A stretch of DNA of 64,000 nucleotides from Heptranchias perlo (Eukaryota). A program made the translations under genes and the position numbers. How positions within the stretch are numbered: the stretch's first letter is position 1; each line of letters begins with the position of its first letter. Below are positions 1 to 64,000 of this stretch, piece after piece. Under the pieces are notes generated by a model. It saw only the letters and a program-made list of their open reading frames with translations. It was not told the DNA's origin and searched no databases. The stretch is taken from contig NC_090354.1 of NCBI RefSeq assembly GCF_035084215.1, positions 10,726,001 to 10,790,000 on the forward strand, in the 5' to 3' direction.

Positions 1-331
1 CTAAACATTGACTCCAAGACAGACTAATGTTTATCCAGATGTGCGTATGAAGATATTTATTTTCAAGGGGATGCACCACTCAGTGGAGGTCCCCAGCCTG
101 TTGATTTCCTTCAGCCAGACAGCTGCTCGTGCACCTAATTCCATTGTTTTCCTCTTCCAAGTGTAATTCTTTGTGCTGTGGGTGGGTTTAAATTTGATGC
201 TGTATCTCTATTCATGTTCACCCCCAACAACCGTCCCCCCACCATCACCACCACCACCTCATTGTCCAATGTCTTCAAATTTTCTTTTTCTAAATTAGCT
301 TTTGTTCAGAAAGTGAAAATATATCACAATT

Positions 332-382
332 CCAGCTGTGAATGAACGAATCATCTCCAGCAACATCATTTCTGATACAACA
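332..382 (+). pseudogene. Short 3' relic of a plus-type hsp30
   Basis: ccagctgtgaatgaacgaatcatctccagcaacatcatttctgatacaac matches P1 5044-5093, with deletions on both sides. Confidence 0.75.
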
Positions 383-708
383 ATGGGGTTCAAAATGTAA
401 ACTCTGAATATGAACTTAAAGTAAACCTGGAATATATTTAACTGTTATGCAACCCAAATACAGCAGGGAATAAAGATTCAGGTTGCAGTTCATAGGAGAC
501 TCGGTGTGTTATGGAAACTGTCATGTAGCCATTTACCAAGTTATGGTGTTGGGAGCTTCACATCAACATTAATTGTCGGATCATCATTGTTTCTAATGCA
601 TTCTGATAGTAAATTAGTAACTTAAAAAATTGCCACGTTATCAGTAAATCCAATTATATTCTCGCCGTCAGTCCTATTCAATGCAAAGGAAGTTTATTCC
701 CTAAATTA

Positions 709-1152
709 GGTGACAGTCTTGGCGCAGTGCTCGCACACTCACCTCAGAACCAGAAGGTGTTGGGTTCAAGACCCAGCCCATAGTCCTGAGCACATTATTT
801 GGGCTGATAATTCAGTGTGGGAATGCTGCACTGTAGGGGCTGCCGTCTTTCAGGTGGGAGATTAAACTCAAGTCCCATCTGCTCCCTTGGGTGGAAGTAA
901 AAGATCCCACTACCCTATTCAGAGTTCTGACGGATTCCTGGGCAACATTTACCCCTCAGCCAATACCACCAAGAACAGATTATCTGGTCATTTATCACAG
1001 TGTGTTTGTGGGACCTTGCTCTGACAAAATTCACTGCAGCATTTGGCTACTTTGCAACAATAACTGAATTTCAAAGTAATTAAATATTTATGAAGCACTT
1101 TGGGATGACCTGAGCACATTAAAGATGCCGTTTCAATGCAAATTCTTTCTTT
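709..1152 (+). mobile_element. tRNA-derived DeuSINE (SacSINE1-like); paralogous copies at ~6409-6840, 10300-10743, 14779-15223, 19261-19705, 23743-24187, 28225-28669
   Basis: A-box tggcgcagtg and B-box gggttcaagac, central Deu-like domain (taaaagatccca...aacatttacccctca), L2-like tail (aagcactttgggat...aatgcaa). Confidence 0.78.
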
Positions 1153-1296
1153 ATAAACAGAAATAATATATTTTTAAAAATGAATTAGTTGAAAATAAAG
1201 AAGCTGCTACCAGATTGGAAAGAAATTACAAAAGAATGTATTTTGATATATTAAATTTGCAAATACAGCAAATTAATACAATAAATTACTGGTACA

Positions 1297-1770
1297 AAAT
1301 CTACAGCACTGAAGGTGGCCGTTCAGCCCATCATAACTCTGCCGGCTCTTTGAAAGAGATATCCCACTCCTTTGCTCTTTCCCCATAGCCCTGCAATGTT
1401 TTCCCTATTAAGTGTGCATCCAATTCCAATTTTGAAATTTTCCATTGAATCTGCTTCCACCATCCTTTCACACAGTGCAGTCCAGATCATAACAACAGAT
1501 AATTACTGGCTGAGTAATTTTCATTTTCCCTTTGGTTCTTCTGTCTTAACGATGTGTCCTTTGGTTAGCAACTCTCCTGCCAATGGAAACAGTTTCTCCT
1601 TATTTACTCAATCAATACCCCTCATAATTTTGGACACCACTATTAAATCTCCCTTTCACCTTCTCTGCTCTAAGGAGAACAATCCCTGCTTCTCCAGTCT
1701 CTCCACATAACTGAACTCTCTCATCCCTGGTATCATACTGGTAAATCTCATCTTAACCCTCTCCAAGGCT
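1297..1770 (-). mobile_element. CR1 LINE 3' fragment; paralogous copies at ~6985-8070, 10885-11368, 15367-15850 (+4482n) and ~35905-36010
   Basis: Reverse complement has the CR1 3' end (gatgggctgaacggccacct...ctgtagattt) and remnants of the RLEKxGLFSLEQRR region. Confidence 0.75.
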
Positions 1771-2262
1771 TGTAAGAATATGAGAAAAGACAAAGTGGAT
1801 TCAGTAATATAAAAGGCTCACGGGGAGTTTTTGTTAAAAAAGTTATCCAACAATTGAAAATGTCATGACCAAAACGTCTGGAATTGTAATTGTTTGTGTC
1901 CCAGGTGCTCCACGGTACTCAGCTGCATGACTGACTAAGACATCACATTTGGACACCTGATTGAAACCTTCACTCCTTTTAAATCTCACTGCACTCTGAC
2001 AAGAGCCTGGAGTGGAATGTGGAGATCTGCAACTATTTCAATATTTTAAGATTATAATTATTAAAATGAGGAAACACCAATTCAGAGATTTGTACTTTAT
2101 TACCACAATATACAAATTAAAATACAAAGAAAATATTTTTCAGATGTACAGATTTGAAAAAATGTTTCACTATCTCAGTTTCACACGAATTTACTTCAAG
2201 CTCATTTCCACCAGTGTACAATTGCTCTGTGATGTACAGCAAAAGTTCACTGCAAACAAATG

Positions 2263-2916
2263 TCAACAGTCCTCCTTTATTTCAGCCTCTGTCTTGTTCT
2301 CGCCACTCTCCTGTGTCTGTGCTTCTACGCCAGGATTTAGCCGGGGAGTGGTTGTTGTATCAGAGGTGATGTTGATGGGAACGGTTTGTTCATTCACAGC
2401 TGGCAGTGCCAGGCGTGGGGCTTGAACCTTTAACCGACCGTCCTGTGACAAACAGCAGTTAAGTGCTTGAGGATCGACATCTTCTGGCAGCTGAAATTCT
2501 CTCCTGAACTCTTCATATTTGTAGCTGTAACAGCCGCTCCCATCATCACTTTTCTTCTCATGTTTTCCTGTTACCAGCACTTTTCTTCCAAGTACTTTCA
2601 CCTTCAGTTCTTCTGGGGAGAATTGCTGGACATCCAGGGACAGAAAAAAGTCATCTCCATCCTTGTCCTCGGATTCTCTTTTATCTCCTTCGTGGTCATC
2701 AGGTTTGTTGTTCTGACTTCTTGGTCTTTCCTCCCAAAATTGTTTTGCGAGCTCCTCAAGAACTCGATTCAGGAAATTCATGCTCTTTCTCGCTTCTTCC
2801 GCCTGTTGCCAGCTGTTGCATTCAAACGGCTCAAAGACTGTGTGTGGAACAGGCCACAATGTGCACACAGGCTGCTGGCACAGACGTGAAGCGTGGAAAG
2901 CCCGACAGCTCAGCAT
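2263..2916 (-). CDS. hsp30: Small heat shock protein, hsp30/HSPB9-like, minus-type copy M1 (217 aa, intronless)
   Basis: Alpha-crystallin domain (LSLDVQQFSPEELKVKV...GKHE...FRREFQLPEDV...DGRLKV) followed by the IXI/V motif VPI. First ATG is at 2916; the ORF-track start at 2946 is TTG. TATA and HSE upstream, AATAAA at 2096-2101 on the minus strand. Confidence 0.93.
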   Translation of the reverse strand: MLSCRAFHASRLCQQPVCTLWPVPHTVFEPFECNSWQQAEEARKSMNFLNRVLEELAKQFWEERPRSQNNKPDDHEGDKRESEDKDGDDFFLSLDVQQFSPEELKVKVLGRKVLVTGKHEKKSDDGSGCYSYKYEEFRREFQLPEDVDPQALNCCLSQDGRLKVQAPRLALPAVNEQTVPINITSDTTTTPRLNPGVEAQTQESGENKTEAEIKEDC

Positions 2917-3010
2917 TGTCTCTGCCTCTTCTATCACTTCTCTCAAACCCGACTGATGTGAACTCCCAGTCTTCAGTCTCTGATCTGCTGCAGCACTCAG
3001 AACACACGCC

Positions 3011-3050
3011 TTATATATTCTACTCCCAGAAATCCAGACACTTCCAGAAT
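3011..3050 (-). promoter_or_regulatory. TATA box and proximal heat-shock element of M1
   Basis: Minus strand reads aTTCtgGAAgtGTCtgGATt (3031-3050), then TATATAA (3011-3017), about 95 bp upstream of the ATG. Alternating nGAAn/nTTCn units are the HSF binding site. Confidence 0.85.
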
Positions 3051-3157
3051 TTGCTAAACTTTACTGGGTTTATGACACGTGAGCAGAAAATAACTCACGT
3101 CTCATCTCTGCCTTGCTTTAACGAAGAATGACTCGGCTCAGTGACACCCTCTGGTGC

Positions 3158-3180
3158 AATTCCAGAGACTGCTGGAAGCT
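3158..3180 (-). promoter_or_regulatory. Distal imperfect heat-shock element of M1 (also present in the other minus copies)
   Basis: TTCcaGAGacTGCtgGAA keeps the 5-bp HSE periodicity with two perfect outer units. Confidence 0.5.
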
Positions 3181-4404
3181 GCTGACATTTGACATCACAG
3201 CTGGGCGGAGCAAATGATTGACAGCCCAGCAGAAGGAAGAGACTGTGGAGTAAAGTTGTGTTTGATCAGAAGTGTTCAACTTCATGAAATCTAAACTAAC
3301 ATTTTGAGATAATGAACAGTCAGTGGCTTTCTAGATCTGCTATTTTCATTCATTTTCAAAAGATTAAAGTGATATTTATCAACAGCAGAGCAGAGGGATC
3401 GAAAGAGTGAATTTCAGATCAGTTTGATTTAAATTATGTGAAGTTCTGATTCTATCCCATTCAGGTTCAGTGGTTGCCTTGTTTTTTGTTTCATTTGCCA
3501 CTGTTCGTTGCTATGGTAATGTGTTGCTATCCAGTTTTCCAAGATGATGGAGTGATGGCCTTTACATTCCTAGATTCTGGGGAGATATTCTACATACAGT
3601 ATTTTGTAGTCAGAAATAAAACAATTCGATAATGTTTAAAAATCTCTCCTCATGATAAATTATGCGTTATTTATAGAAAATTCAGCTAAACACTGACTCC
3701 AAGACAGACTAATGTTTAACCAGATGTGCGCATGAAGAGATTTATTTTCAAGGGGATGCACCACTCAGTGGAGATCCTCAGGTTGCTGAATTCCCTCTCA
3801 GACAGCTGTTAATGTACCTAATTCCCTAGTTTTCCTCTTCCAAGTGTAATTCTTTGTTCTGTGGCTGGTTTTAATTTTGATTCTGGATCTCTTATTCATG
3901 TTTCGTCCTCTCCCCACCCCCACCCCGCTACCAAAGTCCTTAAAATTTTTGTTTGTAAGTTAGCTTTTGTTCGGAAAGTGAAAATATATGTCGATTCCCT
4001 CTTGTTACGCGGCTATAACAACACAAATACCCGTTTTCTTGAACAAGTTTCAATAAGATCTGTTGTCAAGGACAATGGAGAACTCCATGCCTAAATCACT
4101 TCCTGGTTATGTCACTCTATGATTTTTCATTGGGAGACAAAGATACTGAGAATTCAGCTGAACCATTGTAACAAACTGAAAATTTAACAAACATGAGGCT
4201 GTATTCCTATTATATCAAATAAATTCATCTGAGCAGAGCTCCAGGTAGGCTCCGCCTACCTGGAATGGGTAGGAATATGTTAGTACACACTGGAAGTTTC
4301 TCAATTTGTGCCACTGTGTCACTGGACAGAGTCATTCTTGTTTAAAGCGAGGCTGAGGTGGAGTAATTATTTTCTGCTGACATGACATGAAGTCAGCAAT
4401 CTTC

Positions 4405-4445
4405 ATTCTGGAAGTGTCTGGAATGCTGGCATTTGAATATATAAA
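4405..4445 (+). promoter_or_regulatory. Heat-shock element and TATA box of plus copy P1
   Basis: aTTCtgGAAgtGTCtgGAAt (4405-4424, three perfect units) and TATATAAA (4438-4445). A further GAAgtTTC lies at 4293-4300. Confidence 0.87.
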
Positions 4446-4539
4446 GCGTGTGATCTGAGTGCAGCAGCAGACCAGAGACTGAAGACTGGGAGTTCACATC
4501 AGTCGGGTTTTGAGAGAAGTGATAGAAGAGGCAGAGAAA

Positions 4540-5193
4540 ATGCTGAGCTGTCGGGCTTTCCACCCTACACATCTGTGCCAGCTGCCTGGGCTCACGCTGA
4601 GACCTGTTCCACACAGTGTCTTTGAACTGCTCAAAGACAACATGTGGAAGCCAGTGGAAGAAGCGAGGAAGACCATGGATTGGGTCCATGAGCAGCTCTT
4701 AAGAGAATTGTTGGAGGAAAGATCAAAAAATCAGGACAACAGACCTGATGACTATGAAGAAAGTAAAACACAATCAGAGGGCCAGGATAGAGATGGCTTT
4801 TCTCTGTCCCTGGATGTCCAGCGATTCGCCCCAGAAGAACTGATGGTGAAAGTACTTGGAAGAAAAATGCTGGTTACAGGAAAACATGAGACGAAAAGTG
4901 ATGATGGGAGCGGCTGTTACAGCTACAACTATGAAGAGCTCAGGAGAGAATTTCAGCTGCCAGAAGATGTCGATCCTCAAGCACTTAACTGCTGTTTGTC
5001 ACAGGACGGTCAGTTAAAGGTTCAAGCCCCACGCCTGGCACTACCAGCTGTGAATGAACAAACCGTCCCCAGCAACATCACCTCTGATACAACAATCACT
5101 CCCCGACCAAATTCTGGCAAAGAGCCACAGAGACAGAACAGTGGAAAGCCTGAGGGAAACAAGAAAGAGGCCGAAACAAAAAAGGACTTTTAA
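4540..5193 (+). CDS. hsp30: Small heat shock protein, hsp30/HSPB9-like, plus-type copy P1 (217 aa, intronless)
   Basis: ATG at 4540 (MLSCRAFHP...), alpha-crystallin domain, distinct N- and C-terminal regions, AATAAA at 5389-5394. Confidence 0.92.
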   Translation: MLSCRAFHPTHLCQLPGLTLRPVPHSVFELLKDNMWKPVEEARKTMDWVHEQLLRELLEERSKNQDNRPDDYEESKTQSEGQDRDGFSLSLDVQRFAPEELMVKVLGRKMLVTGKHETKSDDGSGCYSYNYEELRREFQLPEDVDPQALNCCLSQDGQLKVQAPRLALPAVNEQTVPSNITSDTTITPRPNSGKEPQRQNSGKPEGNKKEAETKKDF

Positions 5194-7306
5194 GTGACCG
5201 GTTGCAGTGGCATTTACAGTGATGTTTTGTATGATGAAAGAATAATTGAATAGAGAGAGACTTGAGTTTCTGAGACAGTGGAATGAATTCATGATTAATT
5301 CTTGACTTCATCCTGTATGTCTGAAATTGTTCATTGTCCCGTTATTTGTTTTCAAGTGGATTATTTATATCTGTATATGCATTGGAACAATAAACATTTT
5401 GGAACAGTAATGTCCATGATTCAACTTGTTAACTTTATCAAAAAATATATATTTCACAATTCAATAACTGCACATTTACTCCCTTTCACTCTCAGTAAAG
5501 ACACTTCTTTTAATCTGGGGTGAATTTCAAAGCAGAAAAGGGTTTCTCATGGAAAGATCTGCTTCAAAGTGAACTCAGTCCAGTATAAATGTCAAACATG
5601 TCACAGACCCAGTGCACCAATAACCGAAAGGTATCCAGAGGTATTCCCTGCAGTCTCACAATGACCAGCAATAATCAGCTTGTCTTCCAACAGAGGCACC
5701 AAACTGCACACCATTCATTTAGTGGATGGTCGAAACACGTTACCTGTTATCTGTTCAGTATAAAAAACTTGCGAGTATGAGATTTTGGGAGGGAAAAGCA
5801 AAGTTACTTGCACCGTAAGCAAGTTTTATGAAGTTTCAGCTAAATAGTTGTATTATAAATCCTATACCCTTGAGGCACGTATCTTTCAGTATCAGTAAGG
5901 TGTGTAATATTTCTGGCCGTGTCAGTCAGCGGTTATATTCTTTCAGTAAATTTACTGTGTTACAGCAACGGACACACTGCTTGTGTTTAGGCTCTTGCAG
6001 GACAGCGGGAAACATCAGCGAACGTATGGCAGGTCCCGGACTACACGTGAGCAATGTCACAACAGATCTAGTCGTAAATTATTAAATGGAGTGCAAAATG
6101 TAAACTCTGAATATAAACTTAGAGTAAACCTGGAATATATTTAATTGTTAGGTTATCCAAATACAGCAGGGAATAAAGATTCAGGTTGCAGTTCATAGGA
6201 GACTCGGTGTGTTATGGAAAGTGTCATCTCGTCGTTTACCAAGTTATGATGTTGGGAACTTTACATCAACATGTAGGGCCATCATTGTTACTAATTTAAT
6301 ATCAGAATACATTAGAAACTTTAAAAATTGCTTCATGTTATCAGTAAACCCAATTATATTCATGCTGTTAGTTCTATTTAATGCAAAACAAGTCTATTCC
6401 CTGAACTAGGTGGCAGTCTTGGCCCAGTGCTGGCACGCTCACCTCTGAGCCAGAAGCTGTTGGGTTCAAGCTCCATTCCATAGGCCTGAGGACATCATTT
6501 CGGCTGACAATTCAGTGTGGGAATGCTGCACTGTAGGAGGTGCCGTCTTTCAGATGGGACATTAAACTCAAGACCCATCTGCCCACTTAGGAGGAAGTAA
6601 AAGATCCCATTACACTCTTCAGAATTCTGACGGATTCCTGAGCAACAGCCAATACCACCAAAAACACATTATCTGGTCATTAATCACGTGTTTGTGGGAC
6701 CGTGCTCTTTGCAAAATTCACTGCTGCATTTGGCTACATTGCAACAATAACTGCAGTCCAAGATTACTTAATTGGTTATGAAGCACTTTGGAATGTCCTG
6801 AGCAAGTGAAAGGTGCTATATCAATGCAAATTCTTTCTTTATAAACAGTAATAATATATTTTTGAAAATAAAGAATCTGCCATCCGTTTAGAAAGAAATC
6901 ACAAAAAACCTGGTCAATTATGTATTTTGATATATGAAATGTGCAAATACAGCCAATTAATGTGATAAATTACTGATAAATATAAAATCATACAGCACAG
7001 AAGGAGGCCATTTGGCCCATCATGCCTGTACCGACTCTTTGAAAGAATTATCCCACTCCTCTGCTCTTTCCCCACAGCCCTGCAATTTGTTCCTTTTTAA
7101 GTACATATTCAATTCCAATTTTGAAATTTACCATTGAATCTGCTTCCACCACCCTTTCAGGCTGTGCGGTCCAGATCATAAGAACAGATAATTACTGGCT
7201 GAGTAATTTTTGTCTTCCTTCTTTTGTCAATAATCTCAAATATGTGTCCTCTGGTTACCAACCCTCCTGCCAGTGGAAACAGTTTCTCCTTATTTACTCA
7301 ATCAAC

Positions 7307-7912
7307 AGAATCATAGAATGGTTACAACGCTGAAGGAGGCCATTCGGCTCATTGAGCCCGTGCTGGCTCTCTGCAAGAGCAATCCAGCTAGACCTCATCC
7401 CCCGCCCTATCCCCGTACCCTGCAAATTTTTTTCCTTTTATCCAATTCCCTTTTGAAAGCCACGATTGAATCCGCCTCCTCCACCCTTTCAGGCAGCGCG
7501 TTCCAGATCATAACCACTCACTGCAAAAAAAGTTTTTCCTCATGTTGCCTTTGGTTCTTTAGCCAATTGCCTTAAATTTTGTGTCATTTGGTTCTCGACC
7601 CTTCTGCCCATGGGAACAGCTTCTCCCTACCGACCCTGACTAAACCCCTCATGATTTTCATCACCTCTATTAAGTCTCCTCTCTACCGTCTCTGCTCCAA
7701 AGAGAACAACCCCAGCTTCTCCAGTCTATCCATGTAACTGAAGTCCCTGATCCCTGGAACCGTTCTAGTAAATCTCTTCTGCACCCTCTCCAAGGCCTTC
7801 ACATCCTTCCTAAAGTGCGGTGCCCTGAACTGGACACAATACTTCAGTTGTGGCCGAACCAGTGTTTTATAAAGGTTCATCATAACTTCCTTGCTTTTGA
7901 TCACTATGCCTC
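7307..7912 (-). mobile_element. Younger CR1 3' fragment nested in the older CR1
   Basis: ORF 7683-7904 LYKTLVRPQLKYCVQF...LERVQKRFTR...RLEKLGLFSLEQRR is the CR1 ORF2 C-terminus. Tail reads (att)ctatgattct, and the host resumes at 7921. Confidence 0.88.
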
Positions 7913-8494
7913 ATAATATTCCTCATAATTTTGGACACCACTATTAAATCTCCCTTTAACCGTCTCTGCTCAACAGAGAAAATCCCAGCTTCTCTAGTTT
8001 CTCCACGTAACTGAAGTTCCTGATCCCTGACATCATTCTGCTGAATCTCCTCTACACCCTCTCCAAAGCTTGTAAGAATATGAGAAAAGACAAAGTGGAT
8101 TCAGTAAGATAAAAGGTTCACGGGATTTTTTTCAAAAAAGTTATCTAACAATTGAAAATTTTGTGACCCAAACATCTGGAATTGTAATTGTTTACGTCCC
8201 AGGTACTGCATGGTACACAGCTACATGACTGACTAAGACAATACTTTTGGACACACTGATTGAAGCCTTCACTCTTTTTAAATCACTCTGAACTCTGACA
8301 AGAGCCTGGAGTGGGATTTGGAGATATGCAACTATTTCAATATTTTAAAATTGTACTTCTTAAAATGAAGAAACACCAATTCAGAGATTTGTACTTTATT
8401 ACCACAATATACAAATTAAAATACAATGATTGCATTCATTCACCAGTATACAATTGCTCTGTGATGTACAGCAAAAGTTCATTGCAAAGGAATG

Positions 8495-9148
8495 TCAACA
8501 GTCCTCATTCATTTCAGACTCTGTCTTGTTCTCGCCACTCTCCTGTGTCTGTGTTTCTACGTCAGGATTTAGCCGGGGAGTAGTTGTTGTATCAGAGGTG
8601 ATGTTGATGGGAACGGTTCGTTCATTCACAGCTGGCAGTGCCAGGCGTGGGGCTTGAACCTTTAACCGACCGTCCTGTGACAAACAGCTGTTAAGTGCTT
8701 GAGGTTTGACATCTTCTGGCAGCTGAAATTCTCTCCTGATCTCTTCATATTTGTAGCTGTAACAGCCGCTCCCATCATCACTTTTCGTCTCATGTTTTCC
8801 TGTCACCAGCACTTTTCTTCCAAGTACTTTCACCTTCAATTCTTCTGGGGAGAATTGCTGGACATCCAGGGACAGAGAAAAGTCATCTCCATCCTTCACC
8901 TCGGAATCTCTTTTATCTCCTTCATTGTCATCAGGTTTGTTGTTCTGATTTCTTGGTCTTTCCTCCCAAAATTCTTTGGCGAGTTCCTCAAGAACTCGAT
9001 TCAGGAAATTCATGCTCTTTCTCGCTTCTTCCATCTGCCGCCGACTGTTACATTCAAACGGCTCAAAGACTGTGTGTGGAACAGGCCACAATGTGTACAC
9101 AGGCTGCTGGCACAGACGTGAAGGGTGGAAAGCCCGACAGCTCAGCAT
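8495..9148 (-). CDS. hsp30: hsp30/HSPB9-like copy M2 (217 aa)
   Basis: Intact ORF near-identical to M1; ATG at 9148; TATA/HSE at 9243-9282. Confidence 0.92.
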   Translation of the reverse strand: MLSCRAFHPSRLCQQPVYTLWPVPHTVFEPFECNSRRQMEEARKSMNFLNRVLEELAKEFWEERPRNQNNKPDDNEGDKRDSEVKDGDDFSLSLDVQQFSPEELKVKVLGRKVLVTGKHETKSDDGSGCYSYKYEEIRREFQLPEDVKPQALNSCLSQDGRLKVQAPRLALPAVNERTVPINITSDTTTTPRLNPDVETQTQESGENKTESEMNEDC

Positions 9149-9520
9149 TGTCTCTGCCGCTTCTATCACTTCTCTCAAACCCGACTGATGTGAACTCCCA
9201 GTCTTCAGTCTCTGATCTGCTGCAGCACTCAGAACACACGCCTTATATATTCTACTCCCAGAAATCCAGACACTTCCAGAATTTGCTAAACTTTGCTGGG
9301 TTTATGACACGTGAGCAGAAAATAACTGACGTCTCATCTCTGCCTTTGCTTGAAAGAAGAATGACTCGGCTCAGTGACACCCTCTGGTGCAATTCCAGAG
9401 ACTGCTGGAAGCTCCTGACAAGGTGACATCACAGCTGGGCGGAGCAAATGATTGACAGCCCAGCAGAAGGACGAGACTGTGGAGTAAAGTTGTGTTTGAT
9501 CAGAAGTGTTCAACTGAATG

Positions 9521-9705
9521 AAAGGATTTTTCTGACGTACAGAATGAGAAGAATGATTCACATTTTAAGTTTCGCACTAGCTTCCTTCGAGTTCATTTCC
9601 ACCAGTGTACAATTGCTCTGTGATGTACGGCCGAAGTTCATTGCAAACGAATGTCAACAGTCCTTATTCATTTCAGACTCTGTCTTGTTCTCGCCACTCT
9701 CCTGT
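9521..9705 (-). pseudogene. 3' relic of a minus-type hsp30 (last codons and part of the 3' UTR)
   Basis: Matches ~11738-11922 (QESGENKTESEMNKDC stop, plus UTR). Confidence 0.85.
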
Positions 9706-9842
9706 TTAAATTTGATGCTGTATCTCTATTCATGTTCACCCCCAACACCCATCCTCCCACCACCACCACCTCGTGTTCCAATGTATTCAAATTTTCTTTT
9801 TCTAAATTATATTTTCACTTTCCAAACAAAAGCTATCACAAT

Positions 9843-10112
9843 TCCAGCTGTGAATGAATGAATGAATCATCTCCAGCAACATCATCTCTGATACAACACC
9901 CACTCCCGGCCAAATTCTAGGAAAGAGCCACAGAAACAGGGCAGTGGAAAGGATGAGGGGAACAAGAAAGAGGCTGAAGAAAAGAAAGGACATTTTAGAT
10001 TCATTTACAGTGACCTTTTGGAAGATGAAAGAATAATTGAATATAGAGAGACAGGAGTTTTTGAGACAATGGAATGAATACTGAAAATTAATTCTCATTT
10101 TTATCTTTATCC
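9843..10112 (+). pseudogene. 3' relic of a plus-type hsp30
   Basis: Matches the P1 C-terminus (...DTTPTPRPNSRKEPQKQGSGKDEGNKKEAE...) and the start of its 3' UTR. Confidence 0.82.
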
Positions 10113-11870
10113 TTAACATCTTTAGGTAGCCATGGAAGGATCATTTTTCCCCTGGAGTTTTCATTTCTCAACAGAATGTATGTTCATTGAGAATTATGAA
10201 ATTTTTCTTTCAATGTTTGCCATTGATTCTCTACAGTTACACCTTTTAATCTAATTTCCCAATCTTCCTTAGCCAACTGGAGGTTTATTCCCTAAATTAG
10301 GTGACAGTCTTGGCGCAGTGCTCGCGCGCTCACCTTAGAACCAGAAGGTGTTGGGTTCAAGACCCAGTCCATAGTCCTGAGCACATTATTTGGGCTGATA
10401 ATTCAGTGTGGGAATGCTGCACTGTAGGGGCTGCCGTCTTTCAGGTGGGAGATTAAACTCAAGTCCCACCTGCTCCCTTGGATGGAAGTAAAAAATCCCA
10501 CGACCCTATTCAGAGTTCTGACAGATTCCTGGGCAACATTTACCCCTCAGCCAAAACCACCAAGAACAGATTATCTGGTCATTTATCACAGTGTGTTTGT
10601 GGGACCTTGCTCTGACAAAATTCGCTGCAGCATTTGGCTACTTTGCAACAATAACTGAATTTCAAAGTAATTAAATATTTATGAAGCACTTTGGGATGAC
10701 CCGAGCACATTAAAGATGCCGTTTCAATGCAAATTCTTTCTTTATAAACAGAAATAATATATTTTTTTAAAAATTAGTTGAAAATAAAGAAGCTGCTACC
10801 AGTTTAGAAAGAAATTACAAAAAAATGTATTTTGATATATTAAATATGCAAATACAGCAAATTAATATAATAAATTACTGGTGTAGAATCATACAGCACA
10901 GAAGGAGGCCATTTGGCCCATCATACCTGTGCCGGCTCTTTGAAAGAGATATCCCACTCCTATGCTCTTTCTCCATAGTCCATTAATTTTTCCCTTATTA
11001 AGTGTGTATCCAATTCCAATTTTGAAATTTTCCATTAAATCTACTTCCACCACCCTTTCACACAGTGCAGTCCAGATCATAACGACAGATAATTACTGGC
11101 TGAGTAATTTTCATTTTCCCTTTGGTTCTTTTGTCAATTATCTTAACTATGTGTCCTTTGGTCAGCAACTGTCCTGCCAATGGAAACAGTTTCTCCTTAT
11201 TTGCTCAATCAATGTCCCTCATAATTTTGGACACCACTATTAAATCTCCCTTTGACCTTCACTGCTGGAAGGAGAACAATCCCAGTTTCTCCAGTCTCTC
11301 CACATAACTGAAGTCTCTCATCCCTGGTATCATACCGGTAAATCTCGTCTAAACCCTCTCCAATGCTTGTAAGAATATGAGAAAAGACAAAGTGGATTCA
11401 GTAATATAAAAGGCTCACGGGGAGTTTTTGTTAAAAACGTTATCCAACAATTGAAAATGTCATGACCGAAACGTCTGGAATTGTAATTGTTTGTGTCCCA
11501 GGTGCTCCACGGTACTCAGCTGCATGACTGACTAAGACATCACATTTGGACACCGGATTGAAACCTTCACTCCTTTTAAATCTCACTGCACTCTGACAAG
11601 AGCCTGGAGTGGAATGTGGAGATCTGCAACTATTTCAATATTTTAAGATTATAATTATTAAAATGAGGAAACACCAATTCAGAGATTTGTACTTTATTAC
11701 CACAATATACAAAGTAAATACACTGCTTGTATTCAAGAAAGGATTTTTCTGACGTACAGAATGAAAAGAATGATTCACATTTTCCGTTTCACACTAGCTT
11801 ACTTCAAGTTCATTTCCACCAGTATACAATTGCTCTGTGATGTACAGCAAAAGTTCATTGCAAACGAATG

Positions 11871-12524
11871 TCAACAGTCCTTATTCATTTCAGACTCTGT
11901 CTTGTTCTCGCCACTCTCCTGTGTCTGTGTTTCTACGCCAGGATTTAGCCGGGGAGTGGTTGTTGTATCAGAGGTGATGTTGATGGGAACGGTTCGTTCA
12001 TTCACAGCTGGCAGTGCCAGGCGTGGGGCTTGAACCTTTAACTGACCGTCCTGTGACAAACAGCAGTTAAGTGCTTGAGGTTCGACATCTTCTGGCAGCT
12101 GAAATTCTCTCCTGAACTCTTCATATTTGTAGCTGTAACAGCCGCTCCCATCATCACTTTTCTTCTCATGTTTTCCTGTCACCAGCACTTTTCTTCCAAG
12201 TACTTTCACCGTCAGTTCTTCTGGGGAGAATTGCTGGACATCCAGGGACAGAGAAAAGTCATCTCCATCCTTGTCCTCGGATTGTCTATTATCTCCTTCA
12301 TTGTCATCAGGTTTGTGGTTCTGATTTCTTGGTCTTTCCTCCCAAAATTCTTTGGCGAGCTCCTCAAGAACTCGATTCAGGAAGTTCATGCTCTTTCTCG
12401 CTTCTTCCACCTGTTGCCACCTGTTGCATTCAAACGGCTCAAAGACTGTGTGTGGAACAGACCACAATGTGTACACAGGCTGCTGGCACAGATGTGAAGC
12501 GTGGAAAGCCCGACAGCTCAGCAT
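11871..12524 (-). CDS. hsp30: hsp30/HSPB9-like copy M3 (tandem unit 1)
   Basis: Intact 217-aa ORF; TATA/HSE at 12619-12658. Confidence 0.92.
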   Translation of the reverse strand: MLSCRAFHASHLCQQPVYTLWSVPHTVFEPFECNRWQQVEEARKSMNFLNRVLEELAKEFWEERPRNQNHKPDDNEGDNRQSEDKDGDDFSLSLDVQQFSPEELTVKVLGRKVLVTGKHEKKSDDGSGCYSYKYEEFRREFQLPEDVEPQALNCCLSQDGQLKVQAPRLALPAVNERTVPINITSDTTTTPRLNPGVETQTQESGENKTESEMNKDC

Positions 12525-13599
12525 TCTCTCTGCCTCTTCTATCACTTCTCTCAAACCAGACTGACGTGAACTCCCAGTCTTCAGTCTCTGATCTGCTGCA
12601 GCACTCAGAACACATGCCTTATATATTCTACTCCCAGAAATCCAGACACTTCCAGAATTTGTTAAACTTTACTGGGTTTATGACACATGAGCAGAAAATA
12701 ACTGACGTCTCATCTCTCCCTTTAAAGAAGAATGACTCGGCTCAGTGACACCCTCTGGTGCAATTCCAGAGACTGCTGGAAGCTGCTGACATTTGACATC
12801 ACAGCTGGGCGGAGCAAATGATCGACAGCCCAGCAGAAGGAAGAGACTGTGGAGTAAAGTTGTGTTTGATCAGAAGTGTTCAACTTCATGAAATCTAAAC
12901 TAACATTTTGAGATAATGAACAGCCAGTCAGTGGCTTTCTAGATCCGCTATTTTCATTCATTTTCAAAAGATTAAAGTGATATTTAGCAACAGCAGAGCA
13001 GAGGGATCGGAAGAGTGAATTTCAGATCAGTTTGATTTAAATTATGTGAAGTTCTGATTCGATCCCATTCAGGTTCATTAGTTGCCTTGTTTTTCTTTCA
13101 TTTGCCACTGTCCGTTTCTATGGTAATGTGTTGCGATCCAGTTTTCCAAGATGATGGAGTGATGGCCTTTACATTCCTAGATTCTGGGGAGATATTCCAC
13201 ATACAGTATTTTGTAGTCAGAAATAAAACAATTCGATAATGTTTAAAAATCTCTCCTCATGATAAATGATGTGTTATTTATAGAAAATTCAGCAAAACAC
13301 TGACTCCAAGACAGACTAATGTTTAACCAGATGTGCGTATGAAGATATTTATTGTCAAGGGGATGCACCACTCAGTGGAGGTCCCCAGCCTGTTGAATTC
13401 CATCTCTCAGACAGCTGTTAAAGCACCTAATTCCCTAGTTTGCCTCTTCCAAGTGTAATTCTTTGTGCTGTGGGTGGGTTTAAATTTGATGCTGTATCTC
13501 TATTCATGTTCACCCCCAACACCCCTCCCCCCACCACCCCTCATTGTCCAATGAATTCAAATTTTCTTTTTCTAAATGAACTTTTGTTCAGAAAGTGAA

Positions 13600-13855
13600 A
13601 ATGAACGAATCATCTCCAGCAACATCATCGCTGATACAACACCCACTCCCGGCCAAATTGTGGGAAAGAGCCACAGAAACAGGGCAGTGGAAAGGATGAG
13701 GGGAACAAGAAAGAGGCTGAAGTAAAAAAGGACATTTAAGACTCATTTACAGTGAACTTTTGGAAGATGAAAAAATAATTGAATATAGAGAGACAGGAGT
13801 TTCTGAGACAATGGTATGAATACTGAAAATTAATTCTCATTTTTATCTTTATCCT
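13600..13855 (+). pseudogene. 3' relic of a plus-type hsp30 in the tandem unit (also at +4482, +8964, +13446)
   Basis: Reads NERIISSNIIADTTPTPRPNCGKEPQKQGSGKDEGNKKEAEVKKDI stop; promoter and alpha-crystallin domain are missing. Confidence 0.85.
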
Positions 13856-14213
13856 TTAGTTAGCCATGGGTGGATCATTTTTCCCCTGGAGTTTTCATTT
13901 CTCAACAGAATGTATTTTCATTGAGAATTATGAAATTTTTCTTTAAATGTTTGCCATTGATTCTCTACTGTTACACCTTTTAATCTAATTTCCCAATCTA
14001 CCTTAGCCAACTGGCCCCTCATACCTATATAATTGGCTTTATTTAAAGTTTAAGACTCTAGTTTCTGACTGAAGTGTGTCACTCTTGAACTTAATGTGAA
14101 ATTCATCATACTATGATCAATCTTCCCCAGAGGATCCCTTACTATGATTAACCATGTCTCATTAAACAAGAAAAGTTCTGAAACTGCCTGATCCCTGATA
14201 GTTTCCTAGAACA
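13856..14213 (-). mobile_element. CR1 ORF2 internal (endonuclease-region) fragment in each tandem unit; shorter piece at ~10120-10280
   Basis: Reverse complement of 14130-14212 resembles CR1 sequence at 63908-64000 in this window. Confidence 0.6.
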
Positions 14214-16352
14214 ATAAGGCATGGAACCAGTCTCGAATGCATCTGCATTTTTAAGTATCAGTAAGGTGTGTAATATTTCTCACAGTGTCAGTCAGCAGTT
14301 TTATTCTTTCAGTAAATTTACTGTATTACAGCAACGGACACACTGTTCAGGTTTAGGCTGCTGGAGGTGGGTGGGAAATATCAGCAACCGTATGGCAGGT
14401 CCCAGACTACACGTGAGCAATGCCACAGGAGATTTAGTAGTAAAATATCAAATGGAGTACAAAATGTAAACTCTGAATACAAACTTAAAGTAAACCTGGA
14501 ATATATTTAACTGTTATGCAACCCAAATACAGCAGGGAATAAAGGTTCAGGTTGCAGTTCATAGGAGACTCGGTGTGTTATGGAAACTGTCATGTAGCCA
14601 TTTACCAAGTTATGGTGTTGGGAGCTTCACATCAACATTAATTATCGGATCATCATTGTTTCTAATGCATTCTGATATTAAATTAGGAACTTAAAAAATT
14701 GCTACATGTTATCAGTAAACCCAATTATATTCAAGCTGCCAGTTTTGTCCAATGTAAAGGAAGTTTATTCCCTAAATTAGGTGGCAGTCTTGGCGCAGTG
14801 CTCACACACTCACCTCAGAACCAGAAGGTGTTGGGTTCAAGACCCAGTCCATAGTCCTGAGCACATTATTTGGGCTGATAATTCAGTGTGGGAATGCTGC
14901 ACTGTAGGAGCTGCCGTCTTTCAGGTGGGAGATTAAACTCAAGTCCCATCTGCTCCCTTGGGTGGAAGTAAAAGATCCCACTGCCCTATTCAGACTTCTG
15001 ACAGATTCCTGGCCAACATTTACCCCTCAGCCAATACCACCAAAAACAGATTATCTGGTCATTTATCACAGTGTGTTTGTGGGACCTTGCTCTGACAAAA
15101 TTCACTGCAGCATTTGGCTACATTGCAACAAGAACTGAATTTCAAAGTAATTAAATATTTATGAAGCACTTTGGGATGACCTGAGCAAATTAAAGATGCT
15201 GTTTCAATGCAAATTCTTTCTTTATAAACAGAAATAATATATTCTTAAAAATAAAATAGTTGAAAATAAAGAAGTTGCTATCAGTTTAGAAAGAAATTAC
15301 AAAAAAATGTATTTTGACATATTAAATATGCAAATACTGCAAATTAATATAATAAATTACTGGTAGAAAATCATACAGCACTGAAGGAGCCCATTCGGCC
15401 CATCATAACTGCGCCGGCTATTTGAAAGAGATATCCCACTCCTCTGCTCTTTCCCCTCAGCCCTGCAATTTCTTCCCAGTTAAGTGTGTATCCAATTCCA
15501 ATTTTGAAATTTTCCATTGAATCTGCTTCCACCATCCTTTCACACAGTGCAGTCCAGATCATAACAACAGATAATTACTGGCTGAGTAATTTTCATTTTC
15601 CCTCTGGTTCTTTTGTCAATTATCTTAACTATGTGTCCTTTGGTTAGCAACTCTCCTGCCAATGGAAACAGTTTCTCCTTATTTACTCAATCAATACCCC
15701 TCATAATTTTGGACACCACTATTAAATCTCCCTTTGACCTTCACTGCTGGAAGGAGAACAATCCCAGTTTCTCCAGTCTCTCCACATAACTGAAGTCTCT
15801 CATCCCTGGTATCATACCGGTAAATCTCGTCTAAACCCTCTCCAATGCTTGTAAGAATATGAGAAAAGACAAAGTGGATTCAGTAATATAAAAGGCTCAC
15901 GGGGAGTTTTTGTTAAAAACGTTATCCAACAATTGAAAATGTCATGACCGAAACGTCTGGAATTGTAATTGTTTGTGTCCCAGGTGCTCCACGGTACTCA
16001 GCTGCATGACTGACTAAGACATCACATTTGGACACCGGATTGAAACCTTCACTCCTTTTAAATCTCACTGCACTCTGACAAGAGCCTGGAGTGGAATGTG
16101 GAGATCTGCAACTATTTCAATATTTTAAGATTATAATTATTAAAATGAGGAAACACCAATTCAGAGATTTGTACTTTATTACCACAATATACAAAGTAAA
16201 TACACTGCTTGTATTCAAGAAAGGATTTTTCTGACGTACAGAATGAAAAGAATGATTCACATTTTCCGTTTCACACTAGCTTACTTCAAGTTCATTTCCA
16301 CCAGTATACAATTGCTCTGTGATGTACAGCAAAAGTTCATTGCAAACGAATG

Positions 16353-17006
16353 TCAACAGTCCTTATTCATTTCAGACTCTGTCTTGTTCTCGCCACTCTC
16401 CTGTGTCTGTGTTTCTACGCCAGGATTTAGCCGGGGAGTGGTTGTTGTATCAGAGGTGATGTTGATGGGAACGGTTCGTTCATTCACAGCTGGCAGTGCC
16501 AGGCGTGGGGCTTGAACCTTTAACTGACCGTCCTGTGACAAACAGCAGTTAAGTGCTTGAGGTTCGACATCTTCTGGCAGCTGAAATTCTCTCCTGAACT
16601 CTTCATATTTGTAGCTGTAACAGCCGCTCCCATCATCACTTTTCTTCTCATGTTTTCCTGTCACCAGCACTTTTCTTCCAAGTACTTTCACCGTCAGTTC
16701 TTCTGGGGAGAATTGCTGGACATCCAGGGACAGAGAAAAGTCATCTCCATCCTTGTCCTCGGATTGTCTATTATCTCCTTCATTGTCATCAGGTTTGTGG
16801 TTCTGATTTCTTGGTCTTTCCTCCCAAAATTCTTTGGCGAGCTCCTCAAGAACTCGATTCAGGAAGTTCATGCTCTTTCTCGCTTCTTCCACCTGTTGCC
16901 ACCTGTTGCATTCAAACGGCTCAAAGACTGTGTGTGGAACAGACCACAATGTGTACACAGGCTGCTGGCACAGATGTGAAGCGTGGAAAGCCCGACAGCT
17001 CAGCAT
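16353..17006 (-). CDS. hsp30: hsp30/HSPB9-like copy M4 (tandem unit 2)
   Basis: Protein identical to M3; TATA/HSE at 17101-17140. Confidence 0.92.
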   Translation of the reverse strand: MLSCRAFHASHLCQQPVYTLWSVPHTVFEPFECNRWQQVEEARKSMNFLNRVLEELAKEFWEERPRNQNHKPDDNEGDNRQSEDKDGDDFSLSLDVQQFSPEELTVKVLGRKVLVTGKHEKKSDDGSGCYSYKYEEFRREFQLPEDVEPQALNCCLSQDGQLKVQAPRLALPAVNERTVPINITSDTTTTPRLNPGVETQTQESGENKTESEMNKDC

Positions 17007-20000
17007 TCTCTCTGCCTCTTCTATCACTTCTCTCAAACCAGACTGACGTGAACTCCCAGTCTTCAGTCTCTGATCTGCTGCAGCACTCAGAACACATGCC
17101 TTATATATTCTACTCCCAGAAATCCAGACACTTCCAGAATTTGTTAAACTTTACTGGGTTTATGACACATGAGCAGAAAATAACTGACGTCTCATCTCTC
17201 CCTTTAAAGAAGAATGACTCGGCTCAGTGACACCCTTTGGTGCAATTCCAGAGACTGCTGGAAGCTGCTGACATTTGACATCACAGCTGGGCGGAGCAAA
17301 TGATCGACAGCCCAGCAGAAGGAAGAGACTGTGGAGTAAAGTTGTGTTTGATCAGAAGTGTTCAACTTCATGAAATCTAAACTAACATTTTGAGATAATG
17401 AACAGCCAGTCAGTGGCTTTCTAGATCTGCTATTTTCATTCATTTTCAAAAGATTAAAGTGATATTTAGCAACAGCAGAGCAGAGGGATCGGAAGAGTGA
17501 ATTTCAGATCAGTTTGATTTAAATTATGTGAAGTTCTGATTCGATCCCATTCAGGTTCATTAGTTGCCTTGTTTTTCTTTCATTTGCCACTGTCCGTTTC
17601 TATGGTAATGTGTTGCGATCCAGTTTTCCAAGATGATGGAGTGATGGCCTTTACATTCCTAGATTCTGGGGAGATATTCCACGTACAGTATTTTGTAGTC
17701 AGAAATAAAACAATTCGATAATGTTTAAAAATCTCTCCTCATGATAAATGATGTGTTATTTATAGAAAATTCAGCAAAACACTGACTCCAAGACAGACTA
17801 ATGTTTAACCAGATGTGCGTATGAAGATATTTATTGTCAAGGGGATGCACCACTCAGTGGAGGTCCCCAGCCTGTTGAATTCCATCTCTCAGACAGCTGT
17901 TAAAGCACCTAATTCCCTAGTTTGCCTCTTCCAAGTGTAATTCTTTGTGCTGTGGGTGGGTTTAAATTTGATGCTGTATCTCTATTCATGTTCACCCCCA
18001 ACACCCCTCCCCCCACCACCCCTCATTGTCCAATGAATTCAAATTTTCTTTTTCTAAATGAACTTTTGTTCAGAAAGTGAAAATGAACGAATCATCTCCA
18101 GCAACATCATCGCTGATACAACACCCACTCCCGGCCAAATTGTGGGAAAGAGCCACAGAAACAGGGCAGTGGAAAGGATGAGGGGAACAAGAAAGAGGCT
18201 GAAGTAAAAAAGGACATTTAAGACTCATTTACAGTGAACTTTTGGAAGATGAAAAAATAATTGAATATAGAGAGACAGGAGTTTCTGAGACAATGGTATG
18301 AATACTGAAAATTAATTCTCATTTTTATCTTTATCCTTTAGTTAGCCATGGGTGGATCATTTTTCCCCTGGAGTTTTCATTTCTCAACAGAATGTATTTT
18401 CATTGAGAATTATGAAATTTTTCTTTAAATGTTTGCCATTGATTCTCTACTGTTACACCTTTTAATCTAATTTCCCAATCTACCTTAGCCAACTGGCCCC
18501 TCATACCTATATAATTGGCTTTATTTAAAGTTTAAGACTCTAGTTTCTGACTGAAGTGTGTCACTCTTGAACTTAATGTGAAATTCATCATACTATGATC
18601 AATCTTCCCCAGAGGATCCCTTACTATGATTAACCATGTCTCATTAAACAAGAAAAGTTCTGAAACTGCCTGATCCCTGATAGTTTCCTAGAACAATAAG
18701 GCATGGAACCAGTCTCGAATGCATCTGCATTTTTAAGTATCAGTAAGGTGTGTAATATTTCTCACAGTGTCAGTCAGCAGTTTTATTCTTTCAGTAAATT
18801 TACTGTATTACAGCAACGGACACACTGTTCAGGTTTAGGCTGCTGGAGGTGGGTGGGAAATATCAGCAACCGTATGGCAGGTCCCAGACTACACGTGAGC
18901 AATGCCACAGGAGATTTAGTAGTAAAATATCAAATGGAGTACAAAATGTAAACTCTGAATACAAACTTAAAGTAAACCTGGAATATATTTAACTGTTATG
19001 CAACCCAAATACAGCAGGGAATAAAGGTTCAGGTTGCAGTTCATAGGAGACTCGGTGTGTTATGGAAACTGTCATGTAGCCATTTACCAAGTTATGGTGT
19101 TGGGAGCTTCACATCAACATTAATTATCGGATCATCATTGTTTCTAATGCATTCTGATATTAAATTAGGAACTTAAAAAATTGCTACATGTTATCAGTAA
19201 ACCCAATTATATTCAAGCTGCCAGTTTTGTCCAATGTAAAGGAAGTTTATTCCCTAAATTAGGTGGCAGTCTTGGCGCAGTGCTCACACACTCACCTCAG
19301 AACCAGAAGGTGTTGGGTTCAAGACCCAGTCCATAGTCCTGAGCACATTATTTGGGCTGATAATTCAGTGTGGGAATGCTGCACTGTAGGAGCTGCCGTC
19401 TTTCAGGTGGGAGATTAAACTCAAGTCCCATCTGCTCCCTTGGGTGGAAGTAAAAGATCCCACTGCCCTATTCAGACTTCTGACAGATTCCTGGCCAACA
19501 TTTACCCCTCAGCCAATACCACCAAAAACAGATTATCTGGTCATTTATCACAGTGTGTTTGTGGGACCTTGCTCTGACAAAATTCACTGCAGCATTTGGC
19601 TACATTGCAACAAGAACTGAATTTCAAAGTAATTAAATATTTATGAAGCACTTTGGGATGACCTGAGCAAATTAAAGATGCTGTTTCAATGCAAATTCTT
19701 TCTTTATAAACAGAAATAATATATTCTTAAAAATAAAATAGTTGAAAATAAAGAAGTTGCTATCAGTTTAGAAAGAAATTACAAAAAAATGTATTTTGAC
19801 ATATTAAATATGCAAATACTGCAAATTAATATAATAAATTACTGGTAGAAAATCATACAGCACTGAAGGAGCCCATTCAGCCCATCATAACTGCGCCGGC
19901 TATTTGAAAGAGATATCCCACTCCTCTGCTCTTTCCCCTCAGCCCTGCAATTTCTTCCCAGTTAAGTGTGTATCCAATTCCAATTTTGAAATTTTCCATT

Positions 20001-20834
20001 GAATCTGCTTCCACCATCCTTTCACACAGTGCAGTCCAGATCATAACAACAGATAATTACTGGCTGAGTAATTTTCATTTTCCCTCTGGTTCTTTTGTCA
20101 ATTATCTTAACTATGTGTCCTTTGGTTAGCAACTCTCCTGCCAATGGAAACAGTTTCTCCTTATTTACTCAATCAATACCCCTCATAATTTTGGACACCA
20201 CTATTAAATCTCCCTTTGACCTTCACTGCTGGAAGGAGAACAATCCCAGTTTCTCCAGTCTCTCCACATAACTGAAGTCTCTCATCCCTGGTATCATACC
20301 GGTAAATCTCGTCTAAACCCTCTCCAATGCTTGTAAGAATATGAGAAAAGACAAAGTGGATTCAGTAATATAAAAGGCTCACGGGGAGTTTTTGTTAAAA
20401 ACGTTATCCAACAATTGAAAATGTCATGACCGAAACGTCTGGAATTGTAATTGTTTGTGTCCCAGGTGCTCCACGGTACTCAGCTGCATGACTGACTAAG
20501 ACATCACATTTGGACACCGGATTGAAACCTTCACTCCTTTTAAATCTCACTGCACTCTGACAAGAGCCTGGAGTGGAATGTGGAGATCTGCAACTATTTC
20601 AATATTTTAAGATTATAATTATTAAAATGAGGAAACACCAATTCAGAGATTTGTACTTTATTACCACAATATACAAAGTAAATACACTGCTTGTATTCAA
20701 GAAAGGATTTTTCTGACGTACAGAATGAAAAGAATGATTCACATTTTCCGTTTCACACTAGCTTACTTCGAGTTCATTTCCACCAGTATACAATTGCTCT
20801 GTGATGTACAGCAAAAGTTCATTGCAAACGAATG

Positions 20835-21488
20835 TCAACAGTCCTTATTCATTTCAGACTCTGTCTTGTTCTCGCCACTCTCCTGTGTCTGTGTTTCTAC
20901 GCCAGGATTTAGCCGGGGAGTGGTTGTTGTATCAGAGGTGATGTTGATGGGAACGGTTCGTTCATTCACAGCTGGCAGTGCCAGGCGTGGGGCTTGAACC
21001 TTTAACTGACCGTCCTGTGACAAACAGCAGTTAAGTGCTTGAGGTTCGACATCTTCTGGCAGCTGAAATTCTCTCCTGAACTCTTCATATTTGTAGCTGT
21101 AACAGCCGCTCCCATCATCACTTTTCTTCTCATGTTTTCCTGTCACCAGCACTTTTCTTCCAAGTACTTTCACCGTCAGTTCTTCTGGGGAGAATTGCTG
21201 GACATCCAGGGACAGAGAAAAGTCATCTCCATCCTTGTCCTCGGATTGTCTATTATCTCCTTCATTGTCATCAGGTTTGTGGTTCTGATTTCTTGGTCTT
21301 TCCTCCCAAAATTCTTTGGCGAGCTCCTCAAGAACTCGATTCAGGAAGTTCATGCTCTTTCTCGCTTCTTCCACCTGTTGCCACCTGTTGCATTCAAACG
21401 GCTCAAAGACTGTGTGTGGAACAGACCACAATGTGTGCACAGGCTGCTGGCACAGATGTGAAGCGTGGAAAGCCCGACAGCTCAGCAT
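20835..21488 (-). CDS. hsp30: hsp30/HSPB9-like copy M5 (tandem unit 3)
   Basis: Differs from M3 by Y>H (PVHTL); TATA/HSE at 21583-21622. Confidence 0.92.
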   Translation of the reverse strand: MLSCRAFHASHLCQQPVHTLWSVPHTVFEPFECNRWQQVEEARKSMNFLNRVLEELAKEFWEERPRNQNHKPDDNEGDNRQSEDKDGDDFSLSLDVQQFSPEELTVKVLGRKVLVTGKHEKKSDDGSGCYSYKYEEFRREFQLPEDVEPQALNCCLSQDGQLKVQAPRLALPAVNERTVPINITSDTTTTPRLNPGVETQTQESGENKTESEMNKDC

Positions 21489-24400
21489 TCTCTCTGCCTC
21501 TTCTATCACTTCTCTCAAACCAGACTGACGTGAACTCCCAGTCTTCAGTCTCTGATCTGCTGCAGCACTCAGAACACATGCCTTATATATTCTACTCCCA
21601 GAAATCCAGACACTTCCAGAATTTGTTAAACTTTACTGGGTTTATGACACATGAGCAGAAAATAACTGACGTCTCATCTCTCCCTTTAAAGAAGAATGAC
21701 TCGGCTCAGTGACACCCTCTGGTGCAATTCCAGAGACTGCTGGAAGCTGCTGACATTTGACATCACAGCTGGGCGGAGCAAATGATCGACAGCCCAGCAG
21801 AAGGAAGAGACTGTGGAGTAAAGTTGTGTTTGATCAGAAGTGTTCAACTTCATGAAATCTAAACTAACATTTTGAGATAATGAACAGCCAGTCAGTGGCT
21901 TTCTAGATCCGCTATTTTCATTCATTTTCAAAAGATTAAAGTGATATTTAGCAACAGCAGAGCAGAGGGATCGGAAGAGTGAATTTCAGATCAGTTTGAT
22001 TTAAATTATGTGAAGTTCTGATTCGATCCCATTCAGGTTCATTAGTTGCCTTGTTTTTCTTTCATTTGCCACTGTCCGTTTCTATGGTAATGTGTTGCGA
22101 TCCAGTTTTCCAAGATGATGGAGTGATGGCCTTTACATTCCTAGATTCTGGGGAGATATTCCACGTACAGTATTTTGTAGTCAGAAATAAAACAATTCGA
22201 TAATGTTTAAAAATCTCTCCTCATGATAAATGATGTGTTATTTATAGAAAATTCAGCAAAACACTGACTCCAAGACAGACTAATGTTTAACCAGATGTGC
22301 GTATGAAGATATTTATTGTCAAGGGGATGCACCACTCAGTGGAGGTCCCCAGCCTGTTGAATTCCATCTCTCAGACAGCTGTTAAAGCACCTAATTCCCT
22401 AGTTTGCCTCTTCCAAGTGTAATTCTTTGTGCTGTGGGTGGGTTTAAATTTGATGCTGTATCTCTATTCATGTTCACCCCCAACACCCCTCCCCCCACCA
22501 CCCCTCATTGTCCAATGAATTCAAATTTTCTTTTTCTAAATGAACTTTTGTTCAGAAAGTGAAAATGAACGAATCATCTCCAGCAACATCATCGCTGATA
22601 CAACACCCACTCCCGGCCAAATTGTGGGAAAGAGCCACAGAAACAGGGCAGTGGAAAGGATGAGGGGAACAAGAAAGAGGCTGAAGTAAAAAAGGACATT
22701 TAAGACTCATTTACAGTGAACTTTTGGAAGATGAAAAAATAATTGAATATAGAGAGACAGGAGTTTCTGAGACAATGGTATGAATACTGAAAATTAATTC
22801 TCATTTTTATCTTTATCCTTTAGTTAGCCATGGGTGGATCATTTTTCCCCTGGAGTTTTCATTTCTCAACAGAATGTATTTTCATTGAGAATTATGAAAT
22901 TTTTCTTTAAATGTTTGCCATTGATTCTCTACTGTTACACCTTTTAATCTAATTTCCCAATCTACCTTAGCCAACTGGCCCCTCATACCTATATAATTGG
23001 CTTTATTTAAAGTTTAAGACTCTAGTTTCTGACTGAAGTGTGTCACTCTTGAACTTAATGTGAAATTCATCATACTATGATCAATCTTCCCCAGAGGATC
23101 CCTTACTATGATTAACCATGTCTCATTAAACAAGAAAAGTTCTGAAACTGCCTGATCCCTGATAGTTTCCTAGAACAATAAGGCATGGAACCAGTCTCGA
23201 ATGCATCTGCATTTTTAAGTATCAGTAAGGTGTGTAATATTTCTCACAGTGTCAGTCAGCAGTTTTATTCTTTCAGTAAATTTACTGTATTACAGCAACG
23301 GACACACTGTTCAGGTTTAGGCTGCTGGAGGTGGGTGGGAAATATCAGCAACCGTATGGCAGGTCCCAGACTACACGTGAGCAATGCCACAGGAGATTTA
23401 GTAGTAAAATATCAAATGGAGTACAAAATGTAAACTCTGAATACAAACTTAAAGTAAACCTGGAATATATTTAACTGTTATGCAACCCAAATACAGCAGG
23501 GAATAAAGGTTCAGGTTGCAGTTCATAGGAGACTCGGTGTGTTATGGAAACTGTCATGTAGCCATTTACCAAGTTATGGTGTTGGGAGCTTCACATCAAC
23601 ATTAATTATCGGATCATCATTGTTTCTAATGCATTCTGATATTAAATTAGGAACTTAAAAAATTGCTACATGTTATCAGTAAACCCAATTATATTCAAGC
23701 TGCCAGTTTTGTCCAATGTAAAGGAAGTTTATTCCCTAAATTAGGTGGCAGTCTTGGCGCAGTGCTCACACACTCACCTCAGAACCAGAAGGTGTTGGGT
23801 TCAAGACCCAGTCCATAGTCCTGAGCACATTATTTGGGCTGATAATTCAGTGTGGGAATGCTGCACTGTAGGAGCTGCCGTCTTTCAGGTGGGAGATTAA
23901 ACTCAAGTCCCATCTGCTCCCTTGGGTGGAAGTAAAAGATCCCACTGCCCTATTCAGACTTCTGACAGATTCCTGGCCAACATTTACCCCTCAGCCAATA
24001 CCACCAAAAACAGATTATCTGGTCATTTATCACAGTGTGTTTGTGGGACCTTGCTCTGACAAAATTCACTGCAGCATTTGGCTACATTGCAACAAGAACT
24101 GAATTTCAAAGTAATTAAATATTTATGAAGCACTTTGGGATGACCTGAGCAAATTAAAGATGCTGTTTCAATGCAAATTCTTTCTTTATAAACAGAAATA
24201 ATATATTCTTAAAAATAAAATAGTTGAAAATAAAGAAGTTGCTATCAGTTTAGAAAGAAATTACAAAAAAATGTATTTTGACATATTAAATATGCAAATA
24301 CTGCAAATTAATATAATAAATTACTGGTAGAAAATCATACAGCACTGAAGGAGCCCATTCGGCCCATCATAACTGCGCCGGCTATTTGAAAGAGATATCC

Positions 24401-25316
24401 CACTCCTCTGCTCTTTCCCCTCAGCCCTGCAATTTCTTCCCAGTTAAGTGTGTATCCAATTCCAATTTTGAAATTTTCCATTGAATCTGCTTCCACCATC
24501 CTTTCACACAGTGCAGTCCAGATCATAACAACAGATAATTACTGGCTGAGTAATTTTCATTTTCCCTCTGGTTCTTTTGTCAATTATCTTAACTATGTGT
24601 CCTTTGGTTAGCAACTCTCCTGCCAATGGAAACAGTTTCTCCTTATTTACTCAATCAATACCCCTCATAATTTTGGACACCACTATTAAATCTCCCTTTG
24701 ACCTTCACTGCTGGAAGGAGAACAATCCCAGTTTCTCCAGTCTCTCCACATAACTGAAGTCTCTCATCCCTGGTATCATACCGGTAAATCTCGTCTAAAC
24801 CCTCTCCAATGCTTGTAAGAATATGAGAAAAGACAAAGTGGATTCAGTAATATAAAAGGCTCACGGGGAGTTTTTGTTAAAAACGTTATCCAACAATTGA
24901 AAATGTCATGACCGAAACGTCTGGAATTGTAATTGTTTGTGTCCCAGGTGCTCCACGGTACTCAGCTGCATGACTGACTAAGACATCACATTTGGACACC
25001 GGATTGAAACCTTCACTCCTTTTAAATCTCACTGCACTCTGACAAGAGCCTGGAGTGGAATGTGGAGATCTGCAACTATTTCAATATTTTAAGATTATAA
25101 TTATTAAAATGAGGAAACACCAATTCAGAGATTTGTACTTTATTACCACAATATACAAAGTAAATACACTGCTTGTATTCAAGAAAGGATTTTTCTGACG
25201 TACAGAATGAAAAGAATGATTCACATTTTCCGTTTCACACTAGCTTACTTCGAGTTCATTTCCACCAGTATACAATTGCTCTGTGATGTACAGCAAAAGT
25301 TCATTGCAAACGAATG

Positions 25317-25970
25317 TCAACAGTCCTTATTCATTTCAGACTCTGTCTTGTTCTCGCCACTCTCCTGTGTCTGTGTTTCTACGCCAGGATTTAGCCGGGG
25401 AGTGGTTGTTGTATCAGAGGTGATGTTGATGGGAACGATTCGTTCATTCACAGCTGGCAGTGCCAGGCGTGGGGCTTGAACCTTTAACTGACCGTCCTGT
25501 GACAAACAGCAGTTAAGTGCTTGAGGTTCGACATCTTCTGGCAGCTGAAATTCTCTCCTGAACTCTTCATATTTGTAGCTGTAACAGCCGCTCCCATCAT
25601 CACTTTTCTTCTCATGTTTTCCTGTCACCAGCACTTTTCTTCCAAGTACTTTCACCGTCAGTTCTTCTGGGGAGAATTGCTGGACATCCAGGGACAGAGA
25701 AAAGTCATCTCCATCCTTGTCCTCGGATTGTCTATTATCTCCTTCATTGTCATCAGGTTTGTGGTTCTGATTTCTTGGTCTTTCCTCCCAAAATTCTTTG
25801 GCGAGCTCCTCAAGAACTCGATTCAGGAAGTTCATGCTCTTTCTCGCTTCTTCCACCTGTTGCCACCTGTTGCATTCAAACGGCTCAAAGACTGTGTGTG
25901 GAACAGACCACAATGTGTGCACAGGCTGCTGGCACAGATGTGAAGCGTGGAAAGCCCGACAGCTCAGCAT
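25317..25970 (-). CDS. hsp30: hsp30/HSPB9-like copy M6 (tandem unit 4)
   Basis: Differs from M3 by Y>H and T>I (ERIVPI); TATA/HSE at 26065-26104. Confidence 0.92.
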   Translation of the reverse strand: MLSCRAFHASHLCQQPVHTLWSVPHTVFEPFECNRWQQVEEARKSMNFLNRVLEELAKEFWEERPRNQNHKPDDNEGDNRQSEDKDGDDFSLSLDVQQFSPEELTVKVLGRKVLVTGKHEKKSDDGSGCYSYKYEEFRREFQLPEDVEPQALNCCLSQDGQLKVQAPRLALPAVNERIVPINITSDTTTTPRLNPGVETQTQESGENKTESEMNKDC

Positions 25971-28900
25971 TCTCTCTGCCTCTTCTATCACTTCTCTCAA
26001 ACCAGACTGACGTGAACTCCCAGTCTTCAGTCTCTGATCTGCTGCAGCACTCAGAACACATGCCTTATATATTCTACTCCCAGAAATCCAGACACTTCCA
26101 GAATTTGTTAAACTTTACTGGGTTTATGACACATGAGCAGAAAATAACTGACGTCTCATCTCTCCCTTTAAAGAAGAATGACTCGGCTCAGTGACACCCT
26201 CTGGTGCAATTCCAGAGACTGCTGGAAGCTGCTGACATTTGACATCACAGCTGGGCGGAGCAAATGATCGACAGCCCAGCAGAAGGAAGAGACTGTGGAG
26301 TAAAGTTGTGTTTGATCAGAAGTGTTCAACTTCATGAAATCTAAACTAACATTTTGAGATAATGAACAGCCAGTCAGTGGCTTTCTAGATCTGCTATTTT
26401 CATTCATTTTCAAAAGATTAAAGTGATATTTAGCAACAGCAGAGCAGAGGGATCGGAAGAGTGAATTTCAGATCAGTTTGATTTAAATTATGTGAAGTTC
26501 TGATTCGATCCCATTCAGGTTCATTAGTTGCCTTGTTTTTCTTTCATTTGCCACTGTCCGTTTCTATGGTAATGTGTTGCGATCCAGTTTTCCAAGATGA
26601 TGGAGTGATGGCCTTTACATTCCTAGATTCTGGGGAGATATTCCACGTACAGTATTTTGTAGTCAGAAATAAAACAATTCGATAATGTTTAAAAATCTCT
26701 CCTCATGATAAATGATGTGTTATTTATAGAAAATTCAGCAAAACACTGACTCCAAGACAGACTAATGTTTAACCAGATGTGCGTATGAAGATATTTATTG
26801 TCAAGGGGATGCACCACTCAGTGGAGGTCCCCAGCCTGTTGAATTCCATCTCTCAGACAGCTGTTAAAGCACCTAATTCCCTAGTTTGCCTCTTCCAAGT
26901 GTAATTCTTTGTGCTGTGGGTGGGTTTAAATTTGATGCTGTATCTCTATTCATGTTCACCCCCAACACCCCTCCCCCCACCACCCCTCATTGTCCAATGA
27001 ATTCAAATTTTCTTTTTCTAAATGAACTTTTGTTCAGAAAGTGAAAATGAACGAATCATCTCCAGCAACATCATCGCTGATACAACACCCACTCCCGGCC
27101 AAATTGTGGGAAAGAGCCACAGAAACAGGGCAGTGGAAAGGATGAGGGGAACAAGAAAGAGGCTGAAGTAAAAAAGGACATTTAAGACTCATTTACAGTG
27201 AACTTTTGGAAGATGAAAAAATAATTGAATATAGAGAGACAGGAGTTTCTGAGACAATGGTATGAATACTGAAAATTAATTCTCATTTTTATCTTTATCC
27301 TTTAGTTAGCCATGGGTGGATCATTTTTCCCCTGGAGTTTTCATTTCTCAACAGAATGTATTTTCATTGAGAATTATGAAATTTTTCTTTAAATGTTTGC
27401 CATTGATTCTCTACTGTTACACCTTTTAATCTAATTTCCCAATCTACCTTAGCCAACTGGCCCCTCATACCTATATAATTGGCTTTATTTAAAGTTTAAG
27501 ACTCTAGTTTCTGACTGAAGTGTGTCACTCTTGAACTTAATGTGAAATTCATCATACTATGATCAATCTTCCCCAGAGGATCCCTTACTATGATTAACCA
27601 TGTCTCATTAAACAAGAAAAGTTCTGAAACTGCCTGATCCCTGATAGTTTCCTAGAACAATAAGGCATGGAACCAGTCTCGAATGCATCTGCATTTTTAA
27701 GTATCAGTAAGGTGTGTAATATTTCTCACAGTGTCAGTCAGCAGTTTTATTCTTTCAGTAAATTTACTGTATTACAGCAACGGACACACTGTTCAGGTTT
27801 AGGCTGCTGGAGGTGGGTGGGAAATATCAGCAACCGTATGGCAGGTCCCAGACTACACGTGAGCAATGCCACAGGAGATTTAGTAGTAAAATATCAAATG
27901 GAGTACAAAATGTAAACTCTGAATACAAACTTAAAGTAAACCTGGAATATATTTAACTGTTATGCAACCCAAATACAGCAGGGAATAAAGGTTCAGGTTG
28001 CAGTTCATAGGAGACTCGGTGTGTTATGGAAACTGTCATGTAGCCATTTACCAAGTTATGGTGTTGGGAGCTTCACATCAACATTAATTATCGGATCATC
28101 ATTGTTTCTAATGCATTCTGATATTAAATTAGGAACTTAAAAAATTGCTACATGTTATCAGTAAACCCAATTATATTCAAGCTGCCAGTTTTGTCCAATG
28201 TAAAGGAAGTTTATTCCCTAAATTAGGTGGCAGTCTTGGCGCAGTGCTCACACACTCACCTCAGAACCAGAAGGTGTTGGGTTCAAGACCCAGTCCATAG
28301 TCCTGAGCACATTATTTGGGCTGATAATTCAGTGTGGGAATGCTGCACTGTAGGAGCTGCCGTCTTTCAGGTGGGAGATTAAACTCAAGTCCCATCTGCT
28401 CCCTTGGGTGGAAGTAAAAGATCCCACTGCCCTATTCAGACTTCTGACAGATTCCTGGCCAACATTTACCCCTCAGCCAATACCACCAAAAACAGATTAT
28501 CTGGTCATTTATCACAGTGTGTTTGTGGGACCTTGCTCTGACAAAATTCACTGCAGCATTTGGCTACATTGCAACAAGAACTGAATTTCAAAGTAATTAA
28601 ATATTTATGAAGCACTTTGGGATGACCTGAGCAAATTAAAGATGCTGTTTCAATGCAAATTCTTTCTTTATAAACAGAAATAATATATTCTTAAAAATAA
28701 AATAGTTGAAAATAAAGAAGTTGCTATCAGTTTAGAAAGAAATTACAAAAAAATGTATTTTGACATATTAAATATGCAAATACTGCAAATTAATATAATA
28801 AATTACTGGTAGAAAATCATACAGCACTGAAGGAGCCCATTCGGCCCATCATAACTGCGCCGGCTATTTGAAAGAGATATCCCACTCCTCTGCTCTTTCC

Positions 28901-29786
28901 CCACAGCCCTGCAATTTCTTCCCAGTTAAGTGTGTATCCAATTCCAATTTTGAAATTTTCCATTGAATCTGCTTCCACCATCCTTTCACACAGTGCAGTC
29001 CAGATCATAACAACAGATAATTACTGGCTGAGTAATTTTCATTTTCCCTCTGGTTCTTTTGTCAATTATCTTAACTATGTGTCCTTTGGTTAGCAACTCT
29101 CCTGCCAATGGAAACAGTTTCTCCTTATTTACTCAATCAATACCCCTCATAATTTTGGCACCACTATTAAATCTCCCTTTAACCTTCTCTGCTGGAAGGA
29201 GAACAATCCCAGCTTCTCCAGTCTCTCCACATAACTGAACTCTCTCATCCCTGGTATCATACCGGTAAATCTCATCTTAACCCTCTCCAAGGCTTGTAAG
29301 TATACGAGAAAAGACAAAGTGGATTCAGTAATATAAAAGGCTCACGGGGAGCTTTTGTTAAAAAAAGTTATCCAACAATTGAAAATTTCATGACGAAACG
29401 TCTGGAATTGTAATTGTTTGTGTCCCAGGTGCTCCACGGTACTCAGCTGCATGACTGACTAAGACATCACATTTGGACACCTGATTGAAACCTTCACTCC
29501 TTTTAAATCTCACTGCACTCTGAGAAGAGCCTGGAGTGGAATGTGGAGATATGCAACTATTTCAATATTTTAAGATTATAATTATTAAAATGAGGAAACA
29601 CCAATTCAGAGATTTGTATTTTATTACCACAATATACAAATTAAAATACAAAGAAAATATTTTTCAGATGTGCAGAATGGAAAAAATGTTTCACTATCTC
29701 AGTTTCACACAAATTTACTTCAAGTTCATTTCCACCAGTGTACAATTGCTCTGTGATGTACAGCAAAAGTTCATTGCAAACAAATG

Positions 29787-30440
29787 TCAACAGTCCTTAT
29801 TCATTTCAGACTCTGTCTCGTTCTCGCCACTCTCCTGTGTCTGTGCTTCTACGCCAGGATTTAGCCGGGGAGTGGTTGTTGTATCAGAGGTGATGTTGAT
29901 GGGAACGGTTCGTTCATTCACAGCTGGCAGTGCCAGGCGTGGGGCTTGAACCTTTGACTGACTGTCCTGTGACAAACAGCAGTTAAGTGCTTGAGGTTTG
30001 ACATCTTCTGGCAGCTGAAATTCTCTCCTGAACTCTTCATATTTGTAGCTGTAACAGCCGCCCCCATCATCACTTTTCTTCTCATGTTTTCCTGTCACCA
30101 GCACTTTTCTTCCAAGTACTTTCACCTTCAGTTCTTCCGGGGAGAATTGCTGGACATCCAGGGACAGAGAAAAGTCATCTCCATCCTTGTCCTCGGATTG
30201 TCTATTATCTCCTTCATTGTCATCAGGTTTGTTGTCCTGATTTCTTGGACTTTCCTCCCAAAATTCTTTGGCGAGCTCCTCAAGAACTCGATTCAGGAAG
30301 TTCATGCTCTTTCTCGCTTCTTCCACCTGTTGCCACCTGTTGCATTCAAACGGCTCAAAGACTGTGTGTGGAACAGGCCACAATGTGTACACAGGCTGCT
30401 GGCACAGACGTGAAGGGTGGAAAGCCCGACAGCTCAGCAT
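29787..30440 (-). CDS. hsp30: hsp30/HSPB9-like copy M7
   Basis: Open 217-aa frame, but DSQSKV replaces DG(Q/R)LKV; TATA/HSE at 30535-30574. Confidence 0.85.
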   Translation of the reverse strand: MLSCRAFHPSRLCQQPVYTLWPVPHTVFEPFECNRWQQVEEARKSMNFLNRVLEELAKEFWEESPRNQDNKPDDNEGDNRQSEDKDGDDFSLSLDVQQFSPEELKVKVLGRKVLVTGKHEKKSDDGGGCYSYKYEEFRREFQLPEDVKPQALNCCLSQDSQSKVQAPRLALPAVNERTVPINITSDTTTTPRLNPGVEAQTQESGENETESEMNKDC

Positions 30441-31707
30441 TGTCTCTGCCGCTTCTATTACTTCTCTCAAACCCGACTGATGTGAACTCCCAGTCTTCAG
30501 TCTCTGATCTGCTGCAGCACTCAGAACACATGCCTTATATATTCTACTCCCAGAAATCCAGACACTTCCAGCATTTGCTAAACTTTACTGGGTTTATGAC
30601 ACGAGAGCAGAAAATAACGGACGTCTCATCTCTGCCTTGCTTGAAAGAAGAATGACTCGGCTCAGTGACACCCTCTGGTGCAATTCCAGAGACTGCTGGA
30701 AGCTGCTGACATTTGACATCACAGCTGGGCAGAGCAAATGATTGACAGCCCAGCAGAAGGAAGAGACTGTGGAGTAAAGTTGTGTTTGATCAGAAGTGTT
30801 CAACTTAATGAAATCCAAACTAACATTTTGAGACAATGAACAGCCAGTCAGTGTTTTTCCTGTTCCACTATTTTCATACATTTTCAAAAGATTAAAGTGA
30901 TATTTAGCAACAGCAGAGTAGAGGGATCGAAAGAGTGAATTTCAGATCAATTTGATTTAAATTATGTGAAATTCTGATTCTATCCCGTACAGGTTCATTA
31001 GTTGCCTATTTTTTTGTTTCATTTACCACCGTGTGTTGCTATGGTAATGTGTTGCTATCCAGTTTTCCAAGATGATGGAGTGATGGCCTTTGCATTCCTC
31101 CATTTTGGAGGAGATAGTCCACGTACAGTATTTTGTAATCAGAAATAAAACAGTTTGATATTGCTTAAGAATCTCTCCTGATGATAAATGTGATATTTGT
31201 CGAAAATTCAGCTGAACACTGACTTCAAGAGAAACTAAAGTTTAATGCACCGCTCAGTGGAAGTCCCCAGCCTGCTGAATTCCATCGCTCAGAAATTGTT
31301 AGTGCATCTCATTCCCTGGTTTTCCTCTTCCAAGTGTAATTCTTTGTGCTGTGGCTGGTTTTAAATTTGATGCCATATTTCAATTAACGTTACGTTCCCC
31401 CCACTCCAAAGTGTTCAATTTTTTTTCTAAATTAGCTTTTGTGCGAAAAGTGAAGATATATGACGATTCCCTCGTTACTCGGTTTTCTGGAATGCAAAAC
31501 AAATTCTCTTTTTCTTGGACAAATTTCCAAAAAGATCTGGTGTCGAGGACAATAGAGAACTCCATGCCCAAATCACGTCCCGTTTACGTCAGTATCTTTA
31601 TCTCCCAATGAAAAATCAGAGAGTGAGAATTTTGCTGAGCCATTGTAACAAACTGAAAATTTAACAAAAAAGAGCCTCTGTTCCGATTATAGCAAATAAA
31701 TTCATCT

Positions 31708-34358
31708 TGTTTTTTTATTCATTCGTGAGCTCTGGGCGTCGCTGGCAAGGCCAGGATTTCTTGCCCATCCCTAATTGCCCTTGAGAAGGTGGTGGTGAGC
31801 CGCCTTCTTGAACTGCTGCACTCCGTGTGGTGAAGGTTCTTCCACAGTGCTGTTAGGTTAGGGAGTTCCAGGATTTTGACCCAGCGATGAAGGAATGGTG
31901 ATATATTTAAAAGTCAGGATGGTGTGTGACTTGGAGGGGAACGTGTAGGTGGCGCTCTTCCCATAAGCTTGATACCCTTGTCCTTCTAAGTGGTAGAGGT
32001 CGCGGGTTTGGGAGGTGCTGTCGAAGAAGTCTTGGCGAGTTGCTGCAGTGCATCCTGTAGATGGTACACACTGCAGCTGCTTGCGCCGGTGGTGAAGGGA
32101 GTGAAAGTTTAAGGTGGTGGATGGGGTGCCAATCAAGCGGGCTGCTTTGTCCTGGATGGTGTCGAGCTTCTTGAGTGTTGTTGGAGCTGCAATCATCCAG
32201 GCAAGTGGAGACTATTCCATCACACTCCTGACTTTTGCCTTGTAGACGGTGGAAAGGCTTTGGGGAGTCAGGAGCTGAGTCACTCACCGCAGAATACCCA
32301 GCCTCTGACCTGCTCTTGTAGCTACAGTATTTATATGGCTGGTCCAGTTAAGTTTCTGGTCAATGGTGACCCCCAGAATGTTGAAGGATGGGGATTCGGC
32401 GACGGTAATGCCGTTGAATATCAAGGGGAGGTGGTCAGACTCTCTCTTGTTGGAGGTGGTCATTGCCTGGCACTTGTCTGGCACGAATGTTACTTGCCAC
32501 TTATCAGCCCAAGCCTGGATGTTGTCCAGGTCTTGCTGCATGCGGGCACGGACTGCTTCATTATCTGAGGAGTTGCGAATGGAACTGAACACTGTGCAAT
32601 CATCAGCGAACATGCCCACTTCTGACCTTATGATGGAAGGAAGGTCATTGATGAAGCAGCTGAAGATTGTTGAGCCTCGGACACTGCCCTGAGTAACTCC
32701 TGCAGCAATGCCCTGGGGCTGAGATGATTTGCCTCCAACTACCATGGCCATCTTCTTTTGTGCTTGGTATGATTCCAGCCACTGGAGAGTTTTCCCCCTG
32801 ATTCCCATTGACTTCAATTTTACTAGGGCTCCTTGATGCCACACTCGGTCAACTGCTGCCTTGATGTCAAAGGCAGTCACTCTCACCTCACCTCTGGAAT
32901 TCAGCTCTTTTCTCCATGTTTGGACCAAGGCTGTAATGAGGTCTGGAGTCAAATGGTCTTGGCAGAATGCCAAACTGAGCATTGGTGAGGTTATTGGTGA
33001 GTAAGTGCCGCTTGATAGCACTGTCAACGACACCTTCCATCACTTTGCTGATGATTAAGAGTAGACTGATGGGGCGGTAATTGGCCGGATTGGATTTGTC
33101 CTGCTTTTTGTGGACAGGACATACCTGGGCAATTTTCCACTTTGTTGGGTGGATGCCAGTGTTGTAGCTGTACTGGGACAGCTTGGCTAGAGGCGCAGCT
33201 CGTTCTGGAGCACAAGTCTTCAGCACTACAGCCAGGATGTTGTCAGGGCCCATAGCTTTTGCTGTATCCAGTGCACTCAGCTGTTTCTTGATATCACGTG
33301 GAGTGAATCGAATTGGTTGAAGACTGGCTTCTGTGATGGTGGGGATATCGGGAGGAGGCAGAGATGGATCATCCACTCGCACTTCTGGCTGAAGATGGTT
33401 GCAAATGCTTCAGTCTCGTCTTTTGCACTCATGTGCTGGGCTCCGCCATCACGAGGATGGGGTTGTTCACGGAGCCCCTCCGTTACTTGTTTAATTGTCC
33501 ACCACCATTCACGACTGGATGTGGCAGGACTGCAGAGCTTTGATCTGATCCGTTGGTTGTGGGATCGCTTAGCTCTGTCTATAGCATTCTGCTTCGGCTG
33601 TTTGGCATGCATGTAGTCCTGTGTTATAGCTTCACCAGGAAGTCTTGGTGATTTGCTGCAGTGCATCCTGTGGATGGTACACACTGCAGCCACTCCTCAT
33701 TGAACCAGGGTTGATCCCCTGGCTTGTTGGTGATGGTAGAGTGAGGAATATGCTGGGCCATGAGGTTACAGATTGTGCTGGAATACAATTCTGCTGCTGC
33801 TGATGGCCCACAGCGCCTCATGGATGCCCAGTTTTGAGCTGCTAGATCTGTTCTGAATCTATCCCATTTAGCACGGTGGTAATGCCACACAACATGATGG
33901 AGGTGTTGTCAGTGTGAAGATGGGACTTCGTCTCTTCAAGGACTGTGCAGTGGTCACTCCTACCAATACTGTCATGGACAGATGCATCTGCGACAGGTAG
34001 ATTGGTGAGGACAAGGTCAAGTAGGTTTTTCCCCTCGTATTGGTTCTCTCACCACCTGCCGCAGGTCCAGTCTGACAGCTATGTCCTTCAGGACTGGGCA
34101 AGCTCAGTCAGTAGTGGTGCTACTGAGCCACTCTTGGTGATGGACATTGAAGTCCCCCACCCAGAGTATATTCTGTGACCTTGCTACCCTCAGTCCTGCC
34201 TCCAAGTGGTGCTCAAAATGGAAGAGGACTGATTCATGAGCTGAGGGAGGACGGTAGGTGGTAATCAGCAGGAGGTTTCCTTGCCCATGTTTGACCTGTG
34301 CCATGAGACTTCATGGGGTCCAGAGTCAATGTTGGGGACTCCCATGGCCACTCCCTCC
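31708..34358 (-). mobile_element. 5'-truncated, frameshifted non-LTR retrotransposon (CR1/L2 group), ~2.65 kb
   Basis: RT motifs DIKAAVDRVWH, GVTQGSV, FADD and NYRPISLL; endonuclease remnants YRPPS and GDFNVHH; A-rich tail at 31708-31720. Flanks rejoin as ttcatct|gag, as in the empty site at 4224-4240. Confidence 0.92.
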
Positions 34359-34530
34359 TGAGAAGAGCTCCAGGTCAGCTTTTCCTACCTGGGATGTCGC
34401 TATGTTAATACACACTGGAAGTTTCTCTATTTGTGCCACTGTGTCATTGGACAGAGTCATTCTGGTTTAAAGCAAGGCTGAGGTGGAGTAATTATTTTCT
34501 GCCGACATGACACGAAGCCAGCAATCTTCA

Positions 34531-34569
34531 TTCTGGAAAGGTCTGGATTCATGGCAGTAGAATATATAA
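34531..34569 (+). promoter_or_regulatory. HSE and TATA of pseudogene P2
   Basis: TTCtgGAAagGTCtgGAT (34531-34548) and TATATAA (34563-34569). Confidence 0.7.
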
Positions 34570-34649
34570 GGCATGTGTTCTGAGTGCTGCAGCACATCAG
34601 AGACTGAAGTCTTAGCAACGACATGATTCAGGTTTGAGCCCTGATACCA

Positions 34650-35260
34650 AATGTTTGTGCCAGCTGCCTGCACGCACACTGAGAACTGTTCCTGAACTGC
34701 TCGAAGGCAACATGTGGCAGCCAGTGGAAGAAGCGAGGAAGACCATGGACTGGGTTCATGAGCAGCTCTTAAGAGAATTTCTGAAGCAAAGATCAAAACA
34801 TCAGGACAACAGACCTGATGAGAAACAAGAAGGTAAAAGACAATCAGAGGGCTAGGATGGAGATGGCTTTTCTCTGTCCCTGGATGTCCTGTGATTCTCC
34901 CCAGAAGAACTGAAGGTGAAAGTATTTGGAAGAAAAGTGCTGGTGACAGGAAGACATGAGAAGAAAAGTGATGATGGGGGCGGCTGTTACAGCTACAAAT
35001 ATGAAGAGTTCAGGAGAGAATTTCAGCTGCCAGAAGATGTCAATCCTCAAGCACTTAACTGCTGTTTCTTTCAGGATGGTCAGTTAAAAGTTCAAGCCCC
35101 ACGCCTGGCACTGCCAGCTGTGAATGAACGAGCCAAACCCATCAACATCACCTCTGATACAACAACCACTCCCCGCCCAAATTCTGGCAAAGAGCCACAG
35201 AAACAGAACAGTGGAAAGGATGAGGGGAACAAGAGGCTGAAACAAAAAAGGTCTTTTAGA
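34650..35260 (+). pseudogene. hsp30 plus-type pseudogene P2
   Basis: Colinear with P1, but the start region is replaced by unrelated sequence. It has a short deletion after gttcc, an in-frame TAG at 34853-34855, a TGA near 34892 and a 4-bp deletion near the 3' end. The 3' UTR and AATAAA are retained. Confidence 0.88.
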
Positions 35261-36508
35261 CTCATTTACAGTGACATTTTGGAAGATGAAAGAATAATTG
35301 AATATTGAGAGACTTGAGTTTCTGAGGCAATGTTATGAATTCATAATTAATTCTTTTTTCATTTTGTATGCCTGAAATTGTTCATTGTCCTGTTATTTGT
35401 TTTCAAGTGGATTATTTTTATATATATGTATATGCATTGGAACAATAAACATTTTGGAACAGTAATGTCCATGATTCAACTTGTTAACTTTATAAAAATA
35501 TATATTTCACAATTCAATAACTGCACATTTACTCCCTTTCACTCTCAGTAAAGACACTTCTTTTAATCTGGCTGAATTTCGAAGCAGAAAAGGGTTTCTA
35601 ATGTAAAGATCTACTTCAAAGTGAACTCAGTCCAGTATAAATGTCAAACATAGTACAGACCCAGTGGACCAAAAACCGAATACATCTCTGTATCCCAAGG
35701 TATTCCCTGCAGTCTCACAATGACCAGCAATAATCAGCTTGTCTTCCAACAGAGGCACCAAACTGCACACCATTCATTTAGTGGATGGTCATAACCGTTA
35801 CTTGTTCAGTATAAATAACTGAGAATAAGAGATTTTGGGAGAGAAAAGCAATGTTACTTGCATCGTAAGCAAGTTGTGGCCGAACCAGTGTTTTATAAAG
35901 GTTCTCGGCTCTAAGGAGAACAATCCCAGCTTCTCCAGTCTCTCCACATAACTGAAGTCCCTCATCCCTGATATCATTCTGGTAAATCTCCTCTACACCC
36001 TCTCCAAGGCTTGTAACAATATGAGAAAAGACAAAGTGGATTCAGTAACATAAAAGGCTCATGGGAAGTTTTTGTTAAAAATGTTATGTAACAATTGAAA
36101 ATTTCATGACCTAAACGTTTGAAATTGTAATTGTTTGTGTCCCAGGGACTGCATGGTACGCTGCTACATGACTGATTAAGACATCACATTTGGACACACT
36201 GATTGAACCCTTCACTCCTTTTAAATCTCACTGCACTCTGACAACAGCCTGGAGTGGGATTTGGAGATATGCAACTCTTTCAATATTTTAAAATTGTACT
36301 TTTTAAAATGAAGAAACACCAATTCAGAGATTTGTACTTTATTACCACAATATACAAATTGAAATACAATGCTTGTATTCAAGAAAATATTTTTCAGAAT
36401 GAAAACAATGTTTCACATTCTCAGTTTCACACAAATTTACTTGAAGCTCATTTCCACCAGTATACAATTGCTCTGTGATGTACAGCAAAAGTTCATTGCA
36501 AACAAGTG

Positions 36509-37162
36509 TCAACAGTCCTCATTCATTTCAGCCTCTGTCTTGTTCTCGCCACTCTCCTGTGTCTGTGCTTCTACGCCAGGATTTAGCCGGGGAGTGGTTG
36601 TTGTATCAGAGGTGATGTTGATGGGAACGGTTTGTTCATTCACAGCTGGCAGTGCCAGGCGTGGGGCTTGAACCTTTAACCGACCGTCCTGTGACAAACA
36701 GCAGTTAAGTGCTTGAGGTTCGACATCTTCTGGCAACTGAAATTCTCTCCTGAATTCTTCATATTTGTAGCTGTAACAGCCGCTCCCATCATCACTTTTC
36801 TTCTCATGTTTTCCTGTCACCAGCACTTTTCTTCCAAGTACTTTCACCTTCAATTCTTCTGGGGAGAATCGCTGGACATCCAGGGACAGAGAAAAGTCAT
36901 CCCCATCCTTGTCCTCGGATTGTCTATTATCTCCTTCATTGTCATCAGGTTTGTTGTTCTGATTTCTTGGTCTTTCCTCCCAAAATTCTTTGTCGAGCTC
37001 CTCAAGAACTTGATTCATGAAATTCATGCTCTTTCTCGCTTCTTCCACCTGTTGCCACCTGTTGCATTCAAACGGCTCAAAGACTGTGTGTGGAACAGGC
37101 CACAATGTGTACACAGGCTGCTGGCACAGACGTGAAGGGTGGAAAGCCCGACAGCTCAGCAT
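36509..37162 (-). CDS. hsp30: hsp30/HSPB9-like copy M8
   Basis: Intact 217-aa ORF; TATA/HSE at 37257-37296. Confidence 0.92.
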   Translation of the reverse strand: MLSCRAFHPSRLCQQPVYTLWPVPHTVFEPFECNRWQQVEEARKSMNFMNQVLEELDKEFWEERPRNQNNKPDDNEGDNRQSEDKDGDDFSLSLDVQRFSPEELKVKVLGRKVLVTGKHEKKSDDGSGCYSYKYEEFRREFQLPEDVEPQALNCCLSQDGRLKVQAPRLALPAVNEQTVPINITSDTTTTPRLNPGVEAQTQESGENKTEAEMNEDC

Positions 37163-37744
37163 TCTCTCTGCCTCGTCTATCACTTCTCTCAAACCCGACT
37201 GATGTGAACTCCCAGTCTTCAGTCTCTGATCTGCTGCAGCACTCAGAACACACGCCTTATATATTCTACTCCCAGAAATCCAGACACTTCCAGCATTTGC
37301 TAAACTTTACTGGGTTTAGGACACGTGAGCAGAAAATAACGGACGTCTCATCTCTGCCTTGCTTGAAAGAAGAATGACTCGGCTCAGTGACACCCTCTGG
37401 TGCAATTCCAGAGACTGCTGGATTGTCCTCATACAGTGACTGCACTCATGGGAGGGGCAAAGTTAATGATTGACAGCTGAGCCTAAGGACAAGATTGCAT
37501 GATAAAGTGGGATTTGTGAAGGAACAAAAATGTTCAACTTAACCTGATTAGCTTAGATTTGGGTTGGTTAAGATCAGTCAGTAATTCTCTAACTGCTTTT
37601 GGTGCAGTAATTTTAAAGGAAAGAGGTCGATGTGATATTTCGCAGCAGGAGACTAGAGTGATCAGAAAGTGAAGTTCAGGCCAGTTTGAAGTGAAATATC
37701 TAAAATTCTGATTCTATGCCATGCAGAGCCATTAATTCCCTTGA

Positions 37745-39137
37745 GGTGTCTGGGACTGTGGCATCAACGATCCCTCTCGATCGTGGGCAAGAACCTGGTC
37801 ATCAGGTGCGAGGTGCTCTCGGTGTTGCTGTACGTGGCGCAGGTCTGGCCCATACCTCGTTCCTGCGCCGCGACAGTCACCCGAGCCATCTTCCACTTTG
37901 TCTGGAGATCAAAAATGGACCGTGTCCGCAGGGTCACGATGTACAAATCTCCAGAGAAAGGGGGGAAAGGCGTGCCCAACGTGGCCCTCATCCTGATGGC
38001 CACCTTTGTGTGCGGCTGCATCAAGCTGTGCATAGACCCTCAGTACGCAAACACAAAGTGTCACTACGTGCTGAGGTTCTACCTGTCCCCGGTGTTGAGA
38101 AGGATGGGCCTGGCCACGCTGCCACGGAACACTCCGTCCAGTTGGACCGTTCCGCCCCACCTGTCCTTCGTGGAAAGGTTTGTGCAGGAAAACACCTTTG
38201 ACCACAAGGTGATCAGCAAGTGGTCCGCACGTAACGTCCTCGAGACCCTGCGGGAAAAGGAGATGGTGGATCCTGTCGGTTGGTTCCCCGAGCAGACTGT
38301 CAATGTCATTTGGCAGAACGCCTCATCGCCAGAGCTTTCAAACAAGCACCAAGACCTTGCTTGGCTGGTGGTGAGAAGGGCCCTTCCCGTCAGATCCTTC
38401 ATGCACTCCCGGACTCTCAGCGCCACCGCGCGCTGTCCCAGAGGAGGCTGCGGTGGAGACGAGACCGTCACCCATCTCCTTATGGAATGTGCCTTTGCAA
38501 AGAAGGTCTGGAGAGAGATGCAGTGGTATCTGTCCAGGTTCGTCCCGAGCAGTTCCGTAACACAGGTTTCTGTGCTCTACGGGCTGTTCCCGGGGACGCA
38601 CACTGAGACGGACATCAGCTGCTGCTGGAAGACCATCAACTCGGTGAAAGACGCCCTTTGGTCTGCCCGAAACTTGCTGGTCTTCCAGCACAAGGAGCTG
38701 TCCTCGACCGAATGTTGCAGACTGGCACATTCCAAGGTCCAGGACTACGTGCTGAGGGATGCACTGAGGATGGGTGCGGCCGCCGCAAAGGCCCTGTGGG
38801 GAAAGGCAACCGTTTAGAGCCTTCCCGCCATTGTAAACCGAGGGGCTGCAATCAGGGAAAAACCCCCTCGGGCAGAATGTAAAATTCAAATTGCTGTAAT
38901 GTATCTGTAATGAATCTGAAATGAATCTGTAAGCAATAATCTGTGTTGAGTATGATGCAATGAGACACCCTAGAGTGTCATGAACTGTAATTATGTCCGA
39001 TGTGTTCATTGAACTGTACTTGACGTAACCTGCAAATTGTATAATCTGTATTGTGTACGTTTGGAAAGTGATATGACAACTGTATTGTATGTACTGCTGC
39101 AAATTTTATGAATAAAGTATATTTTTTGAAAAAAAAA
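37745..39137 (+). mobile_element. 5'-truncated L1/Tx1-clade LINE (ORF2 C-terminus, 3' UTR, poly-A)
   Basis: Uninterrupted 358-codon frame with KGGKGVPN and the CCHC knuckle CPRGGCGGDETVTHLLMEC; AATAAA at 39111 and A-tail at 39130-39137. Confidence 0.88.
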
Positions 39138-39401
39138 GTCTGTAATTCACTGCAGTGCCTTGCTATGATGATCCATTACTGTCCTGTTCTACAATCTTCT
39201 ATCAACATTCTGGGTGCTTTATCGTGTCAGTGGCTGTGAACACGGTCATGAACTGTGACTTTTATTTAATTTAGAAACTTTAAAGTATGCTTTGTACAAT
39301 CCAGGGAGTACAGTGTACCCTTATAGTCACTGTGTATGAAAAGACTAGCAGCTCACCTGTGGTCTTGCTCACTATGAGCTGGAGGATACTCCAGAAATTA
39401 G

Positions 39402-39690
39402 ATGCATTTATATAGCACCTTTAACATAGTAAAACATCCCAAGGCACATCACAGGAGCGTTATTAAACAAAATTTGACACCGAGCCACATAAGGAGTTAT
39501 TAGGACAACCAAAAGCCTGGTCAAAGAGATAGACTTTAAGGAGCATCTTAAAGGAGGAGAGGTGCAGAGACGTAGATGTTTAGGGAGGGAATTCCAGAGC
39601 TTAGTGCCTAGGCAGCTGAAGGCACGGCCGCCAATGGTGGGCGATGAAAATCGGGGATGCGCAGGAGGCCAGAATTGGAGGGGCGCAGAT
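39402..39690 (-). mobile_element. L2 LINE 3' fragment
   Basis: GGRAFSCLGTKLWNSLP motif on the minus strand and the L2 tail gcatttatatagcaccttt. Confidence 0.8.
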
Positions 39691-40289
39691 ACATTGCGTT
39701 TATCAGCTAAGTGTGATGGGGCGGGTGCTGTAGGCAAGGTGATACTTACAGGAACCTTGTGCCATACACAAGACATTCAAATATATTATAGATGTGGAGA
39801 ATTTGGCAAGGATTTGGAGTAGGGCAACAAAGATCATTGTAGCACTTAGATCCCTAAGCCATAAATGACGACTAAATATACTGCCCTTTGAAAATGTTGC
39901 AAATTTTTTTAAATAATAAAGAGAATTGATGAGGTGGATGTGGAGAGTTATGTTGTGCAGAGTCAGGGTACACTATTTTAATCCTTAGTCAGCTAATTTC
40001 CTGATCAATCTTTCATTTATGAAACACAGCCACCTAGTGGAAAAAGCAGGGGGAGACACAGGATGAAAAACTGAGACCTTTTCTCACTCCTGTGTTCTTG
40101 TAATAAACTGGCAGGAATATTTAACATACAATATTCTATTAGCAGAAATCAAACAGTTTGAAAATGTTTAAATTTGTCTCCTCACATTTCACATTAAATA
40201 TTGTTTAATTTACTGAAAATCAACCAAAAGACAGGTCAGTCCTATTGGATGTGATTAAGATTTCAATTTGATAAGGACTGGATGATGAA

Positions 40290-40670
40290 TTGGTGTCACC
40301 TACCCTGCGGAGTTCCCGATCTCAAATACAGTCAACACATCCCAGGCATCTCCCCATAGAGAGTAGAAAGTTCATGCCACTCAAGTAACTATTATTCACT
40401 GGAGAGCCACACAGTGAGTGTTGGAAGACTGTGCAGCAATGAAGACCAATCACCTCCTCACCCAGTGTCCACACATCGGCGCTTCCATCAGGGGTTATCC
40501 TACGGCAATCAAGAGTGGAAAACCTTGCTGACTTTTCCTTCCTAACCCTGGAGTACTGCAAACATTCCTGGTGCTTCTGTCCCACCCGAGACCAGTTAAC
40601 TTTGCTCAGATTGAACCTGAAACCTTCTTGGTCTGTATGATTTAGAGATGACAACCTATGAGCTATCGCA
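40290..40670 (-). mobile_element. Probable degraded tRNA-derived SINE
   Basis: Reverse complement begins gatagctca...cagaccaagaaggtttcaggttcaatc (B-box-like) followed by a GC-richer body. Confidence 0.4.
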
Positions 40671-41324
40671 GGAACCTACAGACTTAATTCAGCAGTCTCA
40701 CTGACATATCAATTCCTTTGTTTTCTTTTTGCAAGGAGTACCATTATTCAATATAATGCTTTGTTGGGGAGCCTGCTTTTATCTGTGGTTCTGATATATT
40801 CATTTTTTCCAAAACTTTAAAATAAATACAAACACATTTACCTTTCCTTATCCAATTTAAAACCTTTCCAAGGTCTTAATTTTGTACAAAATGTTAATAA
40901 CACAAATACTAATTTTCTTAAACATCATGGCCCCAGAATTAAGCTTCTAAACCAATGATTTAACTAACCTCAGTTTCTGGAAGTTTTGACTAATTTCCAA
41001 GCCGTGCATCTGACTTTTCTTTGCTAAAGTAGTAAATTGAATTTTAAATACTTAAGTTGTAAAAGAGAAGAGTTCAAACAACAATGAAGTGAAAAATTCT
41101 GGTTTGAAAGGCAAAATAAAGCCACGAATGATGTCACTTCCTGTTTGGCCCACTCACTCGTCTTTCACTGTGAGTCACAGACAGTGGGAATTAAACAGAG
41201 CCATTTTAACATAAACTGATTTTTTAAAAACAATTTCTTGAAGTATGAGGGTCTGGTAGATTTGTAAAATTCAAAAGAATCATCAGAGACAGTGCTCCAG
41301 ACAAGCTCCTCCTACTTATGATGT

Positions 41325-41407
41325 TTGTAAACAATTTTACAACACCAAGTTATAGTCCAGCAATTTTATTTTAAATTCACAAGCTTTCGGAGGCTTCCTC
41401 CTTCCTC
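41325..41407. mobile_element. 83-bp insertion with 11-bp target-site duplication, resembling a Penelope-like element end
   Basis: ACTTATGATGT at 41314-41324 and 41408-41418. The insert (aacaccaagttatagtcc...cacaagctttcggag) resembles Penelope termini from recall. Confidence 0.65.
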
Positions 41408-41695
41408 ACTTATGATGTCACTGTGTTAGTACATTCCAGAAGTCTCGAATGGTGCCAGCTCATCACTGGCAGGAGTAATTCCTGTTTACTGCAAGGCCAA
41501 GGTGTCACAATAATTTTCTGCTCCTGTGTCACACACATTAAACTTCAGTTAATTCTGCAAGGTAGTGGATTTCTAGGAGTGGTATACATCAGGTGTGTGT
41601 TCTGAGTGCTGCAGCAGATCAGAGTCTGAAGACTGGGAGTTTCCAGCAGCCAGGGTTTTCAGAGAACTGATAAAGAGTTATGAGAGGCAGGGAAA

Positions 41696-42276
41696 ATGCT
41701 GGGCTGTCACATTTCCCACTTTCAGAGTCTGTGCCAGCAGACTGTGTACACACTGAGGCCTTTTCCACAGACAGTCTTTAAACAGCTTGAACACAATATG
41801 CAGAAACAGATGGCAGAAGCTAGGAAGACATGAGCAACTCTTAAAAGAATTTTTGGAGCAAAGATTAAGAAACCAGAACAACAGACCTGATGACAATGAA
41901 GAAGGTAAAAGAGAATCCGAGGGCCAGGATGGAGATGGCTTTTCTCTGTCCCTGGATGTCCAGCGATTCTCCCCAGAAGAACTGAAGGTGAAAGTACTTG
42001 GATGTCAGGAAAGTCCGGACGACAGGAAAATATGAGAAGAAAAGTGATGATGGGAGCGGCTGTTGCAGCTACAAATATGAAGAGTTCAGGAGAGAATTTC
42101 AGCTGTCAGAAGATGTCGCTGCTCAAGCACTTAACTGCTGTTTGTCACAGGACGGTTGGTTAAAGGTTCAAGCCCCACGCCTGGCACTGCCAGCTGTAAA
42201 TGAACAAACCGTCCCCATCAACATCACCTCTGATATAACAGCTACTGTCCAGTCAAAAGCTGATACAGAGAAATAG
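41696..42276 (+). pseudogene. hsp30 plus-type pseudogene P3 (most diverged copy)
   Basis: ATG at 41696 reads MLGCHISHFQSLCQQTVYTLRPFPQTVF...ARKT then stop, caused by a ~14-bp deletion at aagacatgag. A second frameshift (tgtc insertion) lies near 42003. The alpha-crystallin domain is split over ORFs 41787 and 41998, and the TATA is degenerate (gtatacat). Confidence 0.88.
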
Positions 42277-43339
42277 GGACAAAATAATTGCAGCAGTGAA
42301 GTTGATGAGAGGAGCAGGAGAAATGGAAGGGGACAATTAGAACTGATTAAGTCCAAACTTGAGTCCTATTTCCACAGTCCTGAATCTGAGTAAATGCTGC
42401 ACAAAAATCAACTTATGTATGGATAATAAAGAGATTCACTTTGCATATTCCTCGTAATTTGTTTTATTGTTCTGTATCTTAGAATATACGGTTTTATGTC
42501 TGCAGTAAATTGCTTCTCAAATCTTGGCACAAGGGGCCAAACAGAACAGAGTAACAGAAAGGAAAGACACAGAAATGACAAAGGAATCAGTTTTGATTCA
42601 CTCATTATATTGCTAAATATTAGACTAAATACAACACAAAATAAGTTTACTCTGAGTCCCAACTTCTTATGTGTTGTATCACAAGAATTAGATTCCTTCA
42701 AATCATTCACTATATCTGGGAAATATATTCTCTTTATTTACTTATTGGATTTATGTGTATTTTAGAATATTTGTTAATAAAATTATATCCATAAAATGGT
42801 GAATTAGAGGTTGCACATTAGCTTCAGATTCTTGAATGTGCAGCAAAGAATGAGGGAAGATAAAATGTGTGTGACCATTCAGGCACATAAAAAAAATAGC
42901 AGTTCCTGTCTTTGGTTTACACATCTCAAGTGTCAGGCTTTGCTTCACAGAGATGGCCGATGGTTTTTTCAGTCAGTGGTTTTACATTCAGTAAGGGGCC
43001 ACCAAAGGAGGCGGTCAATATGTGCACCAAGCATCAGGTGAGATATGAGCTGTCGGATAGAGGGACGTTGGGTGGACTGCAGCAAAAGATAACAGGAGAA
43101 TGCAGTCATACAGAAACTGCTGCTCAGTCGGGGAGCTGAGCAGAGGCAGGTCCCAGGCCTGAGGGTGGAGCACGAGCTGAGGGCAGGCCAGGATGTGAAG
43201 CAGAACGTAGGTGGAACCCTGGAGGGGAAGCACCCCAGGGCAGTACAGGCTTGATGTATTACAGAAACAAATGCCTAGGAAAAATGTCTAATTTTCATAG
43301 CCACCCCGGCCATTTCAATTGGTTGGAGATTGTGACATG

Positions 43340-43662
43340 TTTCGTTGATTGGTACTTGAGTTTACTGATATGTCTCACTGATTGGTGCTTGCATTTACTG
43401 ACTTGTCTCACTGATTGGTGCTTGCATTTACTGACTTGTCTCATTGATTGGTGCTTGCGTTTACTGACTTGTCTCACTGATTGGTGCTTGGGTTTACTGA
43501 CCTGTCTCGTTGATTGGTGCTTGGTTTTACTGATGTGTCTCACTGATTGGTGCTTGGTTTTACTGACTTGTCTCGTTGATTGGTGCTTGGTTTTACTGAC
43601 TTGTCTCACTGATTGGTGCTTGGGTTTACTGATGTGTCTCGTGGATTGGTGCTTGGGTTCAC
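43340..43662. repeat. 33-bp minisatellite, about 10 copies
   Basis: Unit GATTGGTGCTTG(CA/GT/GG)TTTACTGACTTGTCTC(AC/GT)T; ATTGG at 43348, 43381, 43414 ... 43645. Confidence 0.96.
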
Positions 43663-44934
43663 TCACACCATACACCTTTTTGGTTGACATTCCTTTCAAT
43701 AAACATTGTCAGATCAATCAAATAAAACAAAATTAACAGGCAGACAGGGGTTCACTATTGGCACGGTATTCACTGCAGACTAAACTTCTATAAACAGATA
43801 CACAGGTAATATATTAACTTAAAAGTGATCAGCTACTTTTTTTTTTGATTGAGCATCTCATGCAGCCATAAATGTAAACTATAATTCAAAATGTCTGAGA
43901 GCTGTGAAAGTGTTTGGTGCAATTGCAGTGTTGTTTATGTTGAGACCTATCATTTTCCAGCCAGTAGATGGGGTGCACGTGGGGCATTCATTCCACCAGT
44001 CAATTAGTGTGAACTTATGATTATGAAATAATAAATTACCATGCAATTTTCAAGGGGCATTGTTGTCACTCTAAAAGTTATCAGTATTGCCTTGTATCCC
44101 CATTACTACGCAATGTGATGGCATCATTCACACTGCGATGTTTGTGTGACTTCAAATTAAATGTGAGGATGACATTGGTCCTTTCCAGCAACATGCCAGC
44201 CCCAAGCAGTTGAAACCACTTCATCAGGATGGTAATGATTTTCCTTTCAGTCCATAAAGTGAGCTTAAAAGATACTGTAAATTATTATAATTGCCGTGTT
44301 TGCACAGTCCTGTTGCAGTATTTTTTTAAAAGTATACTTTTTTAAATGAAATGCTGCAAAATTAAATACAGTATATACTTTAAACCCAGCATAATGATCA
44401 GTTTGTAATTCCTGATAAAACAATGATCCAACTAAAATCACTGAATTTTGTATTTTTTTGTTTCTCTTTCCAGTTCAATTTATTTCTCTCTGCTCAGCCG
44501 AGACAGTGTAAGGAGAGCACTGGGAGCATGCGAAAGAGACCCAGAACAACAATAATGCCAAGATGAGCATATCGTCAGGAACAGGCCAAAGAAATGGCCA
44601 CGGCTAGGAAGTGAGTCATTATCATGCTCTATGCTTTGTAATCAAGTCAACAGTGCCTAATTATTAGTTAGCCTGTTTATTGCTTAGTGTACATTAATCA
44701 GTTAGGTTCCACTGGAATAGCTAAAATTACTCAAGTTCTGAGACAAATTGCCTGCACCCCATCATACAGTAATTGCTCATACGGAAATAGAAGTCAATTT
44801 ATAGTGAGCCAGCGTATCTTAAATATAATGAGGCTCGTCACTGCTATGGACACTTAGTACAGGCCAGAGAGGTCTTCGAAAGGAAATATGATTGAAAATC
44901 AAGTGGCAACAAAATGCTTGAGTTTATATAGAAA

Positions 44935-45310
44935 GACGACTTGCATTTATACAGCACTTTTCATGACCTCCGGACGTCCCAAAGCACTTTATAGCCAATG
45001 AACTACTTCTGAAGTGTAGTAACTGTTGGAATGTAGGAAACGGGGCAGCAATTTGTGCACAACACTTCACACAATGATTTACTGTTGAAGTACAGCGATG
45101 GTTGTGCAGGCAAATGTGGCAGCCATTCTAGATTAACAATAACTCACAAATAGCAACGACACGAGTGCTCAGTTAATTTGTTTTCTAGTGGTGTTTGTTG
45201 GGAGAGGAATGTTGACCAGGAGAACACCCGCCCTCGTCTTCAAATAGTGCCATAGGATCGTTAACATCCACCTGAACCAATGGAGCAGGCCGACACAAAC
45301 TCATTTTAAC
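44935..45310 (-). mobile_element. Degraded DeuSINE/L2-tailed SINE
   Basis: acttgcatttatacagcacttt...cccaaagcacttt tail and aaatagtgccataggatc...aacatccacctg (Deu domain, reverse strand). Confidence 0.65.
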
Positions 45311-46310
45311 GTCTTAATTAATATGTAACAATCTTCACAAAGATTGGACAAATTTCAGATTCAAACAGTTTGTCAACTCTACAGGCTAGTAGTAAGGCCT
45401 CAAATGTTTTAAAGGACATCTGGATTAAAGGGCATTCACCTTCATCAAGGAAATAGGAACAGCTCTGAATACCAGCAATTCCTTAAATAGTGTCTGTACC
45501 ACAGGTGTGATTGCTCATTACGACTTCAACCCTAAAAGTGATAGATGGTAGCTGCCCATTGAATAAATGTACATGGTGCATCACTGATTCATTCTACCGA
45601 ACCTATTTTCATTGGGGGATGGAGGGGAAAGAAAACGACATGAGATCCAGTTCTTTGAAATGTAGAAGTAAATTGGTTATTTCACGTAGACTGTGACCAT
45701 AAACCAGACAAAAAAGTACAAAAGCCTCAGACAAAACTTCCCCTTCTCCTAGAGTAGTGCATAAATAGTCTCATTAAAAAAAACTTACAGCACATATCTA
45801 TAAAAAAACAACCTAAGTGTCTGGTTAGCAATTTGTTTCTAAAGTTCTAAGAATATATGTCAAGTGCTCTACAGAAGACAGTGCTTCCAATAGTGCAGAA
45901 GCAAAATGAGTCATAGTGGAATATGGGTGCAAGGTTGCCTGGAGTTTCCCCTCCATTACCTTCAAGGGTCAGGGATATTTCTGGAAATTTTACCAGTAAT
46001 TAAAAGCTTCCCTTAAGAGAGTAAGTGGATCACGTCAGTTCCATGGCAAAGCTAATTGTACATAAGTTGTAGAGGGAATAGGCCTGATGAAGCAAAAGGA
46101 TTAGCATAGTACATTCTTCATTGGATCTCAGATGGAGTGAGGGACAACTAGACTTACCAGTCTATGAAATAATTTTTTTTTAAAAATGGTAAGTTTGAAT
46201 GTAAACCTAGTTACATCTACAACCTCCAAATTATTGGTGAAATTCATGTTTGCAAAATGGATTTGTATCCAAAATAGAAATATTTCAAATGAAACCCAAT
46301 ATAATCAGTG

Positions 46311-46745
46311 TGTCAGGTGAGGCTCAGTGGTGGCACTCTCATCTCTGAGTCAGAAGGTTTTAGGTTCAAGTCCTACTTCAGAGACTTGAGCACAAAATCT
46401 GGGCTGACACTTCAGTGCAGTACTAAGGGAGTGCTGCACTGTCAGATGAGATGTTAAACTGAGGTCCCGTCTGCCTTCTCAGGTGGGTGTTAAAGATCCC
46501 ACGGCACTATTCAAAGAGCAGTGGAGTTCACCCGATGTCCTGGCCGACATTTATCCCTCAACCAGTATCACTACACAACAGATTATCTGGCCATTTATCT
46601 CAGTTGTTTGTGGGATCTTGCAGAGTGCAAATTGGCTGCCACATTTCCTACATTACAACAGTGACTACACTTCAAAAATAATTCATTGGTTGTAAAGCAC
46701 TTTGGGACATCCTGAAGTTGTGAAAGGTGCTATACAAGTCTTTTT
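46311..46745 (+). mobile_element. DeuSINE (SacSINE1-like)
   Basis: ggctcagtgg A-box, ggttcaagtc B-box, gagatgttaaactgagg...taaagatcccacggcactatt Deu domain, L2-like tail. Confidence 0.85.
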
Positions 46746-46935
46746 TTTAATATATAGATACCAACGAGACACATGGACAGAAGTTTTAATTCATCAAAGG
46801 GAAAAGCAAATAACTCAAACTTGTAAGTCTGCCCATGAACTGAAAGTAGCTGTACATCTGAACCAGAGTTTTGATGCCAGCACTTTTTTTAAAAAAGCAA
46901 TAGTAATTTATTCTTACACCCAATCATAGAATGTA

Positions 46936-47070
46936 TGCCCTCCATCAACTTGAGTTCATCCAAAACTCTGCTGCCTGTATCCTAACACGCACCAAGTCCC
47001 GTTCACCCCTCTGTGAAGCACCTTGGGATATTTTACTATGTTAATGCCACTATATAAATGAAGGTGGTTG
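46936..47070 (+). mobile_element. Internally deleted L2 3' fragment
   Basis: catccaaaactctgctgcc...cccgttcaccc joined to gtgaagcaccttggga...ctatataaatg tail. Confidence 0.6.
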
Positions 47071-47071
47071 T

Positions 47072-47487
47072 TCTATCAATGCACAGGCCCCACCAACTTC
47101 CTTGATTTTTTTCTTCAGCTCTCCTACTGAAGAGCTTGGCCTTGACAAAGACTGGTTGCTTGGGTAGTCTTCCTTTGCCCAGGACTTCATAGTAACCAAC
47201 ATGCACAACATCAACAAGTGCTGGTCCTTCGGGTTTCTTGGCATAGTTTAGTCTGGTCTGTTCAACGACTAGCATTCACAGCTTATCCAGATTTATGGTC
47301 CGAGAACAACTGGTGGTTCTTTAGATGATAATGTTACTTTTCCCAAAGTAACCTGGGTGATATTTATAAAAGTTGATTCTATGATGATGCATACTACCAA
47401 TATTGCCACCACCACGTGGGATGCTTCCTGATTTTGTCAATACAGCCACGACCATTGCAAACGTGCCCTCTCAGCTTCCTGGTTTTT
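47072..47487 (-). pseudogene. rpl27a: Processed pseudogene of 60S ribosomal protein L27a
   Basis: Minus strand encodes KTRKLRGHV...[17 protein letters not shown]...NLDKL...[38 protein letters not shown], without introns and with frameshifts and stops. Confidence 0.93.
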
Positions 47488-47694
47488 ACAATACTGCTAT
47501 CACAGTGCATTAACACATAGACAGTTTGAATAAACTTCAGAATGAATCTCATCAATCCACTAGTTCAAGGGATTAAAAATACCCACATGACAAAGCTTAG
47601 TCACTAGATATCAAATTGTTTACCCCAGTACCAAACAGTGAAAGTAGATGCTGGTAATTTTAATATGAACAGTATATACACAAAGTACAAGTAT

Positions 47695-48090
47695 CAACTT
47701 GCCTCTCACTCAAGTGGTTATTGGTTCAACCCCCACTATAGGACCTCAGCACATACTTTAGGCTGATACTTCAGTGCATCATTGGAGTGCTGCATTATCA
47801 GAGGTGCTGTCTTTCTGATGCGATGTTCAACTAAGACCCTCTCTGCCTGTTCAGATGAACATAAAAGATCCCATGGCAGTAATTGAAGAGCAGGGGAATT
47901 CTCCTGGTACCATGGCGAACATTTATCCCTAAATCAACTCTAAGAACAAATTAACTGGTAATTTCTCATTTGCTATCTGCGAGACCTTGCTGCCCACAAA
48001 TTGACTGCCATGTTTGCCTTCACAACTGACTACGCTTCAAGAAGAAATAATTGGCTGTGAAGCACTTTGGGATATCCCAAGGACATGAAA
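47695..48090 (+). mobile_element. Degraded DeuSINE
   Basis: ggttcaac B-box, taaaagatcccatggca, aacatttatccct and agcactttgggat. Confidence 0.75.
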
Positions 48091-48418
48091 TCATCAGTTG
48101 ATTTTGTCTGAGCTTCTGTGACTGTCCTCCACCTCATTTTAAGGCAAGCACATGAATGCTGGTGTTATGTTTTGGACTGTACATGGTCACTTTCATCGAC
48201 TTGTTCTGTACAGCTGCTACATCACTGCTTACAGGACTAATTAGCATATCAGACATTTGATGGCATTTCCTCCACCAAGGGACCCACTATCCTCCTCCAG
48301 GCACTCATCTGCCCAAAGCCATCGAAACTTGCTGGAAGTGACCAGCTGACCTATCAGCTGTCCAGCACTTTGCATTGACTAGTCATGGGTAGTAGGGTCT
48401 ACCGTCAATATAGTTTGT

Positions 48419-49120
48419 TTAACACCTCGGCATTACCATCGTTGAATCCCCTATCAACATCCTGGGGGTTACCATGACCAGAAACTTAACTGGACCAGCC
48501 ACATAAATACTATGACTACAAGAGGTTTGAGGCTGGGTCTTCTGCAGCGAGTGACTCACCTCCTGACTCCCCAAAGCCTTTCCACCATCTACAAAGCACA
48601 AGTCAGGAGTGCGATGGAATACTCTCCACTTGCCTGGATGAGTGCAGCTCCAACACCACTCGAAGCATGACATCATCCAGGACAAAGCAGCCTGCTTGAT
48701 TGGCACCCCATCCACCACCCTAAATATTCACTCCCTTCATCGGCGCACCGTGGCTGCAATGTGTACAATCCCCAGGATGCACTGCAGCAACTTGCCAAGG
48801 CTTCGTCGACAGCACTTCATAAACCCGCGACCTCTACCACCTAGAAGGACAAGGGCAGCAGGAACATGGGAACACCATCTGCGCGTGCCCCTCCAAGTCT
48901 CACACCATCCCGATTTGGAAATATATTGCCATTCCTTCATCATCGGTGGGTCAAAATCCTGGAACTATCTACCTAACAGCACTGTGGGAGAACCTTCACC
49001 ACACGGACTGCAGCGGTTCAAGAAGGTGCCTCACCACCACCTTCACAGGGGCAATTAGGGATGGGCAATAAATGCTGGCCTTGCCAGTGATGCCCACATC
49101 CCATGAATGAATAAAAAAAA
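48419..49120 (+). mobile_element. 3' fragment of the same LINE family as 31708-34358
   Basis: Colinear with the reverse complement of ~31710-32420; ends gggcaattagggatgggcaataaatgc...gaataaaaaaaa. Confidence 0.9.
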
Positions 49121-49789
49121 CCTGATGACACCAGAGGACATGAATGGCACTATAAAAATGCAGCTTTCTTACCAACTCAAGCACTTAGCAGCTATTTGCA
49201 ACTTTTCAATGCATGAAACACTCCTTTTGCCAGAACTGTAGCTCAAAAGAGTCATTTAATGGAACAATAGCAAAAACGTGCAGCAAAACAAAAATTTGAT
49301 AAACTGTGTACATACAATGAATCTAGTTACAGCAGGTGAATGGCACAAAAATACCCAACAAAAAAAGGAATACATTCCAAAATGGGGCAAACCTCAAATA
49401 AAAAAATGATAATTAAACTTCACACCCAAGAAAATATCTATTTGCATTTAATCTGGTTTAGTTAGAGAAATTCCAGTTTTCTAGTTTCAACAGCTCACCT
49501 ATAACCCCTTTAACAGATCCTTGCCTTAAACTTTAGAATTTGTATGACTCAGATTTCCAATCCCTATTTTAAATAATCACAAAAATTCTGGAGCAAAAGG
49601 ATTAAAAGGAATTTAAGCCACCAGTGGGTAACAAGATTGCAAATAGGAGTAATTCCACCCCCACACATACCAGCTGCAACAGGACCTGGTTTTATAACCG
49701 GTGTTTCCTGCTTTCTCTCCATCCAAATGAGACAAGACGATGAAACTGGAGGAGGCAGCTCAAATTACAATGAATTGGACAAAATTTGT

Positions 49790-50480
49790 ACCTCGACAGA
49801 ATACGGGCACGTAAAATTTAATGGAGACAAGGGAAAAGTACTGCACGTAGGAATGAAAAATGGACAACACACTCCAAGAATGGTGTTGAAATAGCCAAAG
49901 ATAAAGTTGACCCAGGAGTCTTGGTATACTCAACATATCCAGGCAACATGTCAAAACAACGGCAATACAAAGTTGAATTATAGAATACAAGTCAGAGGAC
50001 GTCACAATCAAACTGTACAGTGCCCTGGTCAGACGACATCTCGAGTGCTGTTTAGTTCCGGTCAGACACGAAGGAGCTAGTCAAGCATTGGAGACGGCCC
50101 AGAGAAACTCACGAGGCTGATCCCTGCTATCAAAGTTCTTGAGTTCTGAGGAAATATTGGCGAAGTCTGGGCATTTCAGTCTTTGAAATGAAGAATCTGA
50201 GAGGTGATCTTACAGGTACAAAATAACTACACAGTACAGGTAAATCTGGAAATTTTTTAATTAAATTGTTAGCATAGGACCAGATGCTACAGATTCGAAC
50301 CAATAGAAGGCAGATTTAGAAATATTAAAATTTATTCACACAAAGTGATCAATACACTTCCAGTTAGAGTGGTGGGGGTGAAGCCCTAGAATAATTTGAC
50401 AGTTGCACAGTGCAATGGGGAAACTAGTTTTTTTTCCTGGATGGATGAAAGATGGGTTGAATGGTTCTCCCTGTCTGTAA
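49790..50480 (+). mobile_element. Old CR1 3' fragment
   Basis: Remnants of KFNxxKxKVLHVG, EYKS.DV..KLY.ALVR.HLE and ctgagaggtgatctta. Confidence 0.65.
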
Positions 50481-51332
50481 ATATCTTCTGGTCAATCCCC
50501 CTGAACTAAAGCACCCAGTGAAGAGAACTTTGAGTTAATCTTTCTGCATTCACAACTGGCCTTGTAAATCAAGACATGGTAAAAATCTGAAGAGCGCAAG
50601 GACCATGAAAAGTTTCTCTTTACATTAGGAATTAGTATCTGTTAATTTGCTCTAATGCAGTCAAAAAGCTATCATGTAATTGTCTACATTTCTCTGGGTT
50701 TTTCATTCTAAAATGTTCCATTCCTAAAGACTAATCAGCCATCCCACAGAGCCAGTGTTACCGAATGGGAAGGAGAATAAAGAGTTACTCAGGGCTGCTG
50801 GCAAAACCAGCAGGGATCAACACTGCTTTTATTAATTATATTTGGCAATATTCTCCCTTTACTTTCTAAAGAGCTCATTCTCTGTTGTATAAACTACAGT
50901 TAGAGAGAGGGAGAGGGAAAGGGAGAGAAAAAGAAAATGAGAAAGAGAAAAAGATTGGGGGGGGGAAAAAAAAAGAGAAAGATTAAATACAGTAGATTAT
51001 ATGGCTCATTTGGGATGAATGAAATTCTCCTGAATATTAAGAACTGCCCTCGAGACCTGGCATTCTCAATCCAGCTCCAGTCACACAAATGGTAGGTTTC
51101 TAAATTGATTTCTGATCCAAACCCATTAGGTTGCCGATTTCTTAAAAACTTCTCCAAATTCAAACCAGGTGCTGAAAGTGGCAAAATAACCATGACATGC
51201 TCAAGTGTTTCTTCAAGCTTTTTGCATGAACAATTAGAGTTCACATTCTTTTAGAGATCAATATCCTCTGTACATTTTATCACCTAGGTTTTATTCAGGA
51301 AACCACAGCACCTCACTTTGAACTGGAGTGGT

Positions 51333-51338
51333 TTTATT
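51333..51338 (-). terminator. Candidate RAB5C polyadenylation signal
   Basis: AATAAA on the minus strand about 1.55 kb after the stop; other candidates lie near 52054, 51400 and 50828. Confidence 0.3.
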
Positions 51339-52894
51339 TGTTGCAAGTTCACAATGTTACCAAAGGAAGCTAGATACACCATTTCTTTAAGTTGATAAGT
51401 TTATTAGAAGTAATTAGCACTCATTTGTGGAATACTAAACCACGAGTGCTTGGCTATCAAAATGTCCCTCAGTTCCAGAATGTTACGGGCTGTTGCACAG
51501 TAGTGTGTACAAGTCCACATTTGATACCAGTAGGTTACACTCATATGGAAACTGCAGATTGAGATTGTGGTGCAATTATTGCAAGGTACCAGTTACAGGA
51601 GGAGCCCTGCATTGTACTCAGTGCAAGTCATCCTTGAACTAGGACTACTTACTGAAGTTAGTGAAAATGAAGTCACTCAGAACGAGATGAAGTTTCATTA
51701 TCACTACCAGTTTAAAAAGCCACTCTCAACCTTTTACATTCTAAATCCTGGTCACATTAGCCCATTTTCTCTCAAGCTAGCTGGCATGAATGTCTGAAGA
51801 TGCAATTAACACTTCCAGTGTGCAATACTGTACTTGAAGCATACTTTATACCAAATTGTTACAAGAATTAGTTCCACCATACGGATTTGCAAAGTTGTAA
51901 AATTAATACTTCAATACATAAAAGATACTGTTGGTTAATTGCTACTTGTATTACTACAAGTAATGCAACCCCAAGGGAGTCGGTATTTTAAAAAGTTCAA
52001 CATACTATTACAGAACAAATTCAAACTGGAATTAATTGATACCTCCCTCTATTTTTATTTGTCAAATTACAGATTTTTGTATTACAGACTGGTATTTCTC
52101 ACAGGCAAGCTCGTTCTTTCACTATCAATGGTCACAGCGTGACACACGCTCCACAAATCTGAGCATTGTGCAAGAATGTAATTACTGACATTAGTGACAT
52201 CACATCGCCTCCAAAGACAACAAAATTTACAAGTTATTGCAAAAATCTGAACAGAATAGTGCATTACACTAGAAACCAAAAAGAAAACTCCATGCTTTCT
52301 GAACACAAAGAGGAAGAGCAAAATAGCTATATTGGAAGGTGCTGTATGGACATAATGGTTTACTGATTGAATACATGGTAAAGAAAACTTACATTACAAT
52401 TAGAGAGAAATCCTTTTCAAAATTCATAATTGTGATTTGGTCAAAACCACGAGCATTTAACCACTGATTCCTGTGTTAAATTAATATTTGTTACATTTAT
52501 TGGATGGGTTGTGTACTAAGTAAGTAGTTCTTTAGGCAGATTTTCACAAAAAGACACCTAATCTATTTTTTTTTAAATCTTTTCTCCAGAATATTATACA
52601 AGATTGTAGAGTCTGAAAATGAAGGAATCGCCCAGATAAAGTTGGGTCAAAATAACTGGTGCATGCATCCGCCACCGGAATTAGAAGGGAAGAGCAAAAG
52701 GTTCTTATTTATAAAAAAAGTGATTTAAGACTTAAAATTTATTTTATATGGAAAAAGTGTTGGCGGATTTCCTCCAGTCTGATCGGAGTGGTGTGAAGAA
52801 TCAATGCAGCGATCTGCGGCCGCTCTTATGGTAAGTGCGAGTGGTAAAGGGGATTCCGGTCGGGGTTTTGTGAAGACACCTGCCAGTTACCAGT

Positions 52895-53010
52895 TTAATT
52901 GCTGCAGCACTGGCTCCGACTCTGTGGACTGGTCTCCTGGAGGTCCACGCCCCTGGTTCGGCCTGAGCTTCCACCTGCGTTCTGAGGTTCATTCTTCGGC
53001 AGCTTTTTGG
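52895..53010 (-). CDS. rab5c: RAB5C last coding exon
   Basis: Acceptor tag at 53011-53013; (A)[37 protein letters not shown] then TAA at 52895-52897. CCSN is the prenylation motif, and SRSQCCSN matches RAB5C. Confidence 0.93.
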
Positions 53011-55706
53011 CTATACGAGGGTTTTAAAAAAGACATAGCAAGTTATTATGGACCTTCCTCTACTTTAACATAAAATTCAGTCATGCACAAATTATTGAGA
53101 AATGATAGATAAAAATTTCAGACAACCTCTAGTTGCTACTGTCATCTCCCGAGAGGCTGAAACTCCAACTCGCGTGTGGAAATTAAGGCCAGGATGTTGG
53201 CCTAAAGAAACTTTAAGGCTGCAAGATAGACTCATGGCCCTTGGCCTTTTCTGCTCCCAACCTCAGATTGGGGGATGTTTTCAGATTTCCACCTGCCCTG
53301 GAGATACCCAACTCCAGCTGCACTTCTGGCCCCAGGTACATTTATACAGGAGGCCAGCCAGCTCCTGGCTTCCATCAGAAAGTGTAGGAGCAAAGACTTG
53401 CTGCAGCTGGCCACAGAGGCTTTTAAAATCCCCTACCAAGAAAATATTGATGGTGCCTGGTCACTGCTCTGTTCACAACACTCCCTTTTTTTTGCCAAGG
53501 TCCCCCCCTCCACCAACCTTTGAACATTGGGGCCAAACAGGCAGCTTTTGTGTCCAGTGTCTGAAGAGTACAAATGGCAGGAAACATGGCAGAAGCATGG
53601 TTTACATACACCTGCCCATTGAGGGGTGGGGTCAGGGTGGAAGACACAGAAAGCCTGGACTATGAAGTTCAGACAAAGATGTCACAATGGTGTTCATGGG
53701 GTGGAGCAAAAGGCCCGCTTGGAGATCACCAATAAGCCTCAAAACTAGAATGTTTTCTCATGGAATATATCAAGAACAATGCTCAGTTTCAGGTGCCAAA
53801 AAACAAGGTGTAAAGTGATTATCTTGATACATAAGGATCTTCCACCTGATAATTCATGCAATTAGAGTAGATCATTTTCTAGATGCTAAGAATGCATCCT
53901 TTACAAAAGATGGAGCTTCAGTTGGTCTTTTGCTCAAAAATTGAGCTATCCGTAGAAGGTCTGAGGGGAACTATTCTGATGGAACACTCATTTTAAGATA
54001 ATGCACCTAGCTTTGTGGAAGAGCTAGAGGTCATGATATACAGCTTTAAACTATCCAGGCGCTGAGGCTTCGTAAGTGGATGATTATTGCTTGGCTTACA
54101 CAGATTTATTATTTAGGTTCTGAAGCCCTAGAGGGAATATTTGAAGAATGACAGTTTACAGGAGGCATGCATCCAGTGTTATTCACAGAAGTAGGTGGGA
54201 ATTCCACCCAGTTCTGGATAAGATTAAACATGTGGCAGTTAAATTGAACATCTGGTTTCCAAAAAAACTTTAAATCTTAAATTTCTAGGTGAGTCCAAAC
54301 CTGAGGCACGACAACCATTTTAAAAAGTCAGTGCTACGAATTGTATTTGTGTTTTGAGCATTGGGATTTAATTCTGTCCCATTCCTTGCTTTCTGCCTAG
54401 AACCAGATTGCTGATCTGCAACTAAGCAGTAACCTGGGTGGAGGAAGGGGGGGGCGGGGGGAAAAAGCCAGTAAGCAGCACGTTGGGTGCAGGAGGAAGC
54501 AAAGTGCCAGTGTTTACTGATGGCAGAGGTGAGGGGGGTGGGGAAATGGGCCAGTATGAATTGGAGAGGTTGCAAAGAGACAAGAGTCCCAACTTGAACT
54601 GGGTTAGAGGGCAGTAGAGTGTCAAGTTTAATTCAAGTGTCTGTGAAAAAGATTAAAAATTTATCAACTGTCTAAATGTTGAGCATTAACTAGAATACAC
54701 TTTTAATCTAAAAATTCAAAATTTTTCAAGAACCACCTAAAAATGCACAAGCTGGCATAACTGAAAGGAATGCACACAATTCTAAATTTGCTGCCCTGAT
54801 TGGTCACCCATGGGCAATAAGATCCTCGAGCTGCTAACGGAGATAGATAGATATATTTTAGAGTTGTTGATACAAGTAGTTTTAAAATGTGAAATACAAT
54901 TCATTCCCAAATGCCAAGCAACTTTCAATAAAAGTCAGCACATCTCTTTACGCTTGGAATTTTGGGAGAAAACTGTCCATTTTAGATTCTAAAATATTAC
55001 AAAATTAATCAATCAAAAATCAACTTTTCCAGGTTGGTTTGGTTTTGGGGGGGGGGGGGGCATGAATTTTGTACATTTTGTATGTATTTCTTCTTCAGGC
55101 TCATATTTAACATTTTCTCTTTTCAATACAAGCAAAGGATATCAGGTGCACTTACAGTGCATGTTAAAAAAAACATGTAACTACTTGTTTTCACAAGTTA
55201 TCAGATTATCAGGACAGTTCTTGAGCAGCTTTTATTAGTTTAGCATAAATGCATGATGATGCTACCACAAAAGACTTATTACTTGCAATTGGCTGATCTA
55301 AAGTAGTGATTCAGTATATCTCCTAAGGAACAGAAACAGCAAGATCCTGTTAATAAACTAGAGCATGATGTAACTTCAAAGTGAAAAATTCCTGCAGGGA
55401 TACTGCCCAGCAATTCACCTTCAATGATTCCAATCTCAATGTATGTGGAGGATAAATGAATGAACAAAGTGCATTAAAAAAAACATTACACTTACCACTT
55501 TAAATGAATCAATGCACAACTTTGTGCTATGAATCAGCAGGGCTACAAAAGGGCTGAACCAACCAATCTAACAGAAAATGCAGTTCCAGAGAAGACAACA
55601 TACATGCAATTATCAAAAGGCAGAACAAAAAATGACAGGTGATCAGAAAACATATTTTTAAGAAAAAAAGAGAATCTGGCTGCATACTTCAAGAATAGTC
55701 ACATAC

Positions 55707-55800
55707 CTATGGCCATAAATATTTCATTCACATTCATTGCAGTCTTTGCTGATGTCTCCATGAACAGCAAACTGTTGTCATCTGCATATGCTTGTGCTTC
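55707..55800 (-). CDS. rab5c: RAB5C internal exon (94 bp)
   Basis: cag|[31 protein letters not shown]|gtatgt, containing the G5 motif ETSAK. Confidence 0.95.
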
Positions 55801-55959
55801 CTGCAAGACAAAGCAACCTGAATTCTAAGCAGCAGCAGCACCCAAATGTCTGGTACAGCCCACACATCTAAATACAAAATAAACTGGGGCTGCAAGAACT
55901 AAATTTTATACGAGGAGAAAACTGAAGGCACATAAACTCAATTTTGTACAATGACTTAC

Positions 55960-56082
55960 CTGGAATTCCACAGCTCTCTTATTTGCAAGGTCAGCCTTGT
56001 TACCAGATAATGCAATCACTATATTTGGGCTGGCTTGTCGCTGCAGTTCTTTTACCCAGTTCTTGGCTCGTGCAAAAGTGTC
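55960..56082 (-). CDS. rab5c: RAB5C internal exon (123 bp)
   Basis: aag|[41 protein letters not shown]|gtaagt, containing the G4 motif NKAD. Confidence 0.95.
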
Positions 56083-56189
56083 CTTTAAATAAACAATAAA
56101 TTCATTATTGGAGCAGAGCTGCAGATCCATAACAGATTTCATCCCACTGTCGAGCATACATCTCCCGGTGGCTCGTTAGGAAGCGGTAC

Positions 56190-58245
56190 ATCAACTTGCA
56201 TATATATAGCGCCTTAAACGTAGTAAAACGTCTCAAGGTGCTTCAAAGGAGCGTTATCAAATAAAATTTGACACCAAGCCACAAAGGGTATTAGGACAGG
56301 TGACTTGGTCAAAGAGATAGGTTTTAAAGAGAGTCATAAAGGAGGAGAGGAGTGTAGAGGGGTTTAGGGAGGGAATTCTAGAGTTTAGGGCCCAGGCAGC
56401 TGAAGGCACAGCCACCAATGGTGCAGTGATTAGAATTGGGGATGCGCAAGAGGCAAGAATTGGAGGCGCATGGAGATCTTGGAGGTTAGAGATAGGGAGG
56501 GGCAAGGTTATGGAGGGATTTGAAAACAAGGGTAAGAATTTTAAAATTGAGGCATTCCCTCACCACACAGACTGCAGCGGCTCACCACCACCTTCTCGAG
56601 GGCAATTAGGGATGGGCAATAAATGCCAGCTTCGCCAGCGACACCCACATCCCACGAGCGAATAAAAAAAATTCCCAGACTGGGAATGGTAGGTGAACGG
56701 GACTTGGTGCCAGTTAGGATACAGGCAGCAGCGTTTTGGATGAGCTCAATTTTATGGAGAGTGGAAGATGGGAGTCCAGCCAGGAGAGCATTGGAATGGT
56801 TGAATCTAGGAGGTAACCATTGGAATGGTTGAATCTAGGAGGTAACAAAGGCTTGGATGAGGGTTTCAGCAGATGAGCTGAGGCACGGGCAGGGGCAGAG
56901 ACGGGTGATGTTATGGAAATGGAAGTAGGCAGTCTTGGAGTGGATATGTGATTGGAAGCTCATCTCAGGGTCAAATAGGACACCAAGGCTGCGAACGGTC
57001 TGGTTCAGCCTCAGACGGTGGCCAGCGTGAGGGATGGAGTTGGTGGCTAAGGAACGGAGTTTGTGGCGGGGACCAAAGACAATGGCTTCGGTCTTCCGAA
57101 TATTTAGTTGGAGAAAATGTTTGCTCATCCAGTCAAGTAAGTAGTGTGGCAAATGAGAGACAGTGGCCGATTCGAGAGGGGTGATGGTGAGGTAGGGCTG
57201 GATGTAGCCAGCATATATGTGGAATCTGAATAGATAAGAATGGATCCAAGCGAGCGCAGTCCCACCCAGCTGGACGATGGAGGAGAGGCATTGGAGGAGG
57301 ATGGTGTAGGTCAACCGTGGCAACGGCTGCAGACAGGTTGAGAAGGAGGAGGAGGGATAGTTTACCATCACAGTCACATTGGATGTCATTTGTGACTAAG
57401 CCGTTGCAGTTCTGAGACAGGGGCGGCAACCTGATTGGAGGGATTCAAATATGGAGTTGCGGGAAAGATGGGCACGGATTTGGGAGGCAACAACACGTTC
57501 AAGGGCGAGGGGAAAGGGAGGTTGGAGATGGGGCAGTAGTTTGAGAGGACAGAGGAGTCAAGGGTTTTTTTTTGGGGGGTGAAATGGTAACGGCAGATTT
57601 GAAGGGGAGACGGACAAAACCAGAGAGAAACAATAACAATAATATCAGCTAACATGGTGGCCAGGAAGGGAAGTTGGGTGGTCAGCAGTTTGGTGGGAAT
57701 AGGGTCGAGGGAGCAGGAGGTGGGTCTCATGGTCAAGATGAGCTGAGAAAGGGCATGGGGATAGGAGAAAAACTAGACAGATGCAAGTTCACGGCTAGGG
57801 CAGGGGGGAACCTTAGGGTTGGTGGGCTAGGGGAAGGGAGGGAAGTGGCAGAAGCAGCTGAACAGATGGCCTCAATCTTAGTGGCAAAGTAGTCCATGAG
57901 CTCCTCACACTTGTTGGAGGTGAGGGTGGAGGAGGCAGGGGAAGAGGGGTTTAAGACTGTTTGTAGTGAGGAGAAGCCAGGGGTTATCTTTGCATTCCAG
58001 GATGATCCTGGAATAGTGAGCAGTTTTGGCAGGGGAGATCAGGACCCAGCAGTACTTTACGTGGCCCAGCCAGATCTGGCGATGAATGGCTGAACCAGTT
58101 GTCCATCATAAACATTCAAGTCTGTGTCCCTTGGACTTAAGGGAGCGGAGATATGGGCCATACCAGGGAGAACGACCAGAGCGAAAGAGGGTAATGGTTT
58201 TAATGGGGACAAGGGCATCAAAGGTGGAGGTGAGGGTGTGATTTA
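56190..58245 (-). mobile_element. L2 LINE, degraded ORF2 and 3' end, in a RAB5C intron
   Basis: SCSLDPIPTKLL, NYCPISNLPF, FLQLNIRKTEAIVFG, VRSLGVLFD and the L2 tail acttgcatatatatagcgcc. Confidence 0.9.
56560..56670 (+). mobile_element. ~110-bp 3' end of the 31.7/48.4-kb LINE family nested in L2
   Basis: gggcaattagggatgggcaataaatgc...gaataaaaaaa, flanked by ATTCCC at 56554-56559 and 56671-56676. Confidence 0.85.
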
Positions 58246-60006
58246 GCTATTACTGTAGCTACTGATCTGCTCAGTCAATTTAGACAGGAAATGGTACACA
58301 GTCTTAAAATTTTCAATGAGCTACACAATCTAGCAATCTCTTGCCTTACACTGCAGGGTTTTAGGTTATCTGCTACCCAATTTGCTTGAGAAGTAAGGCG
58401 CTCCCGGGCAACTAAATTTGATTCAACAGTTGACTATTCAGGCATAAAACACTACCTAATTTGGAAAATATTTTTGCTAACTAATACTACATAAATAAAT
58501 ACACAGCATTATTAAACCAGTTTCAAAAAAGCTCTTGTGACTGAACAAATGAGCAACTTCAATTGCTCAGAGGCAAGACTGGAACATGTACAGGCTCAGG
58601 TGCTGACAATGTTGTTGATATTATGCGGCAAGTTTTTAAAAAATCGTACGTTCAAGGTAATAAGTACCAAGACACTCAATTGCACATGCAAAACAAGTGG
58701 GGGGGGGGGGGGGGGAAGGGAAGTGATGAGGGTGAGGGGTTATGGTAAGTAGATAAAAATGTCAGGAGATGTCTCTGTGTGCGTTAGTGCTAAGAGTTTT
58801 AGTTACATGAATGACTTAAATAAAATACTAGAAGCAAAGTTAAGTTTAGCAAATCAACATTCATAGCACGCAATAGTGAGCAGGAACCAAAAATCCAATG
58901 AAGTTTTGCAATTAACGCTCAAGTACAGAACACTTATAAACATCCCAGTCTGGATTCCCAGCGTGTCAATTTGAAATGAGGAAATAATGAAAAGAAAATA
59001 CTTGTAAGTTTGGTAACAGCTGCAAATGAAGGTCATATGTCAGAGGGGAAAACCATCAGATATTACAGATCTATAAATAGGGCTTGGGGATGGTTCCAGG
59101 CCTGCTCACTTTTTAAAGCGACACGTCACACTGAACAAGTTTAGCTGAATTCACTGAGAAACTAACAATTTGTAGGCATGACCGAGGTAATCTCGGTTGT
59201 TGAACTTGATTTTCAGCAAGTATTTAATATGGTTAATGGTAAGCCCATTTGTATTGAATTGCCCCTGTGTTAGTGAGTTGAGAATTTAGTGTTCATTGAT
59301 AGAGTATTAATGTACCTCTTTCCTCCTCCCCAAACTTAAAACAAATGAACCTTCAGGTTTACGAACAGACACAAGACTCAACATGTAGAAATAATTTGGT
59401 TTTGTTTAAGATTTCGTGCCTAGATGCACACAACTAGAATATTTTAGGAAAAGTCAATTGGACGAGCAGGTAACAAGATCTGATAGAATCCTGCTATGGT
59501 TGAATTTGAAACCCAGCAAGCACCAACACCCAATTACCAACTCTGAATTTCATCAGTTTTCTGTCAAGCTACACAAGGATATTATAGAAAGGGAAATTTA
59601 CAAAGGAGATTATATGACTCCAGGTGGGTGGGTGGGGGGGGGTGTATGTATTGTGATGCATGAGGCATCAAAACAGACATAATGGATGGGCCAGGTGGTC
59701 GTCTCCTGTCTGCCATTTTTGTACGTTGATGCGCTTGGTTTCTTAATGGACGAGGAGCATAACAGAAGCCGTGGACTAAATCTAAAATCAACGCTTTTAG
59801 CCATGTTAAAATGAACAGAAAACACTCTGGCCAAAGATATTTGTTTAGCATCATAGGTCCTAGTCAGTGAAAATTTACAATTCATCTGAGGAGGCTAAGA
59901 GCCCTCTTCAGTATGTACATCAGTGCCTGCCTCAATTCAAAAGGGAGGACATTCTTTTGGGTGGGGAAGGAGGGAGAAGAGGAAAAGGCAGCAAGAGATT
60001 ACTTAC

Positions 60007-60158
60007 TGTGTTGGTTATATCGTAGACCACAATGGCAGCCTGTGCCCCCCTGTAGTACATTGGTGCCAAGCTATGATATCTCTCTTGCCCAGCAGTATCC
60101 CAGATCTCAAATTTAACCGTCGTATCATCCAAGCAGACCGTCTGCGTTAGAAAGGCAG
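60007..60158 (-). CDS. rab5c: RAB5C internal exon (152 bp); the first coding exon lies beyond the window
   Basis: ttcag|(A)[50 protein letters not shown]|gtaagt, containing the G3 motif WDTAGQE. Phases join correctly with the downstream exons. Confidence 0.96.
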
Positions 60159-60914
60159 CTGAAAGTAAAATTTGATACAGGTACTCATTTCAGGCAATGA
60201 GAAAAGGAAAATAAAAGTTTCCTGTATTTAGTCTGATGTTAAACTATTTTTTTAAAGTTCAAAACCTGGTGCAGAGTAGGAAAAATAATCTTGTTGGTTT
60301 GGCCTCAAGCCCACAGTTACATCTAAAACAGTTACTAAGCCAGCAGCCCTGATTATTTCCAATGTAATCCAATTAATCAGCTCCAGTTCTTTCTAAATCA
60401 GTTTTGTTTCATTATGCTGCAACATTTTATTTGTGAAAGGGCCAAGTTCTAGGAAGTTAACTATGTACATTTTCTGGAACCATCAAATCCATTGGTCTGC
60501 GCCCCTTCGTGCTCAATTGGGTCAGTGCTTTAAAGGCACCTGCTGTTTTAAAGTTCAGTTACTCCTGTGAACTGAAGTGATAGCACAGTTTTATACAAGA
60601 AATTAATCAATAAGCAATAGGATCTCAACTGATCAGTTTGAATTCATGTTTAGGGTCTGCAAAGCATGCACAGGAATAACGAAGCAAAAGTTTGTGAACT
60701 ATGTTTAGTTCAATCTTGGTGAAGGAATGCTAAAAAAGAGAAAAAAAAGTCAACGGAATCTTAGTAACCTCACAGGCAAACTTCAAGCTGCGTAGTTGGC
60801 AATTTTGCCAGAAGGAAATAAGTCATCTGGGAACGAAAGATGGCTTAATTTTTCAATAATATTTAATAGTCTCATGCCAGCTACTGCACATTTTGGAGAG
60901 CTTATGGGACTCAA

Positions 60915-61318
60915 TGTCAGCGTGACTGTGTGCAAGCACGCTCACCTGAGTCAGGAGATCATGAGTTCGAGCCCCAATCCATAGACTTTAGAACATAATC
61001 CAGGCTGACACTTGTGTAGTAGAGGGTCCAGCAGTCGGAAATGCTGCTTCGACCAAGACGTTAAACCGTGACCCTGCCTGCCCTCAGCATTATTTGAAGA
61101 TGAGTTCTCCTAGTGCCCCGGCCAACATTTATCCCTCGACCAATATTACTAAAATAGAAATGACCAGATAATCTCTCATTGCTATTCATGCCAAGTTGCA
61201 GCCAAGTTTGCCTACATTACAACACTGACTACATTTTTAAAGTCCTTCATTGGCTGCAAAGTGTTTTGGGTGCCCCGTGTAATTGAAAGGTGCTATATAA
61301 ATGCAAGGTTGTCCTTTT
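60915..61318 (+). mobile_element. Degraded DeuSINE
   Basis: gagttcgagccc B-box, gttaaaccg, ggccaacatttatccctc, tgaaaggtgctatataaatgcaag tail. Confidence 0.75.
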
Positions 61319-62254
61319 TATTAGGATTGAAGGCCATTTCAATTTTGGCACAATCTCTTCCAGTGCACCTGAATCAAGTATATGTTCTAAGCTTCTTCGA
61401 TTATCTTCAGTCAGTGTACTACCATTTCATGTGTAAACTTCAAAGATCACACTCTGCAAATTCACATAACAGACTTGTGTTTTTGGATCCAAGTCTGCTC
61501 TTTGTAGAGCTCAAGTAATCACACCAATATAGGGAGCAAGCTGCTTTAACGGTACAGAATAATATTCTCCAGTCATCTAACAATGACTCAGGACAGCAGC
61601 CCCTACATTAAAATGCATATTCTTTAGGGCAGTTATCTTTCTGGTTCATGCTAAATAAACAGCTCCAAATGCACCTTTGCACAAGAGAAACAAACTTGCA
61701 TTACTATTACATTCTAAATCCAAGCTTGGGAATGACAGTATTACCAAAGTATTAAAAGCATTAAGAAAAAGTAATGGTAGTCATTCCCTGCTGGAACTAG
61801 AGATTTACAAGCTCCTATCAAAGTAAAGTGGCTGTTTCACACTGCCTCCTTCTGACCAGCACTTACCACCTGCAAACTTCCCTCAAAAATAATTAAACTA
61901 ATTGACCTCAGGCTTGTGCTTACTTATAGAAATTAGACTTTGCGGTCTTAAAAGGTACAGGCCAGCTTTAACAGTTCTGATATTAACAACCATATAACGT
62001 GCAATCTGTTCTAACACTACAATAGCTATAAAAAGTGTTGGGTTTTTTCATATAGCTGTCTCCAGCTGCTGACAAGTCTTGCCCATTCAATACTGCATAT
62101 TTGTTTACACAAACTATAGCAATCAAGCCCATGCATTAAAACAGGCAACGGAGTAGCATTTGGGAATCAGACACTCTGCTGTAAAATGTACAAACATCCA
62201 GCATCTTAGTAGATATTCTGCACACACATCTTAAGGCATTTCTTTATTAAGATA

Positions 62255-64000
62255 TATAGGATCTGAGAGATTGGGGGAAAGTGCAGGTCCCTTCCCTCCC
62301 TCTCAATCCTGTGGAATGCACATCCTGTGCCACGTGGGAACTCCAGGACGCTTCCCATGTCCTGGACAACCATTGGTGCAGGAAGTGTCATCAGCTGGAG
62401 GAACTCGAGCTCCGGATTTCAGAGCTTGAACAGCAGCTGGCGTCACCGCAGTGCATCCGCACGGTTGAGAACTACGTGGATATCACGTTTCAGGAGGTGG
62501 TCACCCCGCAGCTTGAGAGTACAGGCAGAGGGGGATTGGATGACTGCCAGACAAAGAGGAGCAGGCAGGTAGTGCAGGAGTCCCGAGGGCATCTCACTCT
62601 CCAACCAGATACTGATGAGGGAGAGGGTTCCTCTGCAGAGTGCAGCCAGAGCCAAGACCATAGCACCATGGGTGGCCCAGCTGAACAAGGTGGGGGGAGG
62701 GGAAGAGGAGAAAAGGTCAGGAGAGCAATCGTGATAGGGAATTCCATAGTTAGGGGAGCAGACAGACGTTTCTGCGGCTGCAGACATGATTCCAGGACGG
62801 TATGTTGCCTCCCTGGTGCCAGGGTCAAGGATGTTCCTGAGTGGCTGCAGAACATTCTGGTTGAGGGGAGGGGGGGGGGGGGAAAAGAGAAAAAAAAAGA
62901 GGGCCATATCGGTACCAATGACATAGGTAGAAAGAGGGATTAGGTCCTGCAGGCAGAGTTTAAGGAGTTAGGAAAGAGATTAATAAGCAGGACCTCAAGG
63001 GTAGTAATCTCCAGATTACTTCCAGTGCCACGCACCTGGTGAATATAGAAATAGCAGGATAGAGAAGATGAATGTGTGGCTGTAAAGATGGTGCAGGAGG
63101 GAGGGCTTCAGGTTCCTGGGGCATTGGGGCCGGTTCTGGGGGAGTTGGGGCCTGCACATGCCAGACGGGTTACACATCAACAGGGCCAGGACCAATATCC
63201 TTGCGGGGAGGTTTGCGTGCAGTTGGGGAGGGTTTAAACTAACTTGGCAGGGGGATGGGAACCTGAGAGGAGATTCAGAAGGGAAAGTAACAAAGCTGGA
63301 AGTGGAAGGCAAGAGAGTAGTAAGTGAAATTGGCAACAGAAACAAAGGCCAGCACCAAATAAGTTCAAAATAGGAAAAAATGTTAAAGAGGCAAAATTAA
63401 AGGCACTTTATCTGAATGCACGCAGCATTCGCAACAAGGCAGATGAATTGACGGCAAACAGAAGTAAATGGGTATGATCTAATTGCCATTACGGAGACAT
63501 GGCTGCAGGGTGACCAAGGCTGGGAACTGAATATTCAAGGATATTCGACATTTAGGAAGGACAGGCAAAAAGGAAGAGAGGGTGGGGTAGCACAGTTAAT
63601 CAAGGATGAGATCAGTATAATAGTGAGAAAGGATCTTGGCTCAGAAGATCAAAATGTAGAATCAGTTTGGGTGGAGCTAAGACACATCAAAGGGCAGAAA
63701 ACATTGGTGGGAGTTGTTTATAGGTCACCAAACAGTAGTGGTAATGTAAGGCACAGTATAAAGTAGAAAATTATAAGTGCATGTAACAAGGGTAATAAAG
63801 TAATCATGGACACTAATCTACATATAGATTGGGCAAACTAAATCAGCACTAATACTGTGGAGGACGAATTCCTGGAATGTATACGAGATGGGTTTCTAGA
63901 TCAGTATGTTCAGGAACCAACTAGGGAACAGGCTATTTTAGATCTAGAATTGTGCAATAAGGGTTAATTAATAATCTTGTTGTAAAGGAGCCCTTAGGGA
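62255..64000 (+). mobile_element. CR1 LINE: ORF1 and start of ORF2, disrupted, running off the window
   Basis: ORF1 zinc finger CTSC...CRKC and coiled coil, SGNH esterase motifs IVIGNSIVRG, CLPGARV, HIGTND, DGLH. ORF2 endonuclease LYLNARSIRNK and ITETWL begins near 63400. Confidence 0.92.

Follow-up and report, generated by a model that had tools for sequence, protein, structure and literature searches.

Probable domain-limited gene conversion between two inverted hsp30 gene types in the shark Heptranchias perlo

The window, a 64-kb stretch of Heptranchias perlo DNA analysed as a whole, contains 11 hsp30 copies, eight on the minus strand (M1-M8) and three on the plus strand (P1-P3). With a probability of about 0.8, the cluster is a tandem array in which two old gene types are paired head-to-head and M sequence overwrote the P core by conversion, for the most part earlier than the P1/P2 duplication and from donors not assignable to the facing neighbour. 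Ectopic gene conversion between the types is well supported: silent divergence was lost locally with sharp borders, as expected of this process. The conversion analysis covered one haplotype of Heptranchias DNA.

Gene content and layout of the hsp30 cluster

All copies were located where a sequence-only reading of this DNA had placed them, M1-M8 spanning 2263-37162 on the minus strand and P1-P3 spanning 4540-~42330 on the plus strand. They share the HSP20 domain (Pfam PF00011; residues 85-182 in M1), matched with E=1e-19 in M1 and 1e-16 in P1. The ORFs are intronless, and their nearest homologues are annotated as hsp30C/HSPB11-like. A promoter scan found TATA in 8/9 copies and, in 6/9, a perfect TTCnnGAA, a predicted heat-shock element (HSE). 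The features are as follows.

332..383, plus strand: P-type 3' stub
2263..2916, minus strand: M1, intact M-type hsp30, 217 aa; core (CDS 267-577) at 2340-2650; TATA near 3017
4473..4566, plus strand: second tract (~93 bp), P1 5'UTR and first 9 codons, identical to M2, M7, and M8
4540..5193, plus strand: P1, intact P-type hsp30, 217 aa; TATA at 4438, HSE-like TTCnnGAA upstream
4797..5107, plus strand: homogenised core of P1, codons 90-192, alpha-crystallin domain and VPxNI stretch; zero sites where P1 and P2 agree against all M
8495..9148, minus strand: M2, intact M-type; P1 lies tail-to-tail at 3301 bp
9654-9705, minus strand: M-type 3' stub near the next feature
9844..9995, plus strand: P-type 3' stub, placed head-to-head to M2
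11871..12524, minus strand: M3, intact M-type, in the first of four 4482-bp tandem units
13600..13739, plus strand: P-type 3' stub after M3, with repeats at 18082, 22564, and 27046
16353..17006, minus strand: M4, intact, same protein as M3
20835..21488, minus strand: M5, intact
25317..25970, minus strand: M6, intact
29787..30440, minus strand: M7, intact; faces P2 head-to-head across ~4.2 kb that contains a LINE
31710..34357 (ends approximate), minus strand: broken LINE-type retrotransposon (RVT_1), an insertion between M7 and P2
34620..35258, plus strand: P2, P-type pseudogene; core 34867-35177
36509..37162, minus strand: M8, intact; P2 lies tail-to-tail at 1250 bp and P3 head-to-head at 4533 bp
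37744..41412 (ends approximate), no strand: M8-P3 spacer without homology to the other spacers; zf-RVT ORF at 37915-38817 (plus strand)
41696..42330 (end approximate), plus strand: P3, divergent P-type pseudogene; core 41939-42253

The start codons of the head-to-head genes M1 and P1 are 1623 bp apart, and tandem units U4-U6, at the copy number assembled, differ by 3-5 bases per 4482. P2 has a deleted start codon, two in-frame stops (near 34853 and 34892), and a small 3' deletion; P3 has a frameshifting deletion in its N-terminal part, a 4-bp core insertion, and a premature stop. The six P-type 3' stubs in the window and the LINE insertions separating pseudogenes P2 and P3 from their partners had been overlooked earlier. 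The M+P pair was duplicated as one unit, and the P copies then decayed to pseudogenes and stubs. The M/P pattern is unlikely to be an assembly artefact. M4-M6 were omitted from most tests as near-duplicates of M3, and eight further Heptranchias copies beyond the window (19 copies in all) were compared as proteins only.

None of the matching sequencing runs is registered as RNA. Contigs of run X5, guessed to be RNA and from the same sample as the best-matching DNA runs, span M1 and P1 and serve as a hint only; they include P1-like N-terminal pieces and leave the spacer at 3099-4430 uncovered. Contigs of X10 and X18, from other organisms, are ~3-6% off M1 in both the core and the 5' part and were left out of the comparisons.

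Divergence of core and flanks

M and P genes differ by 20-45% at their ends and are 91-95% identical in their cores; the distinct termini and alike cores described earlier thus stand, the wording "nearly identical" being too strong. Between types, the core differs at 15-29/311 nucleotides, the N-terminus at 44-59/216-230, and the C-terminus at 23-39/77, with core boundaries set after inspection of the alignment. Sites at which P1 and P2 agree against all M copies number 0/311 in the core, 36/143 in the distal promoter, 31/218 in the N-terminus, 17/77 in the C-terminus, and 12/53 in the 3'UTR; at third positions the core has 0/104 versus 12/98 (p=1.2e-4). The P1/P2 stem branch is long in all flanks, has no length over codons 90-192, and is close to zero in the proximal promoter. 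Only one of the 55 fixed M/P differences falls in the core (run test p=0.0008). Of 21 fixed N-terminal differences, 19 are at codon positions 1-2.

Silent sites show the same drop. P1-M third-position differences are 17-19/92 in the termini versus 5-7/103 in the core (p=0.003-0.01), and dS is 0.22-0.34 versus 0.05-0.10. Under the strictest synonymous counting the signal is thinner (p=0.02-0.09 for codons encoding the same amino acid; 3/12 vs 4/44 at fourfold sites), and the LWL85 dS of P3 (0.12-0.14 vs 0.09-0.12) counts against conversion. Private changes of P1 and P2 (11 and 14/311 in the core; 6-7/143 and 13-14/218 in flanks) accumulated at a similar rate, so the core was not frozen by constraint. 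The core divergence of P1 from P2 (27/311) is close to that of the flanks (70/629, p=0.26), which indicates little conversion after their duplication.

The 93-bp tract at the 5' end of P1 passed a Sawyer-type permutation test (Bonferroni p=0.009). It had also been overlooked earlier.

In protein sequence comparisons, two N-terminal types are common to Heptranchias and the sawshark Pristiophorus, and the cores are species-specific. The N-terminal tree joins the P types of both species (98), and the core tree groups by species (95, 97); in AU tests, a P clade in the core was rejected (p=0.006), and a species clade in the N-terminus was not (p=0.056). Residues 11-65 contain 12 type-diagnostic columns; the core contains four species-diagnostic and no type-diagnostic columns. 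The sawshark M-P distance is 2.8% in the core versus 58% in the N-terminus. The P1 core protein of Heptranchias is 11.4% from its own M, those M being only 7.6% from sawshark M. This comparison was made at the protein level. Two long branches make up the cross-species P clade. Among nine candidates, the sawshark P-type N-terminus query recovered only itself, with no P type in galeomorphs or rays, in a search that relies on 5-mers in common and lists only representatives of 90% clusters. Module swaps combining an M N-terminus with a P-like C-terminus occur in XP_067825305 and in sawshark P0080 and P0081.

The absent core stem changes, the dS drop, and the AU result (p=0.006) uphold the earlier proposal that conversion between inverted types homogenised the core and left the termini distinct.

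Possible neighbour-specific exchange and alternative explanations

The sequence-only reading had further proposed that variants follow physical neighbours and that inverted arms exchange sequence locally, in the manner of Y palindromes and as a continuing process. Conversion mostly between facing inverted neighbours by fold-back pairing, still active today, is unlikely. In neighbour permutations (six site sets by three pairings), head-to-head pairing ranked 2/60 over all core sites and 7/60 without CpG sites, and the five neighbour pairs jointly ranked 82/720 and 12/720, respectively; the unconverted distal promoter, taken as a control, ranked 24/720, and these minima (2/60, 12/720, and 24/720) fail multiplicity correction. 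Tracking of neighbours beyond chance is not confirmed. In favour of neighbours, M7 equals P2 over CDS 354-443 and shares with it a non-CpG 379G unique among the 19 copies; this 90-bp tract has p=0.03 uncorrected but 0.86 corrected. At residue 149 the sisters P1 and XP_067825311 carry P and A, matching M1 and XP_067825312, respectively. XP_067825311 and XP_067825312 have consecutive accessions and may be adjacent.

Shared two-state variants occupy 6/311 core sites, a density no higher than in the flanks (8/204, 5/139, and 3/77), and four of the five distal-promoter variants involve a neighbour pair. Three core sites show same-site different-base coincidences, two of them between neighbours, which points to hot sites. 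In the Sawyer-type test, 7/28 pairs passed Bonferroni correction, none of them an M-P pair in the core, and the 5' tract of P1 fits M2, M7, and M8 better than the facing M1. The inverted arms measure 0.85-0.9 kb at 76-84% identity, outside the palindrome range (arms >10 kb, >99% identity), and the flank-rate private core changes and P1-P2 core divergence do not fit ongoing erasure of new mutations. DNA trees by partition are type-based in three flank partitions (P split from M, support 92-100) and star-like in the core (M7+P2 71/71, M1+P1 33/0), where a P clade is not rejected (p=0.41).

The motifs cited as neighbour marks were distributed in the window as described, and most recur outside it. 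DDGGGCY is confined to M7 and P2, and DDGGG remains unique to them (2/19 copies). EDVDPQ, in M1 and P1, occurs in 4/19 copies (also 307 and 313); HETKS, in M2 and P1, in 4/19 (also XP_067825311, a P type, and 313); and NEQT, in M1, P1, M8, and P3, in 6/19 (also 311 and 312). NER is present in M7/P2 and is no pair-specific mark, being common to M2-M7 and ancestral. Among 67 other shark and ray records, D148 is ancestral (63/67), C129 arose in parallel in carpet sharks (8/67), and P149, found in most Heptranchias M and P copies, is absent (0/67). Sites 442, 482, and 530 are CpG transitions, making 3/5 key sites CpG. A weak neighbour bias in conversion may exist.

A one-off chimera, with an M core set between P termini once in the P1/P2 ancestor by double crossover or a single long tract (P3 and sawshark P separately), is quite improbable. 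The complete loss of the P1/P2 stem and the later clock-like private changes fit one event just before the duplication, and module swaps do exist; however, at least four events would be needed (P1/P2 core, P3 core, sawshark core, and P1 5' tract), in effect a recurrent process of conversion. Zero exchange, with purifying selection holding the core, termini drifting or adapting, and shared variants ancestral or recurrent (CpG), would explain most cited motifs (D148 63/67, NEQ 8, DGQL 8, HETK 1) and agrees with the generally conserved cores and variable termini of sHSPs (PMC5101479), but is very hard to sustain since it cannot yield 0/104 third-position stem changes alongside flank-rate private changes, core residues species-specific across both types (AU p=0.006), or a core dN/dS of 0.4-1 for P1 vs M.

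Proposed mechanism and known systems

Under recurrent conversion between types, exchange would start at high identity (core, TATA/5'UTR) and stop at the diverged termini, and purifying selection may have kept the core convertible. Conversion was probably separate in each shark lineage (tract 90-192 in Heptranchias, about 75-204 in sawshark) and in Heptranchias appears to have slowed between M and P after the P1/P2 split; same-orientation M copies may have kept homogenising via unequal crossing over or conversion. M and P proteins are predicted to co-assemble via matching cores and present different N-terminal arms. Tentatively, and with considerable doubt, squalomorph sharks may hold two ancient hsp30 classes differing only in client-binding N-terminal arms on one alpha-crystallin + IXI module, reset per lineage by conversion within head-to-head pairs so that mixed oligomers stay compatible, with N-, core, and C-modules shuffled into chimeras.

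Among vertebrates, the cluster is a clean example of conversion confined to one domain of inverted sHSP paralogues that diverged long ago, and the start and stop of conversion are datable from the erased stem and subsequent clock-like decay. It cautions that core-based trees mask the cross-species P class, and M/P form a natural pair, alike in core and 50% different at the N-terminus, for probing the role of the sHSP N-terminus.

The process is already known in kind (hsp16, hsp70, Dlx), and the shark case was not found in print: the literature searched, with most subscription journals outside it, yielded nothing on shark hsp30 clusters or on conversion in hsp30 genes and no conversion analysis for vertebrate HSP30 subfamily genes. 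Gene conversion has reportedly been seen in Xenopus hsp30 genes.

Vertebrate HSP30 genes (Xenopus HSP30C/D, fish hsp30/hspb11, and bird HSP25/HSP30CL) are intronless alpha-crystallin genes as in the shark, and birds have two HSP30 subfamilies distinguished by their N-termini (PMC5101479). For insect sHSPs, little conversion is described and birth-and-death is favoured (PMC2745388, PMC8336396). Mammalian X/Y palindromes share inverted orientation and paralogue conversion with the shark cluster, but their arms are >10 kb and >99% identical with conversion ongoing, compared with 0.9 kb and 76-84% here (10.1101/800185, PMC3723533). The Capitella teleta Dlx inverted pair likewise shows conversion limited to a conserved domain (150-bp tract), but is a single tail-to-tail transcription-factor pair, unlike the shark tandem array of 19+ copies (PMC3199776). 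In dipteran hsp70 clusters that include an inverted pair (Stratiomys, and Drosophila by citation there), coding sequence is homogenised and flanks diverge as in the shark, likewise with pseudogenes and birth-and-death; there, however, the whole CDS is converted and allele data exist, compared with half the CDS and one haplotype in the shark (PMC3071340). The Caenorhabditis hsp16-1/hsp16-48 module likewise joins two sHSP types head-to-head and was duplicated as a whole; conversion was proposed there, with HSP16 tracts of 44-1113 bp, and conversion occurs whatever the orientation; its modules are 100% identical throughout, whereas the shark exchange ran between types and affected only the core and the 5' tract, at 91-95% identity (PMC3966223).

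Organisation of the hsp30 cluster

The window contains eight intact hsp30 ORFs of 217 aa each on the minus strand (M1-M8, M-type) and three P-type copies on the plus strand, of which P1 is intact and P2 and P3 are broken; the HSP20 domain is present in both types. Eight further Heptranchias perlo copies lie outside the window (XP_067825305-309 and XP_067825311-313), one of them P-type. The cluster is built from head-to-head M+P pairs. Two of these, M1/P1 and M7/P2, are duplicates of each other, flanks included. In the 4482-bp units of M3-M6, all that is left of P is a 3' stub of 140 bp, and the spacers of M7-P2 and M8-P3 now exceed 4 kb owing to LINE-type insertions. Individual features are as follows:

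9654-9995: M-type 3' end (minus strand) adjoining a P-type 3' stub (plus strand); a deletion has taken away the 5' half of each member of what was once a head-to-head pair
10775-28200: four tandem units of 4482 bp (M3-M6 with P stubs), U4-U6 differing by 3-5 bases; the expansion is very recent, and its copy number is likely variable
31710-32413 and 48428-49119: inverted LINE-related copies, 85.6% identity over 708 bp
41696-42330, plus strand: P3, a third old lineage, equidistant from P1/P2 and M (about 20-33% in promoter and N-terminus); QLEHN is common to P3 and the sawshark P type
43346-43663: minisatellite, 33-bp period, 9.6 copies, open in both directions, with no Pfam match
46321-46734: dispersed repeat, old (about 70% identity), that also occurs once per tandem unit, downstream of M

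Homogenisation of the core between gene types

The sequence-only reading held that the core was homogenised between gene types while the termini stayed distinct, and the fixed-site, stem-site and tree tests uphold this, with the core taken as CDS 267-577 (codons 90-192). Between -290 and the stop codon, 55 fixed M/P differences were counted, one of them in the core (run test p=0.0008), the borders of which were set only after the alignment had been inspected. The sharpest test was based on the sister pair P1/P2. Stem sites were defined as those where P1 and P2 agree but differ from all M copies. Upstream of the core, the distal promoter had 36/143 and the N-terminus 31/218; beyond it, the C-terminus had 17/77 and the 3'UTR 12/53. 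The core itself had 0/311, its P stem having been erased; at third codon positions, the counts were 0/104 in the core vs 12/98 outside (p=1.2e-4). Changes private to P1 (11) or P2 (14) accumulated in the core at near the flank rate, so constraint does not account for the absent stem. The dS for P1 vs M rose from 0.05-0.10 within the core to 0.22-0.34 across the termini; silent-only counts, in their strictest form, gave p=0.02-0.09, and the P3 signal was weaker. In DNA trees, P split from M at 92-100 support in three flank partitions, whereas the core formed a star. Core homogenisation between the M and P types is real.

A comparison with a second species, the sawshark Pristiophorus japonicus, served as the classic test; it covered proteins only and is to be read with caution, the trees containing long branches. 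Its three P-type proteins (P0052, P0084, and P0085) have in common with Heptranchias P a 3-residue deletion and nine residues at positions 11-65. Core columns included four species-diagnostic and no type-diagnostic ones. Type and species are discordant: N-terminal trees placed the P types of both sharks together (98), and core trees united the two types of each shark (95 and 97). The AU test rejected a P clade in the core (p=0.006) and did not quite reject a species clade in the N-terminus (p=0.056). The M-P protein distances were 2.8% (core) and 58% (N-terminus) in the sawshark, and 11.4% and 50% in Heptranchias. Stingray P0056 and P0057 (Hemitrygon, Hypanus) represent a third N-terminal type starting with MRNRR; the P0056 core resembles other Hemitrygon copies, which suggests the same domain-limited exchange in rays.

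Timing, tracts and mechanism

P1-P2 divergence is similar in the core (27/311) and flanks (70/629; p=0.26), so the bulk of the exchange is older than the P1/P2 duplication. The five M lineages differ at only 6-11/311 core sites, making recent homogenisation of same-orientation copies likely.

A second tract had been overlooked: about 93 bp of P1 (5'UTR and first nine codons) are identical to M2, M7, and M8 (Bonferroni p=0.009), and stem sites in the proximal promoter number 1/68. Since the sawshark P start differs from that of P1, a further conversion is likely, and promoter selection may contribute to the likeness. An M N-terminus is combined with a P-like C-terminus in XP_067825305 and in sawshark P0080 and P0081. 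In CDS 28-266, 19/21 fixed M/P differences fall at codon positions 1-2 and dN about equals dS; the N-terminal arm has possibly diverged adaptively.

Ectopic conversion would be seeded at the conserved core and TATA/5'UTR, would halt at the diverged termini, and would have proceeded independently in each shark lineage, presumably slowing in Heptranchias once P1/P2 had split. The core tract spans the alpha-crystallin domain and the IXI-like motif VPINI; matching cores are predicted to permit mixed M/P oligomers.

Proposed local exchange and known systems

Conversion might be local, acting palindrome-style between adjacent inverted copies, as proposed from variants that seemed to follow physical neighbours. 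All five cited motifs were found where expected, but their exclusivity mostly disappeared among 19 Heptranchias copies (HETKS 4/19, EDVDPQ 4/19, NEQT 6/19, and DDGGG 2/19). D148 (63/67 other shark and ray records) is ancestral, as is NER, carried by M2-M6 too; NEQ and DGQL each recur in 8/67 of those records. Sites 442, 482, and 530, underlying these motifs, are CpG transitions. The only non-CpG derived sites common to neighbours are 362 (M2/P1) and 379 (M7/P2), and 567 is common to the non-neighbours M2/P3. At three sites, M and P copies changed to different bases, indicating recurrent mutation at hot sites.

Once additive effects were removed, neighbour permutation ranked the three head-to-head pairs 2/60 with all core sites but 7/60 without CpG sites; all five neighbour pairs, tail-to-tail ones included, ranked 82/720 and 12/720, respectively. 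The bias is weak, and the unconverted distal promoter, as a control, ranked similarly (24/720). Sites at which M and P copies both vary between the same pair of states amounted to 6/311 in the core, against 8/204, 5/139, and 3/77 in unconverted parts. The M7/P2 tract (CDS 354-443) had p=0.03 uncorrected and 0.86 corrected. A hint of locality may come from residue 149, where the difference between P1 and its sister XP_067825311 parallels that between M1 and XP_067825312. Palindrome-style local exchange is unproven. Inverted homology per M/P pair is 0.85-0.9 kb at 76-84% identity, unlike that of palindromes (>10 kb, >99% identity).

No report on shark hsp30 clusters was found in the literature searched. 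Homogenisation is restricted to coding sequence in dipteran hsp70 (PMC3071340) and conversion to the domain in an inverted Dlx pair (PMC3199776). Caenorhabditis hsp16 (PMC3966223) resembles Heptranchias hsp30 in comprising sHSP genes in head-to-head modules with conversion, there in either orientation. That the Heptranchias hsp30 cluster is a new example of a known process is well supported.

Follow-up and report, generated by a model that had tools for sequence, protein, structure and literature searches.

Tandem array of four hsp30 cassettes in Heptranchias perlo and its probable growth by unequal crossover

The window, a stretch of 64,000 nucleotides from contig NC_090354.1 of Heptranchias perlo, contains a tandem array of four nearly identical units, each with an hsp30 gene. 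Positions are those of the window, and strands are given where assigned.

11216..29158: tandem array, four 4,482-bp units and a terminal 15-bp window (lag matching, unit comparison)
11216..15697: unit 1
15698..20179: unit 2
20180..24661: unit 3, start like unit 4 and end like units 1-2 (probable recombinant)
24662..29143: unit 4, ancestral A retained at offset 4242

At lag 4482 a matching run extends from 11216 to 24676 with just 12 mismatches, and no long matching run occurs in the array at lags 4481 and 4483. Eight of the 4,482 columns vary among the units (3-6 per pair, 0.07-0.13% pairwise). These are seven transitions and one transversion, and there are no indels. The identity of the units and the period are far above chance. 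Thus the fourfold amplification claimed in a preliminary description stands, with an exact period. The words "very recent" hold as percent divergence. However, on the shark clock this may mean hundreds of thousands to millions of generations, as 0.1% divergence could correspond to up to about 0.4-3.6 million of them.

11871..12524, minus strand: intact single-ORF hsp30/HSPB11-like gene of unit 1, 217 aa (ORF, PF00011, relatives)
16353..17006, minus strand: hsp30 gene of unit 2, CDS identical to unit 1
20835..21488, minus strand: hsp30 gene of unit 3 (Y18H)
25317..25970, minus strand: hsp30 gene of unit 4 (Y18H, T178I)
12620..12658, minus strand: TATATA box at -101 and degenerate heat-shock-element-like pentamers near -133, in each unit
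11693..11698, minus strand: AATAAA, candidate poly(A) signal

Judged by its sequence, the predicted product of the array gene is a small heat-shock protein of the HSP30/HSPB11-like type. Residues 85-182 match the alpha-crystallin (HSP20) domain PF00011 (72 bits against a cut-off of 20.8, E 4.6e-20). There are 77 protein matches, from sharks, rays, lungfish, frogs, birds and turtles, and the named ones are nearly all hsp30, 30C or beta-11-like. The domain and the nearest named relatives ("heat shock protein 30C-like" or "beta-11-like") agree with the earlier naming of the gene. Residues S22, H70 and T105 are found in the array only among the 16 distinct proteins compared. A candidate heat-shock element at -133 matches the consensus motif with one mismatch in all four units. 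The junction between units lies about 460 bp beyond the candidate poly(A) signal, outside the transcription unit. Thus the gene is not chimeric, and formation of a chimeric or novel gene is ruled out.

In two runs that are RNA by guess (X5 and X6) depth is very high over 11781-12530 and falls to zero in several intergenic bins. In X5 a contig shows, at 11806, the letter of units 3 and 4. At 12211 and 12461 some depth persists for the letters of the array, no more than a hint of presence.

10279..11215: left parental homology flanking the array, ~94% identical to the end of the unit
29159..31391: right parental homology flanking the array, ~94% identical to the start of the unit; paralogous gene at 29787-30440
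382..3985: older paralogous cassette P, used as outgroup; 15-mer at 1619-1633, gene at 2263-2916
11216..11230, plus strand: crossover window, left parental copy J0
15698..15712, plus strand: crossover window, chimeric junction J1 (identical at 20180-20194 and 24662-24676)
29144..29158, plus strand: crossover window, right parental copy J4

The paralogous sequences at the two array ends have the same orientation and are in register. The left and right cassettes are 94.0% identical over 3,361 columns, including 122 gap columns, and their homology runs past both array ends. Locally the identity is 95-95.5% in the 400 bp round the crossover window and 98% in the gene.

The diagnostic sites switch in the sequence CCCTCATAATTTTGG. 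This 15-mer occurs at 11216, 15698, 20180, 24662 and 29144, as described earlier, and a sixth copy, absent from that description, lies at 1619-1633 in the older paralogous cassette. Before it J0 reads CAATGT and the other four junctions CAATAC. After it J4 is one A short and reads TTTAACCTTCTC. Across the 3.3-kb homology the first internal junction agrees with the right cassette upstream at 56/56 diagnostic sites and with the left cassette downstream at 219/220, the single exception sitting in a block with the unit-variable site 13201. No patchwork of markers adjoining the switch was seen at the diagnostic sites of this junction. In the alignment the sequence passes from paralog to paralog without inserted or lost bases, and the same switch is common to all three internal junctions. 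These counts bear out the earlier report of chimeric junctions, right-flank-like upstream and left-flank-like downstream.

Two private differences set the 15-bp limit, a 2-bp change in J0 and a 1-bp deletion in J4; the paralog at 1619 has AC before the crossover window and keeps the A after it. If either private change post-dates the crossover or was polymorphic, the crossover window widens to the next markers, 11204-11253 (50 bp). The cassettes share 194 perfect-match tracts (longest 127 bp, length-weighted median 31 bp), and at 94% identity 29% of random points in the homology lie in tracts of at most 15 bp. Thus the 15-bp resolution is ordinary and reflects marker density, and the tract was rejected as a special site.

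10883..11372, minus strand: 5'-truncated CR1-type fragment holding J0, ends approximate (comparison, contig starts, flanks)
~15365-15854, ~19847-20336, ~24329-24818, ~28811-29299: equivalents of this CR1-type fragment
7307..7914, minus strand: nested second CR1 in a different cassette, inside its host CR1 fragment, ends approximate

The minus-strand translation of the CR1 fragment presumably resembles CR1 ORF2. A Pfam search with a 51-aa stop-free piece gave no match, and the Atlas comparison of the CR1 piece gave unnamed clusters only. Many contigs start at the fragment edge (10881-10883), with very high summed depth. The insertion flank is the same at the 5'-truncated end in 6/6 copies compared and at the 3' end in 4/4. 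As both flanks are common to every cassette examined, the fragments descend from one old insertion that was duplicated along with the gene. The homology reaches 0.6 kb to the left and about 2 kb to the right of CR1, which makes up about 0.5 kb of the 3.3 kb. The common flanks and the homology beyond CR1 rule out a dispersed LINE-LINE rearrangement between two independent insertions. Thus the switch does fall inside paralogous CR1 fragments, as the preliminary description had it, but the substrate is the pair of hsp30 cassettes, 94% identical over 3.3 kb, in which CR1 was co-duplicated.

The position of the nested CR1 is equivalent to ~15693-15696, beside the crossover window. The 3' terminal octamer of the CR1 clade, ATTCTRTG (PMC2612034), is exact in the nested element at ~7310 and decayed in the five host copies examined. 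The host CR1 and the nested element are about 70% identical over 489 bp. Hence one could imagine that the crossover window is a repeatedly cut CR1 spot, where CR1 endonuclease nicks may have started both the exchange and the nested insertion and may still drive hsp30 gain, with a segregating dosage allele in a very slowly mutating shark; we regard this as highly improbable. The nested element did insert, in a sister cassette, within ~2-5 bp of the crossover window. However, the chance of such a coincidence is 7-10%, given 9-14 old breakpoints, and it was spotted post hoc. An exchange site need not equal the break site, and large hsp30 sets also occur in sharks and rays of shallow water.

The variable sites by offset, with the letters of units 1-4 in order, are as follows.

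591 AAGG; 777 GGGA; 1258 AAGG; 1540 CTCC
1731 CTCT; 1986 AGGG; 4182 GAGG; 4242 TTTA

Outgroups carry A at 591 (3/3 aligned), 1258 (4/4) and 4242 (3/3). Unit 3 combines the derived G591 and G1258 of unit 4 with the derived T4242 of units 1-2. Given the outgroup letters, it can be read as a recombinant with the polarity expected of gain by unequal exchange. The tree (12|34) requires 9 parsimony steps, the doubling tree (13|24) 10 and (14|23) 11; this history is based on eight sites, and the best tree is ahead by one step. Simple doubling of a dimer has one site for it and two against and was rejected. The site that favours it, 1731 (CTCT), is a CpG; without doubling, its pattern calls for conversion of unit 2 or a recurrent change there. 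An outside paralog, P0004, has H18 too, so that G1258 could stem from conversion instead of a new mutation. Of the earlier proposal that one crossover made a dimer that then expanded, the single founding exchange and the later growth are retained, but stepwise gain with a recombinant unit 3 fits better than doubling.

Copy number was assessed from Logan contigs of the one sample in which the array sequence is present, using its DNA runs X1 and X3. The four array contigs have depth 47-56 in X1 and 76-87 in X3, whereas a contig specific to the single paralog at 8421 has 20.8 in X3. Array depth is thus 3.5-4.2 times the apparent single-copy level in these short-read contigs of one sample, which argues against an assembly artefact. 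Contig depth is not itself copy number, and the baseline consists of one paralog-specific contig with 11 (X1) and 10 (X3) unrelated entries. The medians of the latter, 8.0 (X1) and 12.4 (X3), fall below the paralog-specific baseline, and further paralogs beyond the window could raise the depth of the array contigs. A591 and G1258 are each at 1.9-2.2 fold, matching two of the four units. A point against is that, among the variable sites inside the contig-covered stretch, only 2/6 are listed in both states, a count to be read knowing that contigs drop variants; the 2:2 site 12946 is not among the two. In this one sample the depth fits about eight units in a diploid (range ~7-8.4), and there is no sign of a one-unit allele in contig depth. 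This suggests about four units on both chromosomes, and the array may be common or fixed rather than segregating. The earlier inference that hsp30 dosage is probably copy-number variable among individuals finds no support in these data from one sample. Every k-mer of up to 39 nucleotides across the internal junctions is present in J0, J4 or the 1619 paralog as well, and thus these contigs cannot prove the chimeric junction. The preliminary description had named two observations that would count against it, fewer than four units and diagnostic sites that do not switch at the crossover window; contig depth and the marker switch indicate neither.

In our judgement the four units are most likely genuine tandem copies of an intact hsp30 cassette, produced by a single non-allelic crossover between 94%-identical neighbours and then by unequal exchange adding one unit at a time. 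In the ancestral allele a single unit would have stood between cassette A (10279-13602) and cassette B (28205-31480). Pairing one period out of register, followed by exchange within the CR1 portion of the homology, would give a dimer whose junction has B upstream and A downstream. Mispairing of the near-identical units could then produce unit 3, with the start of a later unit and the end of an earlier one, and then unit 2. The expected intermediates at offsets 591/1258/4242 are a dimer AAT-GGA and a trimer AAT-GGT-GGA. The effect would be to add three copies of one paralog and so to raise the number of hsp30 genes by about a fifth, with no new protein architecture.

Taken alone, the junction fits unequal crossover, circle excision with reinsertion and break-induced replication alike. 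Recombination between A and B on one chromatid could release a 4,482-bp circle that reinserts or rolls, or a broken fork could restart on the paralog; several units would be gained at once and their variants shuffled later. By geometry a pop-out circle would bear the same B-upstream/A-downstream junction, and all three internal junctions are indeed identical. However, one-step gain predicts identical units or a star, instead of the shared derived sites and the apparent recombinant, and we consider this route unlikely. Less probable still is over-expansion of the assembly, with fewer units per chromosome (e.g. 2+2 or 3+1), haplotypes stacked and a mis-join inside a unit mimicking unequal crossover. 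The array depth is four times 13.4/20.8, and were that level haploid, four copies in total would fit equally, as would the 2:2 markers; moreover, no listed contig spans the stretch, and the sample may be the assembly's own. On the other hand, 2+2 needs a diploid level of ~27 (X1) and ~42 (X3), whereas 0/11 and 0/10 entries exceed 14.4 and 20.7, respectively (one X1 unrelated entry comprises two contigs and was split evenly). The four units are all distinct, and their seven transitions, one transversion and lack of indels differ from the error profile of long reads. Even so, at least a dimer must be real.

The last possibility, that no copy was gained recently and gene conversion made four old cassettes alike, seems barely credible. 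Conversion-like sharing does exist among the cassettes: paralog P sides with cassette B at 17/24 sites in 10901-11215 and with cassette A at 36/44 sites in 12901-13300. However, four 4.5-kb units without an indel contrast with 122 gap columns of 3,361 between the older cassettes, and the two array ends, separated by exactly four periods, share one crossover window.

The crossover favoured here resembles human LINE and HERV NAHR in having direct repeats in register, a switch between two diagnostic sites and a tandem duplication. Human windows are 8-162 bp for HERV-HERV crossovers (PMC4195946) and about 80 bp for LINE-LINE NAHR (PMC4344489). The differences are that the shark substrate is a 3.3-kb gene cassette at 94% with CR1 co-duplicated, and that there are four units, not two. 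PMC4344489 also gives an identity floor of 96% for LINE-LINE NAHR, and 96-97% or more for LINE pairs and LCRs; the shark pair, at 94.0% overall, falls below. As this threshold is a human rule of thumb, the shortfall lowers only the match to the classical NAHR case.

The encoded protein agrees with other vertebrate HSP30 (Xenopus hsp30C/D, fish hsp30/hspb11, chicken HSP25; PMC5101479) in its alpha-crystallin domain and single ORF of about 217 aa. Xenopus hsp30 is multi-copy, with eight variants, and is the most pressure-induced there, according to 10.64898/2026.07.06.736787. Unlike these systems, the shark has at least 17 hsp30 genes on the chromosome (the cluster left of the window being counted from protein records only) and a four-copy block at 99.9%. 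Three broken copies (pseudogenes, fragments) lie in the window. In a quick tree other elasmobranchs have lineage-specific hsp30 clades, with near-zero branches in Hemitrygon. Since hsp30 expansion is general across elasmobranchs, adaptation to deep-water pressure is unsupported. A literature search found no paper on elasmobranch hsp30 clusters.

Tandem gene arrays, such as the hsp70 clusters of Drosophila and other organisms and the opsins OPN1LW/MW, evolve by birth and death or in concert. As in those arrays, a young identical block lies amid older diverged copies, pseudogenes and lineage-specific clades. There is no difference in kind; only the founding crossover is still readable here, to 15-50 bp. 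The amplification is real and well mapped but ordinary, one birth in a gene cluster that evolves by birth and death. Its mechanism holds no surprise for a specialist and its importance is modest, yet it illustrates cleanly how a cluster of stress genes grows: the founding crossover, the likely order of later gains and the markers for a PCR or long-read test can all be read. The array also draws attention to large hsp30 clusters, specific to their lineages, in sharks and rays, for which we found no description in the literature. If the number of units varies between animals, the array would be a ready dosage marker, although three of at least 17 copies amount to about a fifth in gene number.

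The window holds a small heat-shock gene cluster with nine intact ORFs of 217 aa. Both of the ORFs that were scanned (2 of 9) contain the HSP20/alpha-crystallin domain, and named relatives are annotated as "heat shock protein 30C-like" or "beta-11-like". A further eight distinct hsp30 proteins labelled Heptranchias perlo are assigned to the same chromosome, which therefore bears at least 17 intact copies; since the window starts inside cassette-type sequence, we infer that the further copies are adjacent to this cluster. At 12823, 13061 and 13135, DNA contigs covering 12751-13170 have the letters of the older paralogous cassette P (382-3985) and not those of the array, which suggests several additional P-type cassettes outside the window. 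The window also contains broken copies.

Broken hsp30 copies in the window
9657-9704, 3' fragment of hsp30
34655-35221 (~34.6-35.2 kb), plus strand, pseudogene with in-frame stops
41696-42306 (~41.7-42.3 kb), plus strand, pseudogene with in-frame stops and frameshifts

Both pseudogenes are inverted relative to the array genes, as is the intact plus-strand gene at 4540-5193. Immediately left of the array, an orphan hsp30 3' end with its 3' UTR (9517-9705, 95% identity to 11737-11922) is fused to spacer. The cluster is interrupted by a broken LINE reverse transcriptase (RVT_1, 31858-33666). An ORF of 300 aa at 37915-38817, which encodes a zf-RVT domain, derives from another LINE. A tandem repeat at 43346-43663 (33 bp, 9.6 copies) is free of stops on both strands over 130-160 codons; its ORFs have no Pfam match.

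Self-comparison gives a period of exactly 4,482 over 11216-29158. The four units have no indels and vary in 8 of 4,482 columns, with 3-6 differences per pair (mean 0.10%). Every unit carries one whole hsp30 gene on the minus strand, preceded by a TATATA box (-101) and by a degenerate motif resembling a heat-shock element (-133); AATAAA occurs at the position matching 11693. Two of the eight variants change the protein, Y18H (units 3-4) and T178I (unit 4). The first heat-shock-element-like triplet is TGC instead of TTC in the right-flank gene (30440-30600) and in the 36.5-kb gene (37162-37320); the amplified gene retains TTCTGGAA at this motif.

Homology runs on past both array ends, where the older parental cassettes A (left, 10279-13602) and B (right, 28205-31480) are 94.0% identical over 3,361 columns, 122 of them with gaps. 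The internal junction has the B letter at all 56 upstream diagnostic sites and the A letter at 219 of 220 downstream ones, with no conversion patch across these sites. On the B side the last marker is the AC of 15696-15697, and on the A side the first is A at 15713; these bound the 15-mer already named as the switch interval. However, the paralog at 1619 has both the AC and the A, and each bounding marker is private to one flank; thus a cautious interval is 11204-11253. An interval of 15 bp is unremarkable, as perfect tracts of at most 15 bp hold 29% of random points in the A/B homology (weighted median 31). Human HERV crossovers are mapped to 8-162 bp (PMC4195946), and human LINE-LINE crossovers to 80 +/- 53 bp with a stated minimum identity of 96% (PMC4344489), compared to 15 bp and 94.0% here.

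The crossover window sits in a minus-strand fragment of ~0.5 kb, present genome-wide at very high copy number. Its translation resembles the end of CR1 ORF2. The fragment shares ~70% identity with a nearby element that terminates in ATTCTRTG, the CR1 octamer (PMC2612034). Since neither Pfam nor Atlas gave it a name, the assignment to CR1 is likely rather than proven. Among the copies printed, the flank is shared at the truncated end in 6 of 6 and at the 3' end in 4 of 4. The copies are a single insertion that travelled with earlier duplications. Thus the exchange did fall inside paralogous CR1 fragments, as proposed, but as cassette-to-cassette recombination resolved in CR1 by chance, and not as recombination between dispersed elements.

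The cassette at 5881-8438 has a further CR1 (7307-7914) nested in its copy of this host fragment. An AATA/AACA pair, apparently a target duplication, lies at the equivalent of ~15693-15696, adjoining the crossover window; the edge of the nested CR1 is within ~2-5 bp of the equivalent of that crossover window. Three bases at this edge vary among paralogs (ACC, GTC, ATT). Given 9-14 old breakpoints, a rough count from the cassette map, the chance of such proximity is 7-10%; that CR1 endonuclease nicks this spot repeatedly and started both events is a reading of low probability. A 33-bp stretch at 35872-35904 matches 7846-7878 of the nested CR1 exactly and abuts the host CR1, with nothing between them, at unit offset ~43; this 35.9-kb cassette seems to have arisen by deletion from the one with the nested insertion.

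Among the ten sequencing runs listed, four DNA runs of one sample contain 77-78% of the query words. Two DNA runs (X1, X3) and two presumed RNA runs (X5, X6), all of this sample, were compared against 10281-14758. Four array contigs have depths of 47-56 (X1) and 76-87 (X3). Relative to a contig that represents only the 8421 paralog (20.8 in X3; 13.4 in X1, scaled from X3), this is 3.5-4.2-fold; each of the 364 31-mers of 14025-14418 has exactly four occurrences in the window. The depth ratios of A591 and G1258 are each 1.9-2.2. Stacking of 2+2 units would require ~27 (X1) and 42 (X3), and no unrelated contig comes near (maxima 14.4 among 11 entries and 20.7 among 10). These depths argue against an assembly artefact and support about four units per chromosome in this sample within limits, as contig depth is not copy number, the medians of unrelated contigs (8.0, 12.4) fall below the baseline, and paralogs outside the window may add depth. 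Only two of six variable sites in 10281-14758 are seen in both states. The array is longer than any contig, none can show the junction, and the assembly itself may come from this sample.

By unit offset, the variants in units 1-4 are 591 AAGG, 777 GGGA, 1258 AAGG, 1540 CTCC, 1731 CTCT, 1986 AGGG, 4182 GAGG and 4242 TTTA. Doubling of a dimer predicts that units 1 and 3, and 2 and 4, are the same; one site, a CpG, agrees and two oppose, and the tree (12|34) costs 9 steps against 10 for (13|24) and 11 for the third. The outgroup has A at 591, 1258 and 4242. So polarised, unit 3 joins the derived start of unit 4 to the derived end of units 1-2, the product expected from gain by unequal exchange. 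These few sites are read as stepwise growth, in which unequal exchange would have raised the unit number 1 -> 2 -> 3 -> 4. However, unit 2 must then have changed again at site 1731, H18 is found also in the outside paralog P0004, and an assembly mis-join would look the same. Gain by unequal exchange fits these sites better than doubling of a dimer.

At the epaulette shark rate of 7e-10 per site per generation (95% CI 1.4-14.1e-10; PMC10587355), borrowed from another order, 0.10% divergence corresponds to ~0.7 million generations (0.36-3.6 million). The figure is a maximum, since standing allelic differences (pi in epaulette shark is 0.002) can be brought in by unequal exchange. The array could thus be young, or its age could run to millions of generations, and "very recent" suits the low divergence better than the time. 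The one sample seems to have the array on each of its two chromosomes with identical 2:2 markers, consistent with a common or fixed allele; copy-number variation among individuals is plausible a priori for such a substrate.

Mammals lack the HSP30 subfamily according to PMC5101479, which describes it in frogs, fish and birds. Our literature search, with subscription journals mostly beyond its scope, turned up no publication on hsp30 clusters in sharks; the main text of a preprint on tandem clusters in two rays lacks "hsp" and "heat shock", and its supplementary figure and table may list them (10.1101/2025.06.08.657570). A quick tree of 65 of 163 proteins left out partial forms, most tetrapod rows and members of cluster listings (Cetorhinus, Scyliorhinus etc.). 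In it, 14 of 16 Heptranchias-contig rows group together (support 91; 13 of them, 95), and carpet sharks (11 rows, support 100) and rays (16 rows, support 99) group apart. Six Hemitrygon copies are on end branches of 0-0.015. A block of near-identical proteins in the ray Hemitrygon akajei (P0041-P0048) is likely an independent young amplification. Cluster listings contain many copies each in Cetorhinus, Scyliorhinus, Hemiscyllium, Chiloscyllium, Pristiophorus and Heterodontus. Young hsp30 amplification is therefore recurrent in elasmobranchs. The amplification in H. perlo is real and was accurately described, and its mechanism is ordinary.
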